From: Luteimonas sp.
Lineage (GTDB): Bacteria; Pseudomonadota; Gammaproteobacteria; Xanthomonadales; Xanthomonadaceae
Direction of reading: 5' to 3'
Assembly: GCA_036675265.1 (NCBI GenBank)
Contig: JAKFFJ010000016.1
Span: 125 to 64,124 of the forward strand
Length of the DNA stretch: 64,000 nt
Shown here: positions 1 through 64,000 of the stretch, in pieces
Layout: each line of letters begins with the position of its first letter
Position numbering within the stretch: position 1 is the stretch's first letter
The notes under the pieces: model-generated
The model's database searches: none
Seen by the model: only the letters and a program-made list of their open reading frames with translations
What the model was told of the DNA's origin: nothing
Program-made: the position numbers and the translations under genes

Positions 1-239
1 GGTTGTTGCTGATGCAGAAGCCGGCATTCTCCCGGCCCGCCAGGATCCGGGTGCCGGGAAACCGCCTTCGGATCCGTTCGAGCGAGCCGTCCGTGGAGGC
101 ATCGTCGTGGACAAGCACCTCGAACGGGAACGGGACCTGCTGCGCGAATACGGAAGCGAGGCAGTCCAGCACGAACGTGCCGCCGTTGTAGTTGGCGATG
201 CAGACGCTGACCTCGACACCGGCGCGTGGTTCGCTCATG
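1..239 (-). CDS. Glycosyltransferase family 2, N-terminal part (gene continues beyond the window start)
   Basis: Reverse translation from ATG at 239 gives MSEPRAGVEVSVCIANYNGGTFVLDCLASVFAQQ...VLVHDDASTDGS. This is the typical GT2 N-terminus with the DDxS motif. The start overlaps the upstream stop by 4 nt (ATGA). Confidence 0.7.
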
Positions 240-1362
240 TCGACGCCCGCTGTCGCGTGATGCGATTCAGGAGCGGCAGCAGGCGCTCCGCGATGACGCT
301 CGTGGAGAACCTGGCCGCGTGGAGCTGCTGCCCGCATCGCCCGATCGCGGCCAGTTCGGCAGGGTGCGCGTGGCCCCAGCGGATCGCGGCGGCGAGCTGG
401 CCGGCGTCGCCCTGGTCGACAAGCAGGCAGTTCACCTTGTCGATGAAACCCAGGTCCTCATCGATGCGCCCGACCACCGTGGGCCGGCCCCACGCCAGGC
501 ACTGCGATGTCTTGCCGGTGACCACGCGGCGCGCCTGCGGCGTGTCGCCGAAGGGCCCGCCCAGGCACAGGTCCGCGCGCGGGATCTCGTACCGGAGCAA
601 CTGGTCGAAGGGCACCCATGCGCGATGACGATACCGCCGGATGCCCTGGGCCGCACACAAGGCGTGGAGCTGCCGCGCCTGCGCGGGGCTCCCGCCAATG
701 AAGTCGAACTCGACCGCCAGGTCCCCGACCCGCGCCGCTGCGTCGACGATCGTGTCGATGCCGTGCAGCGGGAGGAACGATCCGTAGAACAGCACCCGGA
801 ACGCGGGCCGGTGCGACCCGTTGACCTGGGCCGGGACCGGCGCAGGGGCCTCGTCCCTGGGCGCGTCCTCGACCGCGCCGACTGGCAGGACCAGGAGCTT
901 CCCTGCCGGGATCCCGAAACACTGCTCGAAGTAGTCCGCATGCAACCGGGTATCGGTCAGCACGGCGTCGGCGGCCCGCAGGATGGCCGTTTCGTAGCGG
1001 TGCCAGAGCGGCGCCACCAGTCGGCCCGGCATCCCGAGCTTGCCCTCCTCGGCCATCGCCGCGTAGGGCGACATCAGCGCGTCGATCACCAACGGCCGGC
1101 GCCGGGTGAGCCACCGGACGAGCCAGGCGAGCTCGTGACCGCGGAAGCCCAGGACGTAGACGTCGGGATCGAATTGCCGGCGGGCATGCAGCAGCGCGCG
1201 CAGGGTTTCCCAATAGCGGCGGAGGCCGCGGGAGCGGTTGACCGCGAGGACGAGGTCGACGTCTCCGCATTCGGCGAGTGCCTTCCGAAGGGTGCGCCCG
1301 CGGATGTAGCCAGGATCCCGGTAGGCCTGGACGTAACAAACGCGCCGTCTCCGCTCGTTCAC
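235..1362 (-). CDS. Glycosyltransferase, GT-B fold (family 1/4-like)
   Basis: 375-aa ORF. Length and C-terminal half (FLPLHGIDTIVDAA, GGPFGDT, VVTGKTSQCLAWGRPTV) look like group 1 glycosyltransferases. GTG start overlaps the upstream stop (GTGA). Confidence 0.7.
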   Translation of the reverse strand: MNERRRRVCYVQAYRDPGYIRGRTLRKALAECGDVDLVLAVNRSRGLRRYWETLRALLHARRQFDPDVYVLGFRGHELAWLVRWLTRRRPLVIDALMSPYAAMAEEGKLGMPGRLVAPLWHRYETAILRAADAVLTDTRLHADYFEQCFGIPAGKLLVLPVGAVEDAPRDEAPAPVPAQVNGSHRPAFRVLFYGSFLPLHGIDTIVDAAARVGDLAVEFDFIGGSPAQARQLHALCAAQGIRRYRHRAWVPFDQLLRYEIPRADLCLGGPFGDTPQARRVVTGKTSQCLAWGRPTVVGRIDEDLGFIDKVNCLLVDQGDAGQLAAAIRWGHAHPAELAAIGRCGQQLHAARFSTSVIAERLLPLLNRITRQRAST

Positions 1363-3329
1363 TGCGCCACCGGCTCCCTGCGGCGGTCGATTTCCGCGCG
1401 GTACTCCCGCACCAGCCGCTTCCCTTCCGCGTCCTCCGCGGGAACCATCGCTTCGACCGATTCGAGGAGGGCGCCGGCGGCGGCAGTGTCACCACGCTGC
1501 AACAGCAGCGCGGCCGCGAGCAAGCCGGCGGGTGGCCCGCCCGCGCCGTCGGCCCAGGCCTGCCTGGCCTGTTCGAGCGCCCGGGCGTCCCGACCGGCCG
1601 CCATCTCGAGCTTCGCGGCCTTGAGCCTGAGCCGCCAGATCGCCATGTGCCCGGGCGCCAGGGCGGTGCGGTCGAGCATCGCGTCGAGCGACTCGGCGGC
1701 GACGGCGGGCGGCAGGCCGTCGCAGGGTTTGCGAAGCAGTCCTTCCAACAGCGCCTCGAACGCCACGAGGAGGTCGGCCTCGATCGGCTCGGGCCTTCCC
1801 GAAAACGCGGCTGCCCGAGTGTCCTCCGCGGCGGTGCCGCCGCTGCTGCAGGTGATCATCAGGCCAAGCACGGTGCCCAGGCGCCGTGTGCTCGGGTCGG
1901 TGGACGCCGACAACCGCGCCGCGTGGCCGCGGGCCTCCTCGAGGGCGGGCGGGGTGCCTGCCATGGCTTGCTGGATGAGGGTGACCCGCAGCCAGCGCGA
2001 CTCCGGGTGGTATCGCAGTGCCTGCGCGGTCAGCGTTGCCTGCGACTGCCACGCGCGCGCGCGCGCTGCCGTGGCGACCGCGAGCGCGGCGACCAGCGCC
2101 ACGGCCGCCACGGTGAACACCCTGGGTGCGGCGTCCATGCGCGGCTGCAGGCGCGCGCCGCCCCAGGCCAGCAGGCTCAGCAGCGCCCAGGCCGCGCCGA
2201 CGGCCGGCAGGTAGACGCGGTGTTCGAAGTAGAGCAGCAGCGGGAACACGGACGACTCGAAGGCCTGTCCCACCAGGTAGATGCCAAGGCCCAGCAGGAG
2301 CCCGGGGACTGCCCGGCGCCACCGCCATGCGAGGGCCAGCACCGCGCCCCAGCCGGCAAACGCGAGGGCCGTCGTGGCCGGGTCGAGGAAGCCGCGCGAG
2401 ACCGGGAAGTCGTCGTGGTACAGGCCCATCCTCGGGCCGTGCGGCAGCACGAGCGCGCCGATGTAGTCCCAAAGGACGCGCGCCTGCGTCATCAGGCGTT
2501 CGTCCAGGGAGAACGGGCGGTTTTCGTAGCCGCCGGTGACGAGGGGATGGCCAGCGACGGTCAATGCAAGCGCCGCGAGGGCAGGCAGCAGCAGGAACAG
2601 CCCGATGACCGCGCGGGACGCCCAGTGGCGAGGGCGCCCGGCGGCCGGCGCGAACACGCACCACTCGATCACTGCGCACAGCGCGGGGGCGAGGGCGCCG
2701 TTCTCCTTCGACAACGTTCCAGCGAGGGTACACGCCGCCGCCAGCGCGAACAGGCCGGCCGCCTTGCGCGTGCGCCCGGCCTCCAGTGCGATCCGCCCGT
2801 GGACATAGGCGACCAGCGACAGGAGGACGAACAATGCAGCCAGCATCGCCATGCGCTGGATGACGTACAGGACGGTGCTCGCCAGCAGTGGATGCAGCAG
2901 CCAGAGGCTGGCGCCCAGCAGCGGAAGCCACCGGTTGTCGACACCGCGGACGAGCGCCTGTTTTCGCGAGAGGATGGAAAACAGCGCGAACACCGCGATG
3001 CCGTTGGCCAGGTGCAGCAGCAGGTTGCCCAACTTCAGCCCCCAGACATCCGGCCCGGTCGCCGCGACGTTGAGGACGAAGCTCGCCATCGAGACGGGGC
3101 GCCCGAACCAGCCCGAGTCGTTGCCGAACACCACGGAGCGCCAGTGGCGTTCGCCCCGGATCCACTCCGAGACGGGGACGAGGTTCTGGACGTCGTCGAA
3201 GACGAGCGGGCCGCCGAGCCCGACCCAGTAGCAGGCCGCGGTGACGAGCAGGACGGCGGCGAAGGCGAGTCTCGGGCCCAACCGGATTCTCCAAAAAAAG
3301 AACCCCGGCGATGAAGCCGGGGTCCTCAT
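1359..3329 (-). CDS. Polytopic membrane GT-C type glycosyltransferase with C-terminal TPR-like region (PMT/TMTC-like)
   Basis: 656 aa. About 10 hydrophobic segments in the N-terminal 430 aa. An FDD motif sits in the first loop, followed by HPLLASTVLYVIQRMAMLAALF and LSKENG motifs resembling the PMT_2/TMTC family. The C-terminal region is Ala/Leu-rich and helical-repeat-like. Lies directly downstream of pilA. Confidence 0.6.
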   Translation of the reverse strand: MRTPASSPGFFFWRIRLGPRLAFAAVLLVTAACYWVGLGGPLVFDDVQNLVPVSEWIRGERHWRSVVFGNDSGWFGRPVSMASFVLNVAATGPDVWGLKLGNLLLHLANGIAVFALFSILSRKQALVRGVDNRWLPLLGASLWLLHPLLASTVLYVIQRMAMLAALFVLLSLVAYVHGRIALEAGRTRKAAGLFALAAACTLAGTLSKENGALAPALCAVIEWCVFAPAAGRPRHWASRAVIGLFLLLPALAALALTVAGHPLVTGGYENRPFSLDERLMTQARVLWDYIGALVLPHGPRMGLYHDDFPVSRGFLDPATTALAFAGWGAVLALAWRWRRAVPGLLLGLGIYLVGQAFESSVFPLLLYFEHRVYLPAVGAAWALLSLLAWGGARLQPRMDAAPRVFTVAAVALVAALAVATAARARAWQSQATLTAQALRYHPESRWLRVTLIQQAMAGTPPALEEARGHAARLSASTDPSTRRLGTVLGLMITCSSGGTAAEDTRAAAFSGRPEPIEADLLVAFEALLEGLLRKPCDGLPPAVAAESLDAMLDRTALAPGHMAIWRLRLKAAKLEMAAGRDARALEQARQAWADGAGGPPAGLLAAALLLQRGDTAAAGALLESVEAMVPAEDAEGKRLVREYRAEIDRRREPVAQ

Positions 3330-3355
3330 GACACGGAACTACCGCCTTCGGTGGA

Positions 3356-3784
3356 TCAACGGCACTGCGACGGCAGGTACTTCTCGGGAATCGTCGACGC
3401 TTCGCACGACCAGGTGAGCTGGCCGGACGTGCCGATTTCCGTCGGGGTCAGGACCAGGTTGCCGGTGGTGCCCGTCAGCGAGGTGACCGCCGCGGTCACG
3501 ACGCCGTCGGTGACGGTGATGGCCGAGACGTAGCTGGTCGCGCCCGGGAACGAGTAGCCCGAAGCCGTGCCATCGATGTCGGTGAGCGCGCCGCCATTCG
3601 AGGACAGGGTCTCGGCCACCGCGAGCTTTGCCGGCGCGGCGAGCTGCATCGCTTCCGAAACCTTCGCGCGGACGGTGTAGTCCTGGTAGGCCGGGATGGC
3701 GATCGCCATCAGGATGCCGAGGATCGCGATGACGATCATCAGTTCGATCAGGGTGAAGCCTTGCTGCATCTTCTTGGTGTTCAT
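3356..3784 (-). CDS. pilA: Type IV major pilin PilA (type IVa)
   Basis: [36 protein letters not shown] is the class III signal peptide with the G/F cleavage site and Glu5. A C-terminal Cys pair is present (WSC...SQCR). RBS GGGGAG lies 7 nt upstream. The internal ATG at 3784 is preferred over the ORF-track start at 3937. Confidence 0.93.
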
Positions 3785-3884
3785 GGAATTCTCCCCTCGG
3801 AGGTTGGTTGCTTCACGTGCCTGGCGAGGCCGGACTTCCGGTCCGTCGGCAGCCGTGCGTCGGTGCACGTGCAGCCAAAGCATA

Positions 3885-3900
3885 CGCAGAATCCATGCCA
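3885..3900 (-). promoter_or_regulatory. Candidate sigma54 (RpoN) promoter of pilA
   Basis: The minus strand reads TGGCATGGATTCTGCG. GG and GC have the canonical 12-nt register of TGGCAC-N5-TTGCW. It lies about 100 nt upstream of the pilA ATG. pilA is RpoN/PilR-dependent in characterised relatives. Confidence 0.45.
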
Positions 3901-4007
3901 GTAAAGCCCTCGCGCGGGGCAATGTCGGCAATTGCAAAGGCGGTCACGATCGGCGATCGGAAGTGCGGTCCCAAAGCGGACGCACCGGGTCAGTTCCGGG
4001 TCCGAAG

Positions 4008-4022
4008 TGACAAAAATTGTCA
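4008..4022. promoter_or_regulatory. Palindrome TGACA-N5-TGTCA, candidate PilR enhancer (UAS)
   Basis: Perfect 5+5 inverted repeat centred about 116 bp upstream of the -24 element. It contains the TGTC core reported for PilR sites. It overlaps the pilR stop codon. Confidence 0.25.
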
Positions 4023-5423
4023 GTCGATCCCAAGCTTCTTGAGCTTGTAGCGCAGTGCCCTGAAGGTGATCCCGAGTTGCGCGGCTGCCTTCGTCTTGTT
4101 GTAGCGATTGTCCTCGAGGGCCTGCTGGATGGCCGCGCGCTCGATTTCCTCGATGTAGGTGGGCAGCGCGCTGCTGGTGCTTTCGCGGGCGTCGGCCGAC
4201 CGCGGGTCCTTCGGCGATGGCGGGGCCGCCGGATCCTGCGCCGTGCCGGAAACCGCAAGGCGCGGCTCCGGCAACCTCAGGTCATCGGCACTGATGCGGT
4301 CGCCATCGGCCAGCGCGAGTGCGCGTTCGAGGATGTTCTCGAGCTCGCGCACGTTGCCGGGGAACGGATACGCGCGCAGGGCGGCGAGTGCGTCTTCGCC
4401 GAGCGTGGGCGGCGCGCGGTCGTGCGCCGATGCCAGGCGCTGCAGCACCGACGCCGCCAGGACGGGCAGGTCGCCGCCGCGCTCGCGCAACGGCGGCACC
4501 CGCAACTCGATCACGTTGATCCGGTAGTAGAGGTCGTGCCGAAACGTTCCTTCCGCCACCAGCGCAGCCAGGTCCTTGTGCGTCGCCGAAAGAATGCGGA
4601 CGTCGACCGGCACCTCGGTACTGGCGCCCACCGGGCGTACCGATTTCTCCTGGATCGCGCGGAGCAGCTTCACCTGCATCGGCAACGGGAGTTCGGCGAC
4701 CTCGTCCAGGAACAGCGTGCCACCGTCGGCCGCCTGGAACAGGCCGGCCTTGTCGGCGTGCGCACCCGTGAAGCTGCCCTTGCGGTGCCCGAAGAACTCG
4801 CTCTCCATCAGTTCGGTCGGGATCGCGCCGCAGTTCACCGGCACGAACGGACCGGCGGCCCGCGCACCGTCGGCATGGATGGTGCGCGCGACGAGTTCCT
4901 TGCCCACGCCCGATTCGCCGGCGATGTAGACCGGCGCCTGGCTGCGGGCGACCTTGGCCACCGTGGCCCGCAATTCGACGATGGCCGGGGAGTCGCCCTG
5001 CAGGCGGCTGGCCGCGGTGGCGGGAACGCCCGTCCCGGCGGCCTTGTCCGGCTGGCTGAGCTGCAGTGCATGCCCCACCAGCCCGCGCAGCACCGGCAGG
5101 TCGACGGGCTTGGCCACGAAGTCGAACGCGCCCGCCTTCAATGCCTCGACCGCGGCCTCGACGTTGCCGAACGCGGTGATCATCGCGACCGGCGTGTCCG
5201 GATGGTCGCGCGCGATGTCCGAGATCAGGGAGATGCCGGAGCCATCGGGCAACCGCATGTCGGTCAGGCACAGGTCGTAACGGCCCTGCGCGAGCAGCGC
5301 GCGGGCGTCGGACAGGCTCGCCGCGGTGTCCACGCGCAGGCCCATCCGGCCCAGCGTCAACACCAGCAGTTCGCGGATGTCGCGCTCGTCGTCGACGACC
5401 AGTGCGCTGCGCGTATCGGTCAT
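4020..5423 (-). CDS. pilR: Sigma54-dependent response regulator PilR
   Basis: 467 aa. Receiver domain (VVDDERDIRELL...DMRLPDGSG), AAA+ sigma54 activator domain (GESGVGKELVARTIH, GAFTGA-like, ESEFFGH) and C-terminal Fis-type HTH. Adjacent to pilS and pilA. Confidence 0.93.
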   Translation of the reverse strand: MTDTRSALVVDDERDIRELLVLTLGRMGLRVDTAASLSDARALLAQGRYDLCLTDMRLPDGSGISLISDIARDHPDTPVAMITAFGNVEAAVEALKAGAFDFVAKPVDLPVLRGLVGHALQLSQPDKAAGTGVPATAASRLQGDSPAIVELRATVAKVARSQAPVYIAGESGVGKELVARTIHADGARAAGPFVPVNCGAIPTELMESEFFGHRKGSFTGAHADKAGLFQAADGGTLFLDEVAELPLPMQVKLLRAIQEKSVRPVGASTEVPVDVRILSATHKDLAALVAEGTFRHDLYYRINVIELRVPPLRERGGDLPVLAASVLQRLASAHDRAPPTLGEDALAALRAYPFPGNVRELENILERALALADGDRISADDLRLPEPRLAVSGTAQDPAAPPSPKDPRSADARESTSSALPTYIEEIERAAIQQALEDNRYNKTKAAAQLGITFRALRYKLKKLGID

Positions 5424-5499
5424 GGAATCCCCTCCGCCGCCACCTTAGCGGAACGCGCGCGCGGCCGGCAAAGCGTGACGCGGGTCCGGGGGGGGTCGG

Positions 5500-7101
5500 T
5501 CAGTCCGGCAGCAACGAGTGCGGGCCTGGCAGCCGGACGCGGAAGCAGGCGCCCCCGCCGGGCAGCGGCACATGGTCGAGCGTCGCCTGGTTGGCCCGGC
5601 ACAGCTCCCGCGCGATGTACAGCCCGAGCCCGGTGCCGTGGCTGGAGGTGGTGAAGAACGGCCGGAACAACTGCGCCGCCACCGTGTCGGGGATGCCCGG
5701 CCCGCGGTCGGTGACTTCGATGATCGGCGCGCCACCGGCATCGGCGTGGACATTGACGGCCACCCGCGCCGGCTCGCCTGGCATGCGTCCGTACACCAGT
5801 GCGTTGTGCACCAGCGTCGTCAGCACCTGGTGGAGCTGGCGGGGGTCGGCGAGGGCGGGCAGCGACCCGGACCCGCAGCGCAGTTCCAATGTGTCCTGCT
5901 CGAGTGGGTGCCCGGCGCGGTAGTCGTCGACGAAGTGGCGGGCGAACGCCGCCAACTCCACGTGTTCCGGATGCGCGCGCTCGCGCCTCGCCAGTCCCAG
6001 CACGTTCTCGACGATGCCGTTCATGCGCTGGCACTGCTGCTGCACGATCTGCACCAGGCGACGGTCCGCCTCGCCCAACGGCGCGGACTCGTCCAGCAGC
6101 TGCACCGCGTAGTTGATGGCCGCCAGCGGGTTGCGGATCTCGTGCGCGAGGCTGGCCGAGAAGCGTCCCAGGGTGGCGAGCGTGATCGATTCCGCGCGCC
6201 GCGACACCAGCGAGATGTCGTCGAGGAACACCAGGGCGTGTTCGCTGTCGGCCAGCAGCCGGGTGAAGCGCGGCACCACTTCGGGCAGGTCCGCGGCAAA
6301 GCGCAGGGGCGCGTCGTCGGCCACGCCGTCGCTGCGCCAGCGCTCGAGGCGGCTCGCGAGCTCAGGCGCGACCAGCGCCAGGTTGCGCTGGCTGTCGCTG
6401 GTCTCGCCCAGCAGGACGACCGCCGCCTCGTTGGCCAGGCGGATGTCGTTGCTGCCATCGACGAGCAGCACGCCGGTGCGCAGGCGGCGCAGGATCAGCT
6501 CGCTGATTTCCGCCAGGTTGGCCGCCTCCACGCCCCGGCGCTGGGCGAGCGCCTGGGTGGCGCGCAACTGGCGGCCCAGCAGGTTGGTCAGGGTGGCGAT
6601 GGCCAGGAAGCTGACGGCGAACATCAGGACCTCGGCCAGGGGCCGGCCGGTACCGCCGTCCGACAGCGCGCTCCAGGTCGATTCGCCGATCAGCGCCGCC
6701 GCGGCCACGGCGCCGGTGGCCAGGCCCATGCGCAGGGGCAGCAGCAATGCCGCGGCACCGATGTTGAACAGGAGCATCAGCGCGATGCCGGCGCCGGACG
6801 CGGGCAGGGCATGCATCGCCAGCGTGGCCGCGATCACGTCGATGGAGATGCCGAGCAAGGCCTCGTTGCGCAATTCACGGCGGCGGCCACGCAGCAGCAA
6901 CACGAGCGATGCCGCCAGGTAGGCGATCGCCACGGCCTGGCCGAGCACGGGATGCCGGGGCACCGCGATCAGCGCTGTCTCGGGCCCGAACAGCACCAGG
7001 GCCAGCAGCGCCGCCTCCAGCACCCGGTAGAGGGTGAAGAAGTACAGCTCGCGGCGCAGCGCGCTTTCGGCGTCGAGGGCGTCGGTGTTCGGGTGCGTCA
7101 C
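5500..7101 (-). CDS. pilS: Sensor histidine kinase PilS
   Basis: 533 aa. N-terminal multi-TM region, H-box [13 protein letters not shown] and an HATPase region (DRGPGI, GTGLGL). Lies directly upstream of pilR. Confidence 0.87.
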
Positions 7102-7160
7102 GGCCGGGAGTATGCCCGGCAGGCGCTACAATGGCCGGTCCCCCAGGTACCGGTTGATCC

Positions 7161-8324
7161 ATGAACTTCCACGAATACCAGGCCAAGCAGCTCTTCGCCG
7201 ACTACGGCATCGCCGTCCCCGCGGGCCGCATCGCCCGCACCGCCGAGGAGGCCGTCGACGCAGCCAAGGCCATCGGCGGCGACTTCTGGGTCGTCAAGGC
7301 GCAGATCCACGCGGGCGGCCGCGGCAAGGCGGGCGGCGTCAAGTTGTGCAAGACCCTGGACCAGGTGCGCGAGCATGCCAAGGCCATGATCGGCACGAAG
7401 ATGGAGACCTACCAGTCGGCCGGCGTGGCATTGCCGGTGGACACGGTGCTGGTCACCCAGGCCACCGACATCGCCAAGGAGCTGTACCTGTCGCTGCTGG
7501 TCGATCGCGGCGCCCAGGCGATCACCTTCATCGCCTCGGCCGAGGGCGGCGTGGACATCGAACAGGTGGCCGAGGAGAACCCCGACGCGATCCACCAGGT
7601 CGTCGTGAACTACGTGCAGGACCTGCAGCCCTACCAGTGCCGCGAGCTCGGGTTCGCGCTCGGCCTGTCGTCCAAGCAGGTCAGCCAGCTCACGAAGATC
7701 ATGCTGGGGCTGTACAAGCTGTTCAACGAGAAGGACCTGGCGCTGGTCGAGCTGAACCCGCTGGCGATCCTGAAGTCCGGCGACCTGGCGGTGCTCGACG
7801 GCAAGGTCAACTCCGACGACAACGCGACCTTCCGCCATCCCGACCTGGCCGCCATGCGCGACATCCGCCAGGAGGACGAGACCGAGGTCCTGGCCAGCCA
7901 GCACGACCTCAACTACGTGACCATGGACGGCAACATCGGCTGCATGGTCAACGGCGCAGGCCTGGCGATGGCGACGATGGACGTCATCAAGCTCAATGGC
8001 GGCGAGCCGGCCAACTTCCTGGACGTGGGCGGCGGGGCCAACAAGGAGCGCGTCACGGAGGCGTTCAAGCTGATCCTGCGAGACCCCGACGTGAAGGCGA
8101 TCTTCGTCAACATCTTCGGCGGCATCGTGCGCTGCGACATGATCGCCGAGGGCATCATCGCCGCGGTCAAGGAAGTGGACGTCAAGGTGCCGGTGATCGT
8201 GCGGCTGGAAGGCACCAACGTCGAGGAAGGCAAGGCGCTGCTGCGCGAGTCCGGCCTGGCGATCACGCCGGCCGACGACATCAACGACGGCGCGAAGAAG
8301 GCCGTCGCCGCTGCCGCCGCCTGA
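7161..8324 (+). CDS. sucC: Succinyl-CoA synthetase beta subunit
   Basis: [17 protein letters not shown]...; 387 aa, full-length match to the SucC pattern. Confidence 0.97.
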
Positions 8325-8347
8325 CCCCGGACAAGGAACGAATCGAA

Positions 8348-9220
8348 ATGAGCGTCTTGATCAACAAGCACACCAAGGTCATCGTCCAGGGCTTCACCGG
8401 CACCCAGGGCACGTTCCACGCCGAGCAGATGCTCGAGTACGGCACCAAGGTCGTCGGTGGCGTCACCCCGGGCAAGGGCGGCAGCGAGCACCTCGGCCTG
8501 CCGGTGTTCAACACCGTGGCGGACGCGGTCGAGGAAACCGGCGCCGACGCCTCGGTCATCTACGTGCCGCCGCCGTTCGCGGCCGACGCGATCCTGGAGG
8601 CGGCCGACGCCGGCATCCGCGTCATCGTGTGCATCACCGAGGGCATCCCGGTGCTGGACATGCTGCGCGTCAAGAACACGATTGCCGGCATGGACGTCGT
8701 CCTCGTCGGCCCGAACTGCCCCGGCGTGATCACCCCGGGCGAATGCAAGATCGGCATCATGCCGGGCCACATCCACAAGCCGGGCAGCATCGGCATCGTG
8801 TCGCGCTCGGGCACGCTGACCTACGAGGCGGTCAAGCAGACCACCGACGTGGGCCTGGGCCAGTCCACCTGCATCGGCATCGGCGGCGATCCGATCAACG
8901 GGACGAGCTTCATCGACGCGCTGCGCTGGTTCCAGGACGACCCGCAGACCAAAGGCATCATCATGGTCGGCGAGATCGGCGGCAGCGCCGAGGAAGAGGC
9001 CGCCGAGTTCGTCGCCGAGCACGTGACCAAGCCGGTGGTCGGCTTCATCGCCGGTGCCAGCGCCCCGAAGGGCAAGCGCATGGGCCACGCCGGCGCGATC
9101 GCCTCGGGCGGCTCCGGTACCGCCGAGGGCAAGTTCGCCGCGATGGAGAAGGCGGGCATCACCACCGTCAAGTCGCCGGGCGACCTTGGCGCCGCCATCG
9201 CGAAGCGGCTGGCAGGGTAG
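8348..9220 (+). CDS. sucD: Succinyl-CoA synthetase alpha subunit
   Basis: [27 protein letters not shown]...; contains the SRSGTLTYE and MGHAGAI motifs. 290 aa. In-frame ATG within the long ORF 7034..9220. Confidence 0.97.
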
Positions 9221-9252
9221 GCCCCCACCAGGCGGACGAGGACGGGCAAGCC

Positions 9253-10881
9253 ATGACGTTGCGCATCGCGCTTGCCCAGTTCGACTTCCCGGTCGGTGAC
9301 GTCGCCGGCAACGCCGACCGGATCGTCGAGCTCATCGAGGAAGCGCGCGACGAGTGGGAGGCCGACCTCGTCCTGTTCCCCGAGCTGGCGCTCAGTGGCT
9401 ATCCGCCCGAGGACCTGCTCCTGCGGCCGGGGTTCCTCGGCGATTGCCACCGGGAGATGGCGCGGCTGGCGGCCGCCGCGACCGGCATCACCGCGATCGT
9501 GGGTTGGCCCGAGTCGGTCGGGCCCATCGTCTACAACGCCGCCAGCATCCTGCGCGAAGGCCGCATCGAGCAGACCTACCGCAAGCGCGAGCTGCCCAAC
9601 TACGCGGTCTTCGACGAGCGGCGCTACTTCGTGGTCGACCCGGACGGTGGCGACTGCGTGTTCGAACTCGACGGCCTGGCCCTCGGCCTGCTGATCTGCG
9701 AGGACATGTGGTTCGCCGAGCCGCTGCATTCGACCATCGAGGCCGGCGCGCAACTGGTCCTGTCGATCAATGCCTCGCCGTTCGAGCGCGACAAGCACGC
9801 GCGCCGCGATGCGCTGCTGGAGGACGCGACCCGTCGCTTCGGCGTGCCGATCGCCTACGTGAACTGCGTCGGCGGACAGGACGCGGTGGTGTTCGACGGC
9901 GGCTCCCTGGTCGCCGAGGGCGACGGGACCGTGCGCCCGGCCGCGGCCGCCTTCACCGAGCAGATGCTGGTGGTCGACTTCGACCCGGACACGCGTGGCT
10001 TCCGGTCAGTGCAGTGGATGGAGGACGGGGACGAGAGCCGCGACGCGCTGGCGTGGCGCGCCGTGGTACGCGGCACCCGCGACTACTGCCGCAAGAACGG
10101 CTTCAAGCGCGTGTGGCTGGGCCTGTCCGGCGGACTGGATTCGGCGGTCGTGCTCGCGATCGCGGTCGACGCGCTCGGCGCGGAGAACGTCACCGCCGTC
10201 CGCATGCCGTCGCGCTACACGGCAGGCCTGTCGAACGACCTGGCCGCCGCACAGTGCGCCGAGCAGGGCGTGGAGCTGCTGACGCTGCCGATCGAGCAGC
10301 CATTCGAGGGATACCTCGCGGCGCTGGCGGACGTGTTCGCGGGGCACCCTGTCGACACGACCGAGGAGAACCTGCAGGCGCGCACCCGCGGCGCACTGCT
10401 GATGGCCTTGAGCAACAAGTTCGGCGGGATGCTGCTGACGACCGGCAACAAGAGCGAGTACGCGGTCGGCTACGCCACCATCTACGGGGACATGTGCGGC
10501 GGCTATGCCCCGCTGAAGGACCTGTACAAGACCGAGGTGTACGAACTGGCGCGCTGGCGCAACACGGTCGGCGATCCCGTGATCCCGGTGGGCGTCATCG
10601 AGCGCCCGCCCTCGGCCGAGTTGCGGCCGGACCAGAAGGACCAGGACTCACTGCCGCCGTACGACGTGCTGGACGCGATCCTGGCGCGCTACATCGACCA
10701 GGAGCAGTCCGGCGACGAGATCGCCGCGGCGGGGTTCGACGAGGCAACCGTCGCGCGCATCCTGCAGCTGGTGCGCACCAGCGAGTGGAAGCGGCACCAG
10801 GCCGCGCCGGGGCCGAAGGTGTCGCGGCGCGCCTTCGGGCGCGAACGGCGCTACCCGATCACCAACGCATACAGGGGATAG
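9253..10881 (+). CDS. nadE: Glutamine-dependent NAD+ synthetase
   Basis: N-terminal CN-hydrolase domain ([32 protein letters not shown]) plus a C-terminal NAD synthase domain ([10 protein letters not shown]). 542 aa. Confidence 0.93.
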
Positions 10882-10922
10882 GCGAAAAGCTTCGCCGCCG
10901 TGGCGGCTCCCGCAGATCGGCG

Positions 10923-11780
10923 TCAATCGTCCAGCGGGGAGACTTCGCCCGCGAACGGATTCAGCCTGCGGATGGCCCAGGGGTAGTCGGGCCAGTTCTC
11001 GCCGCGCAGCCACGGGTGCTGCGGGGCGTTGAGTTCCAGCACCCGGCGCGCGTCGGCGGCCAGCGTCTCGTTGCCGAGCCGGGTGTGCGCCTCGGCGATC
11101 ACCGCCACGGCGTCGTGCTGGTACATGCTCTGCGGGTAGGTCTCGAGCAGGTACTCGGCGCGGTTGGCGGCGGCCACCCAGGCACCGCGGCGCAGGTAGT
11201 ACAGCGCGGTCTCCACCTCGTGCCGGGCGAACAGGTTGGTCAATGCCACCATCCGCTCGCGCGCGTCGGCGGCGTAGCGGCTGTTGGGATAGCGCTCCAC
11301 CACGACGCCCAGGTCGCTGAACGCCTGGTGCGGCGCGGCGAGGTCGCGACGGCTGGCGTCCAGGCGCCAGACACGCTGCAGGAACACGGTGTCGCGGCCG
11401 GAATTGACCAGGCCGCGCAGGTAGTAGATGTACGGCACGTTGCGATGCGTCGGGTAGGTCCGCAGGAAACGGTCGATCGAGGAGATCGCCTCTTCGTGCT
11501 TGCCGGCCTTGTACTGCGCGTACGCGGTCTCCATCAGCGCCTGCTCGGTGTACGGCCCGTACGGGTACTGGGCCATCAGTCGCTCGAAGTGCTGCTCGGC
11601 GCGCGCCCAGTTGCCGCCGCGCATCGATGCATGGCCCCGCGCATAGAGCGTCTCGACCGGCACGTTCTCCAGCGATTCCTCCTCGCCACCGAACAGGTTC
11701 TTGACGCTGGCGCAGCCCGGGACGAGGGCGATCACCAGCAACAGGCCGGACAGGCGCAGGAGGGCAGGACGGAAGGTCAT
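10923..11780 (-). CDS. bamD: Outer membrane protein assembly factor BamD
   Basis: Lipoprotein signal LVPGC followed by TPR-like repeats ([23 protein letters not shown]...). Divergent from rluD, as in many proteobacteria. Start taken at MTFRPALL. Confidence 0.9.
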
Positions 11781-11828
11781 GGGCACGGGACGTGGGGCGC
11801 CGGGGGCAAGAGCCGGGATAATAGCAGC

Positions 11829-12833
11829 ATGCCTATCCCCGACCCGCCGCAGAAAGACGCCATGCCCCATGGTGCGGAAGCCCGCCGCGCAAGGGTTCCG
11901 GAAGGTGCCGCGGGGCGCCGGTTCGATGCCGTCCTGGCGGAACTGTTTCCCGAATATTCACGTTCGCGGCTCGCGGCATGGATCAAGTCGGGCAATGCGT
12001 TGCTGGACGGTGGGCAGGCACGGCCGCGCGACCCGGTCCGCGGTGGCGAGGTGGTCGACCTGGCCGTGGTGGTCCAGACCCAGGTCCACGCCGAGGCCGA
12101 GGACATCCCGCTGCGGATCCTCCACGAGGATGCCGACGTGCTCGTGCTCGACAAGCCGGCGGGGCTGGTGGTCCATCCGGGCGCCGGCAATCCCGCGGGC
12201 ACCCTGGTCAATGCCCTGCTGCACCACGATGCGTCGCTGGCCTCGTTGCCCCGCGCGGGCATCGTGCACCGCCTCGACAAGGACACGTCCGGCGTGATGA
12301 TGGTCGCGCGGACGCTGACCGCGCACACCGCGCTGGTGGCGCAGCTGTCGGCGCGCCAGGTGCACCGGCAATACCTCGCGGTCGTGGTCGGTGCGCTGGT
12401 GTCGGGCGGGACCGCCGCGGCGGCCATCGACCGCCACCCGCGCGACAGGATCCGCATGGCGGTGCGCGAGGACGGCCGGGATGCGATCACCCATTTCCGG
12501 CTGCGCGAGCGGTTCCGGGCCCACACGCTGCTCGAATGCCGGCTCGAGACCGGGCGGACCCACCAGATCCGCGTCCACATGGCGCACCTGAAGCATCCGA
12601 TCGTGGGGGATCCGCTCTATGGCGGTGCGTTGCGCCTGCCCAAGGGGGCGGCCCCCGGCCTGGTCGATGCGCTGCGCGGCTTCCGGCGCCAGGCGCTCCA
12701 TGCCGAATCGCTGGCGTTCGTGCACCCCGCCACCGGCGAACCGCTGCAATGCGAGGCGCCGGTGCCCGACGACATGCAGGCGTTGTTGCGTGCCTTGCGG
12801 GACGACGCACGCGCGAACGCGGAGCGTCGGTGA
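11829..12833 (+). CDS. rluD: 23S rRNA pseudouridine synthase RluD
   Basis: S4 domain, then [13 protein letters not shown] and HRLDKDTSG catalytic motifs. A later in-frame ATG (MPHGAE) is an alternative start. Confidence 0.9.
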
Positions 12834-13597
12834 GCACCGCGGCGCTGCTGGCGGACTGGCCGGCGCCCCCCGGCGTGGTGGCATTCACCACGCTGCGGCA
12901 GGGGGCAGGCGTGTCACGGCCTCCCTTCGACGCCTTCAACCTGGGCGCGCGCTGTGGCGACGACGCGGATGCCGTTGCCGCGAACCGGCGCGAACTCGTC
13001 GAGCGGTTCGGCCTGCCGGGGACGCCGGTGTGGTTGAAGCAGGTGCACGGGACCACGGTGGTGCGCGTGCCAGCGGGAGCCCCGGGGGAACCCGAGGCCG
13101 ACGCGGCGGTGACGGACGCGGAAGGCGTCGTGCTCGCGATCCTCACGGCCGATTGCCTGCCGGTGGTGTTCGCGGCCGACGACGGCAGCGAAATCGCGGC
13201 GGCGCACGCGGGTTGGCGCGGGCTGGCCGCGGGCGTACTGGAGGCGACCGTCGCGGCGATGCGCGCGCCGCCGGTGCGGTTGCTGGCGTGGCTGGGGCCC
13301 GCGGCGGGGCCGGCCGATTACGAAGTCGGCGCCGAAGTGAGGGACGCATTCGTTGATGGCGACGCGTCCGCGGCCAATGCGTTCGTGTCGACGCGCGAAG
13401 GGCACTGGCGCGTCGACCTCTACGCACTCGCCCGGTTGCGCTTGCGGCATGCGGGATTGCCTGCCGACGCGATCCACGGCGGGGGCCTGTCGACCATCGC
13501 GGCGCCGGGACGGTTCTTCTCGCACCGCCGCGACCAGCGCACCGGCCGCATGGCGACGCTCGCCTGGCGTCAGGCCCGCGCCAGCGCCTCGAGGTAG
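12830..13597 (+). CDS. pgeF: YfiH/PgeF family laccase-domain protein (purine nucleoside phosphorylase)
   Basis: The GTG start overlaps the rluD stop (GTGA). Motifs KQVHG, ADCLPV and HAGWRG are present. Conserved rluD-yfiH synteny. Confidence 0.8.
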
Positions 13598-14937
13598 CCG
13601 CGCCGCCACGCGGTGATGTCGTGGCGCTCGAGCGTGTCCATCATCGCGCGCCAGCGCTCCCTTCGTTCGGCAAGGGGCATCACGTGCGCGACGGCGATCG
13701 CGTCGGCCACGCCGTCCACGTCGTACGGGTTCACCGCCAGCGCTTCCTGCAGTTCGCCGGCCGCGCCCGCGAAGCGCGACAACACGAGGACGCCCGGGTC
13801 CTCCGCGTCCTGGGCGGCGACGAATTCCTTGGCCACCAGGTTCATCCCGTCGCGCAACGGGGTCACCAGCCCGATCTCGGCCGACCGGTAGAAGCCGGTC
13901 AGGATGTCGTGCGCGAAGTTGCGGTTGACGTAGCGCACCGGGGTCCAGTCGGGCGACGCATGGCGACCGTTGATGTGCCCGGCCAAGCCCTCGAGCTCGC
14001 GGCGCAGGGCTTGGTACTCGGGCACGTCGCTGCGCGAGGCTGGCGCGATCTGCAGGAACGTGATCTCGCCGTGGCGGTCCGGATGGCGTTCGAGCAGCCG
14101 CTCGAAGGCCCGGAACCGGTCGGGCAGCCCCTTCGAATAGTCCAGCCGGTCGACGCCGATCGCCATCGCGCGGTCGGTCAGGCTGGCCCGCAGGCGCTGC
14201 ACGGCCGGCTTGAGGATGGCCTCGGCCGACTGCCGCGCGATCAGCCCGGTGTCGATGCTGATGGGGAACGCGCCGCCCCGGAAGCGCCGGCCCTGGGCGG
14301 TCTCCATGCGCCCGGGGGTCAGCACGCGCCCGCCGCCGTACAGGCGCACGTAGTCCTGGAAGCGCTCCAGGTCGCGCACGGTCTGGAAACCGACCAGGTC
14401 GTACGAGGACAGCGCATCGAACAGCTCGCCGTGTTCGGGCAGGGCGCCCAGCAGGTCCGAGGACGGCATCGGTACGTGCAGGAAGAAGCCGAGCTTGTTG
14501 CCGATGCCGCGTGCGCGCAGCTGCTGGCCGAGCGGGATGAGGTGGTAGTCGTGGATCCAGACGATGTCGTCCGCCTTCAGCAGCGGCGCGAGCTGGTCGG
14601 CGAACATCGCGTTGACCCGCCGGTAGCCGGCGTAGGTCTCGCGCGTGTAGTCGACCATGTCCAGGCGGAAATGCAGCAAGGGCCACAGCGTGCGGTTGGC
14701 GAAGCCGTTGTAGTAGGCCGCGTGGTCCTCGCGCGACAGGTCCAGGGTGGCGTACTCGATGTTGCCGTCGCGCAGGCGATGCAGCTCGCCGGTCGCATGC
14801 CGCACCTTCCTGCCACTCCAGCCGAACCACAGGCCGCCCTCTTCGGCCAGGGCCGCGCGCAGCGCCACCGCGAGCCCGCCGGCGCGGTCCTCGCCGGGCA
14901 GCGGCACGCGGTTGGAGACGACGACGAGCCGGCTCAT
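13570..14937 (-). CDS. otsA: Alpha,alpha-trehalose-phosphate synthase OtsA
   Basis: [12 protein letters not shown]...LWFGWSG...[15 protein letters not shown]...[10 protein letters not shown] are classic GT20 motifs. 455 aa. Confidence 0.93.
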
Positions 14938-16736
14938 GTCGCGTCCTGCCAGGGACGGCTCAACCGCATCGCGGCGATGATCAGGCCGACGTGCGAATAG
15001 GTCTGCGGGAAGTTGCCCCACGCCTCGCCGGTGTCGAAGGCCAGGTCCTCCGACAACAGCCCGAGGGGATTGCGCTGCTGCAGCACCCGCTCGAACATCG
15101 CCCGCGCCTCGTCGACGCGGCCGATCGCGGCCAGCGCGTCGATGTACCAGAACGTGCAGATCGTGAAGCTCGTTTCCGGATGCCCGAAGTCGTCGGGTGC
15201 GATGTAGCGGAACAGTGCATCGTCGCGGCGCAGCTCGCGGCCGATCGCCTCGACCGTGGCCACGAAGCGCGGATCCTCCGGCGGCAGGAACCCGACGTCG
15301 GCCATCAGCAGCAGCGATGCGTCCAGGCGTTCCCCGTCGAAGGCGTCGGCGAAATGCCCCTGCTCCGCGTTCCAGGCCCGGTCGAGCACGCGCGCATGGA
15401 TCGCGTCGGCGCGGCCGCGCCAATGGGCGGCGCGGCCGCCCAGTCCCAGCCGGTCGGCGATCCTCGCCAGGCGGTCGCAGGCTGCCCAGCACATGACGGC
15501 CGAATAGGTGTGGACGTGCGTGCGACCGCGGAACTCCCAGAGGCCGGCGTCGGGCTGGTCGTGCAGCGCGAATGCGCGCTCGCCCAGCGGCTCCAGGCGA
15601 CGGAACATGTCCTCGTCGCCGGGGCGCTGCAACCGTCGGTCGTAGAACAGCTGCGACGACGCGAGCACGACGCTGCCGTACACGTCGTGCTGCTGCTGGA
15701 CCCACGCCAGGTTCCCGCATCGCACGGGTCCCATCCCGCGGTAGCCCTGCAGGGTGGGGACCTCGCGCTCGTGCAGTTCCGACTCGAAGCCGATGCCGTA
15801 CACCGGCTGCAGGACGTCCTCCTCCCCCGTGGCGAGGTTGAAGATGTAGCGCAGGTATTCCTCCATGGTGCGCGTCGCGCCGAGGCGGTTGAGCGCGCGC
15901 ACGACGAAGGCCGCGTCGCGCAGCCAGCAGTACCGGTAGTCCCAGTTGCGCGGCGTGCCCGGCGCCTCCGGGATCGACGTGGTGAGCGCGGCCACGATCC
16001 CGCCGGTGTCCTCGAACTGGCACAGCTTCAGCGTGATCGCGCTGCGGATCACCGCGTCCTGCCACTCCAGCGGGATCGACAGGAAGCGCACCCATTCCTG
16101 CCAGTACTCGATGGTCTGCTGCTCGGCGTCGCGGACGAACCGCTCCACCGGCTGCACCAGGGTCTCATCGGGGCCGAGCACGCAATGCAATTCGCGCTCG
16201 AGCACGAAGGGCAGCTCGTCGCGCACGAGCCGCAACGGCGCGTTGGTCGTCAACCGCAGCGTCATGGACGGGACCAGGTACCGCACGTGGTTGCTGCCCC
16301 AGGTGCGCTCGGGCCAGCGCCCGCCCCAGTCGGCCAGGGGGCGCAGGCGGATGCGGATGCGCGGACTGCCGGCGACCGGCCGCAGCCGCCGCACCACCAT
16401 CACCGGGCGGTAGAACCGGCCGTGCTGGCGCCACCGCGGCGCGCAGTCGGTGACCTCGACCGCGCCACCGTGGCGGTCGTGCAGCGTCGTGCGGAGCACC
16501 GCGGTGTTCGGGACGTAGTGCTGGTCGGCGTGGCTGAAGTCCTCCAGCTCGACCGCCCAGTCGCCACCGTCCAGCTGGGGCGACAGCAGCGAGCAGAACG
16601 CCGGTTCGCCGTCGAACGCCGGCACGCAGCCCCACACGATGCGCGCCCGGTCGTCCACCAGCACGCCGAAGCTGCCGTTGCCGATCAGCCCGAGGTCCAG
16701 GGTCGCGGTGCGCGTGGCGGCGTCAGGCGTACTCAT
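14934..16736 (-). CDS. Glycoside hydrolase family 15 (glucoamylase/trehalase-like)
   Basis: 600 aa. [13 protein letters not shown] and the C-terminal [13 protein letters not shown] are typical GH15 motifs. 4-nt overlaps with both otsB and otsA. Confidence 0.85.
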
Positions 16737-17485
16737 GCGCCTTGTCCGTCGGCAAGCCAGGCAAGCACGTCGGCCGGGTCGCGCAGGCCGAAGCGCGCGG
16801 CGCTGCCCTTGCGGCGCCCGACCAGCACGCTCAGGCCGTCGCGCGCGTTGACCACGTCGAAGCCGTGTTCGTCCGTGAGGTCGTCGCCGGCGAACACGGG
16901 GCGCCGCGCGCGGAAAGGCGCTTCCTCGAGGAACGCCGCAATGGCGTCGCCCTTGTCGGCCGATGCAGGCCGCAGTTCCACGACATGGTCCCCGGGCTGC
17001 AGCCGATAGCCCTGCAGCCAGGGCTGCGCCGCCGCCGCGAATGCGCGCAGGTCGTCGGCCGCACCGGGGGCGCCGCGCCAGTGCAGGGCCAGCGCCGCGC
17101 CCTTGTCCTCCACCAGTGCGCCGGGATGGCGGTCGGCGATCCGGCGTGCATCCTCCCGCACCTTCGCCAGCAGGGGCGCGGGCGGGGGCGCCTCGACCAC
17201 CCGACCGCTGGCGTCGCGGCGCTCGAGGCCGTGCAAGCCTGCCGACGGCAGTCGCAGCGGGCCGAACAGCGTGTCCAGGGTGGCGAGCGACCGGCCACTC
17301 ACGAGCGCCAGCGCGCCGTCCAACCGCGCGGAAAGGGCTTCGAGCGCAGCGCGCAGCGCCGCGGGCACCGCCACGGCGTCTGGACGGTCGGCGAACTCGA
17401 GCAGGCAACCGTCCACGTCGAGGAACAGCGCCCAGTCGTCGGCAGGCAAGGGCGGCCGTGGGCGTTGTGGGTCGTCCATGGGCAT
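16733..17485 (-). CDS. otsB: Trehalose-6-phosphate phosphatase OtsB
   Basis: HAD motif I FLDVDGCL. 250 aa. First gene of the otsB-GH15-otsA array. Confidence 0.88.
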
Positions 17486-17554
17486 CGGGACATTGTGTCG
17501 GATCGGCCGTAGCGGCCGGGTTCACGCCGGCCGCCCCGCCGTGCGGGGGCGACG

Positions 17555-17582
17555 CTTGCATCGTCGCTTCACGCCCGCATCT
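17555..17582 (+). promoter_or_regulatory. Candidate sigma32 heat-shock promoter of clpB
   Basis: CTTGCA-N13-CCCGCATCT compared with the consensus CTTGAA-N13-15-CCCCATNT. Located 35 nt upstream of the clpB ATG. Confidence 0.5.
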
Positions 17583-17616
17583 GCAGGGTGGACCCGCACT
17601 TCCGGAGGACCCGTCC

Positions 17617-20202
<2,586 letters not shown>

Positions 20203-20209
20203 CCGGGGC

Positions 20210-22000
20210 TCAGGCCGCCGTCGCTGGACCGGTATCGGGTCCGGCCGGCCCGGCGGGCTTGCGGGCGGGGCGGTAGGGCGGGGTGGACATGACCATCTCG
20301 GCCAGGGAGTAGGCGAGCTCGCGCTCGGCCATCACCGCGCCGTCCGCACCGTGGGCGATGAGGTGCTGGACTTCACCGTCGCTGTGCGCGCGGGCGAGCA
20401 CGGTGATCCCCGGGTTGAGCGCCTTGAGGCGCTCGATCGTCTCGCCCGCCTCGAGCGCGTGCGGGATCGCGAACACCGCGAGCGCAGCGCGCTCCGGCGC
20501 CGCCTCCCGCATCACGCGCACGTTGGCCACGTTGCCGCGCACCGCCAGGAACCCCGCTTCGCGCGCGTCCTCGACGAGGTGCGCATCGTCCTCGACCACC
20601 ACCACCGGCACGTCGCGGTGTTGCAGCAGCGACGCGAGCTGCGCGCCCACCCGGCCGTAGCCGACCACGATCGCATGCCCCTGGATGTCGATCGGCACGA
20701 CGTCCGGCTCGGCGGGGCGGTTCGCTTCCTCCCGCGCCGAACGCTTCGCCTCCCATCCGTCGAGCCAGGAGAACAGGAACGGATTGGCCAGGATCGACAG
20801 CAGCGCGCCGGCCAGGATCAAGTCCCGGCCGGTCGGCGGCAGGATGTCCAGGCTCACGCCGAGCGCGGCCAGGATGAAGGAGAACTCGCCGATCTGGGCC
20901 AGGCTCACCGCGATCGTGCGGGCGGTCGTTTCCGGATGGCCGAAGGCGCGGACGATCGCCCAGGCCGCAAGCGACTTGCCGACGATGATCACCAGCACGG
21001 TCGCGAGCACTTCCTGCGGGTGCTCAATGAGCACGGACGGGTCGAACAGCATGCCGACCGCGACGAAGAACAGCACCGCGAACGCGTCGCGCAGGGGCAG
21101 GGAGTCCTGCGCCGCCTTGTGGCCGAACTCGGATTCGGCCAGCAGCATGCCGGCGAAGAACGCGCCCAGCGCGAACGACACGTCGAACAACGCGGTGGAG
21201 CCGAACGCCAGGCCCATCGCGATGGCGAGCACCGCCAGCGTGAACAGCTCACGCGAACCGGTGCCCGCGACGCGCTCCAGGATCCACGGCACCACGCGGC
21301 GCCCGACCACGAGCATGAAAGCAAGGAAGGCAGCGAGCTTCACCAGCGTGATCAGCAGGACCGTCGCGACGCTTGGTGGCTCGCTCCCGCCCCCGCCGTC
21401 GGCGCCCGTCGCTTCCACTGCCGCTTCCGCGATTTCGACGGCGGCGCCGGTCATCTCCGGGCCGGCATCGCCGCCGAGCAACGGCGCCAGCGCCGGCAGC
21501 AGGACCAGCGCCAGCACGGTCGCAATGTCCTCGACGATCAGCCAGCCGACCGCGATCCGCCCGCGCCTGGTTTCGACCAGGCGCCGGTCCTCAAGCGCGC
21601 GCAGCAGCACCACGGTGCTGGCCACCGACAACGAGAGGCCGAACACGATGCTCGCTCCGTGGGACCAGCCGAGGTACTCGCCCATGGCCCAGCCCAGCAG
21701 CGTCGCAACGGTGATCTGCGCGGCCGCGCCGGGCAGGGCGATCGCCTTCACCGAGAGCAGGTCCTTCAGCGAGAAATGCAGGCCGACGCCGAACATCAGC
21801 AGGATCACGCCGACCTCGGCCAGTTGCGATGCCAGGGCGACGTCCGCCACCAGGCCGGGGGTGTAGGGCCCGGCGAGGATCCCGGCCATCAGGTAGCCGA
21901 TCAGGGGGGACAGCTTCAGGCGGTTGGCCAGCGCGCCCAAGGCGAAGGCCAGCACGAAGCTGGTGACGAGCAGGCTGATCAACGAGGCTTCGTGCGGCAT
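20210..22000 (-). CDS. ybaL: CPA2 family K+/H+ antiporter with C-terminal TrkA-N domain (YbaL/KefB-like)
   Basis: N-terminus MPHEASLISLLVTSFVLAFALGALANRLKLSPLIGYLMAGILAGPYTPG closely parallels YbaL. The C-terminus has the Rossmann motif VVGYGRVG. An alternative upstream start lies at 22027. Confidence 0.85.
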   Translation of the reverse strand: MPHEASLISLLVTSFVLAFALGALANRLKLSPLIGYLMAGILAGPYTPGLVADVALASQLAEVGVILLMFGVGLHFSLKDLLSVKAIALPGAAAQITVATLLGWAMGEYLGWSHGASIVFGLSLSVASTVVLLRALEDRRLVETRRGRIAVGWLIVEDIATVLALVLLPALAPLLGGDAGPEMTGAAVEIAEAAVEATGADGGGGSEPPSVATVLLITLVKLAAFLAFMLVVGRRVVPWILERVAGTGSRELFTLAVLAIAMGLAFGSTALFDVSFALGAFFAGMLLAESEFGHKAAQDSLPLRDAFAVLFFVAVGMLFDPSVLIEHPQEVLATVLVIIVGKSLAAWAIVRAFGHPETTARTIAVSLAQIGEFSFILAALGVSLDILPPTGRDLILAGALLSILANPFLFSWLDGWEAKRSAREEANRPAEPDVVPIDIQGHAIVVGYGRVGAQLASLLQHRDVPVVVVEDDAHLVEDAREAGFLAVRGNVANVRVMREAAPERAALAVFAIPHALEAGETIERLKALNPGITVLARAHSDGEVQHLIAHGADGAVMAERELAYSLAEMVMSTPPYRPARKPAGPAGPDTGPATAA

Positions 22001-22061
22001 CGTGAACAGTGTAAACGCGGCGGGCACGGGTTCCGGCTACCGAGCCGGTAAAATCGGCGGA

Positions 22062-23978
<1,917 letters not shown>

Positions 23979-23979
23979 C

Positions 23980-24585
23980 ATGACCGGCCGGAACGTTCGA
24001 CTGGCTGCCGCTGCCGCGGCGCTGCTGCTGCTGGCCGGTTGCAGGCACCTGCAGGCCGCCGACGCGCACGACGTGTTCTTCGCCAACCTCCAGGCGCTAT
24101 GCGGGAAGGCCTTCGGCGGCACCGTGGAAGTCGACGAACCCGCCGCGCCCGGCAATGACGCCTTCGCCGGCAAGGCGCTGGTCATGCACGTGCGCGCGTG
24201 CGATGGCGACAGCGTGCGGATCCCGTTCCACGTGGGCGACGACCGTTCGCGCACCTGGGTGGTCACCCGCACGGCCGCGGGGCTTCGCCTGGAACACGAC
24301 CATCGCCATGCGGACGGGACGCCCGACGCCGTGACGATGTACGGCGGCCACACGGCCGGCGCGGGCGCGACGACGCGGCAGGAATTCCCCGTCGATGCAG
24401 CGTCCGTGGCGCTGTTCCGGCGGGAAGGGCTGGCTGCCTCGGTCACCAACACCTGGGCGATGGAACTGCTGCCGGGCGATCGCTTCACCTACGAACTCGC
24501 ACGACCCGGCGGTCGCCTGTTCCGCGTCCGCTTCGACCTGTCCGCGCGTGTTGCACCGCTTCCGCTGCCCCGGGGCAGCGATTGA
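23980..24585 (+). CDS. Hypothetical lipoprotein
   Basis: Signal peptide with lipobox LLLAGC. 201 aa. Starts 1 nt after the yheS stop. No family recognised. Confidence 0.6.
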   Translation: MTGRNVRLAAAAAALLLLAGCRHLQAADAHDVFFANLQALCGKAFGGTVEVDEPAAPGNDAFAGKALVMHVRACDGDSVRIPFHVGDDRSRTWVVTRTAAGLRLEHDHRHADGTPDAVTMYGGHTAGAGATTRQEFPVDAASVALFRREGLAASVTNTWAMELLPGDRFTYELARPGGRLFRVRFDLSARVAPLPLPRGSD

Positions 24586-24588
24586 CTT

Positions 24589-24638
24589 GTGGGAGCCGCC
24601 AAGGCGGCGAAGCGCTTCGCCGGCATGCCGGCTCCCAG
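24589..24638. repeat. REP-like compound palindromic element (intergenic, between convergent genes)
   Basis: GTGGGAGCCGCCAAGGCGGCGAAGCGCTTCGCCGGCATGCCGGCTCCCAG. It has an outer 8-bp stem (TGGGAGCC/GGCTCCCA) enclosing the palindromes GGCGAAGCGCTTCGCC and GGCATGCC. Confidence 0.6.
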
Positions 24639-24648
24639 GGGGGGGCGG

Positions 24649-25362
24649 TCAGTCGCGCAGGAAGTACTCCACCGTCGTCACCACCCGCACTTTCTTGACC
24701 TGCGGGCTGCCCTGGTCGCGGTCGCTGATCGACACCACGCCCTGGTTGGCGTTGCGGATGCCGCCCAGGGTCGCGCCGGAGTCCTTCGCGAACTGGACCG
24801 CGGATTCGCGCGCGTTCGCGGTGGCCTCGGCGATGAGGCCGGGCTTGATGTCGTTGAGGCCGGTGTAGTCGAACTCGGGATAGCCACCCTGCTCGAACAG
24901 CACCCCGCGGCCGACGAGTTCGCCACTGCGGCGCAGGGCGGCCAGCGCGTCGTCGACCCGCGTGGTCCGCAGGGTCACGGTCGTCGCGTAGCGGTAGCGC
25001 TCGGGCGGGCGGTTCTCGCCGAATGCATAGGTCCAGCGATCCTCCAGGCGCGGCGGCGAGACCGCGATCTCCTGCTCGGCGAATCCGGCGTCGGCGAAGA
25101 AGGCGCGGATCGTCGCCGTGTTGGCGTCCAGCTGGGCCGTCACTTCGCGCAGGTCGTTGCCGCCGACGAAATGCGGCATGGGCCAGACCACCAGGTCGGC
25201 ATCGACGATGCGTTCGGCGGATCCCTTGACCGTCACGTAACGGTCGTCGGTGCGGAGCTTCGCCAGGCCCTGCGCGGCGAACCAGCCCGCGCCGACCAGG
25301 CCGACGGCCACCAGCAGGGCGGCGATGATCCCGGCGATGCCGGGGGAAGGGCGGTGGTCCAT
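24649..25362 (-). CDS. SIMPL domain (DUF541) periplasmic/membrane-anchored protein
   Basis: N-terminal TM anchor, then VTVKGSAERIV... and a C-terminal VKKVRVVTTVEYFL, typical of the YggE/SIMPL family. Start taken at MDHRPSPG. Confidence 0.7.
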   Translation of the reverse strand: MDHRPSPGIAGIIAALLVAVGLVGAGWFAAQGLAKLRTDDRYVTVKGSAERIVDADLVVWPMPHFVGGNDLREVTAQLDANTATIRAFFADAGFAEQEIAVSPPRLEDRWTYAFGENRPPERYRYATTVTLRTTRVDDALAALRRSGELVGRGVLFEQGGYPEFDYTGLNDIKPGLIAEATANARESAVQFAKDSGATLGGIRNANQGVVSISDRDQGSPQVKKVRVVTTVEYFLRD

Positions 25363-25426
25363 GCGGGTCTCCGGTGGTTCGCGGCAGCCTACGCCGTCAT
25401 CGGCGCTTCGGCACAATGCCGGGCGC

Positions 25427-26602
25427 ATGGACAACGAACTCGTTTATCTGCTGCTGATCTTCGGCCTGCTGGTCCTCCCCCGCTGGCTGCAGCGCTTCAA
25501 GGTCCCCGCGCCGATCACCAGCCTGGCGCTGGGCATCGGCGCGATGCTGCTCTGGGGCGACCGCACCCATGACCCGGTGGTGGTGCTGCTGTCGACCATC
25601 GGCATTTCCTCGCTGTTCCTGTTCGCCGGGCTGGAGGTCGACCCTGGCGAGCTGCGCAAGGGGGTCCGGCAGCTGGCCACGCACCTGGCGATCCGGGTGG
25701 CGACGCTGTCGGGCACGGCCTGGCTCGCGTGGCGCTTCGTCGGCCTGGAGTGGCAGGCCGCGGCGCTGCTGGCGCTCGCCCTGCTGACGCCCTCGACCGG
25801 CTTCATCCTCGACACGCTGGAACGCCTGGGGTTGAACGAGGAGGAGCGGTTCTGGGTCACCAGCAAGGCGATCGCCGGCGAGCTGCTCGCGCTGGCGGCC
25901 TTGTTCTTCCTGCTGCAGGCGCACGACGCCATGCAGCTGGCCGCGTCCACCTCCGCGATGATCGCGCTCATCGTCGGGCTGCCGCTGCTGTTCATGGCGC
26001 TGGGCCGGTGGGTGGTGCCGCATGCACCGGGGTCGGAGTTCTCGCTGCTGGTGATGGTGGGGCTGGTAGGTGCGTTCGTGACCTACAAGCTGGGCGTGTA
26101 CTACCTGGTCGGCGCCTTCATCGCGGGACTGGCGGCGCGGTTGCTGCAGGTGCGGATGCCGACCCTCGCGTCGGCCGACAACCTGCATGCGCTGCGGCTG
26201 TTCGCGACGTTCTTCGTGCCGTTCTACTTCTTCCACGCGGGCACCGGGATCTCGCGGGAGGCCCTGAGCTGGCAGGCGCTCGCGCTGGGCGTGGCGATCA
26301 CCGTCGTGGTCGTCCCGCTGCGCATCGCGATCGTGTGGCTGCAGCGACGGGCGCTGTTCGGCCAGCGCGACGGCAGCAACCTGCGGGTGTCGGTGGCCCT
26401 GGCGCCCACCCTGGTGTTCACCCTGGTGCTGGCCAACATCCTGCACGCCCGGTTCGGCCTGCCCGACGTGCTGTTCGGCGCGCTGATCCTCTACACCGTG
26501 CTGAACACGATGCTGCCCTCGCTGATCCTGCACCAGCCGTTCGACATCGATCCGCTGGACGAGCGTGCCAGGCCGCATCCCGAGGACCGGATCGAGCGCT
26601 GA
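25427..26602 (+). CDS. Cation:proton antiporter (Na+/H+ exchanger family)
   Basis: 391 aa with about 11 TM segments. The N-terminal pattern LLIFGLLVLPRWLQRFKVPAPITSLALGI and LFLFAGLEVD is typical of the Na_H_Exchanger family. Confidence 0.8.
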   Translation: MDNELVYLLLIFGLLVLPRWLQRFKVPAPITSLALGIGAMLLWGDRTHDPVVVLLSTIGISSLFLFAGLEVDPGELRKGVRQLATHLAIRVATLSGTAWLAWRFVGLEWQAAALLALALLTPSTGFILDTLERLGLNEEERFWVTSKAIAGELLALAALFFLLQAHDAMQLAASTSAMIALIVGLPLLFMALGRWVVPHAPGSEFSLLVMVGLVGAFVTYKLGVYYLVGAFIAGLAARLLQVRMPTLASADNLHALRLFATFFVPFYFFHAGTGISREALSWQALALGVAITVVVVPLRIAIVWLQRRALFGQRDGSNLRVSVALAPTLVFTLVLANILHARFGLPDVLFGALILYTVLNTMLPSLILHQPFDIDPLDERARPHPEDRIER

Positions 26603-26679
26603 AGCCCACTTGATCAGGCGGGGGGCGGCCCCACAATGGCGTGCCGTACCCTGTTCGCCCAAGCGATCGACTGCACCCC

Positions 26680-27012
26680 ATGCCCATCTATGCCTTCGAG
26701 TGCGCCGCCTGCGGCCACGATTTCGACCGCCTGCAGAAGCTGTCCGACCCCGATCCGGCCGCGTGTCCCGCCTGCGGGGCGGACGCGGTCAAGCGCCAGC
26801 TGACCGCGCCGTCCTTCCGCCTGTCCGGTAGCGGCTGGTACGAGACGGACTTCAAGAAGGACGGCGACAAGAAGCGCAACCTCGCGGAAAAGGGCGAGGG
26901 CGCGGGCGCCACGAAGGAGGCGGCGAAGCCCGAGGCCAAGCCGGCCGAGGCGAAGCCGGCGGCCAGGGCCGAGCCCGCCGCAACGCCGAAAGCCAAGCCC
27001 ACGTTGGAATAA
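26680..27012 (+). CDS. FmdB family zinc-ribbon protein
   Basis: [33 protein letters not shown] has the CxxC...CxxC pattern. The tail is Lys/Ala/Pro/Glu-rich. Confidence 0.8.
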
Positions 27013-27073
27013 CCGTGGGTCGGCCGGCCGGCAGGCCGGTAAACTAGCGGGCTTTCCCGGCCTGCGATTCCCC

Positions 27074-28834
27074 ATGCGTACCCATTACTGCGGCCTCGTC
27101 GACGAGGCGCTGATCGGCCGGACCGTCACCCTGTGCGGCTGGGCGGACGTCGCCCGCAACCTGGGCGGCCTGTGCTTCATCGACCTGCGCGACCACGAAG
27201 GCATCGTCCAGGTGCTGGTGGAGCCGCGGCCCCAAGACGATACGCACGCCGAGGTCATGCGCGTGGCCGCCGATGTCGGCTACGAGGACTGCCTGCGGGT
27301 CACCGGCATGGTGCGCCGCCGCCAGTCCGTCAACGACAAGCTGCGGACGGGGCAGGTCGAGGTGGTGGCGACCGGCATCGAGGTGCTCAACAAGGCCCAG
27401 CCGCTGCCGTTCCACGCCCACGAGAACCCGGGCGAGGACATCCGCCTGAAGTACCGCTACCTGGACCTGCGCACGCCGAAGATGCAGCGGATGATGCGCA
27501 CGCGCATCCGGCTGGTGCAGGCGCTGCGCCGCTGGCTCGATGCGCGCGATTTCCAGGACATCGAGACGCCGATCCTGACCAAGGCCACGCCCGAGGGCGC
27601 GCGTGACTTCCTGGTGCCGGCGCGCATGCACGCGGGCGAGTTCTACGCGTTGCCGCAGTCGCCGCAGTTGTTCAAGCAGATCCTGATGATCGCGGGGTTC
27701 GACCGCTACTACCAGGTCGCGCGCTGCTTCCGCGACGAGGCGCTGCGCGCAGACCGGCAACTGGAGTTCACCCAGCTGGACATGGAGTTCGCCTGGGTCG
27801 ACGAGCAGGTCGTGCAGGACACCGTCGAGCAGATGATGCGCGACGTCTTCCGCGAGGTGATGGCCGTCGAGCTCGGCGCCTTCCCCAGGATGACCTACGC
27901 CGAGGCGATGCGCCGCTACGGGTCCGACAAGCCGGACCTGCGCTTCGAGCTGGAGTTGGTCGACGTCGGCGAGCTGGTGAAGGCCAGCGAGTTCAAGGTG
28001 TTCGCCGACTGGGCCAATGCCGCGGACGGCCGCGTGGCCGCATTGCGCATCCCGGGCGGCGCCACGCTTTCGCGCAAGCAGGTCGACGAGTACGCCGCGC
28101 ACGCCGCGAAGTACGGCGCGAAGGGCCTGGCCTACGTGAAGCTGTCGGAGGCGGGCGAGGTGAGTTCGCCGATCGCCAAGTTCTTCGACGAGGCGGCGTT
28201 CGCGGCGCTGCTGGCGCACGTCGGCGCGGGCAATGGCGACCTGGTGTTCTTCGGCGCGGGCCCCTGGCGCGTTGCCAGCGAGTTCATGGGCGCCGTGCGC
28301 CTGAAGGCCGCGAAGGACTTCGGCCTGGTCACCGACGCGTGGAAGCCCTTGTGGGTCACCGACTTCCCGATGTTCGAGTGGGACGACGAACAGGGCCGCT
28401 ACGTGGCGCTGCACCATCCGTTCACCGCGCCGGCGGTCGACGACGTCGAGGACCTGCGTGCCAACGCGGCCACCGCCGTCTCGCGGGGCTACGACATGGT
28501 GCTCAACGGCAACGAGATCGGCGGCGGCTCGATCCGCATCCACCGCCCCGGGATGCAGGCGGCCGTGTTCGACCTGCTGGGCATCGGCGCGGAGGAGCAG
28601 CGGGCCAAGTTCGGCTTCCTGCTCGACGCGCTGAGGTACGGCGCCCCGCCCCACGGCGGCATCGCGTTCGGCATCGACCGCATCGCCGCGCTGATGGCCG
28701 GCACCGAGTCGATCCGGGACGTCATCGCCTTCCCGAAGACCACGACCGCGCAATGCCTGATGACGGACGCGCCGTCGCCCATCCCGGACGCGCAGCTCGC
28801 CGAGGTGCACATCCGCACCGTCCCCAAGAAATGA
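27074..28834 (+). CDS. aspS: Aspartate--tRNA ligase
   Basis: MRTHYCGLV...[21 protein letters not shown], class II motifs. 586 aa. Confidence 0.97.
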
Positions 28835-29379
28835 ACGATGCGGGGGCCGCCATGGCGGCGAATGCGATCCGCCGGGCCAGTGTCGCGGATGCCGACCTGC
28901 TGTCCGCGCTGGCGGCGCGCACGTTCACCGAAACCTTCGGGCACCTGTATCCCGCCGGCGACCTCGCGGCCTTCCTGGACGAGGCCTACGCGCCGGCGCG
29001 CCAGCGCACGATCCTGGCGCATCCGGACTATGCGGTGTGGCTGCTCGAGCACGACGGCGAGGCGATCGGGCATGTCGCCGCGGGCCCATGCGGCCTGCCG
29101 CACCCGGACGTCGCGGCAGGGGACGGCGAGATCAAGCGCCTCTACATCCGCAAGGGGTTCCAGGGCGCAGGCCTGGGCGCGCGGTTGTGCGATGTCGCCA
29201 TGGCATGGCTGTTGCGCGACGGGCCACGCACGCTCTGGGTGGGGGTGTGGTCGGAGAACCACGGAGCGCAGCGGTTCTACGCGCAGTACGGCTTCGCCCA
29301 CGCGGGCGAGTATGTGTTCCCCGTCGGCCGCGTGCGCGATCGCGAGTTCATCTTCCGGCGGCCGGCGGGCACGACGTGA
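28831..29379 (+). CDS. GNAT family N-acetyltransferase
   Basis: [13 protein letters not shown] (acetyl-CoA binding Q/RxxGxG/A) and FYAQYGF motifs. The ATG overlaps the aspS stop (ATGA). Confidence 0.8.
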
Positions 29380-29996
29380 CGCGCCGTGTCGTCGTGCTGC
29401 ATGGCCTGTGGATGCCGCGCGCATCGATGCACTGGATCGCCCGGCGGTTGGCGGCGGCCGGCTTCGAGCCGGACCTGTTCGCGTACCGCACCGTCCACGG
29501 CGGCCCCGAGGAGGCGATTCCGCGCCTCATGGCCCGGTTGCGCGAGCGTCGCGCCCACGTCGTGGCACACAGCCTGGGCGGCCTGGTGGTCCTCGAGGCG
29601 TTGCGGCGGTCGGAGGGCGTGGCGGTCGGCCGGGTCGTCTGCCTGGGATCGCCATTGCGTGGCAGCGCCGCCGCCACGGGCGTGACCAGCCACAAGTGGG
29701 GGAGCTTCGCCATCGGCCAGAGCGCGGCGCTGCTGCGCCATGGGTGCGCCGCCTGCGCCGCCGGCGTCGAGGTGGGCGTCGTCGCCGGGCGCAAGCCACT
29801 GGGGCTGGGTCGCTTCTTCGGGCACTTCGACGGCGAGAGCGATGGGACGGTGGCCGTGGCGGAAACGCACATCGAGGGCCTCACCGACCACGTGACCGTC
29901 GCCGCCAGCCACACGGGCCTGCTCTTTTCCCGGGAGGCGGCCGACCAGGTCGTGGGATTCCTCCTCACCGGGCGGTTCCGGCACGAGCCGCGCTAA
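29376..29996 (+). CDS. Alpha/beta hydrolase (lipase/esterase-like)
   Basis: VVLHGLW, nucleophile elbow AHSLGG, and a DG..V segment near the C-terminus. The GTG start overlaps the GNAT stop (GTGA). Confidence 0.7.
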   Translation: MTRRVVVLHGLWMPRASMHWIARRLAAAGFEPDLFAYRTVHGGPEEAIPRLMARLRERRAHVVAHSLGGLVVLEALRRSEGVAVGRVVCLGSPLRGSAAATGVTSHKWGSFAIGQSAALLRHGCAACAAGVEVGVVAGRKPLGLGRFFGHFDGESDGTVAVAETHIEGLTDHVTVAASHTGLLFSREAADQVVGFLLTGRFRHEPR

Positions 29997-30029
29997 AATC
30001 GCCGGCTTTCCACGCGCCAGGCACTTTCC

Positions 30030-30746
30030 ATGGGCAGAGGCCCCTCCATCGAGGCCCGCAAGAACGCGGTCGACGCGCGGCGCGGCAAGATCTTCACCAA
30101 GATCATCCGCGAGATCTCCGTGTCCGCCCGCGCAGGGGGCGGTGATCCCGCGACCAATCCCCGCCTGCGCACGGCGATCGACAAGGGCCTGTCGGTCAAC
30201 ATGACCAAGGACGTAATCGAGCGCGCCATCAAGAAGGCCACCGGCGAGCTCGAGGGCGTGGAGTACGAGGAGATCCGTTACGAGGGCTACGCGCCCGGCG
30301 GGGTCGCGGTGATCGTCGATTGCCTGACCGACAACAAGGTGCGCACCGTCGCCGACGTGCGCCACGCGTTCGGCAAGTTCGGCGGCAACCTGGGCACCGA
30401 CGGGTCGGTGGCCTTCATGTTCCGGAAGGTCGGCGTGCTCGGGTATGGACCCGGCGCGGACGAGGACCGCATCACCGAGGCCGCGATCGACGCGGGTGCG
30501 GACGACGTCGTGGCGTATGCCGACGATGGGTCGGTGGAGGTCATGGCGGCGCCGGATGCGTTCGAGTCGGTCAGGGCGGCGATGTGCACGGCGGGACTCC
30601 CGCCTGAACTGGCCGAGGTCACGATGCGCGCCGATACCGACGTGGCCGTGTCCGGCGAGACCGCCGAGCAGGTGTCGAGGCTCCTGGCGTGGCTCGAGGA
30701 CCTGGACGACGTGCAGGCGGTCCATTCCAACGCCGACCTCGGGTAA
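30030..30746 (+). CDS. yebC: YebC/PmpR family DNA-binding transcriptional regulator
   Basis: [29 protein letters not shown].... 238 aa. Conserved position upstream of ruvC. Confidence 0.92.
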
Positions 30747-30762
30747 TGGCGTACATTCCGGC

Positions 30763-31284
30763 ATGACCCGCATCTTCGGCATCGATCCCGGTTCGCAGCG
30801 GACCGGCGTGGGCGTGATCGACGTGGACGCGACCGGCCGTTGCACCTACGTCCATTGCGAGGCGCTCGTGTTGCTGGACGCGGCCGATTTCCCGGCCCGG
30901 CTCGGGTTGCTGTGCGACGGCCTGGAGGCGCAGCTGGATCGCTGGCAACCGGACGTGGTCGCCATCGAAACCGTCTTCATGGACAAGAACGCGACCTCGG
31001 CGCTGAAGCTGGGGCACGCGCGCGGCGCGGCGCTGGCGACGGTCGTGCGCCGGCGGCTGGCGGTGCACGAATACTCGCCGCGGCTGGTCAAGCAGTCGCT
31101 GGTCGGCCGTGGCGCGGCGGAGAAGGCGCAGGTCCAGCACATGGTGCGGCTGCTGCTCAACCTGGCCGAAGCCCGGCTGCAGGCCGACGCGGCGGACGCA
31201 CTGGCCGTGGCCCTCACCCATGCGCACATGAGCGCGACCGCGGCGCGCACCGGCGCCAGCGTCGCGTTGCTGAGGAGGCGCTGA
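30763..31284 (+). CDS. ruvC: Holliday junction resolvase RuvC
   Basis: [20 protein letters not shown]...AIETVF...[10 protein letters not shown]. 173 aa. Confidence 0.93.
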
Positions 31285-31874
31285 TGATCGGACGGCTCAA
31301 GGGCATCCTCGTCCACAAGCAGCCACCCTGGCTGGTCGTGGACGTCCACGGCGTGGGCTACGAGCTCGAGGCACCGATGAGCACGTTTTACGACCTGCCC
31401 GAGGCGGGGCGCGAGGTCTCGCTGTTCACGCACTACGCGCAGAAGGAGGACAGCGTGTCGCTGTACGGATTCCTGCGCGAAGGCGAGCGGCGGCTGTTCC
31501 GCGACGTGCAGAAAGTGTCCGGCATCGGCGCGAAGATCGCGCTGGCGGTGCTCTCCGGCACCAGCGTGGATGAGTTCGCGCGCCTGGTCCAGACGGGTGA
31601 CATCACCGCGCTCACGCGCATCCCCGGCATCGGCAAGAAGACCGCCGAGCGCATGGTGGTCGAGCTGCGCGACCGTGCGGCGGACTTCCTGGGCGGCGGC
31701 GCGACCTTCACCGCGGGCGGCGTGCCCGCCGATCCGCAGTCCGAGGCGGTGGTCGCGCTGCAGCAACTGGGCTACAAGCCCGCCGAAGCCGTGCGCATGG
31801 CGCGCGACGCGAAGGCGGAGGGCGACGACGCCGCCGCGATCATCCGGAAGGCACTAAAGTCCGCGCTTCGCTAG
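31284..31874 (+). CDS. ruvA: Holliday junction branch migration complex subunit RuvA
   Basis: [28 protein letters not shown] and HhH motifs ([12 protein letters not shown]). The start shares one base with the ruvC stop (TGATG). Confidence 0.93.
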
Positions 31875-31890
31875 CGCGGCCCTCGAGCTG

Positions 31891-33810
31891 ATGGCAAAGA
31901 CCACGCAATCGCAGGCACCCGCCCACGGCGGTGCGCACGGGCACGGCAAGGCCAGCCTCGCCACGCTGGTGCTCGGCGCGATCGGCGTCGTGTTCGGCGA
32001 CATCGGCACCTCGCCGCTGTACACGCTGAAGGAGGCCTTCAGCCCGCACTACGGGCTCATCGCCAACCACGACACGGTGCTGGGGATCCTGTCGCTGGTG
32101 TTCTGGGCGCTGATGCTGGTGGTCACGCTGAAGTACGTGACCATCATCATGCGCGCCGACAACAACGGCGAGGGCGGCATCATGGCGCTGATGGCGCTGG
32201 CCCAGCGGTCGCTGCGCAAGGGCGGGCGGTCCACGTACCTGGTCGGCATCCTGGGCGTGTTCGGTGCTTCGCTGTTCTTCGGCGACGGCGTGATCACCCC
32301 GGCGATCTCGGTCCTGTCCGCCGTCGAGGGCCTGGAGGTCGCGGCGCCGGAACTCAGCGAATGGATCGTGCCCATCTCGCTGCTGGTGCTCGTCGCCCTG
32401 TTCGCCACCCAGCGCTTCGGCACCGAGAAGGTCGGGCGCGTGTTCGGCCCGGTGACGCTCGTCTGGTTCGTGGTGCTGGCCGTGCTGGGCGTGGTGAACA
32501 TCCTCCGCGAGCCGGAAGTCCTGCAGGCCATCAATCCCGCGTGGGGATGGCGGTTCTTCGCCGAGCACCAGGTCGGCGGGGTCTTCATCCTGGGCGCCGT
32601 GGTGCTGGCGGTTACCGGCGGCGAGGCGATCTACACCGACATGGGCCACTTCGGCGCGCGGCCGATCCGGCTGGCCTGGTATTTCTTCGTCCTGCCGGCA
32701 CTGATGCTCAACTACCTGGGGCAGGGCGCACTGGTGCTGGAAGACCCGTCCGCCATCCGCAACCCGTTCTACGTCGGCGTGCCCGAGTGGGGCCGGATGC
32801 CGATGGTCGTGCTGGCGACCGCGGCCACCGTGATCGCGTCGCAGGCAGTGATCACCGGCGGCTTCTCGGTCGCGCGCCAGGCGATGCAGCTGGGCTACAT
32901 CCCGCGCATGGCGATCCGCCACACGTCCCGCGAGACCATCGGGCAGATCTACATCCCGGCGATCAACTGGTCGATGATGGTGATCGTGGTCGGCCTGGTG
33001 CTCGGCTTCGGCAGCTCGTCGTCGCTGGCCACCGCGTACGGCATCTCCGTGTCGATGACGATGCTGATCGACACGTTGCTGCTGGCGATCGTCGCCCGCG
33101 CGCTGTGGCCGACCTGGCGTGCGTGGGTGCTGCCGCTGTGCGTCGTGTTCTTCGTCGCGGACGTCGGCTTCGTGATCGCCAACGGCGCGAAGATCTTCCA
33201 GGGCGGCTGGTTCCCGGTGGTGCTGGGCCTGGTGCTGTTCACGCTGCTGCGTACGTGGCGCCACGGCCGGCAGCTGCTGCACGAGGAAGTCCGCAAGGAA
33301 GGCATCCAGCTGGACACCTTCCTGCCGGGCCTGATGCTCGCGCCGCCGGTGCGGGTCCCCGGCACGGCGGTGTTCCTGACCGCGGACAAGGACGTGGTGC
33401 CCCACGCACTGCTGCACAACCTCAAGCACAACAAGGTGCTGCACGAGCGCAACGTGTTCCTGACCGTCGAGACGCTGGACATCCCGTACGCGGAGCCCGG
33501 GCGGCGCCTGCGCATCAGCGAGATCGGCAACGACTTCCACCGGGTGCTGATCCGGTTCGGCTTCATGGAAACCCCGGACGTGCCGCTGGCGCTCATGCGT
33601 TCCTGCGACCAGGGCGGGATCCATTTCGACCCCATGGAGACGACGTATTTCGCCAGCCGGGAAACCATCGTGGCCAGCCGCCACCGCGGCATGCCCATCT
33701 GGCGCGACAAGCTGTTCGCGGTCATGCACCGCAACGCCGCGCCGGCCAGCGGCTTCTTCCGCATCCCCGGCAACCGCCTCGTCGAGCTCGGGTCCCAGGT
33801 CGAGATCTGA
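31891..33810 (+). CDS. kup: Potassium uptake transporter Kup
   Basis: [23 protein letters not shown] is the hallmark KUP N-terminus. 639 aa. Confidence 0.95.
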
Positions 33811-33864
33811 GTGGTTCTTCGCTAACAGCCGGCGCGCATTGAAGGGTATGCCTCGGGCCGCCGT

Positions 33865-33958
33865 CATGCGCGGGAGTGGTTTGTCCGGCGTGACGGCGTC
33901 CTGCCTTTAACGCCGGCCGCAGGCCATCCATGGCCTGCTCAAACCACTCCCACGCATG
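33865..33958. repeat. REP-like nested palindromic element in the kup-ruvB spacer
   Basis: 19-nt arms CATGCGCGGGAGTGGTTTG / CAAACCACTCCCACGCATG with 1 mismatch. They enclose the perfect hairpin GCAGGCCAT-CC-ATGGCCTGC (33919..33938). Confidence 0.5.
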
Positions 33959-34067
33959 CCGACGGCCTCCGGATCTGGCCGGCGCGCCGAGGCGTGAATG
34001 CGTTTGCTCTTGAGCCGCTACGAGCCGGCGATGTTGCAAGGCGCGGTCGTGGTGGCGGGACGGGACA

Positions 34068-34091
34068 CTCAGCGCCATGGATGGCGCTGAG
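34068..34091. repeat. Palindromic hairpin CTCAGCGCCAT-GG-ATGGCGCTGAG
   Basis: Perfect 11-bp stem. Its core CCATGGATGG is the reverse complement of the core of the hairpin at 33919..33938. Confidence 0.5.
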
Positions 34092-34181
34092 TAGCCTACA
34101 TGGACGTACTTGCGGCGGGTCCCGGCACGGCACCACGGCCGCGCCCCGCGCACGTCCGGCGGGAACGGGGATAATGGCGGC

Positions 34182-35225
34182 ATGAGCGAAGTCGAGCGGG
34201 TGGTGGCGGCGGTCGAGAGCGAGGAGGACGCGGCGATCGAGGCGTCGATCCGGCCGCGGCGCCTGGACGAGTACCTCGGCCAGCAGCCCGTCCGCGAGCA
34301 GCTGCAGATCTACATCGAGGCCGCGAAGGGCCGTGGCGAGGCGCTCGACCACGTGCTGGTCTTCGGCCCACCCGGGCTCGGCAAGACCACGCTCGCCCAC
34401 GTCATCGCCAACGAACTGGGCGTCGGGCTGCGGCAGACCTCCGGCCCGGTGATAGAGAAGGCAGGCGACCTGGCGGCGTTGCTGACCAACCTGCAGCCGC
34501 ACGACGTGCTGTTCGTCGACGAGATCCACCGGCTGTCGCCGGCGATCGAGGAAGTCCTGTACCCCGCGATGGAGGACTTCCAGCTCGACATCATGATCGG
34601 CGAGGGGCCCGCCGCCCGCTCGATCAAGCTCGACCTGCCGCCCTTCACGCTGATCGGCGCGACCACCCGCGCCGGCCTGCTGACCGCGCCGCTGCGCGAC
34701 CGCTTCGGCATCGTGCAGCGCCTGGAGTTCTATTCGCCGGAGGAGCTGGCGCGGATCGTGCGCCGCTCCGCGAAGATCCTGGCCATCGACTGCGACGCGG
34801 AAGGCGCCGGCGAGATCGCCCGGCGCTCGCGAGGGACGCCGCGCATCGCCAACCGGTTGCTGCGCCGCGTGCGCGACTTCGCCCAGGTCCGGGCCGGCGG
34901 GCACATCGACCACGAGGTGGCCGACGCGGCCATGAAGATGCTCAAGGTGGACCCGGAGGGGTTCGACGAGCTGGACCGGCGCCTGCTGCGGACGATCGTG
35001 GAGGCCTTCGACGGGGGACCGGTCGGCGTCGAGTCGCTGGCCGCGGCGCTCAGCGAGGAGCGCGGCACGCTGGAGGACGTGATCGAGCCCTACCTGATCC
35101 AGCAGGGTTACCTGGTGCGCACCGCCCGGGGCCGGATGGCGTCGGCGAAGGCCTATCGCCACCTCGGCCTCAAGCCGAAGACCGGCGCGGCGGACCTGTT
35201 CGGCGACCATCCCGGCGGACCCTGA
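34182..35225 (+). CDS. ruvB: Holliday junction DNA helicase RuvB
   Basis: [14 protein letters not shown], Walker [16 protein letters not shown]. 347 aa. Confidence 0.97.
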
Positions 35226-35229
35226 ACCG

Positions 35230-35640
35230 GTGTTCAGTTGGCCGACACGCGTCTACTGGGAGGATACGGACGCCGGGGGAGTGGTCTACCACGCGCAGTA
35301 CCTGGCCTTCCTCGAACGCGCGCGCTCGGAATGGCTGCGCGCGCGGGGGGTGGCCCAGGACCGGCTGCGCGCGGAACACGACCTGGTGTTCGCGGTGCGG
35401 GCGATGCGGATCGACTTCCGCGCGCCTGCCCGGCTGGACGACCTGCTGGACGTGTCGGTCGCGGTACGCGACTGCCGCAAGGCGAGCCTGGTCTTCGCGC
35501 AGGCGGTCCATCGCGGTGGCGTGCTGCTGGTCGACGCCGAGGTCCGGGTGGCGGCGCTGCGCGCCTCCGACTTCAGGCCACGGCCGATCCCGCAACAGCT
35601 GCAAGACAACCTGGCTTCCCCGGAGACCCCGCCCCAATGA
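35230..35640 (+). CDS. ybgC: Tol-Pal system-associated acyl-CoA thioesterase YbgC
   Basis: RVYWEDTDAGGVVYHAQYLAFLERARSEWL (4HBT hotdog fold). Lies immediately upstream of tolQ. Confidence 0.85.
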   Translation: MFSWPTRVYWEDTDAGGVVYHAQYLAFLERARSEWLRARGVAQDRLRAEHDLVFAVRAMRIDFRAPARLDDLLDVSVAVRDCRKASLVFAQAVHRGGVLLVDAEVRVAALRASDFRPRPIPQQLQDNLASPETPPQ

Positions 35641-36404
35641 ACCTGCTGCCCCTGCTTGCCGTCGCGGTCGAGCCGCTCCCCCAGGACACCGTCGCCGGCA
35701 TCGAGGAACTGACGGCCGGCGCGCCCCCCGGCGGCAGCGGCGAACTGGACATGCTGCAGCTGATCATCCACGCCTCGCTGCCCGTGCAGCTGGTGATGCT
35801 GCTGCTGCTGTTCGCCTCGGTGGCGTCGTGGGTGATCATCTTCCGCAAGAAGAAGGTGCTCGACCGCGCCGAGCGCGAAGCCGAGGCGTTCGAGGAACGC
35901 TTCTGGTCCGGCGCCGACCTGACCAAGCTCTATGCGGGCGCCAGCCAGCGCAACCGCGAGGTCGGGGGCATGGAATCCATCTTCGAGGCCGGCTTCCGCG
36001 AGTTCTCGCGCCAGCGCCGGGTCGCCGACAGCCGCATGCAACTGGAAGGCGCGCAGCGCGGCATGCGCGTGGCCACCGCGCGCGAACTGGACGGCCTGGA
36101 GCACAACCTGGAGTTCCTGGCCAACGTCGGGTCGATCGCGCCCTACGTCGGCCTGTTCGGCACGGTATGGGGCATCATGATCTCGTTCCAGGGCCTGGCG
36201 AACGTCAAGGAAGCGACGATCGCCACGGTCGCGCCAGGCATTTCCGAGGCGCTGATCGCGACCGCGATGGGCTTGTTCGCCGCCATCCCGGCCGTCTGGG
36301 CGTACAACCGCTTCGCCACGAAGGTCGAGCGCATCGCCGTGCGCTACGAGGCGTTCTCCGAGGAGTTCGCCTCGATCCTCGAGCGCCAGGCGCACGTGGA
36401 GTAG
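35637..36404 (+). CDS. tolQ: Tol-Pal system protein TolQ
   Basis: MotA/TolQ/ExbB channel motifs (ASWVIIFRK, IAPYVGLFGTVWGIM). The ATG overlaps the ybgC stop. An alternative internal start at 35751 (MLQLIIHASLP) would match the E. coli length better. Confidence 0.9.
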   Translation: MNLLPLLAVAVEPLPQDTVAGIEELTAGAPPGGSGELDMLQLIIHASLPVQLVMLLLLFASVASWVIIFRKKKVLDRAEREAEAFEERFWSGADLTKLYAGASQRNREVGGMESIFEAGFREFSRQRRVADSRMQLEGAQRGMRVATARELDGLEHNLEFLANVGSIAPYVGLFGTVWGIMISFQGLANVKEATIATVAPGISEALIATAMGLFAAIPAVWAYNRFATKVERIAVRYEAFSEEFASILERQAHVE

Positions 36405-36408
36405 GGCG

Positions 36409-36855
<447 letters not shown>

Positions 36856-36865
36856 TCGCCCGACC

Positions 36866-37819
36866 ATGAGGGAAACCCGCGCCGATACCGTGCAGGCGAC
36901 CGTGCTGGCCCTGGGCCTGCACCTGTTGCTGTTCGCCATCGCATTCCTGGGCATCTGGTGGACCCGCAACACCGCGCCGGTGTCGGCGGCCGGGCCGGTC
37001 ATCGAGGCGGAGCTGATCGATGCAGACGCGCTTTCGGAATCGATGCGGCGCGTGCTCCAGGAACGCCCCGATCCCGTCCAGCCCGCAGCCGCGGAGCCCG
37101 AGCCACAGCCCGTCGAGCGCGAGACCATCCCGCCACCCCAGCCGGTGATCGAGCCGGTACCGCAGGATTCCCCCGTCCCGCCGCAACCGGACGCCCAGGC
37201 ACAGGTTCCCGAACCGGACGTCGTCGAGCAGGAACGCGCTTCGGCGCAGGCGATTTCCGACCGGGAAGCCGCGGAACGCGAGCAGGAGGAACGTCGGCGC
37301 CAGGAGCAGATCGACCTGACCGAGCGCGAGCGGCAGGAAGAGGCGGAACGCCAGCGTCGCCGCTCCGAAATGGAGCGCCAGCGCGAGGCGCAGCTCGCCG
37401 ACATCCGTCGCCGGCGCGAAGCGGCCGCGCGCGAGGCCGAACTGGCCCAGCAGAAACTCGACCAGCTGGAAGCCGCGCAGGAAGCCGCCCGGATGGATGC
37501 GGCAAGCCCGCCGCCGGGCAATGCCGGGGACAGCACCGACCTGACCGCGCGCTACGCGGCCGCGTTGACGGAAGCGATCCTGCGCCAGTGGACCCGCCCG
37601 GACACCGTTCCACTGGGCCAACGGTGCCGGATCGTGATCCGCCAGATCCCGGGCGGCGAGGTGATCGACGCCGAGGTCGACCCCAGTTGCCCCTACGACG
37701 AGCGTGGTCGCCGCTCGATCGAGGCGGCCGTGCTGAAGGCGCAGCCACTGCCGTATGCCGGCTTCGAATCCGTGTTCGCGCGCACGCTGACCCTCAATTT
37801 CGAGGCCGCGGACCGCTGA
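36866..37819 (+). CDS. tolA: Tol-Pal system protein TolA
   Basis: N-terminal TM, a central Glu/Arg/Ala/Gln-rich helical domain, and a C-terminal TolA/TonB-like domain. Position between tolR and tolB. Confidence 0.82.
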   Translation: MRETRADTVQATVLALGLHLLLFAIAFLGIWWTRNTAPVSAAGPVIEAELIDADALSESMRRVLQERPDPVQPAAAEPEPQPVERETIPPPQPVIEPVPQDSPVPPQPDAQAQVPEPDVVEQERASAQAISDREAAEREQEERRRQEQIDLTERERQEEAERQRRRSEMERQREAQLADIRRRREAAAREAELAQQKLDQLEAAQEAARMDAASPPPGNAGDSTDLTARYAAALTEAILRQWTRPDTVPLGQRCRIVIRQIPGGEVIDAEVDPSCPYDERGRRSIEAAVLKAQPLPYAGFESVFARTLTLNFEAADR

Positions 37820-37911
37820 CGCCCCCAGCGCACAGCCCCCGTTCATCTTTGAGACGTCGTTAACGGCCAAGCTGTTAAGACGGTTCAGCCCCCGCTATCG
37901 AAGGATTCGAG

Positions 37912-39261
37912 ATGCAACGACCGCTCCCCCGGCCACTCGGCCGGTTTTCGTTCGTCACCGCGCTGGCCTGCCTCCTGGCGCTGCTGCTGCCGATGGCCGC
38001 CGCTGCGCAGCAGCAGGGCCTGGAAATCGACATCGTCGGCGGTAACGCCGCCGCCCTGCCGATCGCCGTGGTCCCGATGCCCTACGAGGGCACGGCCGGC
38101 ACGCCACCGACGGACATCGCCGCGGTCGTCAGTGCGGACCTCAACCGGTCAGGCCAGTTCCGTGTCCTGCCCGGGATCGACCTGGTCGAGCGCCCGACGC
38201 GCGGCAGCGAGATCCGTTACCCGACCTGGCGCGCGTTGCGCCAGGACTTCATCGTCGTCGGCCGCGTCCTGGACGCCGGCGGCGGGGCCTACCGCGTCGA
38301 GTACGAACTGTTCGACGTCGCCCGGCAGGAGCGCCTGCTCGGCCTGGCGCTGACCGCACCGGGCGCCGCGTTGCGCGATGTCGCCCACCAGGTCGCCGAC
38401 GCGATCTACGAGCGGGTCCTCGGCGTGCGGGGCGCGTTCTGGACGCGCATGGCCTACGTGACCGCCAGTGGCGTGGGCCGCGACACGCGCTATGCGTTGA
38501 TGGTCGCCGATGCCGATGGCTGGAACCCGCAGGAAGTGGTGCGATCGGCCGAACCGCTGCTATCGCCGTCGTGGAGCCCGGATGGCAGCAAGCTCGCCTA
38601 TGTCAGCTTCGAGCGCGGCAATTCTGAAATCTACCTGCAGGACATTTCCACCGGCGCGCGCCAGGTGCTGGCCAGCTTCAAGGGCATCAACGGCGCCCCG
38701 GCGTTCTCGCCCGACGGCCGCAGGCTGGCGTTGACGCTGTCGAAGGGCGGCAACCCCGACATCTACGTGATGGACCTGGGCAGCAAGGCGCTGCGCCAGG
38801 TGACCGACCACTACGGCATCGACACCGAGCCGGCCTGGAGCCCCGACGGACAGTCGCTGTATTTCACCTCGGACCGGGGCGGCAAGCCGCAGATCTACCA
38901 GGTGCCCGCAGGCGGCGGCAGCGCCAGCCGGATCACCTTCCAGGGCGACTACAACGCGACGCCCAGCGTGTCCTGGGACGGCAAGCAGATCGCCGTGGCG
39001 CAGGGCAACGGCAACCAGTACCGGATCGCGCTGCTGGACCGCAGCCTGGGATCGCCGCGCTGGAGCGCGCTGTCGCCGGGCTCGCTCGACGAGTCGCCCA
39101 GTTTCGCCCCGAACGCGAGCATGCTGCTGTATGCGGCGCGCGAGGGCCGGCGGGGCGTGCTCTACGCGGTCTCGACCGACGGGCGCGTCCGGCAGCGGCT
39201 GGTGCTCGCCGACGGCGACGTCCGCGAGCCTGCCTGGGGCCCCTACCGCCAGCGTCGCTGA
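37912..39261 (+). CDS. tolB: Tol-Pal system beta-propeller protein TolB
   Basis: Signal peptide, repeated PxWSPDG blades ([38 protein letters not shown]). 449 aa. Confidence 0.95.
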
Positions 39262-39350
39262 CGACCCATGCACAGCTGAACGCGCACCCTGTTGCAACCG
39301 CGGTACCCGACAGTCCCACGCACCATCCGCATAGACGAGGATCGACGACG

Positions 39351-39866
39351 ATGAACGCCACAACCCGTGCCATGACGATTGCGCTGCTCTGCATCGCGGC
39401 CGTCGCCTGTACCAAGAAGGTCAAGGAGGCCCCTCCGGTCACCGATACCGACACGACCCCGCCGGTCACCCAGCCGGTCGACGCCGCCCCCGGCGCCTAC
39501 ACGCCCGATGACCTGGACACCGATGCCTGCCTGCGCACCCGCGTGGTGTACTTCGACTTCGACCAGGCCATGATCCGTCCGGAGTTCACGGCGGCGATGG
39601 CCTGCCACGCGAAGTACCTGCGTGACCGTCCGTCGGCGCGCATGAACCTGGAAGGCAACGCCGACGAGCGCGGCAGCCGCGAGTACAACCTCGGTCTCGG
39701 CGAGCGTCGCGGCAACGCCGTGTCGTCCGCGCTGCAGGCCAATGGCGGCTCCGCCGGCCAGGTCAGCGTGATCAGCTACGGCGAGGAACGCCCGGTCTGC
39801 ACCGAGTCCACCGAGGACTGCTGGGCCCGCAACCGCCGCGTCGAGATCGTCTACACGGTCAAGTAA
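39351..39866 (+). CDS. pal: Peptidoglycan-associated lipoprotein Pal
   Basis: Lipobox AAVAC and an OmpA-like domain (VYFDFDQAMIRPE, GNADERGSREYNLGLGERR, NRRVEIVY). Confidence 0.93.
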   Translation: MNATTRAMTIALLCIAAVACTKKVKEAPPVTDTDTTPPVTQPVDAAPGAYTPDDLDTDACLRTRVVYFDFDQAMIRPEFTAAMACHAKYLRDRPSARMNLEGNADERGSREYNLGLGERRGNAVSSALQANGGSAGQVSVISYGEERPVCTESTEDCWARNRRVEIVYTVK

Positions 39867-39880
39867 GCGCGCCATCCGCC

Positions 39881-39914
39881 CGGCCGCCGGCCACCGCCGG
39901 CGGCCGCGGCGTTT
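39881..39914 (+). terminator. GC-rich stem-loop after pal (weak intrinsic terminator or attenuator)
   Basis: Perfect 10-bp stem CGGCCGCCGG / CCGGCGGCCG with a 6-nt loop. It is followed after 5 nt by only TTT. cpoB follows, so it may be partial. Confidence 0.35.
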
Positions 39915-39994
39915 CCGGCAGGCGGCCCCGGGGAGGGCGGCGATACAGGCCGGACCGGTTACATTTGCGCGGCCGCCCAAAGACCAACACCACC

Positions 39995-40783
39995 ATGTCT
40001 ATGCGCACGCTCCGCATCGCAACCCTCGCCACCTGCCTGCTCGCGGCGCTGCCGGTCTCGGCACAGCGCGCGAGCCTGGCCGACCGCGTCGCGGCGCTCG
40101 AGCGCCAGGCGGCCGCGCCCCAGGGCAATGTCGAGCTCCTCAACCAGATCACGCTGCTGCGCAACGAACTGCAGGCGCTCCGTGCCCAGATCGAGGAACT
40201 GCAGCGCCAGCAGCAGGTCCAGGCCGACAATGCCCGCAGCCAGTACCTCGACCTGGACGGTCGGCTGGTGCGGCTCGAGGGCGGGGCGCCCGCGCCGTCC
40301 GCCGCGGTGATCGAAGTGCCGGCCGACACGGGCTCCGCCCAGTCCCCGCCGCCCGGGACGATCGTCGAAGCGGTGCCGGTGCCCGGCACCGGCGGCGCCG
40401 GCGAGGAAGACGCCTACCTGGCGGCCTTCGACCAACTCAAGCGCGGCGACTACGTCGCTTCCGCGCGCGCGTTCGAGGAATTCCTGGTCCACCACCCCGG
40501 TGGCACCTACGCACCCAACGCGTTGTACTGGCTGGGCGAGAGCTATTACGTCACCCAGAACTACGCGATGGCCGAACGGCAGTTCCAAGCCGTGGTCGAC
40601 CGCTTCCCGGCGCACGACAAGGCCGCCGGCGCGCTGCTCAAGGTCGGGCTGTCGCAATACGGGCAGGACGCGTTCGAGGCGGCGGCCGCGACGCTGGCCG
40701 AGGTGGTGGACCGCTATCCGGGCACGGACGTCGCGCGGACCGCCGAGGATGCGCTGCGCTCGATGCGGCTGAACGCGCTGTAG
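39995..40783 (+). CDS. cpoB: Cell division coordinator CpoB (YbgF)
   Basis: Signal peptide, an N-terminal coiled coil (LERQAAAPQGNVELLNQITLLRNELQALRAQIEELQRQQ) and C-terminal TPR repeats. Position after pal. Confidence 0.85.
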   Translation: MSMRTLRIATLATCLLAALPVSAQRASLADRVAALERQAAAPQGNVELLNQITLLRNELQALRAQIEELQRQQQVQADNARSQYLDLDGRLVRLEGGAPAPSAAVIEVPADTGSAQSPPPGTIVEAVPVPGTGGAGEEDAYLAAFDQLKRGDYVASARAFEEFLVHHPGGTYAPNALYWLGESYYVTQNYAMAERQFQAVVDRFPAHDKAAGALLKVGLSQYGQDAFEAAAATLAEVVDRYPGTDVARTAEDALRSMRLNAL

Positions 40784-41467
40784 GTGGACGCCGTCCCGAC
40801 CGATGCGGCTTCGGCCGCTGCCGCGGCGGATCGCCTCAAGATCGCGGAAATATTCCTGTCGTTGCAGGGCGAAGCCCGCGATGCCGGGTGGCCGACGGTG
40901 TTCGTGCGGCTGACCGGCTGTCCGTTGCGCTGCCAGTACTGCGATACGGCCTACGCCTTCCACGGCGGGCAATGGCGCGACATCGACGGGATCCTCGGCG
41001 AAGTCGCGGCGCACGGCGTGCGCCATGTCTGCGTCACCGGCGGCGAACCGCTGGCCCAGAAGCGATGCCTCTCGCTGCTGGCGAGGCTGTGCGATGCAGG
41101 ACATGCGGTGTCGCTCGAGACGTCGGGTGCGATCGACATCGCCGCGGTCGATCCGCGCGTGTCCCGGGTGCTCGACATCAAGACGCCGGGTTCGGGGGAA
41201 GTGCAGCGCAACCTGTGGGAGAACCTGCCGCTGCTCACGCGCCATGACCAGGTGAAGTTCGTGCTGTGCTCGCGCGAGGACTACGAGTGGGCGAAGGCGG
41301 TGGTCGCCGAACGACGGCTGGACGAGACCTGCGACGTCCTGTTCTCCCCGAGCAAGGCCGAACTGGCGCCAACCACGCTCGCCGACTGGATCGTTGCCGA
41401 CCGGTTGCCCGTGCGTTTCCAGGTCCAGTTGCACAAGCTGCTCTGGAACGACGAGCCGGGCCGATGA
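40784..41467 (+). CDS. queE: 7-carboxy-7-deazaguanine synthase QueE
   Basis: [33 protein letters not shown] (radical SAM CxxxCxxC). The GTG start is assumed, as there is no nearby ATG. Confidence 0.88.
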
Positions 41468-42156
41468 GCATGCGCCGGGCCGTGGTGCTGGTGTCGGGCG
41501 GCATGGATTCGGCGGTCGTGCTGGCGATCGCGCGCGAACAGGGCTTCGCCTGCCACGCGCTGAGCGTCGCCTACGGCCAGCGGCACACCTCGGAACTGGA
41601 CGCCGCCAAGCGGGTCGCCGGCGCGCTCGGCGCGATCGAGCACAAGACGGTCGTGGTGGACCTGCGCAGCATCGGCGGGTCGGCGCTCACCGACGAGCGG
41701 ATCGACGTGCCACTGGACGACGATGGCCACGTGATCGGGGCCGACATCCCCGTCACGTATGTTCCGGCGCGCAACACGATCATGCTGTCGGTCGCACTGG
41801 GGTGGGCGGAAGTACTGGGCGCGGCCGACATCTTCTGCGGCGTCAACGCCGTCGACTATTCGGGCTACCCGGACTGCCGGCCCGAGTTCGTCGACGCGTT
41901 CGAGCGGCTGGCGAACCTGGCCACCCGCGCGGGCGTGGAGGGCGCGGGCCTGCGCGTGCACGCGCCGTTGCAACGCATGGGCAAGGACGCGATCGTGCGC
42001 GAGGGCCTGCGCCTGGGCGTCGACTTCGCCGCCACGGTGTCGTGCTATCGCGCCGATGGCGACGGTCGCGCCTGCAGGCACTGCGATGCGTGCCGGTTGC
42101 GGGCGGACGGGTTCGCCGCCGCCGGCGTGGAAGACCCGACGCATTACGCGCCCTGA
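41464..42156 (+). CDS. queC: 7-cyano-7-deazaguanine synthase QueC
   Basis: [13 protein letters not shown] (PP-loop) and the C-terminal zinc-binding CxxCxxC ([11 protein letters not shown]). The ATG overlaps the queE stop. Confidence 0.93.
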
Positions 42157-42175
42157 GCTAGAATCCGCACCCCGT

Positions 42176-42251
42176 GGGCCGTTAGCTCAGTTGGTAGAGC
42201 ATCGGACTTTTAATCCGCTGGTCGATGGTTCGAATCCATCACGGCCCACCA
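42176..42251 (+). tRNA. tRNA-Lys (anticodon UUU)
   Basis: GGGCCGTTAGCTCAGTTGGTAGAGCATCGGACTTTTAATCCGCTGGTCGATGGTTCGAATCCATCACGGCCCACCA. It folds as a cloverleaf: acceptor GGGCCGT/ACGGCCC, T arm GATGG/CCATC, anticodon loop CTTTTAA, encoded CCA. A TAGAAT -10-like hexamer lies 12 nt upstream. Confidence 0.97.
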
Positions 42252-42258
42252 TTCCTGG

Positions 42259-44151
42259 TCAGTGACGACCGTTCGCCGGCGTGAAGTCGACCCGGCGCCG
42301 TTCGACGATGCGTTCGCCGGTGACGCGGCCTTCCACGAGTTCGTACCCCAGGAGCGCGAACACCCGGTCGCCGATGAAGATGGGGCGGGCGTTGCCGTAC
42401 CAGTCGACGCAGCTCGCCCGGCATCCGTCGTCGACCTCCGCGGCGGCGGCGGAATCCAGGCGGCCCAGGCCGGCCAGCCGCAACGCGCGGTTGCGCAGGT
42501 AGAGGACGGACGCGGACAGGCGGCCATCGCCGTAGCGCAGGATCGGCAGGCCCGCGATGCCGGTGTCGTCCGAATCGGGCTTGTAGAAGAAGCCGTGCGA
42601 ACGGTCTTCGCCTTGCGCGGCGTTGCGCTGGACGAACACGCTGGCGGCGCCCGCATGGTCGTCCAGCCCCACGCTGGTGAAATGCAGGTCGGGCCCGCGT
42701 GAGCCGACCAGGATCGCGTCCGTGCCCATCGCGTCGATGCGCGCCAGTCCATGCCCCAGCCTGATCGCCTGGATCGGGCCGTCCCCGGCATAACGCAGGG
42801 CATGCGCGGTCTGGGTGTCCGTGCCGTGGCGCCATGCGCCGCCGTAGACCAGCCAGTCGCCGATGAACCGGTTGTGCAGGTTGTACCGGTCGCCGTCGCC
42901 CGGGGGCAGCAGCCTGTAGGCGTCGTGCCCGGCCGCGCCCGAGCCATCACCGAACGCGTCCAGCGGCACGCGCAGCAGGGCGAGGTCGCCGGCATTGCCA
43001 TGTTTGGCCCACATGCCTTCGCCGTCGCTCATGCTTCCGAGCAGGACGTTGAGGTGGCCGTCGCGTTGCAGGAACGACATCTGGTCGATCGGGCTGCCGG
43101 TGGCGCGCAGCCCGGTGGGCGCGGCGCCGTCGAGGGGGATGCGGAACACGGAAGAGGCGTCCGGGCCCTCCGGGTCCCACGGCGCCGCCCACACGTACAC
43201 CGAATCCTGCGACACGTAGAACACGCGGCCGCCCGGGCCCAGCACGGCCGTGGACTCGCACTGCATCGGCGTCGCGTCGAGCGCGCAGATGCTGACCGTA
43301 TGCAACGCCAGGTCGTAGGCATCGAGCGGTGCGGCGCTGCGATAGATGCGCGATGCAGGCAGGATCCGATGGAAGTCCGCGGGTGTCGCGCCGGTGCGCC
43401 AGCGGCGCAGCGCCGGCGTGAACGCGGCGGGGTCGAGGTCATGGGTGTCGAAGTGCAGGGGCGTGTAGAACACCAGCTTGTCGCCGACCAGGCGGCTGGC
43501 GTAGTTGTTGGCGGAGTAGTAGTCGTTGCCGCGCAACTGGTACGTGTCGCGGTACGAGATGTCGCCGTCCGCGCCGAGGTCGAACAGCCCGATCTCGGTA
43601 CCACCGCGCTCGTAGCTGTAACCGATCACCACGATGGTGCCGTCGCCGATGAGCATCTCGTCGTACCAGGTGCCCCGCGGATCGACGTTCGGCCCGTACG
43701 CGTCCACCGCGTCGACCTCGCGCAGGCCGTCGCCGCCGACGGCCAGGGTGAAGAGCCGGCCGCGACGCAGGACCACCAGGTAATCGCCGTGTTTCTTGAC
43801 GATCCCGCCCTCGTCGACGCCCTGGGTCTGGACGTTGGTGATGGCATCCGGGTCGGCCGGCGTGCCGGTGACCTGGACGCTGTCGAATGACGGCTCACCG
43901 GGAGGCGGGGCTGCCGATGGCGCGGGCGGCGCCGCCGGCGGCGGGGGAATCGCGCCGGTGATCTGCGGCAGGTGCTCGCGTGCACGGCGGGCGCGCTCGC
44001 GTTCCTGGGCGGCACGGAGGTCCTCCAGGTAGGCGCGGAACTCGGCCTCGTCGGAAAACGGCTCGAGCGTGTCGCCGTCGGCGGCACGGACGTCGTGGAA
44101 CCCCACGGCGCATGCGAACAGGGCGACGAGAGTGAACCGGAATGGCGACAT
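42259..44151 (-). CDS. Secreted beta-propeller domain protein (PF09826-like), function unknown
   Basis: 630 aa. Signal peptide MSPFRFTLVALFACAVGFHDVRA. Segments FYVSQDSVYVW, SPIDQMSFLQRDGHLNVLL and NRFIGDWLVYG resemble the Beta_propel family pattern. Assigned from memory of the family, not from a search. Confidence 0.55.
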   Translation of the reverse strand: MSPFRFTLVALFACAVGFHDVRAADGDTLEPFSDEAEFRAYLEDLRAAQERERARRAREHLPQITGAIPPPPAAPPAPSAAPPPGEPSFDSVQVTGTPADPDAITNVQTQGVDEGGIVKKHGDYLVVLRRGRLFTLAVGGDGLREVDAVDAYGPNVDPRGTWYDEMLIGDGTIVVIGYSYERGGTEIGLFDLGADGDISYRDTYQLRGNDYYSANNYASRLVGDKLVFYTPLHFDTHDLDPAAFTPALRRWRTGATPADFHRILPASRIYRSAAPLDAYDLALHTVSICALDATPMQCESTAVLGPGGRVFYVSQDSVYVWAAPWDPEGPDASSVFRIPLDGAAPTGLRATGSPIDQMSFLQRDGHLNVLLGSMSDGEGMWAKHGNAGDLALLRVPLDAFGDGSGAAGHDAYRLLPPGDGDRYNLHNRFIGDWLVYGGAWRHGTDTQTAHALRYAGDGPIQAIRLGHGLARIDAMGTDAILVGSRGPDLHFTSVGLDDHAGAASVFVQRNAAQGEDRSHGFFYKPDSDDTGIAGLPILRYGDGRLSASVLYLRNRALRLAGLGRLDSAAAAEVDDGCRASCVDWYGNARPIFIGDRVFALLGYELVEGRVTGERIVERRRVDFTPANGRH

Positions 44152-44229
44152 GGGATCCCCTGGACGAGATGACCGGGATGGTCGACGGTGCTGGTTGTGG
44201 TTACGTGTTTCGCGGCCAGGACCGGCCGA

Positions 44230-46101
44230 TCATGCCATGGCTCCGCCGACCGCCTGCCGCGCCGTCGCGAGCGCTTCCAGCACCTCGGCACCATAGCGCT
44301 CGAGCTTGCGGTCGCCGACCCCGTTGATGTCGCGGAGGGCCGCGAGTCCGGCAGGATCCGCGAGCGCGATCGCGCGCAGCGTCGCATCGTGGAAGATCAC
44401 GTAGGCCGGGACGTTCTGTTCGCGCGCCGCCCCGGCGCGCCATTCGCGCAACGCATCGAAGCGGCCCGATGCCTCGGCCGGCAGGTCCGCCAGTGGGGCG
44501 TCCGCCCTGCGTCCGGCGCGACTGCGCTTCCGGTCCCGCGCGGGGGGTTCCAGTCGCATCGACAGGGTGCGCCGGCCCTTCAGCACGTCCTCGCTCGCCG
44601 CGGTCAGTCGCAACGCACCGTGCCCCTCGACATCGACGTCGAGGACGCCCGCGGCCACCAGTTGCCGGAAGATGCTGCGCCACTGGCCGGCATCGAGGTC
44701 CGCGCCGATGCCGTAGGTGCTGAGCGCGTCATGCCCGAACTGGCGGGCCTTTGCGGTGTCCGCGCCCCGCAGCACGTCGACCAGGTGCGCCGCACCGAAC
44801 CGTTGGCCGGTCCGGTACACGCAGGACAGCGCCTTCTGCGCGGCGACCGTGCCGTCCCAGGTCGCGGGGGGCTGCAGGCAGTTGTCGCAGTTGCCGCACT
44901 GCCCCGGGTGCGACTCGCCGAAATACGCCAGCAACTGCTGGCGCCGGCAGGCCGTCGACTCGCAGTAGCCCAGCAGGGCATCGAGCTTGCGTCGCTCCAG
45001 GCGCTTGCGTTCCTCGCCCGCATCGCCGTCCTCGATCATCCGCCGCAACAGCACCGCGTCGCCCAGGCCGTAGGCCAGCCAGGCGTCGGCCGGATCGCCG
45101 TCGCGCCCGGCGCGGCCGGTCTCCTGGTAATAGCCCTCGATCGACTTGGGCAGGTCCAGGTGCGCCACGAAGCGCACGTCCGGCTTGTCGATGCCCATGC
45201 CGAACGCGATGGTCGCGACCATCACCACGCCGTCCTCCTGGAGGAACCGGCGCTGGTTGGCGGCCCGCACGCCTGCATCCAGGCCCGCGTGGTACGGCAG
45301 CGCCTTGAACCCCTGTGCCGCCAGGTATTCCGCCGTCGCATCGACCTTCCGGCGGGACAGGCAGTACACGATGCCGCTGGCGCCTCGCCGCTCCTCCAGG
45401 AAGGCCAGCAGTTGCCGCCGCCCGTCCTCCTTCGAGGCCACGCCGTAACGGATGTTGGGCCGGTCGAAGGACCCCACGAACGTTCGGGCGTCCTCCAGCC
45501 GGAGCCGCTCGACGATCTCGCGCCGGGTCGGGGTATCGGCGGTGGCCGTCAACGCGATCCGCGGCACCTCCGGCCAGCGTTCGTGCAGCACGGTGAGCTC
45601 GCGGTATTCCGGCCGGAAGTCATGGCCCCATTGCGAGACGCAATGCGCCTCGTCGATCGCGAACAGGGCAATCCGGGACTGGTCCAGCAGGCCCAGGAAC
45701 CGGGGCGTCAGCAGGCGTTCGGGGGCGACGTAGAGCAGCTCCAGCGCGCCGTCCAGGAGCTGGCGCTCGACGGACGCGGCCTCGCTGGCCGACAGGCTGG
45801 AATTGAGGCAGGCGGCCGCGACGCCGAGCTGTCGCAGGGCCTCCACCTGGTCCTGCATGAGCGCGATGAGCGGCGAGACGACGATGCCTGTGCCTGGCCG
45901 GAGCAGGGCAGGCAACTGATAGCACAGGGATTTTCCGCCGCCGGTCGGCATCAGCACCAGTGCGTCGCGGCCCTCGATGAGACAATCGACGACCGCCGCC
46001 TGGTCACCCCGGAACTGGGCGAAGCCGAAAATGTGACGCAGTTCCCGAAGTGGGCTTCCGGTCGTCAGGGGAGCGACGGAAACGTGATCTGAATCACGCA
46101 T
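44230..46101 (-). CDS. recQ: ATP-dependent DNA helicase RecQ
   Basis: [59 protein letters not shown], a zinc-binding [12 protein letters not shown]...CGNCDNC, and a C-terminal HRDC domain. 623 aa. Confidence 0.95.
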
Positions 46102-46142
46102 TTGCGGGGTATTCCATTCATGTTACCGGATGGATTTCACGT

Positions 46143-46171
46143 TTGACATAGTGCTAAAGTCACGTTTAACG
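46143..46171 (+). promoter_or_regulatory. Candidate sigma70 promoter for the DUF11 cluster
   Basis: TTGACA-N17-TTAACG lies in an unusually AT-rich spacer. It overlaps an 11-nt direct repeat TCACGTTT(G/A)AC at 46137 and 46160. The -10 element is weak. Confidence 0.25.
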
Positions 46172-46326
46172 AAACCTTGACTTGTCCGTACGGGACCTGT
46201 CGGGGTGGGAAAAGGGGACCACTGCGACAGTCCGAGTGGGACGTCCGTCGCAGTCCGCGCAGGAGCGATCACCGTCAAGCAACCGACCGACGCATGGTCG
46301 GTGCTCAAGCAAGAGTGTGCCATCGC

Positions 46327-46824
46327 ATGAACACCATCGACGTACTCGGAATTGTTCGGAAGCAGCGGTGGGCGCTTGGCGCCGCCGCGTTGCTGTGCGC
46401 GGCCGTCGTCAATGCGCAAGGCGCTTTCGAGGTCAAGGGCGCGGTCTTCCAGGACATCGAAGTGCGGACCCCGGAAGGCGAGGTCGAGACGAAGCGCGTA
46501 CCGGTCGCGACCGTCGTGCCCGGCAATGAAGTGATCTACGAGATCACCTACGTCAACCAGGGCGATGCACCCATCACCGAGGTGGCCATCAACAATCCGG
46601 TGCCGCCGCAACTGGCGTTTGTCGACGTCGAAGGCGCCCCGTACACGGCGGTATCGGTGGACGGCGGGCAGGCCTTTGGCGCGCTGGCCGAGTTGACGGT
46701 TCCGGCGGACGACGGACGCGAGCGCCCGGCACAGCCCGCCGACGTCACCCATCTTCGCTGGGTGCTCGGCGTCGTCGCACCAGGCAGCAACGGGAAGGTC
46801 GCGTTCAGGGCCCGGGTCAAGTAA
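46327..46824 (+). CDS. Small secreted single-domain DUF11 (conserved repeat domain) protein
   Basis: 165 aa. Signal peptide RKQRWALGAAALLCAAVVNAQG. VVPGNEVIYEITYVNQGDAPITEVAINNPVPPQLAFV and the terminal GKVAFRARVK fit the DUF11/TIGR01451 pattern. An upstream alternative start lies at 46177. Confidence 0.7.
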   Translation: MNTIDVLGIVRKQRWALGAAALLCAAVVNAQGAFEVKGAVFQDIEVRTPEGEVETKRVPVATVVPGNEVIYEITYVNQGDAPITEVAINNPVPPQLAFVDVEGAPYTAVSVDGGQAFGALAELTVPADDGRERPAQPADVTHLRWVLGVVAPGSNGKVAFRARVK

Positions 46825-46897
46825 CCACTCCAGCACCACGCCACATCCATTCCGGTCGCGGAACACCGGTTGAGACACACCAGGGGGGAACCTTTAC

Positions 46898-47986
46898 ATG
46901 AAGCGGAATTCGATCAAGCTGCTGACCGCAGCCCTGCTCCTTGCGGGCGCACAGCAAGCCTTCGCCGAGGGCACCACGGCCGGCACCGACATCATCAGCA
47001 CCGCGACGGTCGACTACAAGATCAGTGGCGTGTCGCAGGCGACGTTGAATCCGACCTACACGCCCTTCGAGGTCGACCGCCGGGTCAACCTGACCGTCAC
47101 GCTCGACACGTTGACGAAGAATGTCGCGCCGAACGCGCAGGACCAGGTGCTGGAGTTCACGGTCACCAACGGCACCAACGATGTCATCGACGTCGGACTG
47201 GGGGTGCTGGGGGTGCTGAACGGTTCGGGCGACGATTTCGATCCGACCGGGTTGGCCTACTACGTCGAAAGCGGCGCGGTGGCCGGTTTCGATCCGACGG
47301 ACGTCAGCGCGGCGATCACGTATATCGACGAACTCGGCGCGGACCTGACGAAGAAGGTCTACGTCGTCGGCGACATTCCTGCCGGGCTCGCGGATGCGTT
47401 GACCGGCCAGGTCGTCCTGACGGCGACCGCCCTGGAGGGTGGTACCGGCAGCACCCAGGGTGCTGCCCTGGTAGCGGATACCGATGCCAATGATCCCGCG
47501 GTGGTCGAGAACGTGTTCGGCGACGCGCAAGGCGCGACGGACGGGGCCACTCCGGATGGCAAGCACAGTGCCGCTGGCACCTACACGGTCGACACGACGA
47601 CGATCAACGTCAGCAAGACCTCGACCGTCATCACCGACCCCTTCAACTTGACGACCAACCCCAAGGCGATTCCGGGCGCGACGATCCAGTTCTGCATCCT
47701 GGTGGATAACACCGGTGCGACTGCTGCCACCGAAGTCAAGGTCGACGACCCGATTCCCACCGGCACGACGTATGTCGCCCAGAGCATCAAGGTGGGCGTT
47801 GAGTGCAATACGTATGACACCACTGCGGTCGCCGAGGACGACGATACGACCGACACCGCCGGTGAGGAAACTGACGGCACCAGCGGGAGTTGGGATGGCT
47901 CGACGATCCACACGCAGGTGACCAACCTGAACGGTGCCACGAAAACGGCGACGATGTTCCGCGTCAAGATCAACGGAACACCCTGA
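46898..47986 (+). CDS. Secreted two-domain protein with C-terminal DUF11 domain (candidate fibre subunit)
   Basis: 362 aa. Signal peptide MKRNSIKLLTAALLLAGAQQAFA. RBS GGGGGGA. The C-terminal half (KTSTVITDP...NPKAIPGATIQFCILVDNTGATAATEVKVDDPIPTGTTY...MFRVKI) is DUF11-like. Thr/Asp/Gly-rich. Confidence 0.75.
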   Translation: MKRNSIKLLTAALLLAGAQQAFAEGTTAGTDIISTATVDYKISGVSQATLNPTYTPFEVDRRVNLTVTLDTLTKNVAPNAQDQVLEFTVTNGTNDVIDVGLGVLGVLNGSGDDFDPTGLAYYVESGAVAGFDPTDVSAAITYIDELGADLTKKVYVVGDIPAGLADALTGQVVLTATALEGGTGSTQGAALVADTDANDPAVVENVFGDAQGATDGATPDGKHSAAGTYTVDTTTINVSKTSTVITDPFNLTTNPKAIPGATIQFCILVDNTGATAATEVKVDDPIPTGTTYVAQSIKVGVECNTYDTTAVAEDDDTTDTAGEETDGTSGSWDGSTIHTQVTNLNGATKTATMFRVKINGTP

Positions 47987-48005
47987 CCGATCCCTGCGGT
48001 CCCTG

Positions 48006-48035
48006 GGTCTTTCGAGGCTGACGCCTCGAAGGACC
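48006..48035 (+). promoter_or_regulatory. Intercistronic 13-bp stem-loop between the 362-aa gene and the giant OMP gene
   Basis: GGTCTTTCGAGGC-TGAC-GCCTCGAAGGACC (one G.U pair). It starts 20 nt after the upstream stop and ends 17 nt before the next start. No U-tract follows. Confidence 0.5.
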
Positions 48036-48051
48036 GGACGCCGGTGCCCAT

Positions 48052-51000
48052 GTGAAAACCAAATGGCCAGCCACCACTACTAGTACGCGCGCGCGCAGGT
48101 ACGCCCGGCCGATGGTCGCCGGGTGCCTCCTCGGTGCGCTGCTGGCCATGGCGGGCGGGGCTTCGGCGAGCGAGATCCAGAACACGGCGACGGTCCATTA
48201 CACCCTCGTCCGCACGCCCGGGCAGGGACCGCTGAACGTGACCGTCCCGAGCAACACGGTCCGGATGGCTGTGCTCCCGGCGCCGACCGAGGCGGTGATC
48301 GAGTTCCTCACCCAGGTCAGCGCGACGATCGCCGACCTGCCCGAACCTGGCCCGGAGTCGGCGGGGTCCGCGACGTCGCCCCTGCCCATGGGGCTCGGGC
48401 AGGTCGTGCCGACCGCCGCAGGGGAATTCATCCGCGTCGATGGCGCCTTTTGCCAGGACCTGTCCGGGACGTTCGCGCCGGCGCCCCCGGTGATCGGCGT
48501 CGATGGTCGCCCGCTCGATCCCAACGGCTTCGTGACCGTCGTCGCGACGAGCTATTCGCCCGGCGAAGCGGTGATCGTCAGCGTGGAGGACGGCGACCGC
48601 AACCTCGATCCGCTGGTGCGCGACTACGTGAAGGTCACGGTCAGGACCTCGCATCCGAACGAGGCGGAAACCCTGCGCATGCAGGAGACCGGCGAAGATA
48701 CCGGCAGGTTCGCCGCGGCGCTGCAGAGCGTCCCGATGCCGCCGGACCCCGTCGCGCACGATTGCAGGCTGGCGATCGGCAGCGGCGGCGCGCTGCAGAT
48801 CGAATACCTCGACGATCCAAACGCACCCGAAACCCAGGTGCAGACCACGATCACCGTCACCCCGAAGCCGCCGTCGCCGAGCAGCGTCGTCCTGCAGCTG
48901 TCGCAGCAGGCCTCGGTCGCGGAGGCGTCCATCGGCGACTTCGTCCAGTACACCGTCACCGTGTCCAATCCCGGCGGCGTGCCCGCGCTGGACACCCGCC
49001 TGGTCGACGTCCTGCCGCGCGGCCTGCGTTACCGCGACGGTTCGGCGCGCATCGTGTCGCGCAGCGGCGCTTCCGGCGGCACCGCCGGGGTGCCCGACGA
49101 GGTCGAGTTCACTGCGCTGGCAAGCGACGGCGGCTCGCTGGCGATAGGCCTCGGGACGATCGAGCCTGGCGTGACCGTCGTCGTGACACTCGTGGCCGAG
49201 GTGGGCAGTGGGACGCCTCCGGGCCAGGCCGTCAACGACACCGTGGCGGTCGCGGCCGGGCTGGTGTCCAACCGCCAGCAGACCGTCGTCGCGATCCGGG
49301 AACCGCTGATGGTGTCGCACTTCACCATCGTCGGCCGCGTCCTGCAGGGCACCTGCGACGGGGATCCGACGGATCGCGCGGGCGTCCCGGGCGTGCGCGT
49401 GCTGCTCGATGACGGCACGTACGTGGCGACCGATGACGACGGTGCCTACCACTTCGAAGGCGTCCGCCCCGGCACCCATGTCGTGCAGCTGGATGTCCCC
49501 ACCGTTCCCGCCGGACTGGAGCCGGTGGCCTGCGCGGACGACACGCGGCGCGCCGGACGCAGCTTCTCGCAGTTCGTCGAGGCACAGGGCGGCAGCCTGG
49601 TGCGCAGCGACTTCGTGCTGCAACCGGCCGCGCCTGCCACCGGTGCGGTCGGCGCGCGGCTGCGTGCAGAAGCCATCGCAGGTGGCACGCGATACACCGC
49701 CGAACTCGACGGTGGCCCGGTGCCCGCGTCGAACCTGCGTGCGATGCTGATGCTCCCCGAAGGCGCAAGGGTCGTCCCGGGGTCTGCAACCGTCGACGGC
49801 GTCGCGGTGGCGGATCCGGCGGTCGCCGCCAACATCGTCACGTTCGCGCTTGGCGATCCGGGCGCCACCTGGCGGCGCACGCTGCAATTCCATGTGCGCG
49901 CCGCGGGCGAGTGCCCTGCCGGCGGGATCGAAGCCAGGCTGGTGGCACTGTTCGATGCCGGCGGCCAGGCAGTGCAGAAAACGGCGCCGGCGACGGCGAT
50001 GCTGCCCTGCGGCCCACCGGGGCCGTCCGTCGACAGCGGGCGCGTGGAGTCGATCGTCAGCGCCGCCGCCGCAGGGCCGGCGGTTTCGCCGTTCGTGGAA
50101 GCGGAACAATCGCGCCGCGCCATCCTCGACGACGCCGCCGCGGCCGGCGGTGGCGACGTCGACTGGTTGCGCGACCAGGCACCCGGTCACGAGTGGCTGT
50201 TCCCGGCCGCCGACTACAACCCGCGCTCGCCGCTCACCCGGGCGGTCGTCAAGCACCTGCCCGGCGAAACCGTCCAGGTGCGGATCAATGGCGAGGCGGC
50301 TTCGCAGATCGCCTTCGATGGCGTCGTGGTCAACGCCGCGAAGACCGTGGCGACCAGCATCTGGCGCGGCCTGCCGTTGCGGGACGGCGACAACACGCTC
50401 GAGGCGCATATCTCCGACGCCGACGGCAACGTGGTTGCGCGACTCTCGCGCAACGTGCATTTCTCGGGGGCGCCGGCACGGGCCGAGCTGGTGCCGGAGC
50501 AATCGATCCTGGCGGCCGACGGCCTGCATTCGCCGGTGATCGCGGTGCGCTTCCTCGACCGGACCGGCCGCCCCGTGCGCGCAGGCATGGGTGGCGACTA
50601 CACCCTGTCGCCGCCGTACCTGCCCGCACAGGCGGTGCAGATGCAACAGCAGCGCCAGCTGGCGGGCATGGAGTCGTTCGAGCCGACCTGGCACGTCGAG
50701 GGCGACGACGGCATCGCCTACATCGCGCTGCAGCCGACCAGCGTCGCGGGCAGCGCCCTGTTGGGCTTCCGGTTCCAGCAAGGGCAGGGCAGGCAATCGC
50801 GGCAGGCGGACCACCAGGAGCTCGAGGTCTGGCTGAAGTCCACGCCGCGCGACTGGGTGGTCGTCGGCTTCGCGAAGGGCACCGTCGGGTACGACACGCT
50901 CGACGGGAACATGGAGGGACTGGACGCGGCCGGCCACGAGGCCGGGTTGACCACCGATGGCCAGCTCTCGCTGTACGCGAAGGGCCGCGTGCTGGGCAAG

Positions 51001-53397
51001 TGGATGCTCACCCTGGCCTACGACTCGGACAAGCCCACCGACCGCCTGCACCGCCAGGGCCTGTTGTCGGAGATCGATCCCGACCGGTTCTACACCCTGT
51101 ATGGCGACGGCACCCGGCAGGGATACGACGCCGCCAGCGCCGACAAGGTGTACCTCAAGCTCGAGCGCGACCAGTTCTATGCCCTGTTCGGCGACTTCAC
51201 CACCGGCCTGGACGACGGCGAGCTGACCCGCTACCACCGCACGCTCAACGGCCTGAAGGTCGAGTACCGCGGGCCGCTGGTCGAGGTCAACGCATTCGCC
51301 GCGCAGACTTCGCAGAACCTGGCGCGCGACGAGATCCAGGGCGACGGCACGTCGGGGCTTTACCGCCTGTCGCGCGGTGACATCGTCATGAACGGCGAGC
51401 GCGTGCGGATCGAAGTGCGCGACCGTTACCGCAGCGAGCGCATCGTCGAGACGCGCACGCTGGTCCGCCATGTCGACTACGACATCGACTATGCCGCGGG
51501 CACGCTGTTCTTCCGCGAGCCGGTGCCCAGCCGGGACTTCGACTTCAACCCGGTCTTCATCGTCGTGGAATACGAGACGCACGGCGACGGCGACACGTAC
51601 CTCAACGGCGGCGGCCGGGTCGGCGTGGACCTGCTCGAGGGGCGGCTGCGCGCGGGCGTGACCTACCTGAAGGAAGAGGACAGCACCGGGCAGTCGCAGC
51701 TGGCCGGCATCGATGCGCGCTTCCGCGTGTCCCCGGCCACCGAGGTGCGCGCCGAAGTCGCCTCGAGCGAAGGCGAGTCCGGCGCGGTCGAGCGCTCCGG
51801 CGACGCGTACCTGGTCGAGCTCGAGCACCACGACGAGCGGCTGGACGTGCTCGCCTACGTGCGCCGCCAGGCGCCGGGGTTCGGCCTCGGCCAGCAGAAC
51901 CGGTCCGAAGGCGGCATGTTCAAGGCCGGTGCCGACCTGCAGTGGCGGATCACCGACCGCTTCTCGCTGCAGGGCCAGGCCTGGCACCAGGAGAACCTGG
52001 TGAATGGCGCCACCCGCGACGCCATGAACGTGCAGGGCGAATTCCGTGCCGACGACTGGGGCATGCGCGCCGGCCTGCAATGGGTGCGCGACCAGGCGCT
52101 GGATGGGCGGATCGCCGAGTCGCGCCAGGTCACGCTGGGCGCCAACCGCTCGTTCCTGGACCGGCGCCTCGAGCTGACGGCGCGGGCCGACATCGGGCTT
52201 GACGGCCGCAACGACAGCGTCGACTTCCCGACGCGCCTGGAAGTCGGCGCCGCCTACGCGCTGACCGACACCTTCCGCGTGCTGGTCGCGCAGGAATTCA
52301 CCGACGGCGAGGACCGCGACACCTCCACGACGCGCTTCGGGTTCGAGGCGCAGCCCTGGGCGGGCGCGCGCCTGACCAGCACGCTGAACCAGGCGCAGAT
52401 CTCCGAATACGGGCCGCGCACGTTCGGCGTGCTCGGGCTCGCCCAGCAGTTCCTGGTGGGCGAGCGCTGGAGCTTCGACCTGGCGGCCGACACCAGCCAT
52501 GCGTTCGACGAATCCGGCGCGCCGTCGATCGTCGTCAATCCCGCGCATCCGATCGCGCCGGGCGGTATCGCGCACGCAGGCGCGCTGACCGAGGACTTCC
52601 TGGCGCTGTCGGGCGGTGCGACGTACCGAAGCGAATTGTGGTCGTGGAACGGCCGGCTGGAGCACCGCGATGGCGAACTCACGGACCGCCGCGGCCTGTC
52701 GACCGGCTTCCTGCGCCAGGCCGAGGACGGCGTCGCGGTGTCCGCGATGGCCCGTGCGTTCCAGGTCGACAATGCCGACGGCTCCCGCGGGCTGCTGGCC
52801 AACGCCAGCGTCGCGGTCGCGTGGCGGCCGCTGGGCAGCCGCTGGTCGCTGCTCGACCGCCTCGAGTTCCGCATGGACGAAGTGCGCCACGGCAACGGCG
52901 ACGCGCTGGTGGGTCAGGACACGCTGGCGGTCACCGGCGACGCGCGTTCGCGGCGGCTGGTGAACAACCTGGTGGCCAACTACGCCCCCGATCCGTGGAC
53001 CCCGGCCGACCGCCGCGGCAACCTGTTCGACGTCTCGCAGCGTAGCCAGCTCTCGCTGTACTACGGGTCCAAGTACGTCTTCGATACCTACGGCGGCGAG
53101 GACCAGGCGGGTTACACCGACATCTTCGGCGTCGAATGGCGGCACGACCTGTCGCCGAAGTTCGACGTCGGGCTGCGCGCGAGCGTCCGCCACTCCTGGG
53201 AGACCCACGCACTGTCGTACGCGTTCGGGCCTTCGGTCGGGTTCTCGCCCTTCGCCAACACGTGGTTCAGCCTGGGCTACAACATCGCGGGCTTCACCGA
53301 CCGCGACTTCGAGTCCACGCATTACACGGCGCGGGGTCCCTACCTGGTGATGCGCTTCAAGTTCGACCAGCAGACGTTCGGCGGTGGCGCCCAGTGA
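48052..53397 (+). CDS. Giant outer-membrane protein: N-terminal Ig-like domains (DUF11, SdrD-B/CarboxypepD_reg-like, Big_1-like) plus a large C-terminal beta-barrel-like region
   Basis: 1781 aa. Signal peptide ...LLAMAGGASA. DUF11 segment (IGDFVQYTVTVSNPGGVPALDTRLVDVLPRGLRY). GVPGVRVLLDDGTYVATDDDGAYHFEGVRPGTHVV segment. ILAADGLHSPVIAVRFLDRTGRPVRAG segment. The last roughly 900 aa show alternating hydrophobic/polar strand periodicity and end ...GPYLVMRFKF-DQQTFGGGAQ. GTG start, with an alternative in-frame ATG at 48112. Confidence 0.8.
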   Translation: MKTKWPATTTSTRARRYARPMVAGCLLGALLAMAGGASASEIQNTATVHYTLVRTPGQGPLNVTVPSNTVRMAVLPAPTEAVIEFLTQVSATIADLPEPGPESAGSATSPLPMGLGQVVPTAAGEFIRVDGAFCQDLSGTFAPAPPVIGVDGRPLDPNGFVTVVATSYSPGEAVIVSVEDGDRNLDPLVRDYVKVTVRTSHPNEAETLRMQETGEDTGRFAAALQSVPMPPDPVAHDCRLAIGSGGALQIEYLDDPNAPETQVQTTITVTPKPPSPSSVVLQLSQQASVAEASIGDFVQYTVTVSNPGGVPALDTRLVDVLPRGLRYRDGSARIVSRSGASGGTAGVPDEVEFTALASDGGSLAIGLGTIEPGVTVVVTLVAEVGSGTPPGQAVNDTVAVAAGLVSNRQQTVVAIREPLMVSHFTIVGRVLQGTCDGDPTDRAGVPGVRVLLDDGTYVATDDDGAYHFEGVRPGTHVVQLDVPTVPAGLEPVACADDTRRAGRSFSQFVEAQGGSLVRSDFVLQPAAPATGAVGARLRAEAIAGGTRYTAELDGGPVPASNLRAMLMLPEGARVVPGSATVDGVAVADPAVAANIVTFALGDPGATWRRTLQFHVRAAGECPAGGIEARLVALFDAGGQAVQKTAPATAMLPCGPPGPSVDSGRVESIVSAAAAGPAVSPFVEAEQSRRAILDDAAAAGGGDVDWLRDQAPGHEWLFPAADYNPRSPLTRAVVKHLPGETVQVRINGEAASQIAFDGVVVNAAKTVATSIWRGLPLRDGDNTLEAHISDADGNVVARLSRNVHFSGAPARAELVPEQSILAADGLHSPVIAVRFLDRTGRPVRAGMGGDYTLSPPYLPAQAVQMQQQRQLAGMESFEPTWHVEGDDGIAYIALQPTSVAGSALLGFRFQQGQGRQSRQADHQELEVWLKSTPRDWVVVGFAKGTVGYDTLDGNMEGLDAAGHEAGLTTDGQLSLYAKGRVLGKWMLTLAYDSDKPTDRLHRQGLLSEIDPDRFYTLYGDGTRQGYDAASADKVYLKLERDQFYALFGDFTTGLDDGELTRYHRTLNGLKVEYRGPLVEVNAFAAQTSQNLARDEIQGDGTSGLYRLSRGDIVMNGERVRIEVRDRYRSERIVETRTLVRHVDYDIDYAAGTLFFREPVPSRDFDFNPVFIVVEYETHGDGDTYLNGGGRVGVDLLEGRLRAGVTYLKEEDSTGQSQLAGIDARFRVSPATEVRAEVASSEGESGAVERSGDAYLVELEHHDERLDVLAYVRRQAPGFGLGQQNRSEGGMFKAGADLQWRITDRFSLQGQAWHQENLVNGATRDAMNVQGEFRADDWGMRAGLQWVRDQALDGRIAESRQVTLGANRSFLDRRLELTARADIGLDGRNDSVDFPTRLEVGAAYALTDTFRVLVAQEFTDGEDRDTSTTRFGFEAQPWAGARLTSTLNQAQISEYGPRTFGVLGLAQQFLVGERWSFDLAADTSHAFDESGAPSIVVNPAHPIAPGGIAHAGALTEDFLALSGGATYRSELWSWNGRLEHRDGELTDRRGLSTGFLRQAEDGVAVSAMARAFQVDNADGSRGLLANASVAVAWRPLGSRWSLLDRLEFRMDEVRHGNGDALVGQDTLAVTGDARSRRLVNNLVANYAPDPWTPADRRGNLFDVSQRSQLSLYYGSKYVFDTYGGEDQAGYTDIFGVEWRHDLSPKFDVGLRASVRHSWETHALSYAFGPSVGFSPFANTWFSLGYNIAGFTDRDFESTHYTARGPYLVMRFKFDQQTFGGGAQ

Positions 53398-56300
53398 GGG
53401 CGTTCCGGCCAGGCGTGGCCTGCGTGGCCTGGCTGGTGGCGCTGCTCGTGGCGCTCGGTGCCGCCACGGATGCGCACGCCGCCATCAAGACGGTCTACGT
53501 CCATGACGACGGAACCCTGACGCGTACGCCGCAGGCCGCCGTGGCGACCGCGGGCATCGTCCCCATCGACAGCAAGGGCGACTTCAACGACTGGGTGTTG
53601 GCGCCCCCGGTCGCCGCCGGCAAGTCCCTGGTGCTCAGCCCGGGGAACATCAACGCGACGCTGGTGGTCAGCAGTTCCGCGCCGGTGACCGCCCGGGTGG
53701 AGCTATGGGACGGCGCGCCCGGCGCAGTGGGGTCCACGCTCCTCGCCGCCACCGCGGCGGATGTCGCGGTCAACAGCACGACGCCGGTGTCGACCACGTT
53801 CGTGATGCCCCTGGCCGGCGCGGCGACCATCGCGGCGGGGCGCCCGCTTGGCCTGCGGGTGATCAATACCCTGGGCCAGGGCGGCAGCAAGACCCTGACC
53901 GTCCACCAGTACGGCGCCGGCGTCCGCAGCACGATCGCGTTCGCCACGTCGACCTTCGTCAACGTCGACAGCGTGGCCATCCATTCCGCGGTGTACCCGG
54001 GTGCAGCGACGAAGTCGGCCTACGCGCGCAACAACAGCGTGTACGTGCGGGCCGTCGCCAGCGATCCGTTCGGCAGCGCGGACATCAGCGGTGCCACGCT
54101 GACCCTGACCGACCCGGGCGGCACGGTGCGCGTCGCTGGCGCGGCCATGCCGCAGGTGGCCGATTCCGGCGTCGCGACGCGCACCTACGAGTACACGTAC
54201 GTGTTGCCGTCCACGGCGCCGTTCGGCCAATGGACCGCCACGGTTACCGCCAGCGAAGGCACGGAAGGCACCGTGACCCATGCCGGCAACGCAACGTTCC
54301 AGGTCGCGCTGGCGTCGCTGTCCATCACGAAGTCGCACACCGGCAACTTCACGGCGGGCACCAACGGCACGTACTCGATCGTCGTGCAGAACAACGGCGG
54401 CACCGTGACCGGGCCGACCACGGTCACCGACACGCTGCCGGCCGGCCTGACGTTCGTCTCCGGCACCGGGACCGGGTGGAGCTGCGGCGCTGCCGGGCAG
54501 GCGGTGACCTGCACCAACGGCGCGACCATCGCCAATGCCACGAGCCTGCCGACTTTGAACCTGACGGTTGCCGTGGCCGGCAGCGCGCCGTCGAGCGTCA
54601 GCAGCCTGGCCAACGTGTCGAACCCCAACGTCAACGGTGGCGCCAGCGTCAGCAGCAACACGGACACGACCGTCGTCGTTCACCCGGACCTGTCGAATTC
54701 GGCCACGGCCGTGCTCGACCTCAACGGCGGCGACGCCGAACCCGGCGACGTGCTGCGCTACACGGTCAGCCTCGTCGAGAGCGCAGGCGGCCCGGCCACG
54801 TCGATCGGCGTGACCGACGACATGCCGGCGGGCATCACCGGGTTCACGGTGGTATCGACGCCCCCGGGCAGCACGAATGCCTCCACCGGGGGCGGCGGCG
54901 CGAACGCCACGGGCCGGCTCGACGTCACCGGCATCTCCGTGCCGGCGAGCGGAACGGCGACGATCGTCTTCGACATCACCGTCGGCGCGGGTGCGGCAGC
55001 CGGCTTCACGATCGACACCGCGCCCATCGCCGCGAACCCGAACGGCCCGGGAGGCACCGCCACCGCGCCGACCGTCACCGTGTCGCAGTCCCAGGTCGCC
55101 GCCTCCGGCAACAAGCTGCTGTACGTCTACGACAACCTTTCACTGACGCGCACGCCGCAGCCGGCGGCCACCACGGCGGGCGTGCAGATCGCCAGCGGCG
55201 GGACGTCGAACTGGACGCTGGCGCCGCCGATCCCGGCGGGTGAAACGCTGGTGCTGCCCGCTGGGGACATCGGCGTGAACCTCGTGACGTCCAGCACGAA
55301 CGGCAAGTCGGCCACCGTCACGGTGGCACTGTTCGACGGCGCGACCCAGGTGGGCCCCACCGCGACGCAGATCTTCTCGAGCACGGTGCCGACGCTGCGG
55401 ACCTTCACCATCGCGCTGCCCGCCCAGTACACCCTGGCGGCCGGTGCCCAGCTGGTCCTGCGCGTCACCAACACCACGGGCGGCAACGTGCCGGTCGCCG
55501 TGTCCCAGTACGACGGCGTGCGCAGCGACATCAAGTTCGCGACCTCGACCGTGGTCAACGTCGACAGCGTGAACCTCTATTCGTCCGCGTTCCCGGGGAC
55601 GACCACCAAGCCGTTCTACGCCGCGAACGACGTGCTGTACGTGCGGGCGGTGGTGAGCGACCCGTTCGGCAGCGCCGATATCGGCGGTGCGAGCATCCGC
55701 CTGCTGGACGGCAACGGCGTGGTGCAGCTGGCGCCGGCCGAAATGACGATGGTCGCCGATTCCGGCGCCAACGCGCGGACCTACGAATACCAGTTCACGT
55801 TGCCGTCGAATGCCATGGTCGGGTTCTGGACCGCCACCGTGACCGGTCGCGAGGGCACGGAAGGCACCATCACCCACCTGGTCAACCGTTCGTTCGGCGT
55901 CGGCGTCGCCCAGTTGACGCTGGCGATGTCGCACGCCGGGGATTTCGTCGCGGGCACCAACGGCAGCTATACCCTGGTCGTGCACAACAACGGCGACCCG
56001 GTGTCGGGCACCACGACCGTCACGGACACGTTGCCGGCGGGCCTGTCGTTCGTCTCCGGAACGGGCACCGGGTGGAGCTGCAGCGCGGCCGGCCAGGTGG
56101 TGACCTGCACCAACGCCACCGCCCTGCCGACCGACGGCGACCTGCCACCGCTGGCGCTGGTCGTCGCCGTCGCCGGCAGCGCCCCGGCGACGGTGAACAA
56201 CGTCGCGTCGGTCGCCAACGCCGGCGTGGACGGCGGCAACCCGCAGAACAGCAATACCGACGCGACCACGATCCTGCATCCAGACCTGTCGACGTCCACG

Positions 56301-59300
56301 CTGTCGGTGCTGGACCTCAACGGCGGCGACGCCAACCCGGGCGACGTGCTGCGCTACACGATCGACCTGCACGAGACAGCCGGCGCTGCGGTGGCGGGCG
56401 TGGGTGCCACCGTGCAGGTGCCTGCCGGGGTCGCCGGCTTCACGGTGGTGGACGTCCCGGCCGGCAGCACGGATGCCTCGGTCGCCAGTGGCGGCGCGAA
56501 TGGCACCGGGCTGCTGGACATCACCGGCATCGCGCTGTCGCCCGACGCCAGCGACACGATCGCGTTCGAGGTCACCATCGGGGCGGGCGCGACGCCGGGC
56601 GCCACCCTCGACGCCACCGCCATCGTCGCCAACCCGAACGGTCCCGGCGCCACGGCGGCGGCATCGACGATCACCGTGTCGCAATCGCAGGTTGCCGCCT
56701 CCGGCAACAAGCTGCTGTACCTGTACGACAACGGCAGCCTGACCCGCACGCCGCAACCGGCCACGAACACCGCCGGCGTGACGATCGCGACCGGCGGCAT
56801 CCAGAACTGGACCCTGGCGCCTGCCATCCCCGCCGGGAAGTCGCTCGTGCTGGACGCGGGCAACGTGTCGGCCACGATGGTCCTCAACAGCAGCGGCAAC
56901 ACCGTGTCGGTCACTGCAGCGCTGTTCGACGGCGCCACGCAGGTGGGTACCACGGCTACCCAGAACCTGACCAGCAACGCGCCCACGCCGGTGGCGTTCA
57001 CCATTCCGCTCTCCGCGCCCTACACGCTGGTCGCGGGCCGGCAGCTGGTGCTCAGGGTGACCAACACGTCCAACGGCAACCGCCCGGTCACCGTGCACCA
57101 GTACTCGGGCACGCCGAGCGTGCTTTCGTTCAGCACCGCGACGGTGGTCAACGTCGACACCGTCGCGATCTACGCCGCGCCGTACCCCGCCACCACGACG
57201 AAGGCGTTCTATGCGGCGAACGACATCCTCTACGTCCGCGCCGTGGTGAGCGACCCGTTCGGCAGCGCGGACGTCGGCGGCGCGACCGTGTCGCTGGCCA
57301 CGAACGCCGGGGCGCCGATGCTCAGCGCCGCGGCGATGACCCAGGTCGCGGATTCCGGCGTCGCGACCCGAACGTACGAACGCGCCTACACGGTGCCAGT
57401 CGGGGCCGCCGTCGGGTTCTGGACCGCCAGCGTCACCGGTCGCGAAGGCACCGAGGGCACGGTCACGCACACGGGCAACACGTCCTTCGGCATCGGCGTC
57501 GCGCAGCTGACGCTCGCCAAGTCCCATGTGGGTGACTTCACCGCCGGCGCCAACGGCAGCTGGTCGCTGGTGGCGCACAACAACGGCAGCGCGGTTTCGG
57601 GCACGACCACCATCGTCGACACCCTGCCGGCGGGGTTGTCGTTCGTCTCCGGCACCGGCACCGGCTGGTCGTGCGGCGCCGCTGGGCAGGTCGTCACCTG
57701 CACCACGACCACCGGCATCCCCACCGGTGCGGACCTGCCGACGCTGACCCTGACCGTCGCCGTCGGCGGTTCTGCCCCGGCGAGCGTTGCAAACGTCGCC
57801 ACCATCTCGAACCCGGGCGTGGACGGCGGCAACCCGCAGAACAGCAACGCGGACAGCACCACGATCCGGCACCCGGACCTGTCGACCTCCACGCTCGCCG
57901 TGCAGGACCTCAACGGCGGCGATGCGAACCCCGGCGACACGCTGCGCTACACCGTCGACCTGGTCGAGTCGGCGACGGCGGCCGCGACGGGCGTGGCCGT
58001 CACCAGCGACATGCCGGCGGGCGTGCAGGGGTTCACCGTGGTGTCGATCCCGGCCGGCGCGACGAATGCATCGCTTCCCACCGGCGGAGCGAACGGCACC
58101 GGCCGACTGGACATCACGGGTGTCACCGTGGCCGCCGGCGCCTCGGCCAGCGTCGTGTTCGATGTCGTGGTCGGCGCAGGCGCGACACCGGGCACGGCCA
58201 TCAACGGCGCGGCAGGCATCGCCAATCCCAACGGGCCGGGCGCCTCGCCGATCGCGTCGACGATCATCGTGTCGCAGTCGCAGGTGGCGGCCTCGGGCAA
58301 CAAGCTGTTGTACCTCTACGACAACGCCACGCTGACGCGCACCCCACAGGTCGCGCTGGATACCGGCGGCGTCGCCATCGCGACGGGCGGCACGCAGGAC
58401 TGGACGCTATCGCCCGCGATCCCCGCGGGCAAGTCGCTCGAGCTGAGCGCGGGCAACGTCACCGCCACGCTGGTGGTGGACACCGCCAACCAGCAGGCCA
58501 CGGTGACCGCACGCCTGTTCCACGGCGCGACCCAGGTCGGCACGACGGGCAGCCAGACGTTCACCGCGAACGGCGCCTCGCCGCGCATCTTCACCATCGC
58601 GCTGGCGGCGCCATACACCGTGCCGGCGGGCGCGCAACTGGTCCTGCGCGTCGGGACGACCGGCGCGGCGGCGACCGTGCACCAGTACCGGGGCGCGCCC
58701 AGCACGCTGTCGTTCGCCACCACCACGGTGGTGAACGTCGACAGCGTGGCGGTCCACTCCGAGGCGTATCCCGCGGCCACCACCGCGCCATTCCTGGTCC
58801 ACGGGAACACGGCGTACATCCGTGCCGTGGTCAGCGACCCGTTCGGCAGCGCCGACGTCGGCGGCGCCAACATCACCCTCACCGATCCGGGCGGCACGGT
58901 GCGCGTCAACAACGTCGCGATGACGCAGGTCGCGGATTCCGGCGTCGCCACGCGCACCTACGAATACCAGTACAACATCCCGCCGGGGGCGCAGCTGGGT
59001 TCCTGGACCGCCGGCGTCGTCGCACGGGAAGGCACGGAAGGCACGGTGACCCACAGCGGCAATGCCGCGTTCGCGGTCCAGGGGACCATCTCGGCCGGCA
59101 TGACCTGGGTGGACGCCAACGCCGGCGATTCGGTGGCATTGACGGTCGCAGGGGGAACCGGCGCGGTCGCCGGCAGTTCGACGGCGCCATCGACCACCAC
59201 GCCGGCCTCGGGGACGTCGACGGCCGGCGCGACGATCACGTTGTCGCAGGCGTTCACCGTCGGCAGTGCCGGCAGCTACAGCCTCACGCTCACCTGCACG

Positions 59301-59864
59301 CGCGGCAGCGACGGCACGGCGCTTCCGGTCTCGGGCCTCGGCCTGGACCGGACCATCACCATGCCGGTCGACAGTTCGGTCGCCTGCACATGGACCAACA
59401 CACTCTCGGTGCCGTTGACGGTGGTCACCGTGACCACGGTGCACTCCGACCCGTTGAACGGGACGGTGAACCCCAAGGCCGTGCCCGGCGCACTCGTGAC
59501 CCACCAGCTCCAGGTGATCAATCCCGCGCCGGTCGCGGTCGATGCCGACACCGTGGTGGTGACCCACGCGGTTCCGGCGGGCGCCGGCCTGTTCGTCGGC
59601 GACCTGGGGGCCGTGGGCTCGGGGCCGGTGTCGTTCGCGGACGGCGTGCCCGCGAGTGGCCTGGCCTACGTGTTCGTGGCGCTCGGGGACGCCGGCGACG
59701 ACGTGTCGTTCTCGGCCGACAACGGCGCGACGTTCGGATACGTGCCGACGCCCGACGCCAACGGGGTCGATGCGTCCGTGACCCACCTCCGGGTGAATCC
59801 GGGAGGCGTCTTCGCCGCGGACGGCGGCACCTTCCAGCTGCAGTACCGCGTCAGGGTGGAGTAA
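53394..59864 (+). CDS. Giant modular secreted protein (about 2156 aa) built of repeated beta-sandwich/DUF11 modules; candidate adhesin
   Basis: The GTG start overlaps the stop of the preceding gene (GTGA). Signal peptide VRAFRPGVACVAWLVALLVALGAATDAHA. There are three full modules of about 532-542 aa and a fourth half module, each with TDTLPAGL.FVSGTGTGWSC...VTCT DUF11 motifs. A unique roughly 260-aa C-terminal region ends in a DUF11-like domain. Confidence 0.8.
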   Translation: MRAFRPGVACVAWLVALLVALGAATDAHAAIKTVYVHDDGTLTRTPQAAVATAGIVPIDSKGDFNDWVLAPPVAAGKSLVLSPGNINATLVVSSSAPVTARVELWDGAPGAVGSTLLAATAADVAVNSTTPVSTTFVMPLAGAATIAAGRPLGLRVINTLGQGGSKTLTVHQYGAGVRSTIAFATSTFVNVDSVAIHSAVYPGAATKSAYARNNSVYVRAVASDPFGSADISGATLTLTDPGGTVRVAGAAMPQVADSGVATRTYEYTYVLPSTAPFGQWTATVTASEGTEGTVTHAGNATFQVALASLSITKSHTGNFTAGTNGTYSIVVQNNGGTVTGPTTVTDTLPAGLTFVSGTGTGWSCGAAGQAVTCTNGATIANATSLPTLNLTVAVAGSAPSSVSSLANVSNPNVNGGASVSSNTDTTVVVHPDLSNSATAVLDLNGGDAEPGDVLRYTVSLVESAGGPATSIGVTDDMPAGITGFTVVSTPPGSTNASTGGGGANATGRLDVTGISVPASGTATIVFDITVGAGAAAGFTIDTAPIAANPNGPGGTATAPTVTVSQSQVAASGNKLLYVYDNLSLTRTPQPAATTAGVQIASGGTSNWTLAPPIPAGETLVLPAGDIGVNLVTSSTNGKSATVTVALFDGATQVGPTATQIFSSTVPTLRTFTIALPAQYTLAAGAQLVLRVTNTTGGNVPVAVSQYDGVRSDIKFATSTVVNVDSVNLYSSAFPGTTTKPFYAANDVLYVRAVVSDPFGSADIGGASIRLLDGNGVVQLAPAEMTMVADSGANARTYEYQFTLPSNAMVGFWTATVTGREGTEGTITHLVNRSFGVGVAQLTLAMSHAGDFVAGTNGSYTLVVHNNGDPVSGTTTVTDTLPAGLSFVSGTGTGWSCSAAGQVVTCTNATALPTDGDLPPLALVVAVAGSAPATVNNVASVANAGVDGGNPQNSNTDATTILHPDLSTSTLSVLDLNGGDANPGDVLRYTIDLHETAGAAVAGVGATVQVPAGVAGFTVVDVPAGSTDASVASGGANGTGLLDITGIALSPDASDTIAFEVTIGAGATPGATLDATAIVANPNGPGATAAASTITVSQSQVAASGNKLLYLYDNGSLTRTPQPATNTAGVTIATGGIQNWTLAPAIPAGKSLVLDAGNVSATMVLNSSGNTVSVTAALFDGATQVGTTATQNLTSNAPTPVAFTIPLSAPYTLVAGRQLVLRVTNTSNGNRPVTVHQYSGTPSVLSFSTATVVNVDTVAIYAAPYPATTTKAFYAANDILYVRAVVSDPFGSADVGGATVSLATNAGAPMLSAAAMTQVADSGVATRTYERAYTVPVGAAVGFWTASVTGREGTEGTVTHTGNTSFGIGVAQLTLAKSHVGDFTAGANGSWSLVAHNNGSAVSGTTTIVDTLPAGLSFVSGTGTGWSCGAAGQVVTCTTTTGIPTGADLPTLTLTVAVGGSAPASVANVATISNPGVDGGNPQNSNADSTTIRHPDLSTSTLAVQDLNGGDANPGDTLRYTVDLVESATAAATGVAVTSDMPAGVQGFTVVSIPAGATNASLPTGGANGTGRLDITGVTVAAGASASVVFDVVVGAGATPGTAINGAAGIANPNGPGASPIASTIIVSQSQVAASGNKLLYLYDNATLTRTPQVALDTGGVAIATGGTQDWTLSPAIPAGKSLELSAGNVTATLVVDTANQQATVTARLFHGATQVGTTGSQTFTANGASPRIFTIALAAPYTVPAGAQLVLRVGTTGAAATVHQYRGAPSTLSFATTTVVNVDSVAVHSEAYPAATTAPFLVHGNTAYIRAVVSDPFGSADVGGANITLTDPGGTVRVNNVAMTQVADSGVATRTYEYQYNIPPGAQLGSWTAGVVAREGTEGTVTHSGNAAFAVQGTISAGMTWVDANAGDSVALTVAGGTGAVAGSSTAPSTTTPASGTSTAGATITLSQAFTVGSAGSYSLTLTCTRGSDGTALPVSGLGLDRTITMPVDSSVACTWTNTLSVPLTVVTVTTVHSDPLNGTVNPKAVPGALVTHQLQVINPAPVAVDADTVVVTHAVPAGAGLFVGDLGAVGSGPVSFADGVPASGLAYVFVALGDAGDDVSFSADNGATFGYVPTPDANGVDASVTHLRVNPGGVFAADGGTFQLQYRVRVE
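53487..59089 (+). repeat. Diverged tandem coding repeats, period about 1.6 kb (3.5 copies)
   Basis: The anchor codon (K of AIKTVY/GNKLLY) recurs at 53487, 55113, 56709 and 58302, giving periods of 1626, 1596 and 1593 nt, all multiples of 3. By eye the copies are roughly 70-85% identical at DNA level. Confidence 0.85.
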
Positions 59865-59870
59865 GGCGCT

Positions 59871-60461
59871 TCACTGCAACAGCGAGCGCAGCATCCAGGC
59901 AGCCTTCTCGTGGGTCTGCAGGCGCTGGGTCATCAGGTCCTCGGTCGGGTCGTCCTCGGCGGCGTCGGCGATCTCGAGCACCCTGCGCGCGGACCGGCAC
60001 ACCGCCTCGTTGCCGACCACCAGCTGGCGCACCATCTCCCGCCAGTCCGCGGCGTCGGGCATGCCCGGTTCCTCCGGAATGGACGAAAGCCGGATGAACT
60101 CCGCGTACGACCCTGGTGCGTTGTAGCCCAGCGCGCGGATCCGCTCGGCAATCTCGTCGAGCGCGCCCCACTGCTCGGTGTACTGGGCCTCGAACATGAC
60201 GTGCAGGGCATTGAACATCGGCCCGGTCACGTTCCAGTGGAAGTTGTGGGTCTTCAGGTACAGGGTGAAGCTGTCGGACAGGAACACCGACAGGGCCTGG
60301 GCGATCCGGCGGCGGTCGCCATCCGCGATGCCGATGTCGATGGCCGGCGCCGACGAACCCGCGGCCGGCGATGCCGCCGGCGTGTTGCGCGCCGTCCCCG
60401 AAGGCTTCGCGGACTTCGCCCGGTGCGTCGTCTTGCGTGGCTTGGCGGTCTTCTTGGCCAT
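59871..60461 (-). CDS. dps: Dps family DNA-protecting ferritin-like protein with extended Lys-rich N-terminal tail
   Basis: LYLKTHNFHWNVTGPMFNALHVMFEAQY and DEIAERIRALG ferroxidase-site motifs. About 45-aa N-terminal MAKKTAKPRKTTHRAKSAKPSG... tail. Confidence 0.92.
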   Translation of the reverse strand: MAKKTAKPRKTTHRAKSAKPSGTARNTPAASPAAGSSAPAIDIGIADGDRRRIAQALSVFLSDSFTLYLKTHNFHWNVTGPMFNALHVMFEAQYTEQWGALDEIAERIRALGYNAPGSYAEFIRLSSIPEEPGMPDAADWREMVRQLVVGNEAVCRSARRVLEIADAAEDDPTEDLMTQRLQTHEKAAWMLRSLLQ

Positions 60462-60505
60462 GCTGCTGCTCCTGTGGTTGCGGGTTTCCCGGGTCCGTTA
60501 CGGTG

Positions 60506-60534
60506 ACAATACGCCGCCGCCGTGCCCTTTTGAA
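60506..60534 (-). promoter_or_regulatory. Candidate sigma70 promoter of dps
   Basis: The minus strand reads TTCAAA-N17-TATTGT, about 45 nt upstream of the dps ATG. Confidence 0.3.
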
Positions 60535-60560
60535 ATGGATTATTCCTGCCGGATCGATCG

Positions 60561-63500
60561 ATGACGCCTATCGACAAACCCCTGGTCGACCCCGGGCTGC
60601 CGATCGCCGCGGAAGCCGATCGCATTGTCGCGTTGCTGCGTGAGCACCAGGTCGTGGTGGTCGCCGGCGAGACCGGCTCTGGCAAGACCACGCAGTTGCC
60701 GAAGTTGTGCCTCGCGGCGGGCCGCGGCGTCGCGGGCATGATCGGCTGCACCCAGCCGCGGCGGATCGCGGCGCGCGCGGTCGCTCGGCGCGTGGCCGAG
60801 GAACTGCAGGTCCCGCTGGGCGGCATGGTCGGCTACCAGGTGCGCTTCAACGAGGCGGTGGGCGAGCAGACGGCGATCAAGTTCATGACCGACGGCATCC
60901 TGCTGGCCGAGATCCAGTCCGATCGCCGGCTGTCGCGCTACGACACGATCATCGTCGACGAGGCGCACGAACGCAGCCTCAACATCGACTTCCTGCTGGG
61001 GTACCTCAAGCAGTTGCTGCAGCGGCGGCGCGACCTGAAGGTGGTCGTGACCTCCGCCACCATCGACACCGAACGGTTCTCGGCGCACTTCGGTGGCGCG
61101 CCCGTGGTCGATGTCGAAGGACGCGGCTACCCGGTCGAAGTGCGCTACCGTCCGCTGGACGAATTGCGCGCCGATGACGAAGGCACCGGCGCCGCCTCGG
61201 TGGTCGACGGGATCGTGGCGGCCTGCGACGAGATCGCGCGCGACCGCGGCGGCGGCGACACGCTGGTGTTCCTGCCGGGCGAGCGCGAGATCCGCGACGC
61301 GCACCAGGCGCTGGAGCGGCGGAAGTACCGGCACACCGAGGTGTTGCCGCTGTACGCGCGGCTCTCGGCGCGCGACCAGGACCGCGTCTTCAACCCCGGG
61401 CCGCAGCGGCGCATCGTGCTGGCCACCAACGTGGCGGAGACCTCGCTGACCGTGCCGCGCATCCATTACGTGGTCGATCCCGGCCTGGCGCGCATCAAGC
61501 GCTACAGCCCGCGGGGCAAGCTGGACCGGCTGCATGTCGAACCGATCAGCCAGGCCAGCGCCGACCAGCGCAAGGGCCGGTGCGGGCGCATCGCGCCTGG
61601 CACCTGCTATCGCCTGTATTCCGAGGCGGATTTCGAGTCGCGCCAGCCGTACACGGATCCCGAGATCCGCCGCGCCGCCCTGGGCGGGGTGATCCTGCGC
61701 ATGCTCGCGCTGCGCTTGGGCAGAGTCGAGGACTTCCCGTTCCTGGAGCCCCCGGACCCGCGCGCGATCGCCGACGGCTGGCAGACGCTCGCCGAGCTCG
61801 GCGCGGTGGACGCCGACCGCAGGCTCACCGACATCGGCCGGACGATGGCGCGGATGCCGGTCGACGTGAAGCTCGCCCGCATGCTCGTCGCCGCCAACGG
61901 CCACGGCTGCCTGCGCGAGATGCTGGTCATCGCCGCGTTCCTCGGCATCCAGGACCCGCGCGAGCGCCCGGCGGACCAGCGCGGCGCGGCGGACAACGCG
62001 CATGCGCTGTTCGCGGATCCGAAGTCGGAGTTCGCCGGCATCCTCAAGCTGTGGGACGCGTACCGCGAGGCGCACGAGGCGCGGACCCAGTCGCAGTTGC
62101 GCAAGTGGGCGGGCCAGCATTTCCTCGGGTTCCTGCGGCTGCGCGAATGGCGCGAGCTGCATCGCCAGCTGAAGCTGATCACCGAGGGGCTGGGGTGGAC
62201 CACGTCATTCCCCCGCGACTCGTCATTCCCGCGCGACTCGTCATTCCCGCGCGACTCGTCATTCCCGCGAAGGCGGGAATCGAGCGATTCGCCAGCCGTG
62301 GATTCCCGCCTTCGCGGGAATGACGGACCGTACGCACGCCTGCACCGCGCGCTGATTGCCGGCCTGCCGACCCATATCGGCAACCGCGACCGGAACGCCG
62401 ATCGCAGGGCCGGCATCGTCTTCGAAGGGCCACGCGGCCGGCGCTTCAAGCTCTTCCCCGGCTCGCCGCTGGCGCGCAAGCCGCCGGCGTGGGTGCTCGC
62501 GGCCACGCTGCTCGATACCGAGCAGGTGTGGGGCCTGACCAACGCGGCAATCGAGCCGGACTGGGCCATCGCGGAGTTGCCGCACCTGCTCACGCGCCGC
62601 CACCACGATCCCAGGTGGGCGCGGTCGCAGGGGCGGGTGGTGGGCAGCGAGCAGGTGTCGCTGTTCGGGCTGGTGCTGGCGCCGAAGCGACCCGTGCACT
62701 ACGGCGCGCTGTACCCGGAGGAGTCGCGTGCGATCTTCGTGCGCGATGCGCTGGTAACCGGCGAGATCAACACGCGCAGCGTGTTCCTGGCGCGCAACCT
62801 CGCGACGCTCGGCGACGCGAAACAGGAAGAGGCACGCCAGCGTCGCGCGGGCCTGGTGGTCGACGAGGCGTGGCAGGCGCAGTGGTACCTGGACCGGTTG
62901 CCCGCGCACGTGCACAACGCCCAGGCGCTGGACGCCTGGTACGCGAAGCTGCCGCCGAAGGAACGCAAGGCGCTGGAATGGTCGCGCGACGACCTGCTGG
63001 TCGGCGACGAGAGCGATGCCGCGCGGTTCCCGGCCTTCCTGCCGCTCGGCGAGGCGCGGCTGCCGGTCACCTACCGGTTCGATCCCGGCGCGCCGGACGA
63101 CGGCATGACCGTGACGGTGCCGCTGCACCTGCTCAACGCGCTGGACGAGGTACGGCTGGGTTGGCTGGCCCCGGGATTCGTCGCGGAGAAGGCGACAGCG
63201 CTCATCCGCTCGCTGCCCAAGGCGCTGCGGCGCAACTTCGTGCCCGCGCCCGACTTCGCGAAGGCCTTTGCCGAAGCCTGGGCGCAACCCGGGCCGGACC
63301 CGCTGGAAGGCACGCTGGCGCGGTTCCTGCACAAGGCGACAGGCGTGCCCTTGCCGCCCACGGACTTCGACGCGCAGGGCCTCGACGCGCACCTGCGCGC
63401 CAACGTGCGGTTGCTCGATCGCGACGGCCGCACCGTGCTTGCCGAGTCGCGGGACCTGGGGGAACTGCGCGGGCGTTTTGGTGCACTGGCTGCTGCGGCC

Positions 63501-64000
63501 TTCGCCGCGCGCGCCGCCGAAGGCCTGGCCGGCGCCGGCATGACGACGTTCCCGGAAGCGCCGATTCCCGAAACCGTGCGTGGCGCCGGCGGCCTGCCAG
63601 CCTGGCCCGCGCTGCACGACGACGGCGACAGTGTGTCGCTGCAGGTGCACGCGGAAGCCGCGAAGGCCGCGGCCGCGCACCCCTCCGGGGTCAGGCGCCT
63701 GCTGCGGATCGCGCTTGCCGATCGGCTGCGCCAGGCACGCAGGCAACTGCCGGTCCAGCCGAAGACCGCCCTGCTGTACGCGGCGATCGAATCGGCCGCG
63801 GAGCCCGACGCGCGGCGCGACGGCGACCGGTTGCGGGAGGACCTGGTGGAGGGCGCGTTCATGGCGCTCGTCCACCTGCCCGCGTTGGCCGAGGTGCGGG
63901 ATGCCGACGCGTTTTCCGCGCACCGCGAAACGATCGGGCGCGCACTGTTCCCTGAATCGATGGCCCGCCTGCGGCAGGCCGAGGCGATCCTCGGGCTGGT
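60561..64000 (+). CDS. hrpA: ATP-dependent RNA helicase HrpA (5' part, continues beyond the window end)
   Basis: MTPIDKPLVDPGLPIAAEADRI...VVAGETGSGKTTQLPK, DEAHERS, SATID, QRKGRCGR. The frame is open from 60561 to the window end. Not in the ORF track because no stop lies inside the window. Confidence 0.95.
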   Translation, partial: MTPIDKPLVDPGLPIAAEADRIVALLREHQVVVVAGETGSGKTTQLPKLCLAAGRGVAGMIGCTQPRRIAARAVARRVAEELQVPLGGMVGYQVRFNEAVGEQTAIKFMTDGILLAEIQSDRRLSRYDTIIVDEAHERSLNIDFLLGYLKQLLQRRRDLKVVVTSATIDTERFSAHFGGAPVVDVEGRGYPVEVRYRPLDELRADDEGTGAASVVDGIVAACDEIARDRGGGDTLVFLPGEREIRDAHQALERRKYRHTEVLPLYARLSARDQDRVFNPGPQRRIVLATNVAETSLTVPRIHYVVDPGLARIKRYSPRGKLDRLHVEPISQASADQRKGRCGRIAPGTCYRLYSEADFESRQPYTDPEIRRAALGGVILRMLALRLGRVEDFPFLEPPDPRAIADGWQTLAELGAVDADRRLTDIGRTMARMPVDVKLARMLVAANGHGCLREMLVIAAFLGIQDPRERPADQRGAADNAHALFADPKSEFAGILKLWDAYREAHEARTQSQLRKWAGQHFLGFLRLREWRELHRQLKLITEGLGWTTSFPRDSSFPRDSSFPRDSSFPRRRESSDSPAVDSRLRGNDGPYARLHRALIAGLPTHIGNRDRNADRRAGIVFEGPRGRRFKLFPGSPLARKPPAWVLAATLLDTEQVWGLTNAAIEPDWAIAELPHLLTRRHHDPRWARSQGRVVGSEQVSLFGLVLAPKRPVHYGALYPEESRAIFVRDALVTGEINTRSVFLARNLATLGDAKQEEARQRRAGLVVDEAWQAQWYLDRLPAHVHNAQALDAWYAKLPPKERKALEWSRDDLLVGDESDAARFPAFLPLGEARLPVTYRFDPGAPDDGMTVTVPLHLLNALDEVRLGWLAPGFVAEKATALIRSLPKALRRNFVPAPDFAKAFAEAWAQPGPDPLEGTLARFLHKATGVPLPPTDFDAQGLDAHLRANVRLLDRDGRTVLAESRDLGELRGRFGALAAAAFAARAAEGLAGAGMTTFPEAPIPETVRGAGGLPAWPALHDDGDSVSLQVHAEAAKAAAAHPSGVRRLLRIALADRLRQARRQLPVQPKTALLYAAIESAAEPDARRDGDRLREDLVEGAFMALVHLPALAEVRDADAFSAHRETIGRALFPESMARLRQAEAILGL
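62204..62324. repeat. Composite repeat inside hrpA: 18-nt tandem repeat (3.6 copies) fused to a 24-bp-arm inverted repeat (REP/MITE-like)
   Basis: GTCATTCCCGCGCGACTC is repeated from 62204. Then GTCATTCCCGCGAAGGCGGGAATC (62258..62281) and its exact reverse complement GATTCCCGCCTTCGCGGGAATGAC (62301..62324) follow, separated by 19 nt. The whole element is read in frame as SFPRDS x3 ...RRRESSDSPAVDSRLRGND. Confidence 0.8.

What the first reader, a model, noticed from the sequence alone, without database searches (positions are those of the whole stretch)
46102..59864. Four-gene DUF11 / giant beta-barrel cluster: candidate undescribed outer-membrane fibre or adhesin assembly system
Four co-directional genes occupy 13.5 kb, and every product has a Sec-type signal peptide. 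P1 is 165 aa with a single DUF11 domain. P2 is 362 aa with two domains, the C-terminal one DUF11. P3 is 1781 aa, with Ig-like domains followed by a roughly 900-aa beta-barrel-like C-terminus. P4 is about 2156 aa and consists of tandem beta-sandwich/DUF11 modules. Spacing is operon-like: 73 nt, then 65 nt containing a strong hairpin, then a 4-nt GTGA overlap between P3 and P4. In or beside the cluster I cannot see any partner expected for exporting a 2000-aa protein in a diderm. There is no T1SS ABC/MFP pair, no TpsB/POTRA protein, no periplasmic chaperone or classical usher, no sortase, and no autotransporter barrel on P4 itself. The layout mimics chaperone-usher logic (small presumably abundant subunit, attenuating hairpin, large OM component, large tip or adhesin protein) but lacks a chaperone. 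Mature P2 and P3 share an N-terminal strand motif (ISTATVDY and QNTATVHY). P1, P2 and P4 end with similar F-x-(A/V/Y)-R-V-(K/R/E)-type strands. This suggests P3 may act as a dedicated translocon or anchor for the DUF11 proteins.
Basis: partly seen in the sequence, partly recalled or inferred. Interest (0 to 1): 0.85.

Follow-up and report, generated by a model that had tools for sequence, protein, structure and literature searches.

The report
Conserved surface-fibre operon with giant barrel
These four genes are one example of a widespread, apparently undescribed operon. In it, small proteins carrying one cut-off "half" of an adhesin domain seem built to snap together into a surface fibre, which is held and probably exported by a very large outer-membrane barrel protein without the usual chaperone.

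Summary
P1 (46327-46824), P2 (46898-47986), P3 (48052/48112-53397) and P4 (53394-59864) are real co-directional genes with the stated domains, spacings, hairpin and GTGA overlap.

P3's last ~850 residues model confidently as a huge beta-barrel. That region matches no Pfam or NCBIfam family and no solved fold better than TM 0.29.

The P3 barrel family is large: at least 587 species genomes and 3360 clusters. In 66 of 68 loci with enough flank, P1-like and P2-like genes sit directly upstream. P4-like genes are optional (28 of 68).

New here is a split-domain pattern.
- P1 and P2 end just after the seventh-strand region of a CLIPPER (DUF11) domain, so they lack its last two strands. P4's related C-terminal domain ends with the same strand type, but its profile alignment was ambiguous.
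- Mature P2 and P3 begin with that missing hairpin (I-x-N-T-A-x-V-x-Y...S-N...V), which includes the isopeptide Asn.

This gives a donor/acceptor grammar: tip (P1 or P4), shaft (P2), base (P3). P2 carries an invariant Lys and Asp with no Asn partner in its own domain.

P1 and P2 are hypervariable between close relatives, and a hairpin follows P2 in 16 of 16 loci checked.

Best reading: a chaperone-free, donor-hairpin fibre anchored, and probably extruded, by P3. All of this is inference from sequence; I found no paper describing it.

The parts
46102..46326 (+). Upstream intergenic region between divergent recQ and P1; presumed promoter region
   Evidence: GC is 56% against about 70% for the window. 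No sigma-70 consensus match was found. The same recQ|P1 junction occurs in relative L085.
46327..46824 (+). P1, 165 aa: signal peptide plus a single truncated CLIPPER/DUF11 domain. Acceptor only, no donor hairpin, no isopeptide Lys. Proposed cap or tip subunit.
   Evidence: Pfam DUF11 29.3 bits. hhalign of the P1 family against a complete CLIPPER domain stops at template column 117 of 164, Prob 90%. Appending P3's N-terminus raises the Pfam score from 29.9 to 40.0 bits and extends the HMM match from 5-53 to 5-97. Present in 66 of 68 loci. 66.7% identical to its counterpart in L085, against 90-99% for neighbouring genes.
46898..47986 (+). P2, 362 aa: signal peptide, donor hairpin, complete CnaA-like N-domain, truncated CLIPPER C-domain. 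Proposed shaft (major) subunit.
   Evidence: AlphaFold2 pLDDT 90.9, two Ig/CnaA-like domains. 355 homologues found. Orthologues sit directly upstream of P3 in 68 of 68 loci with flank.
46967..47077 (+). P2 donor hairpin (mature residues 1-37: ...TDIISTATVDYKISGVSQ...TPFEVD)
   Evidence: Family consensus A-G-T-x-A-G-T-x-[IV]-x-N-T-A-T-V-[DN]-Y-x-V-G-G-V-x-Q...F-x-V-D-R. Position 11 is Asn in 55 of 63 sequences; it is Ser here and in 6 others, and Ala in one. The hairpin aligns to the last two strands of a complete CLIPPER domain (columns 127-145; weak, E 0.16). pLDDT is 92-95 in the monomer model, so it is docked, not free.
47591..47974 (+). P2 acceptor domain (mature 209-336): CLIPPER lacking its last two strands. 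Invariant Lys217 (47615-47617) and Asp261 (47747-47749).
   Evidence: hhalign Prob 98.2%, E 2.4e-13, ends at template column 121 of 164. K217 and D261 are present in 63 of 63 sequences, and no conserved Asn follows D261. 60 of 63 proteins end one residue after the F-R-V-T-V strand.
48006..48035 (+). GC-rich RNA hairpin after the P2 stop, with no T-run. Proposed partial terminator or mRNA 3' stabiliser that sets a P2 > P3 ratio.
   Evidence: 13-bp stem, z = -2.98. A hairpin at the same position occurs in 16 of 16 loci from four orders or phyla, with compensatory changes among the window, L085 and L005. Only 29 of 640 control windows fold as well.
48052..53397 (+). P3, 1781 aa (or 1761 aa from ATG 48112): signal peptide, donor hairpin, Ig-like stalk, conserved core, giant beta-barrel. 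Proposed base, anchor and probable conduit.
48169..48291 (+). P3 donor hairpin (residues 40-80: SEIQNTATVHY...PSNTVRMAV), with Asn44 at 48181-48183. P3 has no matching truncated acceptor domain.
   Evidence: I-x-N-T-A and S-N-T-V are conserved in the P3 family consensus. The motif was found in 138 P3-like sequences. P3's internal CLIPPER domain is complete, with its own N-x-x-x-A...S-N...V tail.
48892..49302 (+). P3 internal complete CLIPPER domain (residues 281-417), followed by a CarboxypepD_reg/SdrD_B-like domain (438-484)
   Evidence: Pfam DUF11 32.7 bits, HMM 2-96; TIGR01451 50.2 bits.
50191..50775 (+). P3 barrel-proximal Ig-like domains (residues 714-908), weakly Big_1/invasin-like
   Evidence: AlphaFold2 strands at fragment 35-229, pLDDT about 90. 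Weak Invasin_D3 and Big_1 hits, E 0.015-0.046.
50809..53364 (+). P3 conserved core plus beta-barrel (residues 920-1771). Nine long strands, then a small beta insert (1102-1154), then 32 consecutive long strands. Ends in a YLVMRFKF beta-signal-like strand.
   Evidence: DSSP of model m2d5f75c4490a. Foldseek hits are only large outer-membrane barrels (SlpA, LptD, TonB-dependent receptors, FimD/PapC, MtrB, SprA), all TM <= 0.29. No Pfam hit at E <= 10. The most conserved motifs lie at residues 975-1175.
53394..59864 (+). P4, 2156 aa: signal peptide, then four ~532-aa modules of beta-sandwich/CLIPPER domains. Proposed optional tip adhesin.
   Evidence: The start overlaps the P3 stop (GTGA), as in many other loci.
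59415..59861 (+). P4 C-terminal acceptor domain (residues ~2008-2156), homologous to the P2 acceptor domain. Here it lacks the Lys (Thr) and the Asp (His).
   Evidence: BLASTP to the P2 C-domain and to the C-termini of P4-like proteins elsewhere. P4-like proteins of 170-1715 aa share only this domain. The family majority has Lys and Asp; the window has Thr and His.

Best explanation
The cluster encodes a chaperone-free surface fibre built from a split CLIPPER (CnaA-like isopeptide) domain.

**Roles proposed for each protein**
- P1, P2 and P4 each appear to end in a CLIPPER domain that lacks its last two strands. These are acceptors.
- Mature P2 and P3 each begin with that missing hairpin. These are donors.
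- Head-to-tail insertion of each donor hairpin into the acceptor of the next, more distal subunit gives a polar chain. An acceptor-only tip (P1, or the giant adhesin P4) is followed by a P2 shaft, then the donor-only base P3.

**Covalent lock.** Where the donor carries Asn, it can lock to the acceptor's invariant Lys through an isopeptide bond catalysed by the invariant Asp. In this window only the P3 (Asn44) to P2 (Lys217/Asp261) link has all three residues. P2's own donor has Ser, and P4's acceptor has lost both Lys and Asp.

**P3.** It sits in the outer membrane through a barrel of 30 or more strands. In many homologues it also binds peptidoglycan. It therefore anchors the fibre, and most likely provides the pore through which the tip-first chain is extruded, as an usher does.

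**Control of assembly and dosage.** Before assembly, P2 is probably kept inert by docking its own hairpin in cis. The hairpin RNA after P2 probably gives more P2 than P3.

**Shown here:** gene content, domain truncation in P1 and P2, motif identity, conservation, synteny, the barrel model, hypervariability and the RNA hairpin.

**Inferred:** trans complementation, isopeptide formation, fibre formation, topology and passage through P3.
For: 1. **Truncated acceptors.** The P1 and P2 C-domain families align to a complete CLIPPER profile only up to column 117 or 121 of 164 (Prob 90% and 98%). 60 of 63 P2 proteins stop one residue after that strand.
2. **Donors match the missing part.**
   - The P2 and P3 N-termini carry I-x-N-T-A-x-V-x-Y...S-N...V. 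They align to columns 127-145 of the same profile.
   - The Asn corresponds to the isopeptide Asn806 of the solved CLIPPER domain 9IFR (PMC12617251).
   - Appending P3's N-terminus to P1 raises the Pfam DUF11 score from 29.9 to 40.0 bits and extends the match from HMM 5-53 to 5-97. On the P2 C-domain, P3's N-terminus raised the score from 29.9 to 34.7 bits, whereas a shuffled peptide gave 28.4 bits.
3. **An orphan catalytic pair.** K217 and D261 are invariant in 63 of 63 P2 proteins, with no conserved Asn in the same domain. The donor Asn is present in 55 of 63.
4. **Unbalanced grammar.** Every locus has exactly one donor-only protein (P3), at least one acceptor-only protein (P1, sometimes also P4), and one or two donor+acceptor proteins.
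5. **Synteny.** P1 and P2 sit upstream of P3 in 66 of 68 loci, spanning Lysobacteraceae, Moraxellaceae, Burkholderiales, Sphingomonadales, Caulobacterales, Nitrospirota and Desulfuromonadales.
6. **Barrel.** P3 models as a very large barrel (pLDDT 80.6) that does not belong to any known family. OmpA-like and SPOR domains in homologues tie it to peptidoglycan.
7. **Hypervariability.** P1 and P2 are 64-67% identical to those of a relative whose neighbouring genes, P3 and P4 are 89-99% identical. This is expected for exposed structural subunits.
8. **RNA hairpin.** A conserved hairpin follows P2.
9. **Precedents.** Donor-strand exchange with an intermolecular isopeptide lock, or with a nucleator or anchor, is known from Sulfolobus threads (PMC9715654), BsaA (10.1101/2024.11.04.621531), TapA/TasA (PMC9674648) and tafi (PMC11821415).
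Against: - No multimer prediction or experiment was possible. The monomer model of P2 docks its N-terminus with high confidence, which fits purely cis complementation equally well.
- Model coordinates could not be inspected, so barrel closure, strand count and which P2 domain holds the hairpin are not verified.
- The donor-to-profile alignment is weak on its own (E 0.11-0.16).
- P2's own N-terminus added nothing to the P2 C-domain's Pfam score (29.2 against 29.9 bits).
- The P4 family alignment to the CLIPPER tail was ambiguous.
- The N-terminal part of P3 homologues varies from about 40 to 1950 aa. That suits an exposed stalk better than a periplasmic usher domain, so the topology is unresolved.
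- Nothing here shows that subunits pass through P3. A type II secretion system elsewhere in the genome could export them.
Confidence: 0.5

Rival explanations
1. P3 is only a surface anchor and nucleator. Its N-terminal stalk threads out through its own barrel, as an autotransporter passenger does. P1, P2 and P4 reach the surface by another route, for example type II secretion. They then add distally onto P3's exposed donor hairpin in a strand-exchange chain reaction, as TapA nucleates TasA. P1 or P4 caps the chain.
For: - The donor/acceptor polarity fits this model as well as the best explanation.
- P2's cis-docked hairpin in the monomer model fits a closed, secretion-competent monomer that an exposed donor then activates (precedents PMC9674648, PMC11821415).
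- The N-terminal region of P3 homologues is highly variable in length and rich in adhesin-type domains (CLIPPER, DUF7933, SpaA-like).
Against: - A conserved barrel of 30 or more strands, with a highly conserved internal core, is far more than anchoring needs.
- The OmpA-like domain lies between the stalk domains and the barrel in homologues. This requires a more contorted topology.
- No secretion genes co-occur in the loci examined.
Confidence: 0.2
2. There is no fibre. The N-terminal hairpin of P2 completes its own C-domain in cis, as a circular permutation. P1 to P4 are separate envelope or surface proteins that merely share domains. P3 is a self-contained large porin or autotransporter-like adhesin, comparable to SlpA of Deinococcus.
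For: - The P2 monomer model is compact, with a confidently docked N-terminus (pLDDT 92-95, pTM 0.77).
- The top Foldseek hits for P3 are SlpA-type 30-strand barrels.
- This window's P2 donor lacks the Asn.
Against: - It leaves P1's domain (and probably P4's) permanently incomplete, and P3's hairpin without a partner domain.
- It does not explain the invariant gene order with exactly one donor-only protein per locus.
- It does not explain the conserved stop/start coupling of P3 and P4, or the conserved hairpin after P2.
Confidence: 0.15
3. The assembly is a periplasmic or envelope-spanning scaffold. P3's N-terminal region stays in the periplasm, bound to peptidoglycan. P1, P2 and P4 form a periplasmic structure that tethers the outer membrane to the cell wall, rather than an external fibre.
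For: - OmpA-like domains lie N-terminal of the barrel, and SPOR domains lie C-terminal, in homologues.
- In this window and in L085 the cluster lies near the Tol-Pal genes.
Against: - A 2156-aa, four-module adhesin-like P4 fits poorly in the periplasm.
- P1 and P2 are hypervariable between close relatives, as expected for exposed antigens.
- CLIPPER domains are typical of extracellular stalks (PMC12617251).
- The Tol-Pal neighbourhood is not conserved in other taxa.
Confidence: 0.1

Closest known systems
Chaperone-usher pili (Fim/Pap; usher PF00577, PapD-like chaperone)
   Same: Both use subunits with an incomplete Ig-like fold that is completed by an N-terminal extension from the next subunit. 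Both have an acceptor-only tip adhesin, a donor-bearing terminator at the base and a large outer-membrane barrel. In both, a hairpin after the major-subunit gene sets subunit dosage.
   Different: This system has no chaperone. The donor is a two-strand hairpin, not a single strand. The subunit fold is CnaA/CLIPPER, with isopeptide residues. The barrel is unrelated in sequence, larger (about 32-40 strands against 24), and fused to the base subunit. Foldseek TM to FimD/PapC is <= 0.29.
Donor-strand fibres with an intermolecular isopeptide lock: Sulfolobus threads (PMC9715654) and C. perfringens BsaA of the TasA family (10.1101/2024.11.04.621531)
   Same: An N-terminal strand inserts into the neighbouring subunit, and an Asn-Lys bond is catalysed by an acidic residue ('exchange and lock'). 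No chaperone is involved.
   Different: Those systems occur in an archaeon and a monoderm, and they use unrelated folds. They have no outer membrane to cross and no barrel component. Here the lock is predicted only from conserved residues.
TapA/TasA and haloarchaeal tafi (PMC9674648, PMC11821415)
   Same: A dedicated minor protein supplies the first donor strand or anchors the chain. Monomers are self-complemented until activated.
   Different: There is no sequence or domain relationship. The anchor here is a giant outer-membrane barrel.
CLIPPER/DUF11 fibrillar adhesins (PF01345; crystal structure 9IFR, PMC12617251)
   Same: All four proteins carry bona fide CLIPPER domains. P4 and the P3 stalk look like typical tandem-domain stalks.
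   Different: Described CLIPPER adhesins are single polypeptides with intramolecular bonds. Here the terminal domain is split between polypeptides, so a polymer would mimic a continuous stalk.
Type V pili of Bacteroidota (Fim/Mfa)
   Same: Both show tip, shaft and anchor logic with strand exchange and no chaperone-usher pair. In both, an anchor subunit terminates the fibre at the outer membrane.
   Different: Type V subunits are lipoproteins activated by proteolysis, and they exchange C-terminal strands. P1 to P4 have no lipobox, and no protease gene is present.
Large outer-membrane barrels: Deinococcus SlpA (30 strands), LptD (26), MtrB (26), SprA (36)
   Same: They are the best structural matches and are of similar size. 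Like some P3 homologues, SlpA links the outer membrane to the cell wall.
   Different: TM-scores are <= 0.29 and sequence identity is 7-11%. There is no shared accessory domain architecture.

Membership tests
CLIPPER / DUF11 domain proteins (PF01345, TIGR01451) | Match to the domain model above the curated cut-off | tested here: met
   P1 29.3, P2 27.7, P3 32.7 and P4 77.3 bits against a cut-off of 24.6. TIGR01451 gives 28.5 to 97.8 bits against a cut-off of 24.
CLIPPER / DUF11 domain proteins (PF01345, TIGR01451) | Intramolecular Lys-Asn isopeptide with a catalytic Asp inside one domain (as in 9IFR) | tested here: not met
   This applies to the terminal domains. P2 has the Lys and Asp but no Asn in the domain. 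P1 has neither Lys nor Asp. The window's P4 has Thr and His at those positions. The internal domains of P3 and P4 do have the Asn strand.
Chaperone-usher pilus systems | Usher protein (PF00577: 24-strand barrel with plug, N- and C-terminal domains) | tested here: not met
   There is no Usher, PapC_N or PapC_C hit in P3, even at E <= 10 on fragments. Foldseek TM to FimD/PapC is 0.13-0.29.
Chaperone-usher pilus systems | Periplasmic PapD-like chaperone gene in the cluster | tested here: not met
   None was found among the ORFs scanned in the window or in the called genes of L001-L004 and L085.
Chaperone-usher pilus systems | Subunits with an incomplete Ig fold completed by an N-terminal extension of the neighbour | tested here: inconclusive
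   Truncated acceptors and matching donor hairpins are shown at the sequence and profile level. Insertion in trans could not be modelled or observed.
Type V secretion (autotransporters, two-partner secretion, intimin/invasin) | 12- or 16-strand barrel of the Autotransporter, ShlB/POTRA or IAT_beta families | tested here: not met
   There are no such Pfam hits. The barrel region has about 32-40 strands. Only weak Big_1 and Invasin_D3 hits (E 0.015-0.046) fall on the Ig domains before the barrel.
TonB-dependent / Oar-like receptors | Plug (PF07715) plus a 22-strand TonB_dep_Rec barrel after a CarboxypepD_reg domain | tested here: not met
   Only a sub-threshold CarboxypepD_reg hit (21.6 bits against a cut-off of 32.3). 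There is no Plug or TonB_dep_Rec hit. TM <= 0.28.
Sortase-assembled pili | Sortase gene and LPXTG sorting signals on the subunits | tested here: not met
   There is no sortase in the window. P1, P2 and P4 end in a beta-strand (..FRARVK..FRVKINGTP..YRVRVE) with no LPXTG.
Type I secretion RTX-type adhesins | ABC transporter plus membrane-fusion protein plus TolC-like protein nearby; C-terminal secretion signal; no N-terminal signal peptide | tested here: not met
   All four proteins have N-terminal Sec-type signal sequences. There is no ABC/MFP pair adjacent in the window. The ABC/MFP genes next to L003 are of the MacB/FtsX type and are not conserved elsewhere.
P3 barrel family (unnamed; this report) | C-terminal ~850-aa core plus barrel with the motifs [YF]AKG[RK][VI]xGxW, [IL]xG[ND]G[TL]SG[LP]Y and [ND]Px[FWY]I[VI][AV][ED]YE, with P1-like and P2-like genes upstream | tested here: met
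   The window's P3 is the query. There are at least 587 species genomes, 3360 clusters at E <= 1e-3 and 1322 at E <= 1e-30. Synteny holds in 66 of 68 loci.

The most novel reading that the evidence does not exclude
This could be a previously unrecognised outer-membrane pilus-biogenesis pathway of diderm bacteria.
- A CnaA-type isopeptide domain is split between polypeptides.
- The subunits polymerise by hairpin exchange without any chaperone.
- They are extruded tip-first through a dedicated barrel of 30 or more strands.
- The barrel's own N-terminus finally inserts into the last subunit and locks it covalently. The fibre is thereby tied to the outer membrane and, in many species, to peptidoglycan.

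The system is present in hundreds of species of Pseudomonadota, Nitrospirota and Desulfuromonadales.
Probability: 0.35. Interest if true: 0.9.

Novelty: new variant of a known kind. Interest (0 to 1): 0.8.

Why it matters
**If the reading is right:**
- It adds a new class to the short list of ways Gram-negative bacteria build surface fibres.
- It would show how a 2000-residue adhesin can be displayed without type I, II or V secretion or chaperone-usher machinery.
- It identifies a naturally split, self-ligating CnaA-type domain, a natural counterpart of SpyTag/SpyCatcher. That could serve as a protein-ligation tool.
- It gives a function to thousands of "DUF11 / hypothetical / OmpA family" genes in soil, plant-associated and aquatic bacteria.

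**It is also directly testable.** Cultured Sphingomonas, Sphingopyxis and Asticcacaulis strains carry the operon.

**If the reading is wrong,** P3 still defines a large family of unusually big outer-membrane barrels that has no Pfam or NCBIfam model and no name.

Tried and rejected
**Sequence and fold searches**
- Sequence searches of P2, P3 and P4 against PDB chains found nothing useful.
- Foldseek of the P2 model returned only generic tandem Ig/CnaA-like folds: integrin legs, AgI/II and Cna, all TM <= 0.33.

**Covariation and alignment attempts**
- I tried to score covariation between the donor Asn and the acceptor Lys/Asp across loci using regular expressions. It was too noisy, and there were too few exceptions, to give statistics.
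- A MAFFT alignment of P4's internal domains with the P1, P2 and P4 termini was ambiguous and was not used.
- hhalign of the P4 C-terminal family in global mode stretched over the whole template with low confidence. P4's truncation therefore rests on its homology to the P2 C-domain.
- Appending P2's own N-terminus to the P2 C-domain did not raise the Pfam score.

**Technical dead ends**
- Tandem Repeats Finder found nothing in P4, because the 1.6-kb period exceeds its limit.
- A first BLAST self-comparison of P4 printed nothing. Motif spacing and pairwise alignment were used instead.
- The look-up of P0053 was not on record.
- The coordinates of the two AlphaFold models could not be read, so contacts, barrel closure and any plug position were not checked.

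**Literature**
- Nine literature searches found no description of this operon. One of them was badly posed and uninformative.

**Ideas rejected**
- P3 as an usher, TonB-dependent receptor, LptD or autotransporter: there is no sequence-family hit, and TM-scores are low.
- P1 as the abundant shaft subunit: it has no donor hairpin.

Full report
**1. What is there**

The window is about 70% GC. A closely matching protein cluster comes from a Xanthomonadaceae metagenome-assembled genome. Four co-directional ORFs with coding-type codon bias lie between divergent recQ (44230-46101, minus strand) and a dps/ferritin gene (59871-60461, minus strand) followed by hrpA.

| Gene | Coordinates | Length | Domain hits |
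|---|---|---|---|
| P1 | 46327-46824 | 165 aa | DUF11 |
| P2 | 46898-47986 | 362 aa | DUF11, C-terminal |
| P3 | 48052-53397 | 1781 aa | DUF11 at 281-400; sub-threshold CarboxypepD_reg/SdrD_B hit at 438-484; nothing beyond |
| P4 | 53394-59864 | 2156 aa | 4 x DUF11, MG2-like |

- NCBI calls a near-identical P3 homologue from Met21, which corresponds to ATG 48112 here.
- Pfam has since renamed DUF11 as CLIPPER, a CnaA-like isopeptide domain. Its first crystal structure is 9IFR (PMC12617251).
- P4 consists of four ~532-aa modules.
- The other window ORFs scanned are housekeeping genes: PilA/PilR/PilS, SucC, BamD, ClpB, AspRS, RuvB, Tol-Pal, QueE and QueC. No secretion partner was seen among the ORFs scanned.

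**2. P3 is a member of a large family with no curated model**

- P3 residues 680-1781 were modelled with a 59-sequence alignment (pLDDT 80.6, pTM 0.75). The model shows Ig-like domains, then nine long strands, then a small beta insert. After that come 32 uninterrupted long antiparallel strands, ending in a beta-signal-like YLVMRFKF.
- Foldseek against the PDB returns only large outer-membrane barrels: SlpA, LptD, TonB-dependent receptors, FimD/PapC, MtrB and SprA. Probability is about 1, but TM-scores are <= 0.29 and identity is 7-11%. P3 is therefore a barrel that belongs to none of those families.
- Sequence searches against the PDB and against Pfam at E <= 10 give nothing for this region.
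- The family is large. It has 3360 clusters (50% identity) at E <= 1e-3 and 1322 at E <= 1e-30.
- The carriers include Lysobacteraceae, Steroidobacteraceae, Burkholderiales, Moraxellaceae, Sphingomonadales, Asticcacaulis, Nitrospirota and Desulfuromonadales.
- All source names are "hypothetical", "DUF11 domain-containing" or "OmpA family".

**3. The operon is conserved**

- I searched the ORFs of 84 loci with HMMs built from P1-like and P2-like proteins. The recurring order is P2a (about 340 aa), P1 (about 158 aa), P2b (about 355 aa), then P3.
- Of 68 loci with more than 3 kb upstream of P3, 66 have both P1 and P2, and 63 have two P2 paralogues.
- The Lysobacter-type loci, including this window, lack P2a.
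- A P4-like gene directly follows P3 in 28 of 68 loci, usually overlapping its stop codon. These proteins range from 170 to 1715 aa and share only a C-terminal ~150-aa domain homologous to the P2 C-domain.
- The core of the system is therefore P1+P2+P3, and P4 is a variable add-on.

**4. The split-domain pattern**

*Donors.* In a 63-sequence alignment, mature P2 proteins begin with A-G-T-x-A-G-T-x-[IV]-x-N-T-A-T-V-[DN]-Y-x-V-G-G-V-x-Q...F-x-V-D-R. P3 proteins begin with I-x-N-T-A...S-N-T-V.

*Acceptors.*
- 60 of 63 P2 proteins end one residue after an F-R-V-T-V strand.
- Profile-profile comparison used a complete CLIPPER domain as template: P3's internal one, 214 sequences, 164 columns including flanks. 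The P1 family stops at column 117 (Prob 90%). The P2 C-domain family stops at column 121 (Prob 98.2%, E 2.4e-13). Both miss the tail N-x-A-x-A...S-N-x-A-x-A-x-V.
- The P4 C-terminal family gave an ambiguous alignment over that tail. Its assignment as an acceptor rests on its homology to the P2 C-domain.

*The two halves fit together.*
- The P2 N-termini align to that tail, columns 127-145. The score is weak because the segment is short (E 0.16).
- In an alignment of one of P4's internal CLIPPER domains to 9IFR, the isopeptide Asn806 aligns with the Asn of the "sLaNvs" strand. By motif, this is the strand that I-x-N-T-A resembles.
- Appending P3's N-terminus to P1 lifts the Pfam DUF11 score from 29.9 to 40.0 bits and extends the match from HMM 5-53 to 5-97 in one stretch. 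P2's N-terminus gives 34.7 bits on P1. On the P2 C-domain, P3's N-terminus gives 34.7 bits against 29.9 alone. A shuffled control gives 28.4, and P2's own N-terminus gives 29.2.

*Catalytic residues.*
- The P2 acceptor domain has an invariant Lys217 and Asp261, at the positions of the CLIPPER Lys and the catalytic Asp. There is no conserved Asn after Asp261.
- The donor Asn is present in 55 of 63 P2 sequences.
- The P1 family lacks the Lys and has an invariant Asn-Pro where the Asp would be.
- Most P4-like acceptors keep the Lys and Asp, but the window's P4 has Thr and His.
- The window's P2 donor has Ser. This is shared with its nearest relatives.
- P3's internal CLIPPER domain is complete, so P3's N-terminal hairpin has no partner domain in P3 itself.

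**5. Reading of the pattern**

| Role | Proteins |
|---|---|
| Acceptor only | P1, P4 |
| Donor and acceptor | P2 (and P2a elsewhere) |
| Donor only | P3 |

- A linear chain needs exactly one of each end type, and that is what every locus provides.
- The polarity matches chaperone-usher pili. Donors point distally, the tip adhesin has only an acceptor, and the base protein has only a donor.
- A P2 polymer would look like a continuous tandem-CLIPPER stalk whose chain is broken inside every second domain.
- The P2 monomer model (pLDDT 90.9) docks residues 1-40 at pLDDT 92-95. This shows that the hairpin is part of a folded domain. It also suggests cis self-capping as the substitute for a chaperone.
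- The model cannot separate cis from trans complementation, and I could not read the coordinates.

**6. Supporting observations**

- *Hypervariable P1-P2.* A close relative (L085) has the same genomic context. Identities to the window are TolB 98%, QueC 99%, RecQ 92%, P3 89.5% and P4 92.6%. P1 and P2, however, are only 66.7% and 64.4% identical.
- DNA identity falls to 0.58-0.79 across 46350-48100 and recovers inside P3. P1 and P2 also have lower GC, 66.5% and 63.5% against 71%. This pattern is typical of exposed, abundant structural subunits.
- *Conserved RNA hairpin.* A GC-rich hairpin lies 10-25 nt after the P2 stop in most of the 16 loci checked across phyla, and every one of the 16 has a stable hairpin downstream of that stop. 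The sequences differ, and compensatory changes are seen among the nearest relatives. Only 29 of 640 random windows from the same loci fold as well.
- This fits a dosage device that favours the shaft subunit over P3, as in classical pilus operons. That comparison rests on my own knowledge of the pap and fim operons.
- *Link to peptidoglycan.* In many P3 homologues an OmpA-like peptidoglycan-binding domain lies between the stalk domains and the barrel. One homologue also has a C-terminal SPOR domain.
- P3 is therefore tied to the cell wall, and at least its barrel-proximal N-terminal part is periplasmic. This favours a usher-like arrangement in which P3's donor hairpin meets the base of the fibre on the periplasmic side.
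- *Counterpoint.* The N-terminal region of homologues ranges from about 40 to 1950 aa, which would suit an exposed stalk. The topology therefore stays open.

**7. Mechanism proposed**

My confidence in this mechanism is about 0.5.
1. The subunits are exported by Sec, and P2 is self-capped in cis.
2. At P3, an acceptor-only tip (P1 or P4) enters first.
3. P2 subunits add at the base by hairpin exchange, and the chain is extruded through the barrel.
4. P3's own hairpin inserts last. In this window that is the only step with a complete Asn/Lys/Asp triad, so it may lock the fibre covalently to its anchor.

Rival explanations:

| Rival | Confidence |
|---|---|
| P3 is only an anchor and nucleator, with distal growth of subunits secreted by another route | 0.2 |
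| Cis complementation only, no fibre | 0.15 |
| A periplasmic scaffold | 0.1 |

**8. Comparison with what is known**

- The logic is closest to chaperone-usher pili. The chemistry is closest to the "exchange and lock" fibres of Sulfolobus threads and C. perfringens BsaA, and to nucleated TasA and tafi assembly (PMC9715654, PMC9674648).
- Membership in the chaperone-usher, type V secretion, TonB-dependent receptor, sortase-pilus and type I secretion families was tested and is not met. See the membership table.
- Domain membership in CLIPPER is met.
- Nine full-text searches found no paper on this operon, on the barrel family or on split CLIPPER domains. The CLIPPER survey does not mention them. 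Subscription-only literature was not searchable.

**9. Verdict**

It can be sharpened: P2, not P1, is the shaft; P4 is optional; and P3 is the base, with or without a conduit role.
- I rate this a new variant of a known kind, namely a donor-strand surface fibre that uses a new outer-membrane component and a new split-domain subunit.
- Interest is 0.8.

Noticed in passing
window 46350-48100 (P1 and P2), compared with L085 9436-11056: P1 and P2 form a hypervariable, lower-GC cassette. They are 64-67% identical in protein to a relative whose flanking genes, P3 and P4 are 89-99% identical. DNA identity drops to 0.58-0.79 only across these two genes. This suggests diversifying selection or allelic replacement of exposed subunits.
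   Followed up: partly
window 48006-48035; equivalent positions in L001-L003, L005, L007, L011, L015, L018, L019, L025, L027, L028, L039, L045, L085: A GC-rich hairpin without a T-run follows the P2 stop codon in all 16 loci examined across distant taxa. The structure is conserved but the sequence is not. It is probably a partial terminator or an mRNA 3'-end stabiliser.
   Followed up: partly
P3 homologues P0026 (690-792), P0053 (650-753), P0035 (820-922 and 2507-2577), P0036 (863-965): Many P3 homologues carry an OmpA-like peptidoglycan-binding domain inserted between the N-terminal Ig-like domains and the barrel. One also has a C-terminal SPOR domain. The window's P3 has neither.
   Followed up: partly
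window 48052 vs 48112: The P3 start is ambiguous. The GTG at 48052 gives a long Arg-rich n-region. NCBI's annotation of a homologue in the same 90% cluster starts at the ATG equivalent to 48112. That would widen the P2-P3 spacer to 125 nt.
   Followed up: no
window 46997-46999 (P2 Ser11), and the P4 acceptor domain 59415-59861: In this lineage the P2 donor has Ser where 55 of 63 homologues have the isopeptide Asn. P4's acceptor has Thr and His where most P4-like proteins have Lys and Asp. Only the P3-to-P2 junction keeps a full triad. Whether these losses are correlated across lineages could not be established.
   Followed up: partly
window 235-7125 (minus strand): A type IV pilin gene (3356-3943) lies next to PilR/PilS regulators (4020-7125). 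Downstream of it is a 659-aa ORF with no Pfam hit (1359-3338) and a GT4 glycosyltransferase (235-1488). This may be a pilin-modification locus.
   Followed up: no
window 42259-44151 (minus strand): A 630-aa protein with a Beta_propel (PF09826) domain lies between queC and recQ. It is conserved at the same place in L085, and its function is unknown.
   Followed up: no
L007 9048-18996 and L019 8990-17170; L056 and L061: Some loci carry two consecutive P4-like genes after P3, each ending in the acceptor domain. One anchor may therefore serve alternative tip proteins.
   Followed up: no

Follow-up and report, generated by a model that had tools for sequence, protein, structure and literature searches.

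A giant predicted outer-membrane barrel protein in a conserved operon of secreted CLIPPER (DUF11) proteins

In the 64,000-nucleotide window of Luteimonas sp. DNA analyzed here, the gene at 48052..53397 (forward strand, as are all features given below) starts with GTG and encodes a predicted outer-membrane protein of 1781 aa that carries an Ig-like stalk in its N-terminal half and about 40 predicted β-strands in its C-terminal part. We favor, with moderate confidence, the reading that this barrel protein belongs to a conserved, uncharacterized fiber or adhesin operon of CLIPPER (DUF11) proteins as its outer-membrane component, where it would serve as both pore and root. By analogy, it is best read as acting like a pilus usher without belonging to the usher family. 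The family comprises 3356 cluster representatives and at least 588 species, and the CLIPPER fiber system is probably undescribed and widespread; our searches found neither a literature study of the barrel/CLIPPER operon nor experiments on any member of the family.

The conserved operon points to a route for displaying folded, possibly cross-linked Ig-like fibers in proteobacteria and Nitrospirota, one unrelated to chaperone-usher, type V, and type IV pili, curli, and the type 9 system. If confirmed, it would constitute a new outer-membrane export and assembly pathway. Experiments are within reach, since the family is often met in genera from soil, water, and plants that can be cultured, among them Sphingomonas, Sphingopyxis, relatives of Lysobacter, and Asticcacaulis.

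The C-terminal β-region

The C-terminal region (50809..53361, aa 920-1770) is predicted to be a giant β-meander or barrel, and its last, aromatic-rich strand ends with GPYLVMRFKF. In a 1092-residue AlphaFold2 (AF2) model (pLDDT 78, pTM 0.71), the last ~850 aa formed about 40 (38 to 41) long, hairpin-connected antiparallel strands of 10 to 18 residues each in a strict up-and-down meander, with no helix ahead of the predicted barrel. Hydrophobicity alternates in many of these strands, and several are weakly amphipathic. The model agrees with the initial annotation, which had described a very large C-terminal β-region with amphipathic strands. The region matches no known outer-membrane protein family: searches of Pfam and NCBIfam, and of the PDB by sequence and by profile, returned no family for it, and nothing known except Ig-like domains for aa 700-1781. 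LptD (PF04453) and Omp85 (PF01103) were likewise without a match in Pfam, NCBIfam, and the PDB profile search.

Structural neighbors of the barrel region found by Foldseek were LptD, SlpA, MtrB, TonB-dependent receptors, FimD, and SprA, at TM scores of ≤0.28 (≤0.24 for the LptD structures). The Foldseek probability was 1.0 for most of the large-barrel neighbors and 0.91 to 0.97 for SprA, and a few non-barrel repeat proteins were also matched at lower probability. Mean-field DCA of 335 sequences, which is independent of AF2, placed 59 of the 150 top couplings between sequence-adjacent strands. Aggregated coevolution did not establish barrel closure, the score between the first and last strands lying at background (0.30 versus 0.278 ± 0.063), and a single residue pair stood out: one first-last coupling had a strength seen in 57.5% of adjacent versus 4.9% of nonadjacent strand pairs, giving a likelihood ratio of ~12.

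From the model, we infer that the region of about 40 strands closes as one barrel. The region was matched as one stretch in the 3356 cluster representatives and, on sequence grounds, its conservation as a single unit is more than chance. SprA, with 36 strands, is the largest single-chain barrel solved; the present one, if closed, would be larger still, and it would raise the questions of how BAM folds such a protein and how so wide a lumen is sealed. In a 2021 in silico survey (Solan et al., PMC8346858), 38 and 40 strands were predicted from contact maps for a large superfamily of proteobacterial single-chain barrels. This superfamily may be the same as the family described here; strand count and family size fit, and the main text of the survey, as far as searched, gives no function, operon, or CLIPPER link for it.

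Between strands 9 and 10 lies a 70-residue β-insertion (51340..51549, aa 1097-1166; AF2 pLDDT ~77 to 85), across which residues 1090 and 1173 coevolve. It is among the most conserved segments (2.9 to 3.1 bits versus 2.2 overall). The initial annotation had proposed that a compact segment between the Ig-like part and the barrel, RGDIVMNGERVRIEV..., could be a plug, and this segment is present at that place in the translation. What stands of the proposal is a compact, highly conserved insertion between coevolving strands, placed between two predicted barrel strands in the same way as the usher plug; "plug" is only an analogy, because a 70-residue domain cannot occlude a 40-strand lumen.

The stalk and the operon of secreted CLIPPER proteins

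AF2 models of the N-terminal half contain six or seven Ig-like domains that resemble those of Gram-positive adhesins and pilins, and they bear out the order described earlier, with Ig-like modules first and the very large β-region last. The model of aa 40-720 is all-β (pLDDT 86), its best PDB fold matches being SdrD, UafA, BcpA, SpaD, RrgB, and EbpB/C. The mature chain opens with a hairpin (48169..48276, aa 40-75, IQNTATVHY...PSNTVRMAV) that is found in 71 of 74 barrel proteins. Across 59 homologues, its residues N5, A7, S28, and N29 vary hardly or not at all, and this Asn, Ala, and Ser-Asn are among the most conserved residues in the entire N-terminal half. A disordered loop (aa 94-121) precedes the β-domain D1 (48289..48861, aa ~80-270) in the AF2 model; D1 has a weak NCBIfam match to an anammox S-layer protein and no detectable relation to CLIPPER or to the middle domain of the shaft protein described below.

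D1 is followed by a complete CLIPPER/DUF11 domain (48892..49311, aa 281-420) with its own terminal VNDT...SN hairpin. The DUF11 assignment of the initial annotation proved significant (Pfam 1e-07, above the cut-off; TIGR01451 1.9e-13), the family profile matched the CLIPPER crystal structure 9IFR at 5.8e-08, and the barrel protein thereby belongs to the CLIPPER/DUF11 surface proteins as defined by PF01345/TIGR01451 membership. This domain has Gln at the position of the isopeptide Lys (LSQQAS), with Asp and Asn present. Next comes a prealbumin-like sandwich of the CarboxypepD_reg/SdrD_B type (49333..49626, aa 428-525) with two invariant cysteines, C396 and C455. SdrD_B and CarboxypepD_reg matches at aa 438-484 were below the Pfam cut-offs and are significant in homologues. 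The SdrD-B-like domain suggested earlier is not significant at the family level, although SdrD is the top fold match of the AF2 model of aa 40-720.

An Ig-like sandwich (49636..50064, aa 529-671; AF2 pLDDT 93 to 97) and two further Ig-like domains in the AF2 model (50179..50781, aa ~710-910) complete the stalk. Pfam gave no Big_1 match for the latter region, for which a Big_1-like module had been proposed, and what remains of that proposal is that two Ig-like sandwiches were modelled there; the family profile touches Ig-like domains of GH2 enzymes in this region. A conserved DWL...WLFP...NPR linker opens the Ig-plus-barrel module common to all distant homologues, whose BLASTP alignments start at aa 696.

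The barrel gene lies in a conserved operon of four to five genes for secreted CLIPPER proteins, all partners bearing Sec signal peptides. The "cap" gene (46327..46824) encodes a 165-aa secreted protein with one truncated CLIPPER/DUF11 domain (Pfam DUF11, 1.1e-06) and no N-terminal hairpin, ending ...VAFRARVK-COOH; it is homologous to genes of 166 and 176 aa that occupy this position in two related loci (L005 and L006) and is found upstream in 71 of 72 loci. The "shaft" gene (46898..47986), which directly precedes the barrel gene in 70 of 72 loci, encodes a 362-aa secreted protein. Its signal peptide is followed by an N-terminal hairpin (IISTATVDY...FEVDRRVNL), then by a middle domain, and finally by a truncated CLIPPER domain with MFRVKINGTP-COOH at its end. 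A minor subunit gene is present in 59 of 69 loci. Downstream, the adhesin gene (53394..59864) encodes a 2156-aa protein that has a signal peptide, four CLIPPER repeats, MG2-like modules, and a C-terminal domain that is homologous to that of the shaft and ends FQLQYRVRVE-COOH. Its GTG start overlaps the TGA stop of the barrel gene, to which, judging by this overlap, it is translationally coupled; a giant adhesin gene is often next after the barrel gene in related loci as well. The syntenic loci span Alpha-, Beta-, and Gammaproteobacteria and Nitrospirota, and no other secretion component was found in the operon in any of the eight loci with annotated genes. Since an operon for a secreted surface fiber almost always surrounds the barrel gene, the barrel protein is probably its membrane pore and anchor. 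The operon is the main clue to function, and it had been missed by the initial annotation.

The partner proteins share their terminal modules with one another and with the barrel protein. Every partner class ends F-x5-COOH (F at -6) on a CLIPPER domain truncated at the same point; the C-terminal domain of the shaft stops at position 101 of the 148-position HMM of the complete domain. At the sequence level, this truncation is solid. The NTA...SN hairpin is restricted to shaft, minor subunit, and barrel proteins, and that of the barrel protein is homologous to that of the shaft (hhalign P = 4.7e-05), the domains that follow being unrelated. Two residues of the isopeptide triad, Lys and Asp, are conserved throughout 120 shaft homologues; the matching Asn sits in the N-terminal hairpin of the shaft, where the clade of the present protein has Ser.

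The hairpin was also tried as the missing CLIPPER tail. Appending it to the C-terminal domain brought no gain in HMM score (29.7 bits, versus 30.4 and 30.2 for shuffled and reversed hairpins), and when hairpin and CLIPPER tail were compared as profiles, the E values were 0.2 to 0.4. AF2 placed the hairpin of the barrel protein in cis as confident strands (pLDDT 82 to 91), and the model therefore does not support a free, dangling donor. Self-complemented monomers are known from TasA-type fibers.

Proposed assembly, known systems, and alternative readings

Many homologues carry an OmpA-like peptidoglycan-binding domain between a CarboxypepD_reg-like domain and the Ig-plus-barrel module (positions seen in P0053, P0035, and P0026), and one has a SPOR domain after the barrel; such domains are absent from the 1781-aa protein and most homologues. 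Because OmpA lies upstream of the Ig-plus-barrel module and SPOR after the barrel, we read both barrel ends as being probably periplasmic, and an autotransporter with an enlarged barrel is therefore not the whole picture. The location of OmpA within the N-terminal half of these homologues would also allow the entire N-terminal chain to be periplasmic.

In the arrangement that we propose, which concerns how the N-terminal half is oriented, what passes through the lumen, and how the fiber is assembled, the Sec system would export the barrel protein to the periplasm, and its C-terminal ~850 residues would insert into the outer membrane as one ~40-strand barrel with both ends facing the periplasm. 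The lumen would be wide enough for folded Ig-like domains, and the cap, the shaft, the giant adhesin, and the N-terminal stalk of the barrel protein itself could reach the surface through it; alternatively, export of the partner proteins could fall to the general type II secretion system. The N-terminal hairpin and stalk would form the root of the fiber on the barrel, the homologues with OmpA or SPOR would also tie the fiber to peptidoglycan, and the likely gate or docking site would consist of the 70-residue insertion and of the first and last strands, which are highly conserved.

A more specific scheme, which we offer tentatively and hold to be possible rather than probable, is a new pilus pathway without chaperone or sortase, in which split CLIPPER subunits are completed by hairpins and rooted in the ~40-strand barrel. 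A split subunit would end in a CLIPPER body devoid of its last two strands, which would be completed head to tail by the N-terminal NTA...SN hairpin of the next subunit; in most species, a spontaneous intermolecular Lys-Asn isopeptide bond may seal the join, as in SpyTag/SpyCatcher. Assembly would start with the cap or adhesin as acceptor only, shaft and minor subunits would extend the fiber as both donor and acceptor, and the barrel protein, a donor only, would be added last, its hairpin ending the fiber. The finished fiber would pass through the ~40-strand barrel of that same protein and be rooted in it. With their Lys-Asp-Asn triad divided between subunit ends, split CLIPPER domains could yield new protein-ligation tools.

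Ig-like subunit fibers of the kind proposed here are formed by archaeal threads (PMC9715654), by TasA (PMC9674648), and by sortase-built Gram-positive pili. The N-terminal strand of one subunit completes the next in these fibers, a step that we suppose by analogy for the CLIPPER proteins, and archaeal threads are fibers of donor-strand complementation whose joins are sealed by isopeptide bonds (PMC9715654). CnaA-type domains have the Lys-Asp-Asn triad as in Gram-positive pilins, and the sortase of those pili is absent here. To our knowledge, no fiber of the archaeal-thread, TasA, or sortase type has been described as crossing an outer membrane via a dedicated giant barrel.

The chaperone-usher systems (PapC, FimD) resemble the present one in that a single operon provides an outer-membrane barrel, Ig-like fiber subunits exported by Sec, and an adhesin for the tip. 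Like ushers, the barrel protein is predicted to have a small β-domain between two early strands and Ig-like domains joined to its barrel; FimD also ranks among the fold matches of the barrel region, and the complementary terminal modules of the CLIPPER proteins recall donor-strand exchange. However, usher barrels have 24 strands versus about 40 here, usher subunits have pilin folds rather than CLIPPER/CnaA-like domains, and ushers lack the subunit-like N-terminal hairpin and long stalk. Usher (PF00577) gave no match at E ≤ 1 in Pfam and NCBIfam, the family profile found no PDB usher at E ≤ 10, and no PapD-like chaperone gene was found in the operon or among the genes of six annotated related loci. 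SprA/Sov of the type 9 system (T9SS), like the barrel proposed here, is a giant single-chain barrel able to pass folded proteins, with cargo that has a conserved C-terminal domain. It differs in sequence, to which there is no relation, and in structure (Foldseek TM 0.11 to 0.19), and the barrel protein has no NCBIfam or Pfam match to the SprA family. SprA is found in Bacteroidota, whereas the present family occurs in Pseudomonadota and Nitrospirota, and here the barrel is C-terminal and fused to an adhesin-like stalk. No T9SS genes (PorV, PorK, PorL, PorM, PorN, or Gld) lie near the barrel gene.

Type Va and Ve autotransporters also combine a barrel with Ig-like adhesin modules in one polypeptide, and the passenger-then-barrel order is that of type Va, which confirms the earlier statement that it is opposite to that of intimin/invasin (type Ve). 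This order and the adhesin-like look of the N-terminal half would suit a self-contained adhesin whose barrel exports its own Ig-like passenger only, the CLIPPER neighbors using another route and decorating or cooperating with it. We regard such self-export as unlikely, because 12 strands, as in autotransporters, suffice for it, and a barrel about three times larger is left unexplained; the near-universal cap and shaft synteny (70 to 71 of 72 loci), the translationally coupled adhesin gene, and the hairpin that the barrel protein shares with shaft and minor subunits point to joint assembly. Unlike autotransporters, the barrel protein would rely on partner proteins encoded in its operon, homologues have peptidoglycan-binding domains between passenger and barrel, and the α-helical linker of classical autotransporters is absent before the predicted barrel in the AF2 model; Pfam found neither Autotransporter (PF03797) nor IAT_beta. 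A rather less probable reading still is that of an envelope protein tying the outer membrane to the cell wall, with a periplasmic N-terminal chain and a barrel serving as anchor or nonspecific channel. Its model is SlpA of Deinococcus (30 strands), which has a large C-terminal barrel and a wall-binding N-terminal part; SlpA chains (8ae1, 8agd, and 7zgx) are among the best fold matches, and the homologues with OmpA (many) or SPOR (one) would bridge outer membrane and peptidoglycan as SlpA does. Yet the TM score to SlpA is about 0.2, the 1781-aa protein has no SLH domain, coiled coil, or peptidoglycan-binding domain, the last of which most homologues also lack, and surface proteins are where domains of the CLIPPER, SdrD-like, and pilin-like kinds typically occur (PMC12617251). 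Such a role would leave the operon of secreted CLIPPER proteins and the 2156-aa adhesin unexplained.

We consider it very improbable that the C-terminal region is a soluble β-rich domain (solenoid or sandwich array) on which AF2 and Foldseek are misleading. The weak amphipathicity of several strands and the background level of the aggregated closure signal would fit such a domain, but the strict hairpin meander of 10- to 18-residue strands, the pTM of 0.71 for a 1092-residue model, and the outer-membrane barrels among the fold neighbors (probability 1.0; SprA 0.91 to 0.97) argue against it, as do the 38- and 40-strand barrels predicted from contact maps (PMC8346858) for what may be the same large family. 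The slimmest chance of all falls to a gated channel for uptake, related to the TonB-dependent or SusC/Oar-type receptors. In such receptors, a CarboxypepD_reg domain at the N terminus is joined to a plug and a barrel, and the weak CarboxypepD_reg match, the TonB-dependent receptors among the fold matches, and the small conserved insertion domain recall this plan. Against it, neither Pfam nor NCBIfam gave a match to Plug (PF07715) or the TonB-dependent barrel (PF00593) even at E = 1, the insertion lies between strands 9 and 10 rather than ahead of the barrel, and there are about twice as many strands as the 22 of these receptors. The operon genes are fiber-like, and TonB, ExbBD, and substrate-binding genes are absent nearby.

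Reading frame and gene start

The 1781-aa open reading frame that the initial annotation had described is present and has the codon bias of a real gene, with a GC3 of 0.90 in a window of 70% GC. A 1913-aa open reading frame on the opposite strand was treated as spurious because it failed the codon-position GC (GC3) filter, and it is likely a high-GC artifact. Each motif quoted in that annotation was located in the translation where it had been placed, among them LVMRFKF, followed by a 10-aa tail, at the C terminus. A "DUF11" match that surfaced in the literature, in the tafi paper, turned out to be DUF1102.

No sigma-70-like promoter or credible internal terminator was found in 45900-60600, and a search of Rfam returned no regulatory RNA in 45900-48200. 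The signal peptide recognized earlier is evident from the sequence (48052..48168, aa 1-39; ...LLAMAGGASA|SEIQ, with cleavage after ASA), and a STRAR motif and hydrophobic core are common to the N termini of homologues in this region. Met21, at 48112, could be an alternative start codon of the barrel gene; the public copy P0001 starts at this residue.

Predicted structure of the barrel protein

The open reading frame at 48052..53397 (+) of the window encodes a 1781-aa protein, here called the barrel protein, whose residue numbers are used throughout. Its frame shows a GC3 of 0.90 and, in the codon-position GC filter, the pattern of real genes. Since the window has 70% GC, long spurious ORFs are common in it; a 1913-aa antisense ORF covering the whole barrel gene (window 47581-53322, −) failed this filter and is likely an artefact. 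Every peptide quoted in the initial annotation was found in the translation. The feature is real, widespread, and uncharacterised.

As predicted by AF2 from a 59-sequence alignment (pLDDT 86), aa 40-720 are all-beta. A long N-terminal hairpin (aa 40-75) is followed by a disordered loop (aa 94-121; window 48331-48414), a domain termed D1, a CLIPPER domain (the newer name of DUF11, PF01345), a prealbumin-like sandwich with two invariant cysteines, and a further Ig-like sandwich. The DUF11 signature proposed from the sequence was significant at aa 281-400 (Pfam, 1e-07; TIGR01451, 1.9e-13), and the family profile matched the CLIPPER crystal structure 9IFR at 5.8e-08. As for the proposed SdrD-B-like module, CarboxypepD_reg and SdrD_B matches were located at aa 438-484, which are under the Pfam cut-offs in this protein but significant in homologues. 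The top PDB fold matches of aa 40-720 were Gram-positive adhesins and pilins (SdrD, UafA, PrgB, BcpA, SpaD, RrgB, EbpB/C, and LrpA), with integrin legs also among the best. The low-confidence, Pro/Gly/Ser-rich loop sits between the N-terminal hairpin plus third strand and D1; judging from the model, it could be a flexible tether letting the hairpin swing out.

From aa ~700 to 1781, no Pfam, NCBIfam, or PDB-sequence match was found except for a faint Ig-like similarity. The AF2 model of aa 690-1781 (52 sequences; pLDDT 78, pTM 0.71) comprises two Ig-like domains and then ~41 DSSP strands spanning aa 920-1770, or 40 if 1077-1086 and 1088-1096 are one kinked strand, in agreement with the very large barrel-like region claimed initially. 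The strands are 7-18 residues long and joined by turns of mostly 2-6 residues, and many show alternating hydrophobic and polar faces. The compact segment initially suggested as a possible plug between the Ig-like part and the barrel corresponds to a 70-residue beta-rich insertion (aa 1097-1166), located between barrel strands 9 and 10. In Foldseek, the high-probability matches were mostly large outer-membrane barrels (LptD, SlpA, MtrB, TonB-dependent receptors, FimD, and SprA), at TM-scores of just 0.07-0.28, with a small number of large non-barrel repeat proteins likewise ranking high. On the predicted model, the fold is of the outer-membrane barrel class with no close match to any known barrel, and in the whole protein an adhesin-like stalk is probably fused to a giant outer-membrane barrel.

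Co-evolution, distribution, and orientation of the barrel

Mean-field DCA was run on the strand columns of 335 barrel sequences (effective number, 236; median identity, 40%). Sequence-adjacent strands, only ~5% of all strand pairs, accounted for 59 of the top 150 couplings, and their score was 0.47 versus 0.278 ± 0.063 for non-adjacent pairs. Residues 1090 and 1173 were strongly coupled across the 70-residue segment, and thus aa 1097-1166 constitute a true insertion into a hairpin. For barrel closure, the aggregated score of the first and last strands was at background level, although the single pair 923-1761 scored 0.85 (likelihood ratio, ~12), a level reached in 57.5% of adjacent versus 4.9% of non-adjacent strand pairs. 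Within the module, conservation peaks at aa 965-1171, which take in the first strands and the insertion, and at aa 1744-1773, the last strand; these regions represent the putative seam and its neighbour.

The barrel part alone retrieved 3356 representatives of 50%-identity clusters at E ≤ 1e-3, 1322 of them at E ≤ 1e-30. In the best 150 of the 3356, the barrel was almost always matched in one piece of ~855 residues lying at or close to the C terminus, and the proteins are mostly 1000-2800 aa long. The family occurs in at least 588 species genomes; carriers among the matches listed include Lysobacteraceae, Steroidobacteraceae, Burkholderiales, Moraxellaceae, Nitrospirota, Sphingomonadales, and Asticcacaulis. 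The window itself derives from an organism of the Xanthomonadaceae/Lysobacteraceae type. In the source records, members are labelled no more specifically than "DUF11 domain-containing," "OmpA family," or "hypothetical"; the family is large and unnamed. Two blocks are common to the distant homologues: a hairpin-CLIPPER-prealbumin part and the entire remainder starting at aa 696. Many carry an OmpA-like peptidoglycan-binding domain between the blocks, and one has SPOR domains after the barrel. Since OmpA-like and SPOR domains are both cell-wall binders, the two barrel ends should, from these architectures, face the periplasm, with which an even strand number agrees.

The operon and a proposed role in fibre assembly

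The key to barrel protein function is its operon, four genes in series on the + strand: cap (46327-46824, 165 aa), shaft (46898-47986, 362 aa), barrel protein (48052-53397, 1781 aa), and adhesin (53394-59864, 2156 aa). Cap, shaft, and adhesin, our working names for secreted CLIPPER proteins, all carry Sec signal peptides. The adhesin GTG start overlaps the barrel TGA stop as GTGA (window 53394-53397), which implies that translation of the two largest genes is coupled. Among 87 loci, with denominators of 72 or 69 per gene class, a shaft gene lies directly upstream of the barrel gene in 70/72, a cap gene is present in 71/72, and a second shaft-like gene, encoding the minor subunit, occurs in 59/69; a large adhesin lies downstream in ~40 of the 87. 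The window's clade is without the ~350-aa minor gene and has a very large downstream adhesin instead, of which sphingomonad loci are often the reverse, a contrast noted at window 46102-46326 and loci L001-L004. The cap is a DUF11 domain rather than a PapD-like protein. In eight annotated loci including the window, the operon has neither a chaperone nor an ATPase or sortase gene, and the barrel gene is its sole outer-membrane gene.

Cap, shaft, minor subunit, and adhesin share the C-terminal end F-[RQK]-x-x-[VI]-x-COOH, with Phe at position −6 in 61/72, 75/79, 59/61, and 26/41 proteins, respectively. The shared end forms the edge strand of a CLIPPER domain (hhalign against the complete domain: E 6.8e-10, columns 15-109 of 149) that stops at position 101 of the 148-position complete-domain model and thus is without its last two strands, which carry the isopeptide Asn in 9IFR (PMC12617251). 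Directly after the signal peptide, an "x-N-T-A ... S-N-x-V" hairpin is present in shaft (57/70), minor subunit (53/59), and barrel protein (71/74) and absent from cap and adhesin. The hairpin of the shaft is homologous to that of the barrel protein (P 4.7e-05), whereas the domains after the two hairpins showed no relation (E 0.87). Few positions in the N-terminal 680 aa of the barrel protein are as conserved as the hairpin Asn, Ala, and Ser-Asn; in the shaft, the isopeptide Lys and catalytic Asp are kept in 120/120 homologues and the hairpin Asn in 108/120.

A head-to-tail fibre would require just such a distribution: cap and adhesin would be acceptors only, shaft and minor subunit donors plus acceptors, and the barrel protein a donor only. 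Homology between the hairpin and the missing CLIPPER strands was not detected, and in the AF2 model the hairpin of the barrel protein is packed in cis. Donor-hairpin assembly, possibly covalent, is thus a tentative model that we consider rather doubtful. In the window shaft, residue 34 is Ser (ISTATV) in place of the hairpin Asn, a clade-wide replacement, with Lys and Asp kept; the barrel protein's own hairpin keeps Asn. Should the hairpin Asn engage in an isopeptide bond in other species, the links between shaft subunits in this organism would be non-covalent.

The barrel protein is most likely the outer-membrane pore and root of this CLIPPER fibre or adhesin system, acting like a pilus usher fused to its terminal, anchoring subunit; we lean slightly towards such a pore or anchor role for the operon partners. 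By general geometry, the lumen of a ~40-strand barrel would be several nanometres wide and should fit folded Ig-like domains, whose passage would explain the need for so large a barrel. By sequence-family criteria, it belongs to none of the ushers, autotransporters, TonB-dependent receptors, SprA, LptD, or Omp85. Our literature search found no functional study of the barrel family or operon. The CLIPPER domain has been described in fibrillar adhesins in a work that does not cover this operon and barrel (PMC12617251). A superfamily of 38- and 40-strand barrels predicted from contact maps, as outlined by Solan et al. 2021 (PMC8346858), fits the barrel family in size and strand number, in a comparison by description only.

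Genomic surroundings

The operon is flanked by the unrelated genes recQ (window 44230-46101, −), a ferritin/Dps gene (59871-60461, −), and hrpA (60534-63998, +). Two Lysobacteraceae relatives have it at the same chromosomal site, after recQ and before ferritin in locus L005 and before hrpA in L006, where the gap in which recQ would lie has no called gene. These shared housekeeping neighbours suggest vertical inheritance at a fixed site in Lysobacteraceae. Neighbours further upstream (window 39965-41464 and 42259-44151) include a CpoB/YbgF-like TolA-binding TPR protein, a radical-SAM protein, and a beta-propeller protein that is secreted, none with an apparent link to the operon. In several unrelated genomes, cyclic-di-GMP genes (PilZ, GGDEF-EAL, and GGDEF) adjoin the operon (L002 2883-6744; L005 4346-5527; L006 2602-3702), and this gene context hints at biofilm-type regulation. 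L005 also encodes, after the adhesin, an extra 1477-aa protein (20479-24912), without counterpart in the window, with SpaA_2/3/4 and CLIPPER_2 domains, which are typical of Gram-positive pilins.
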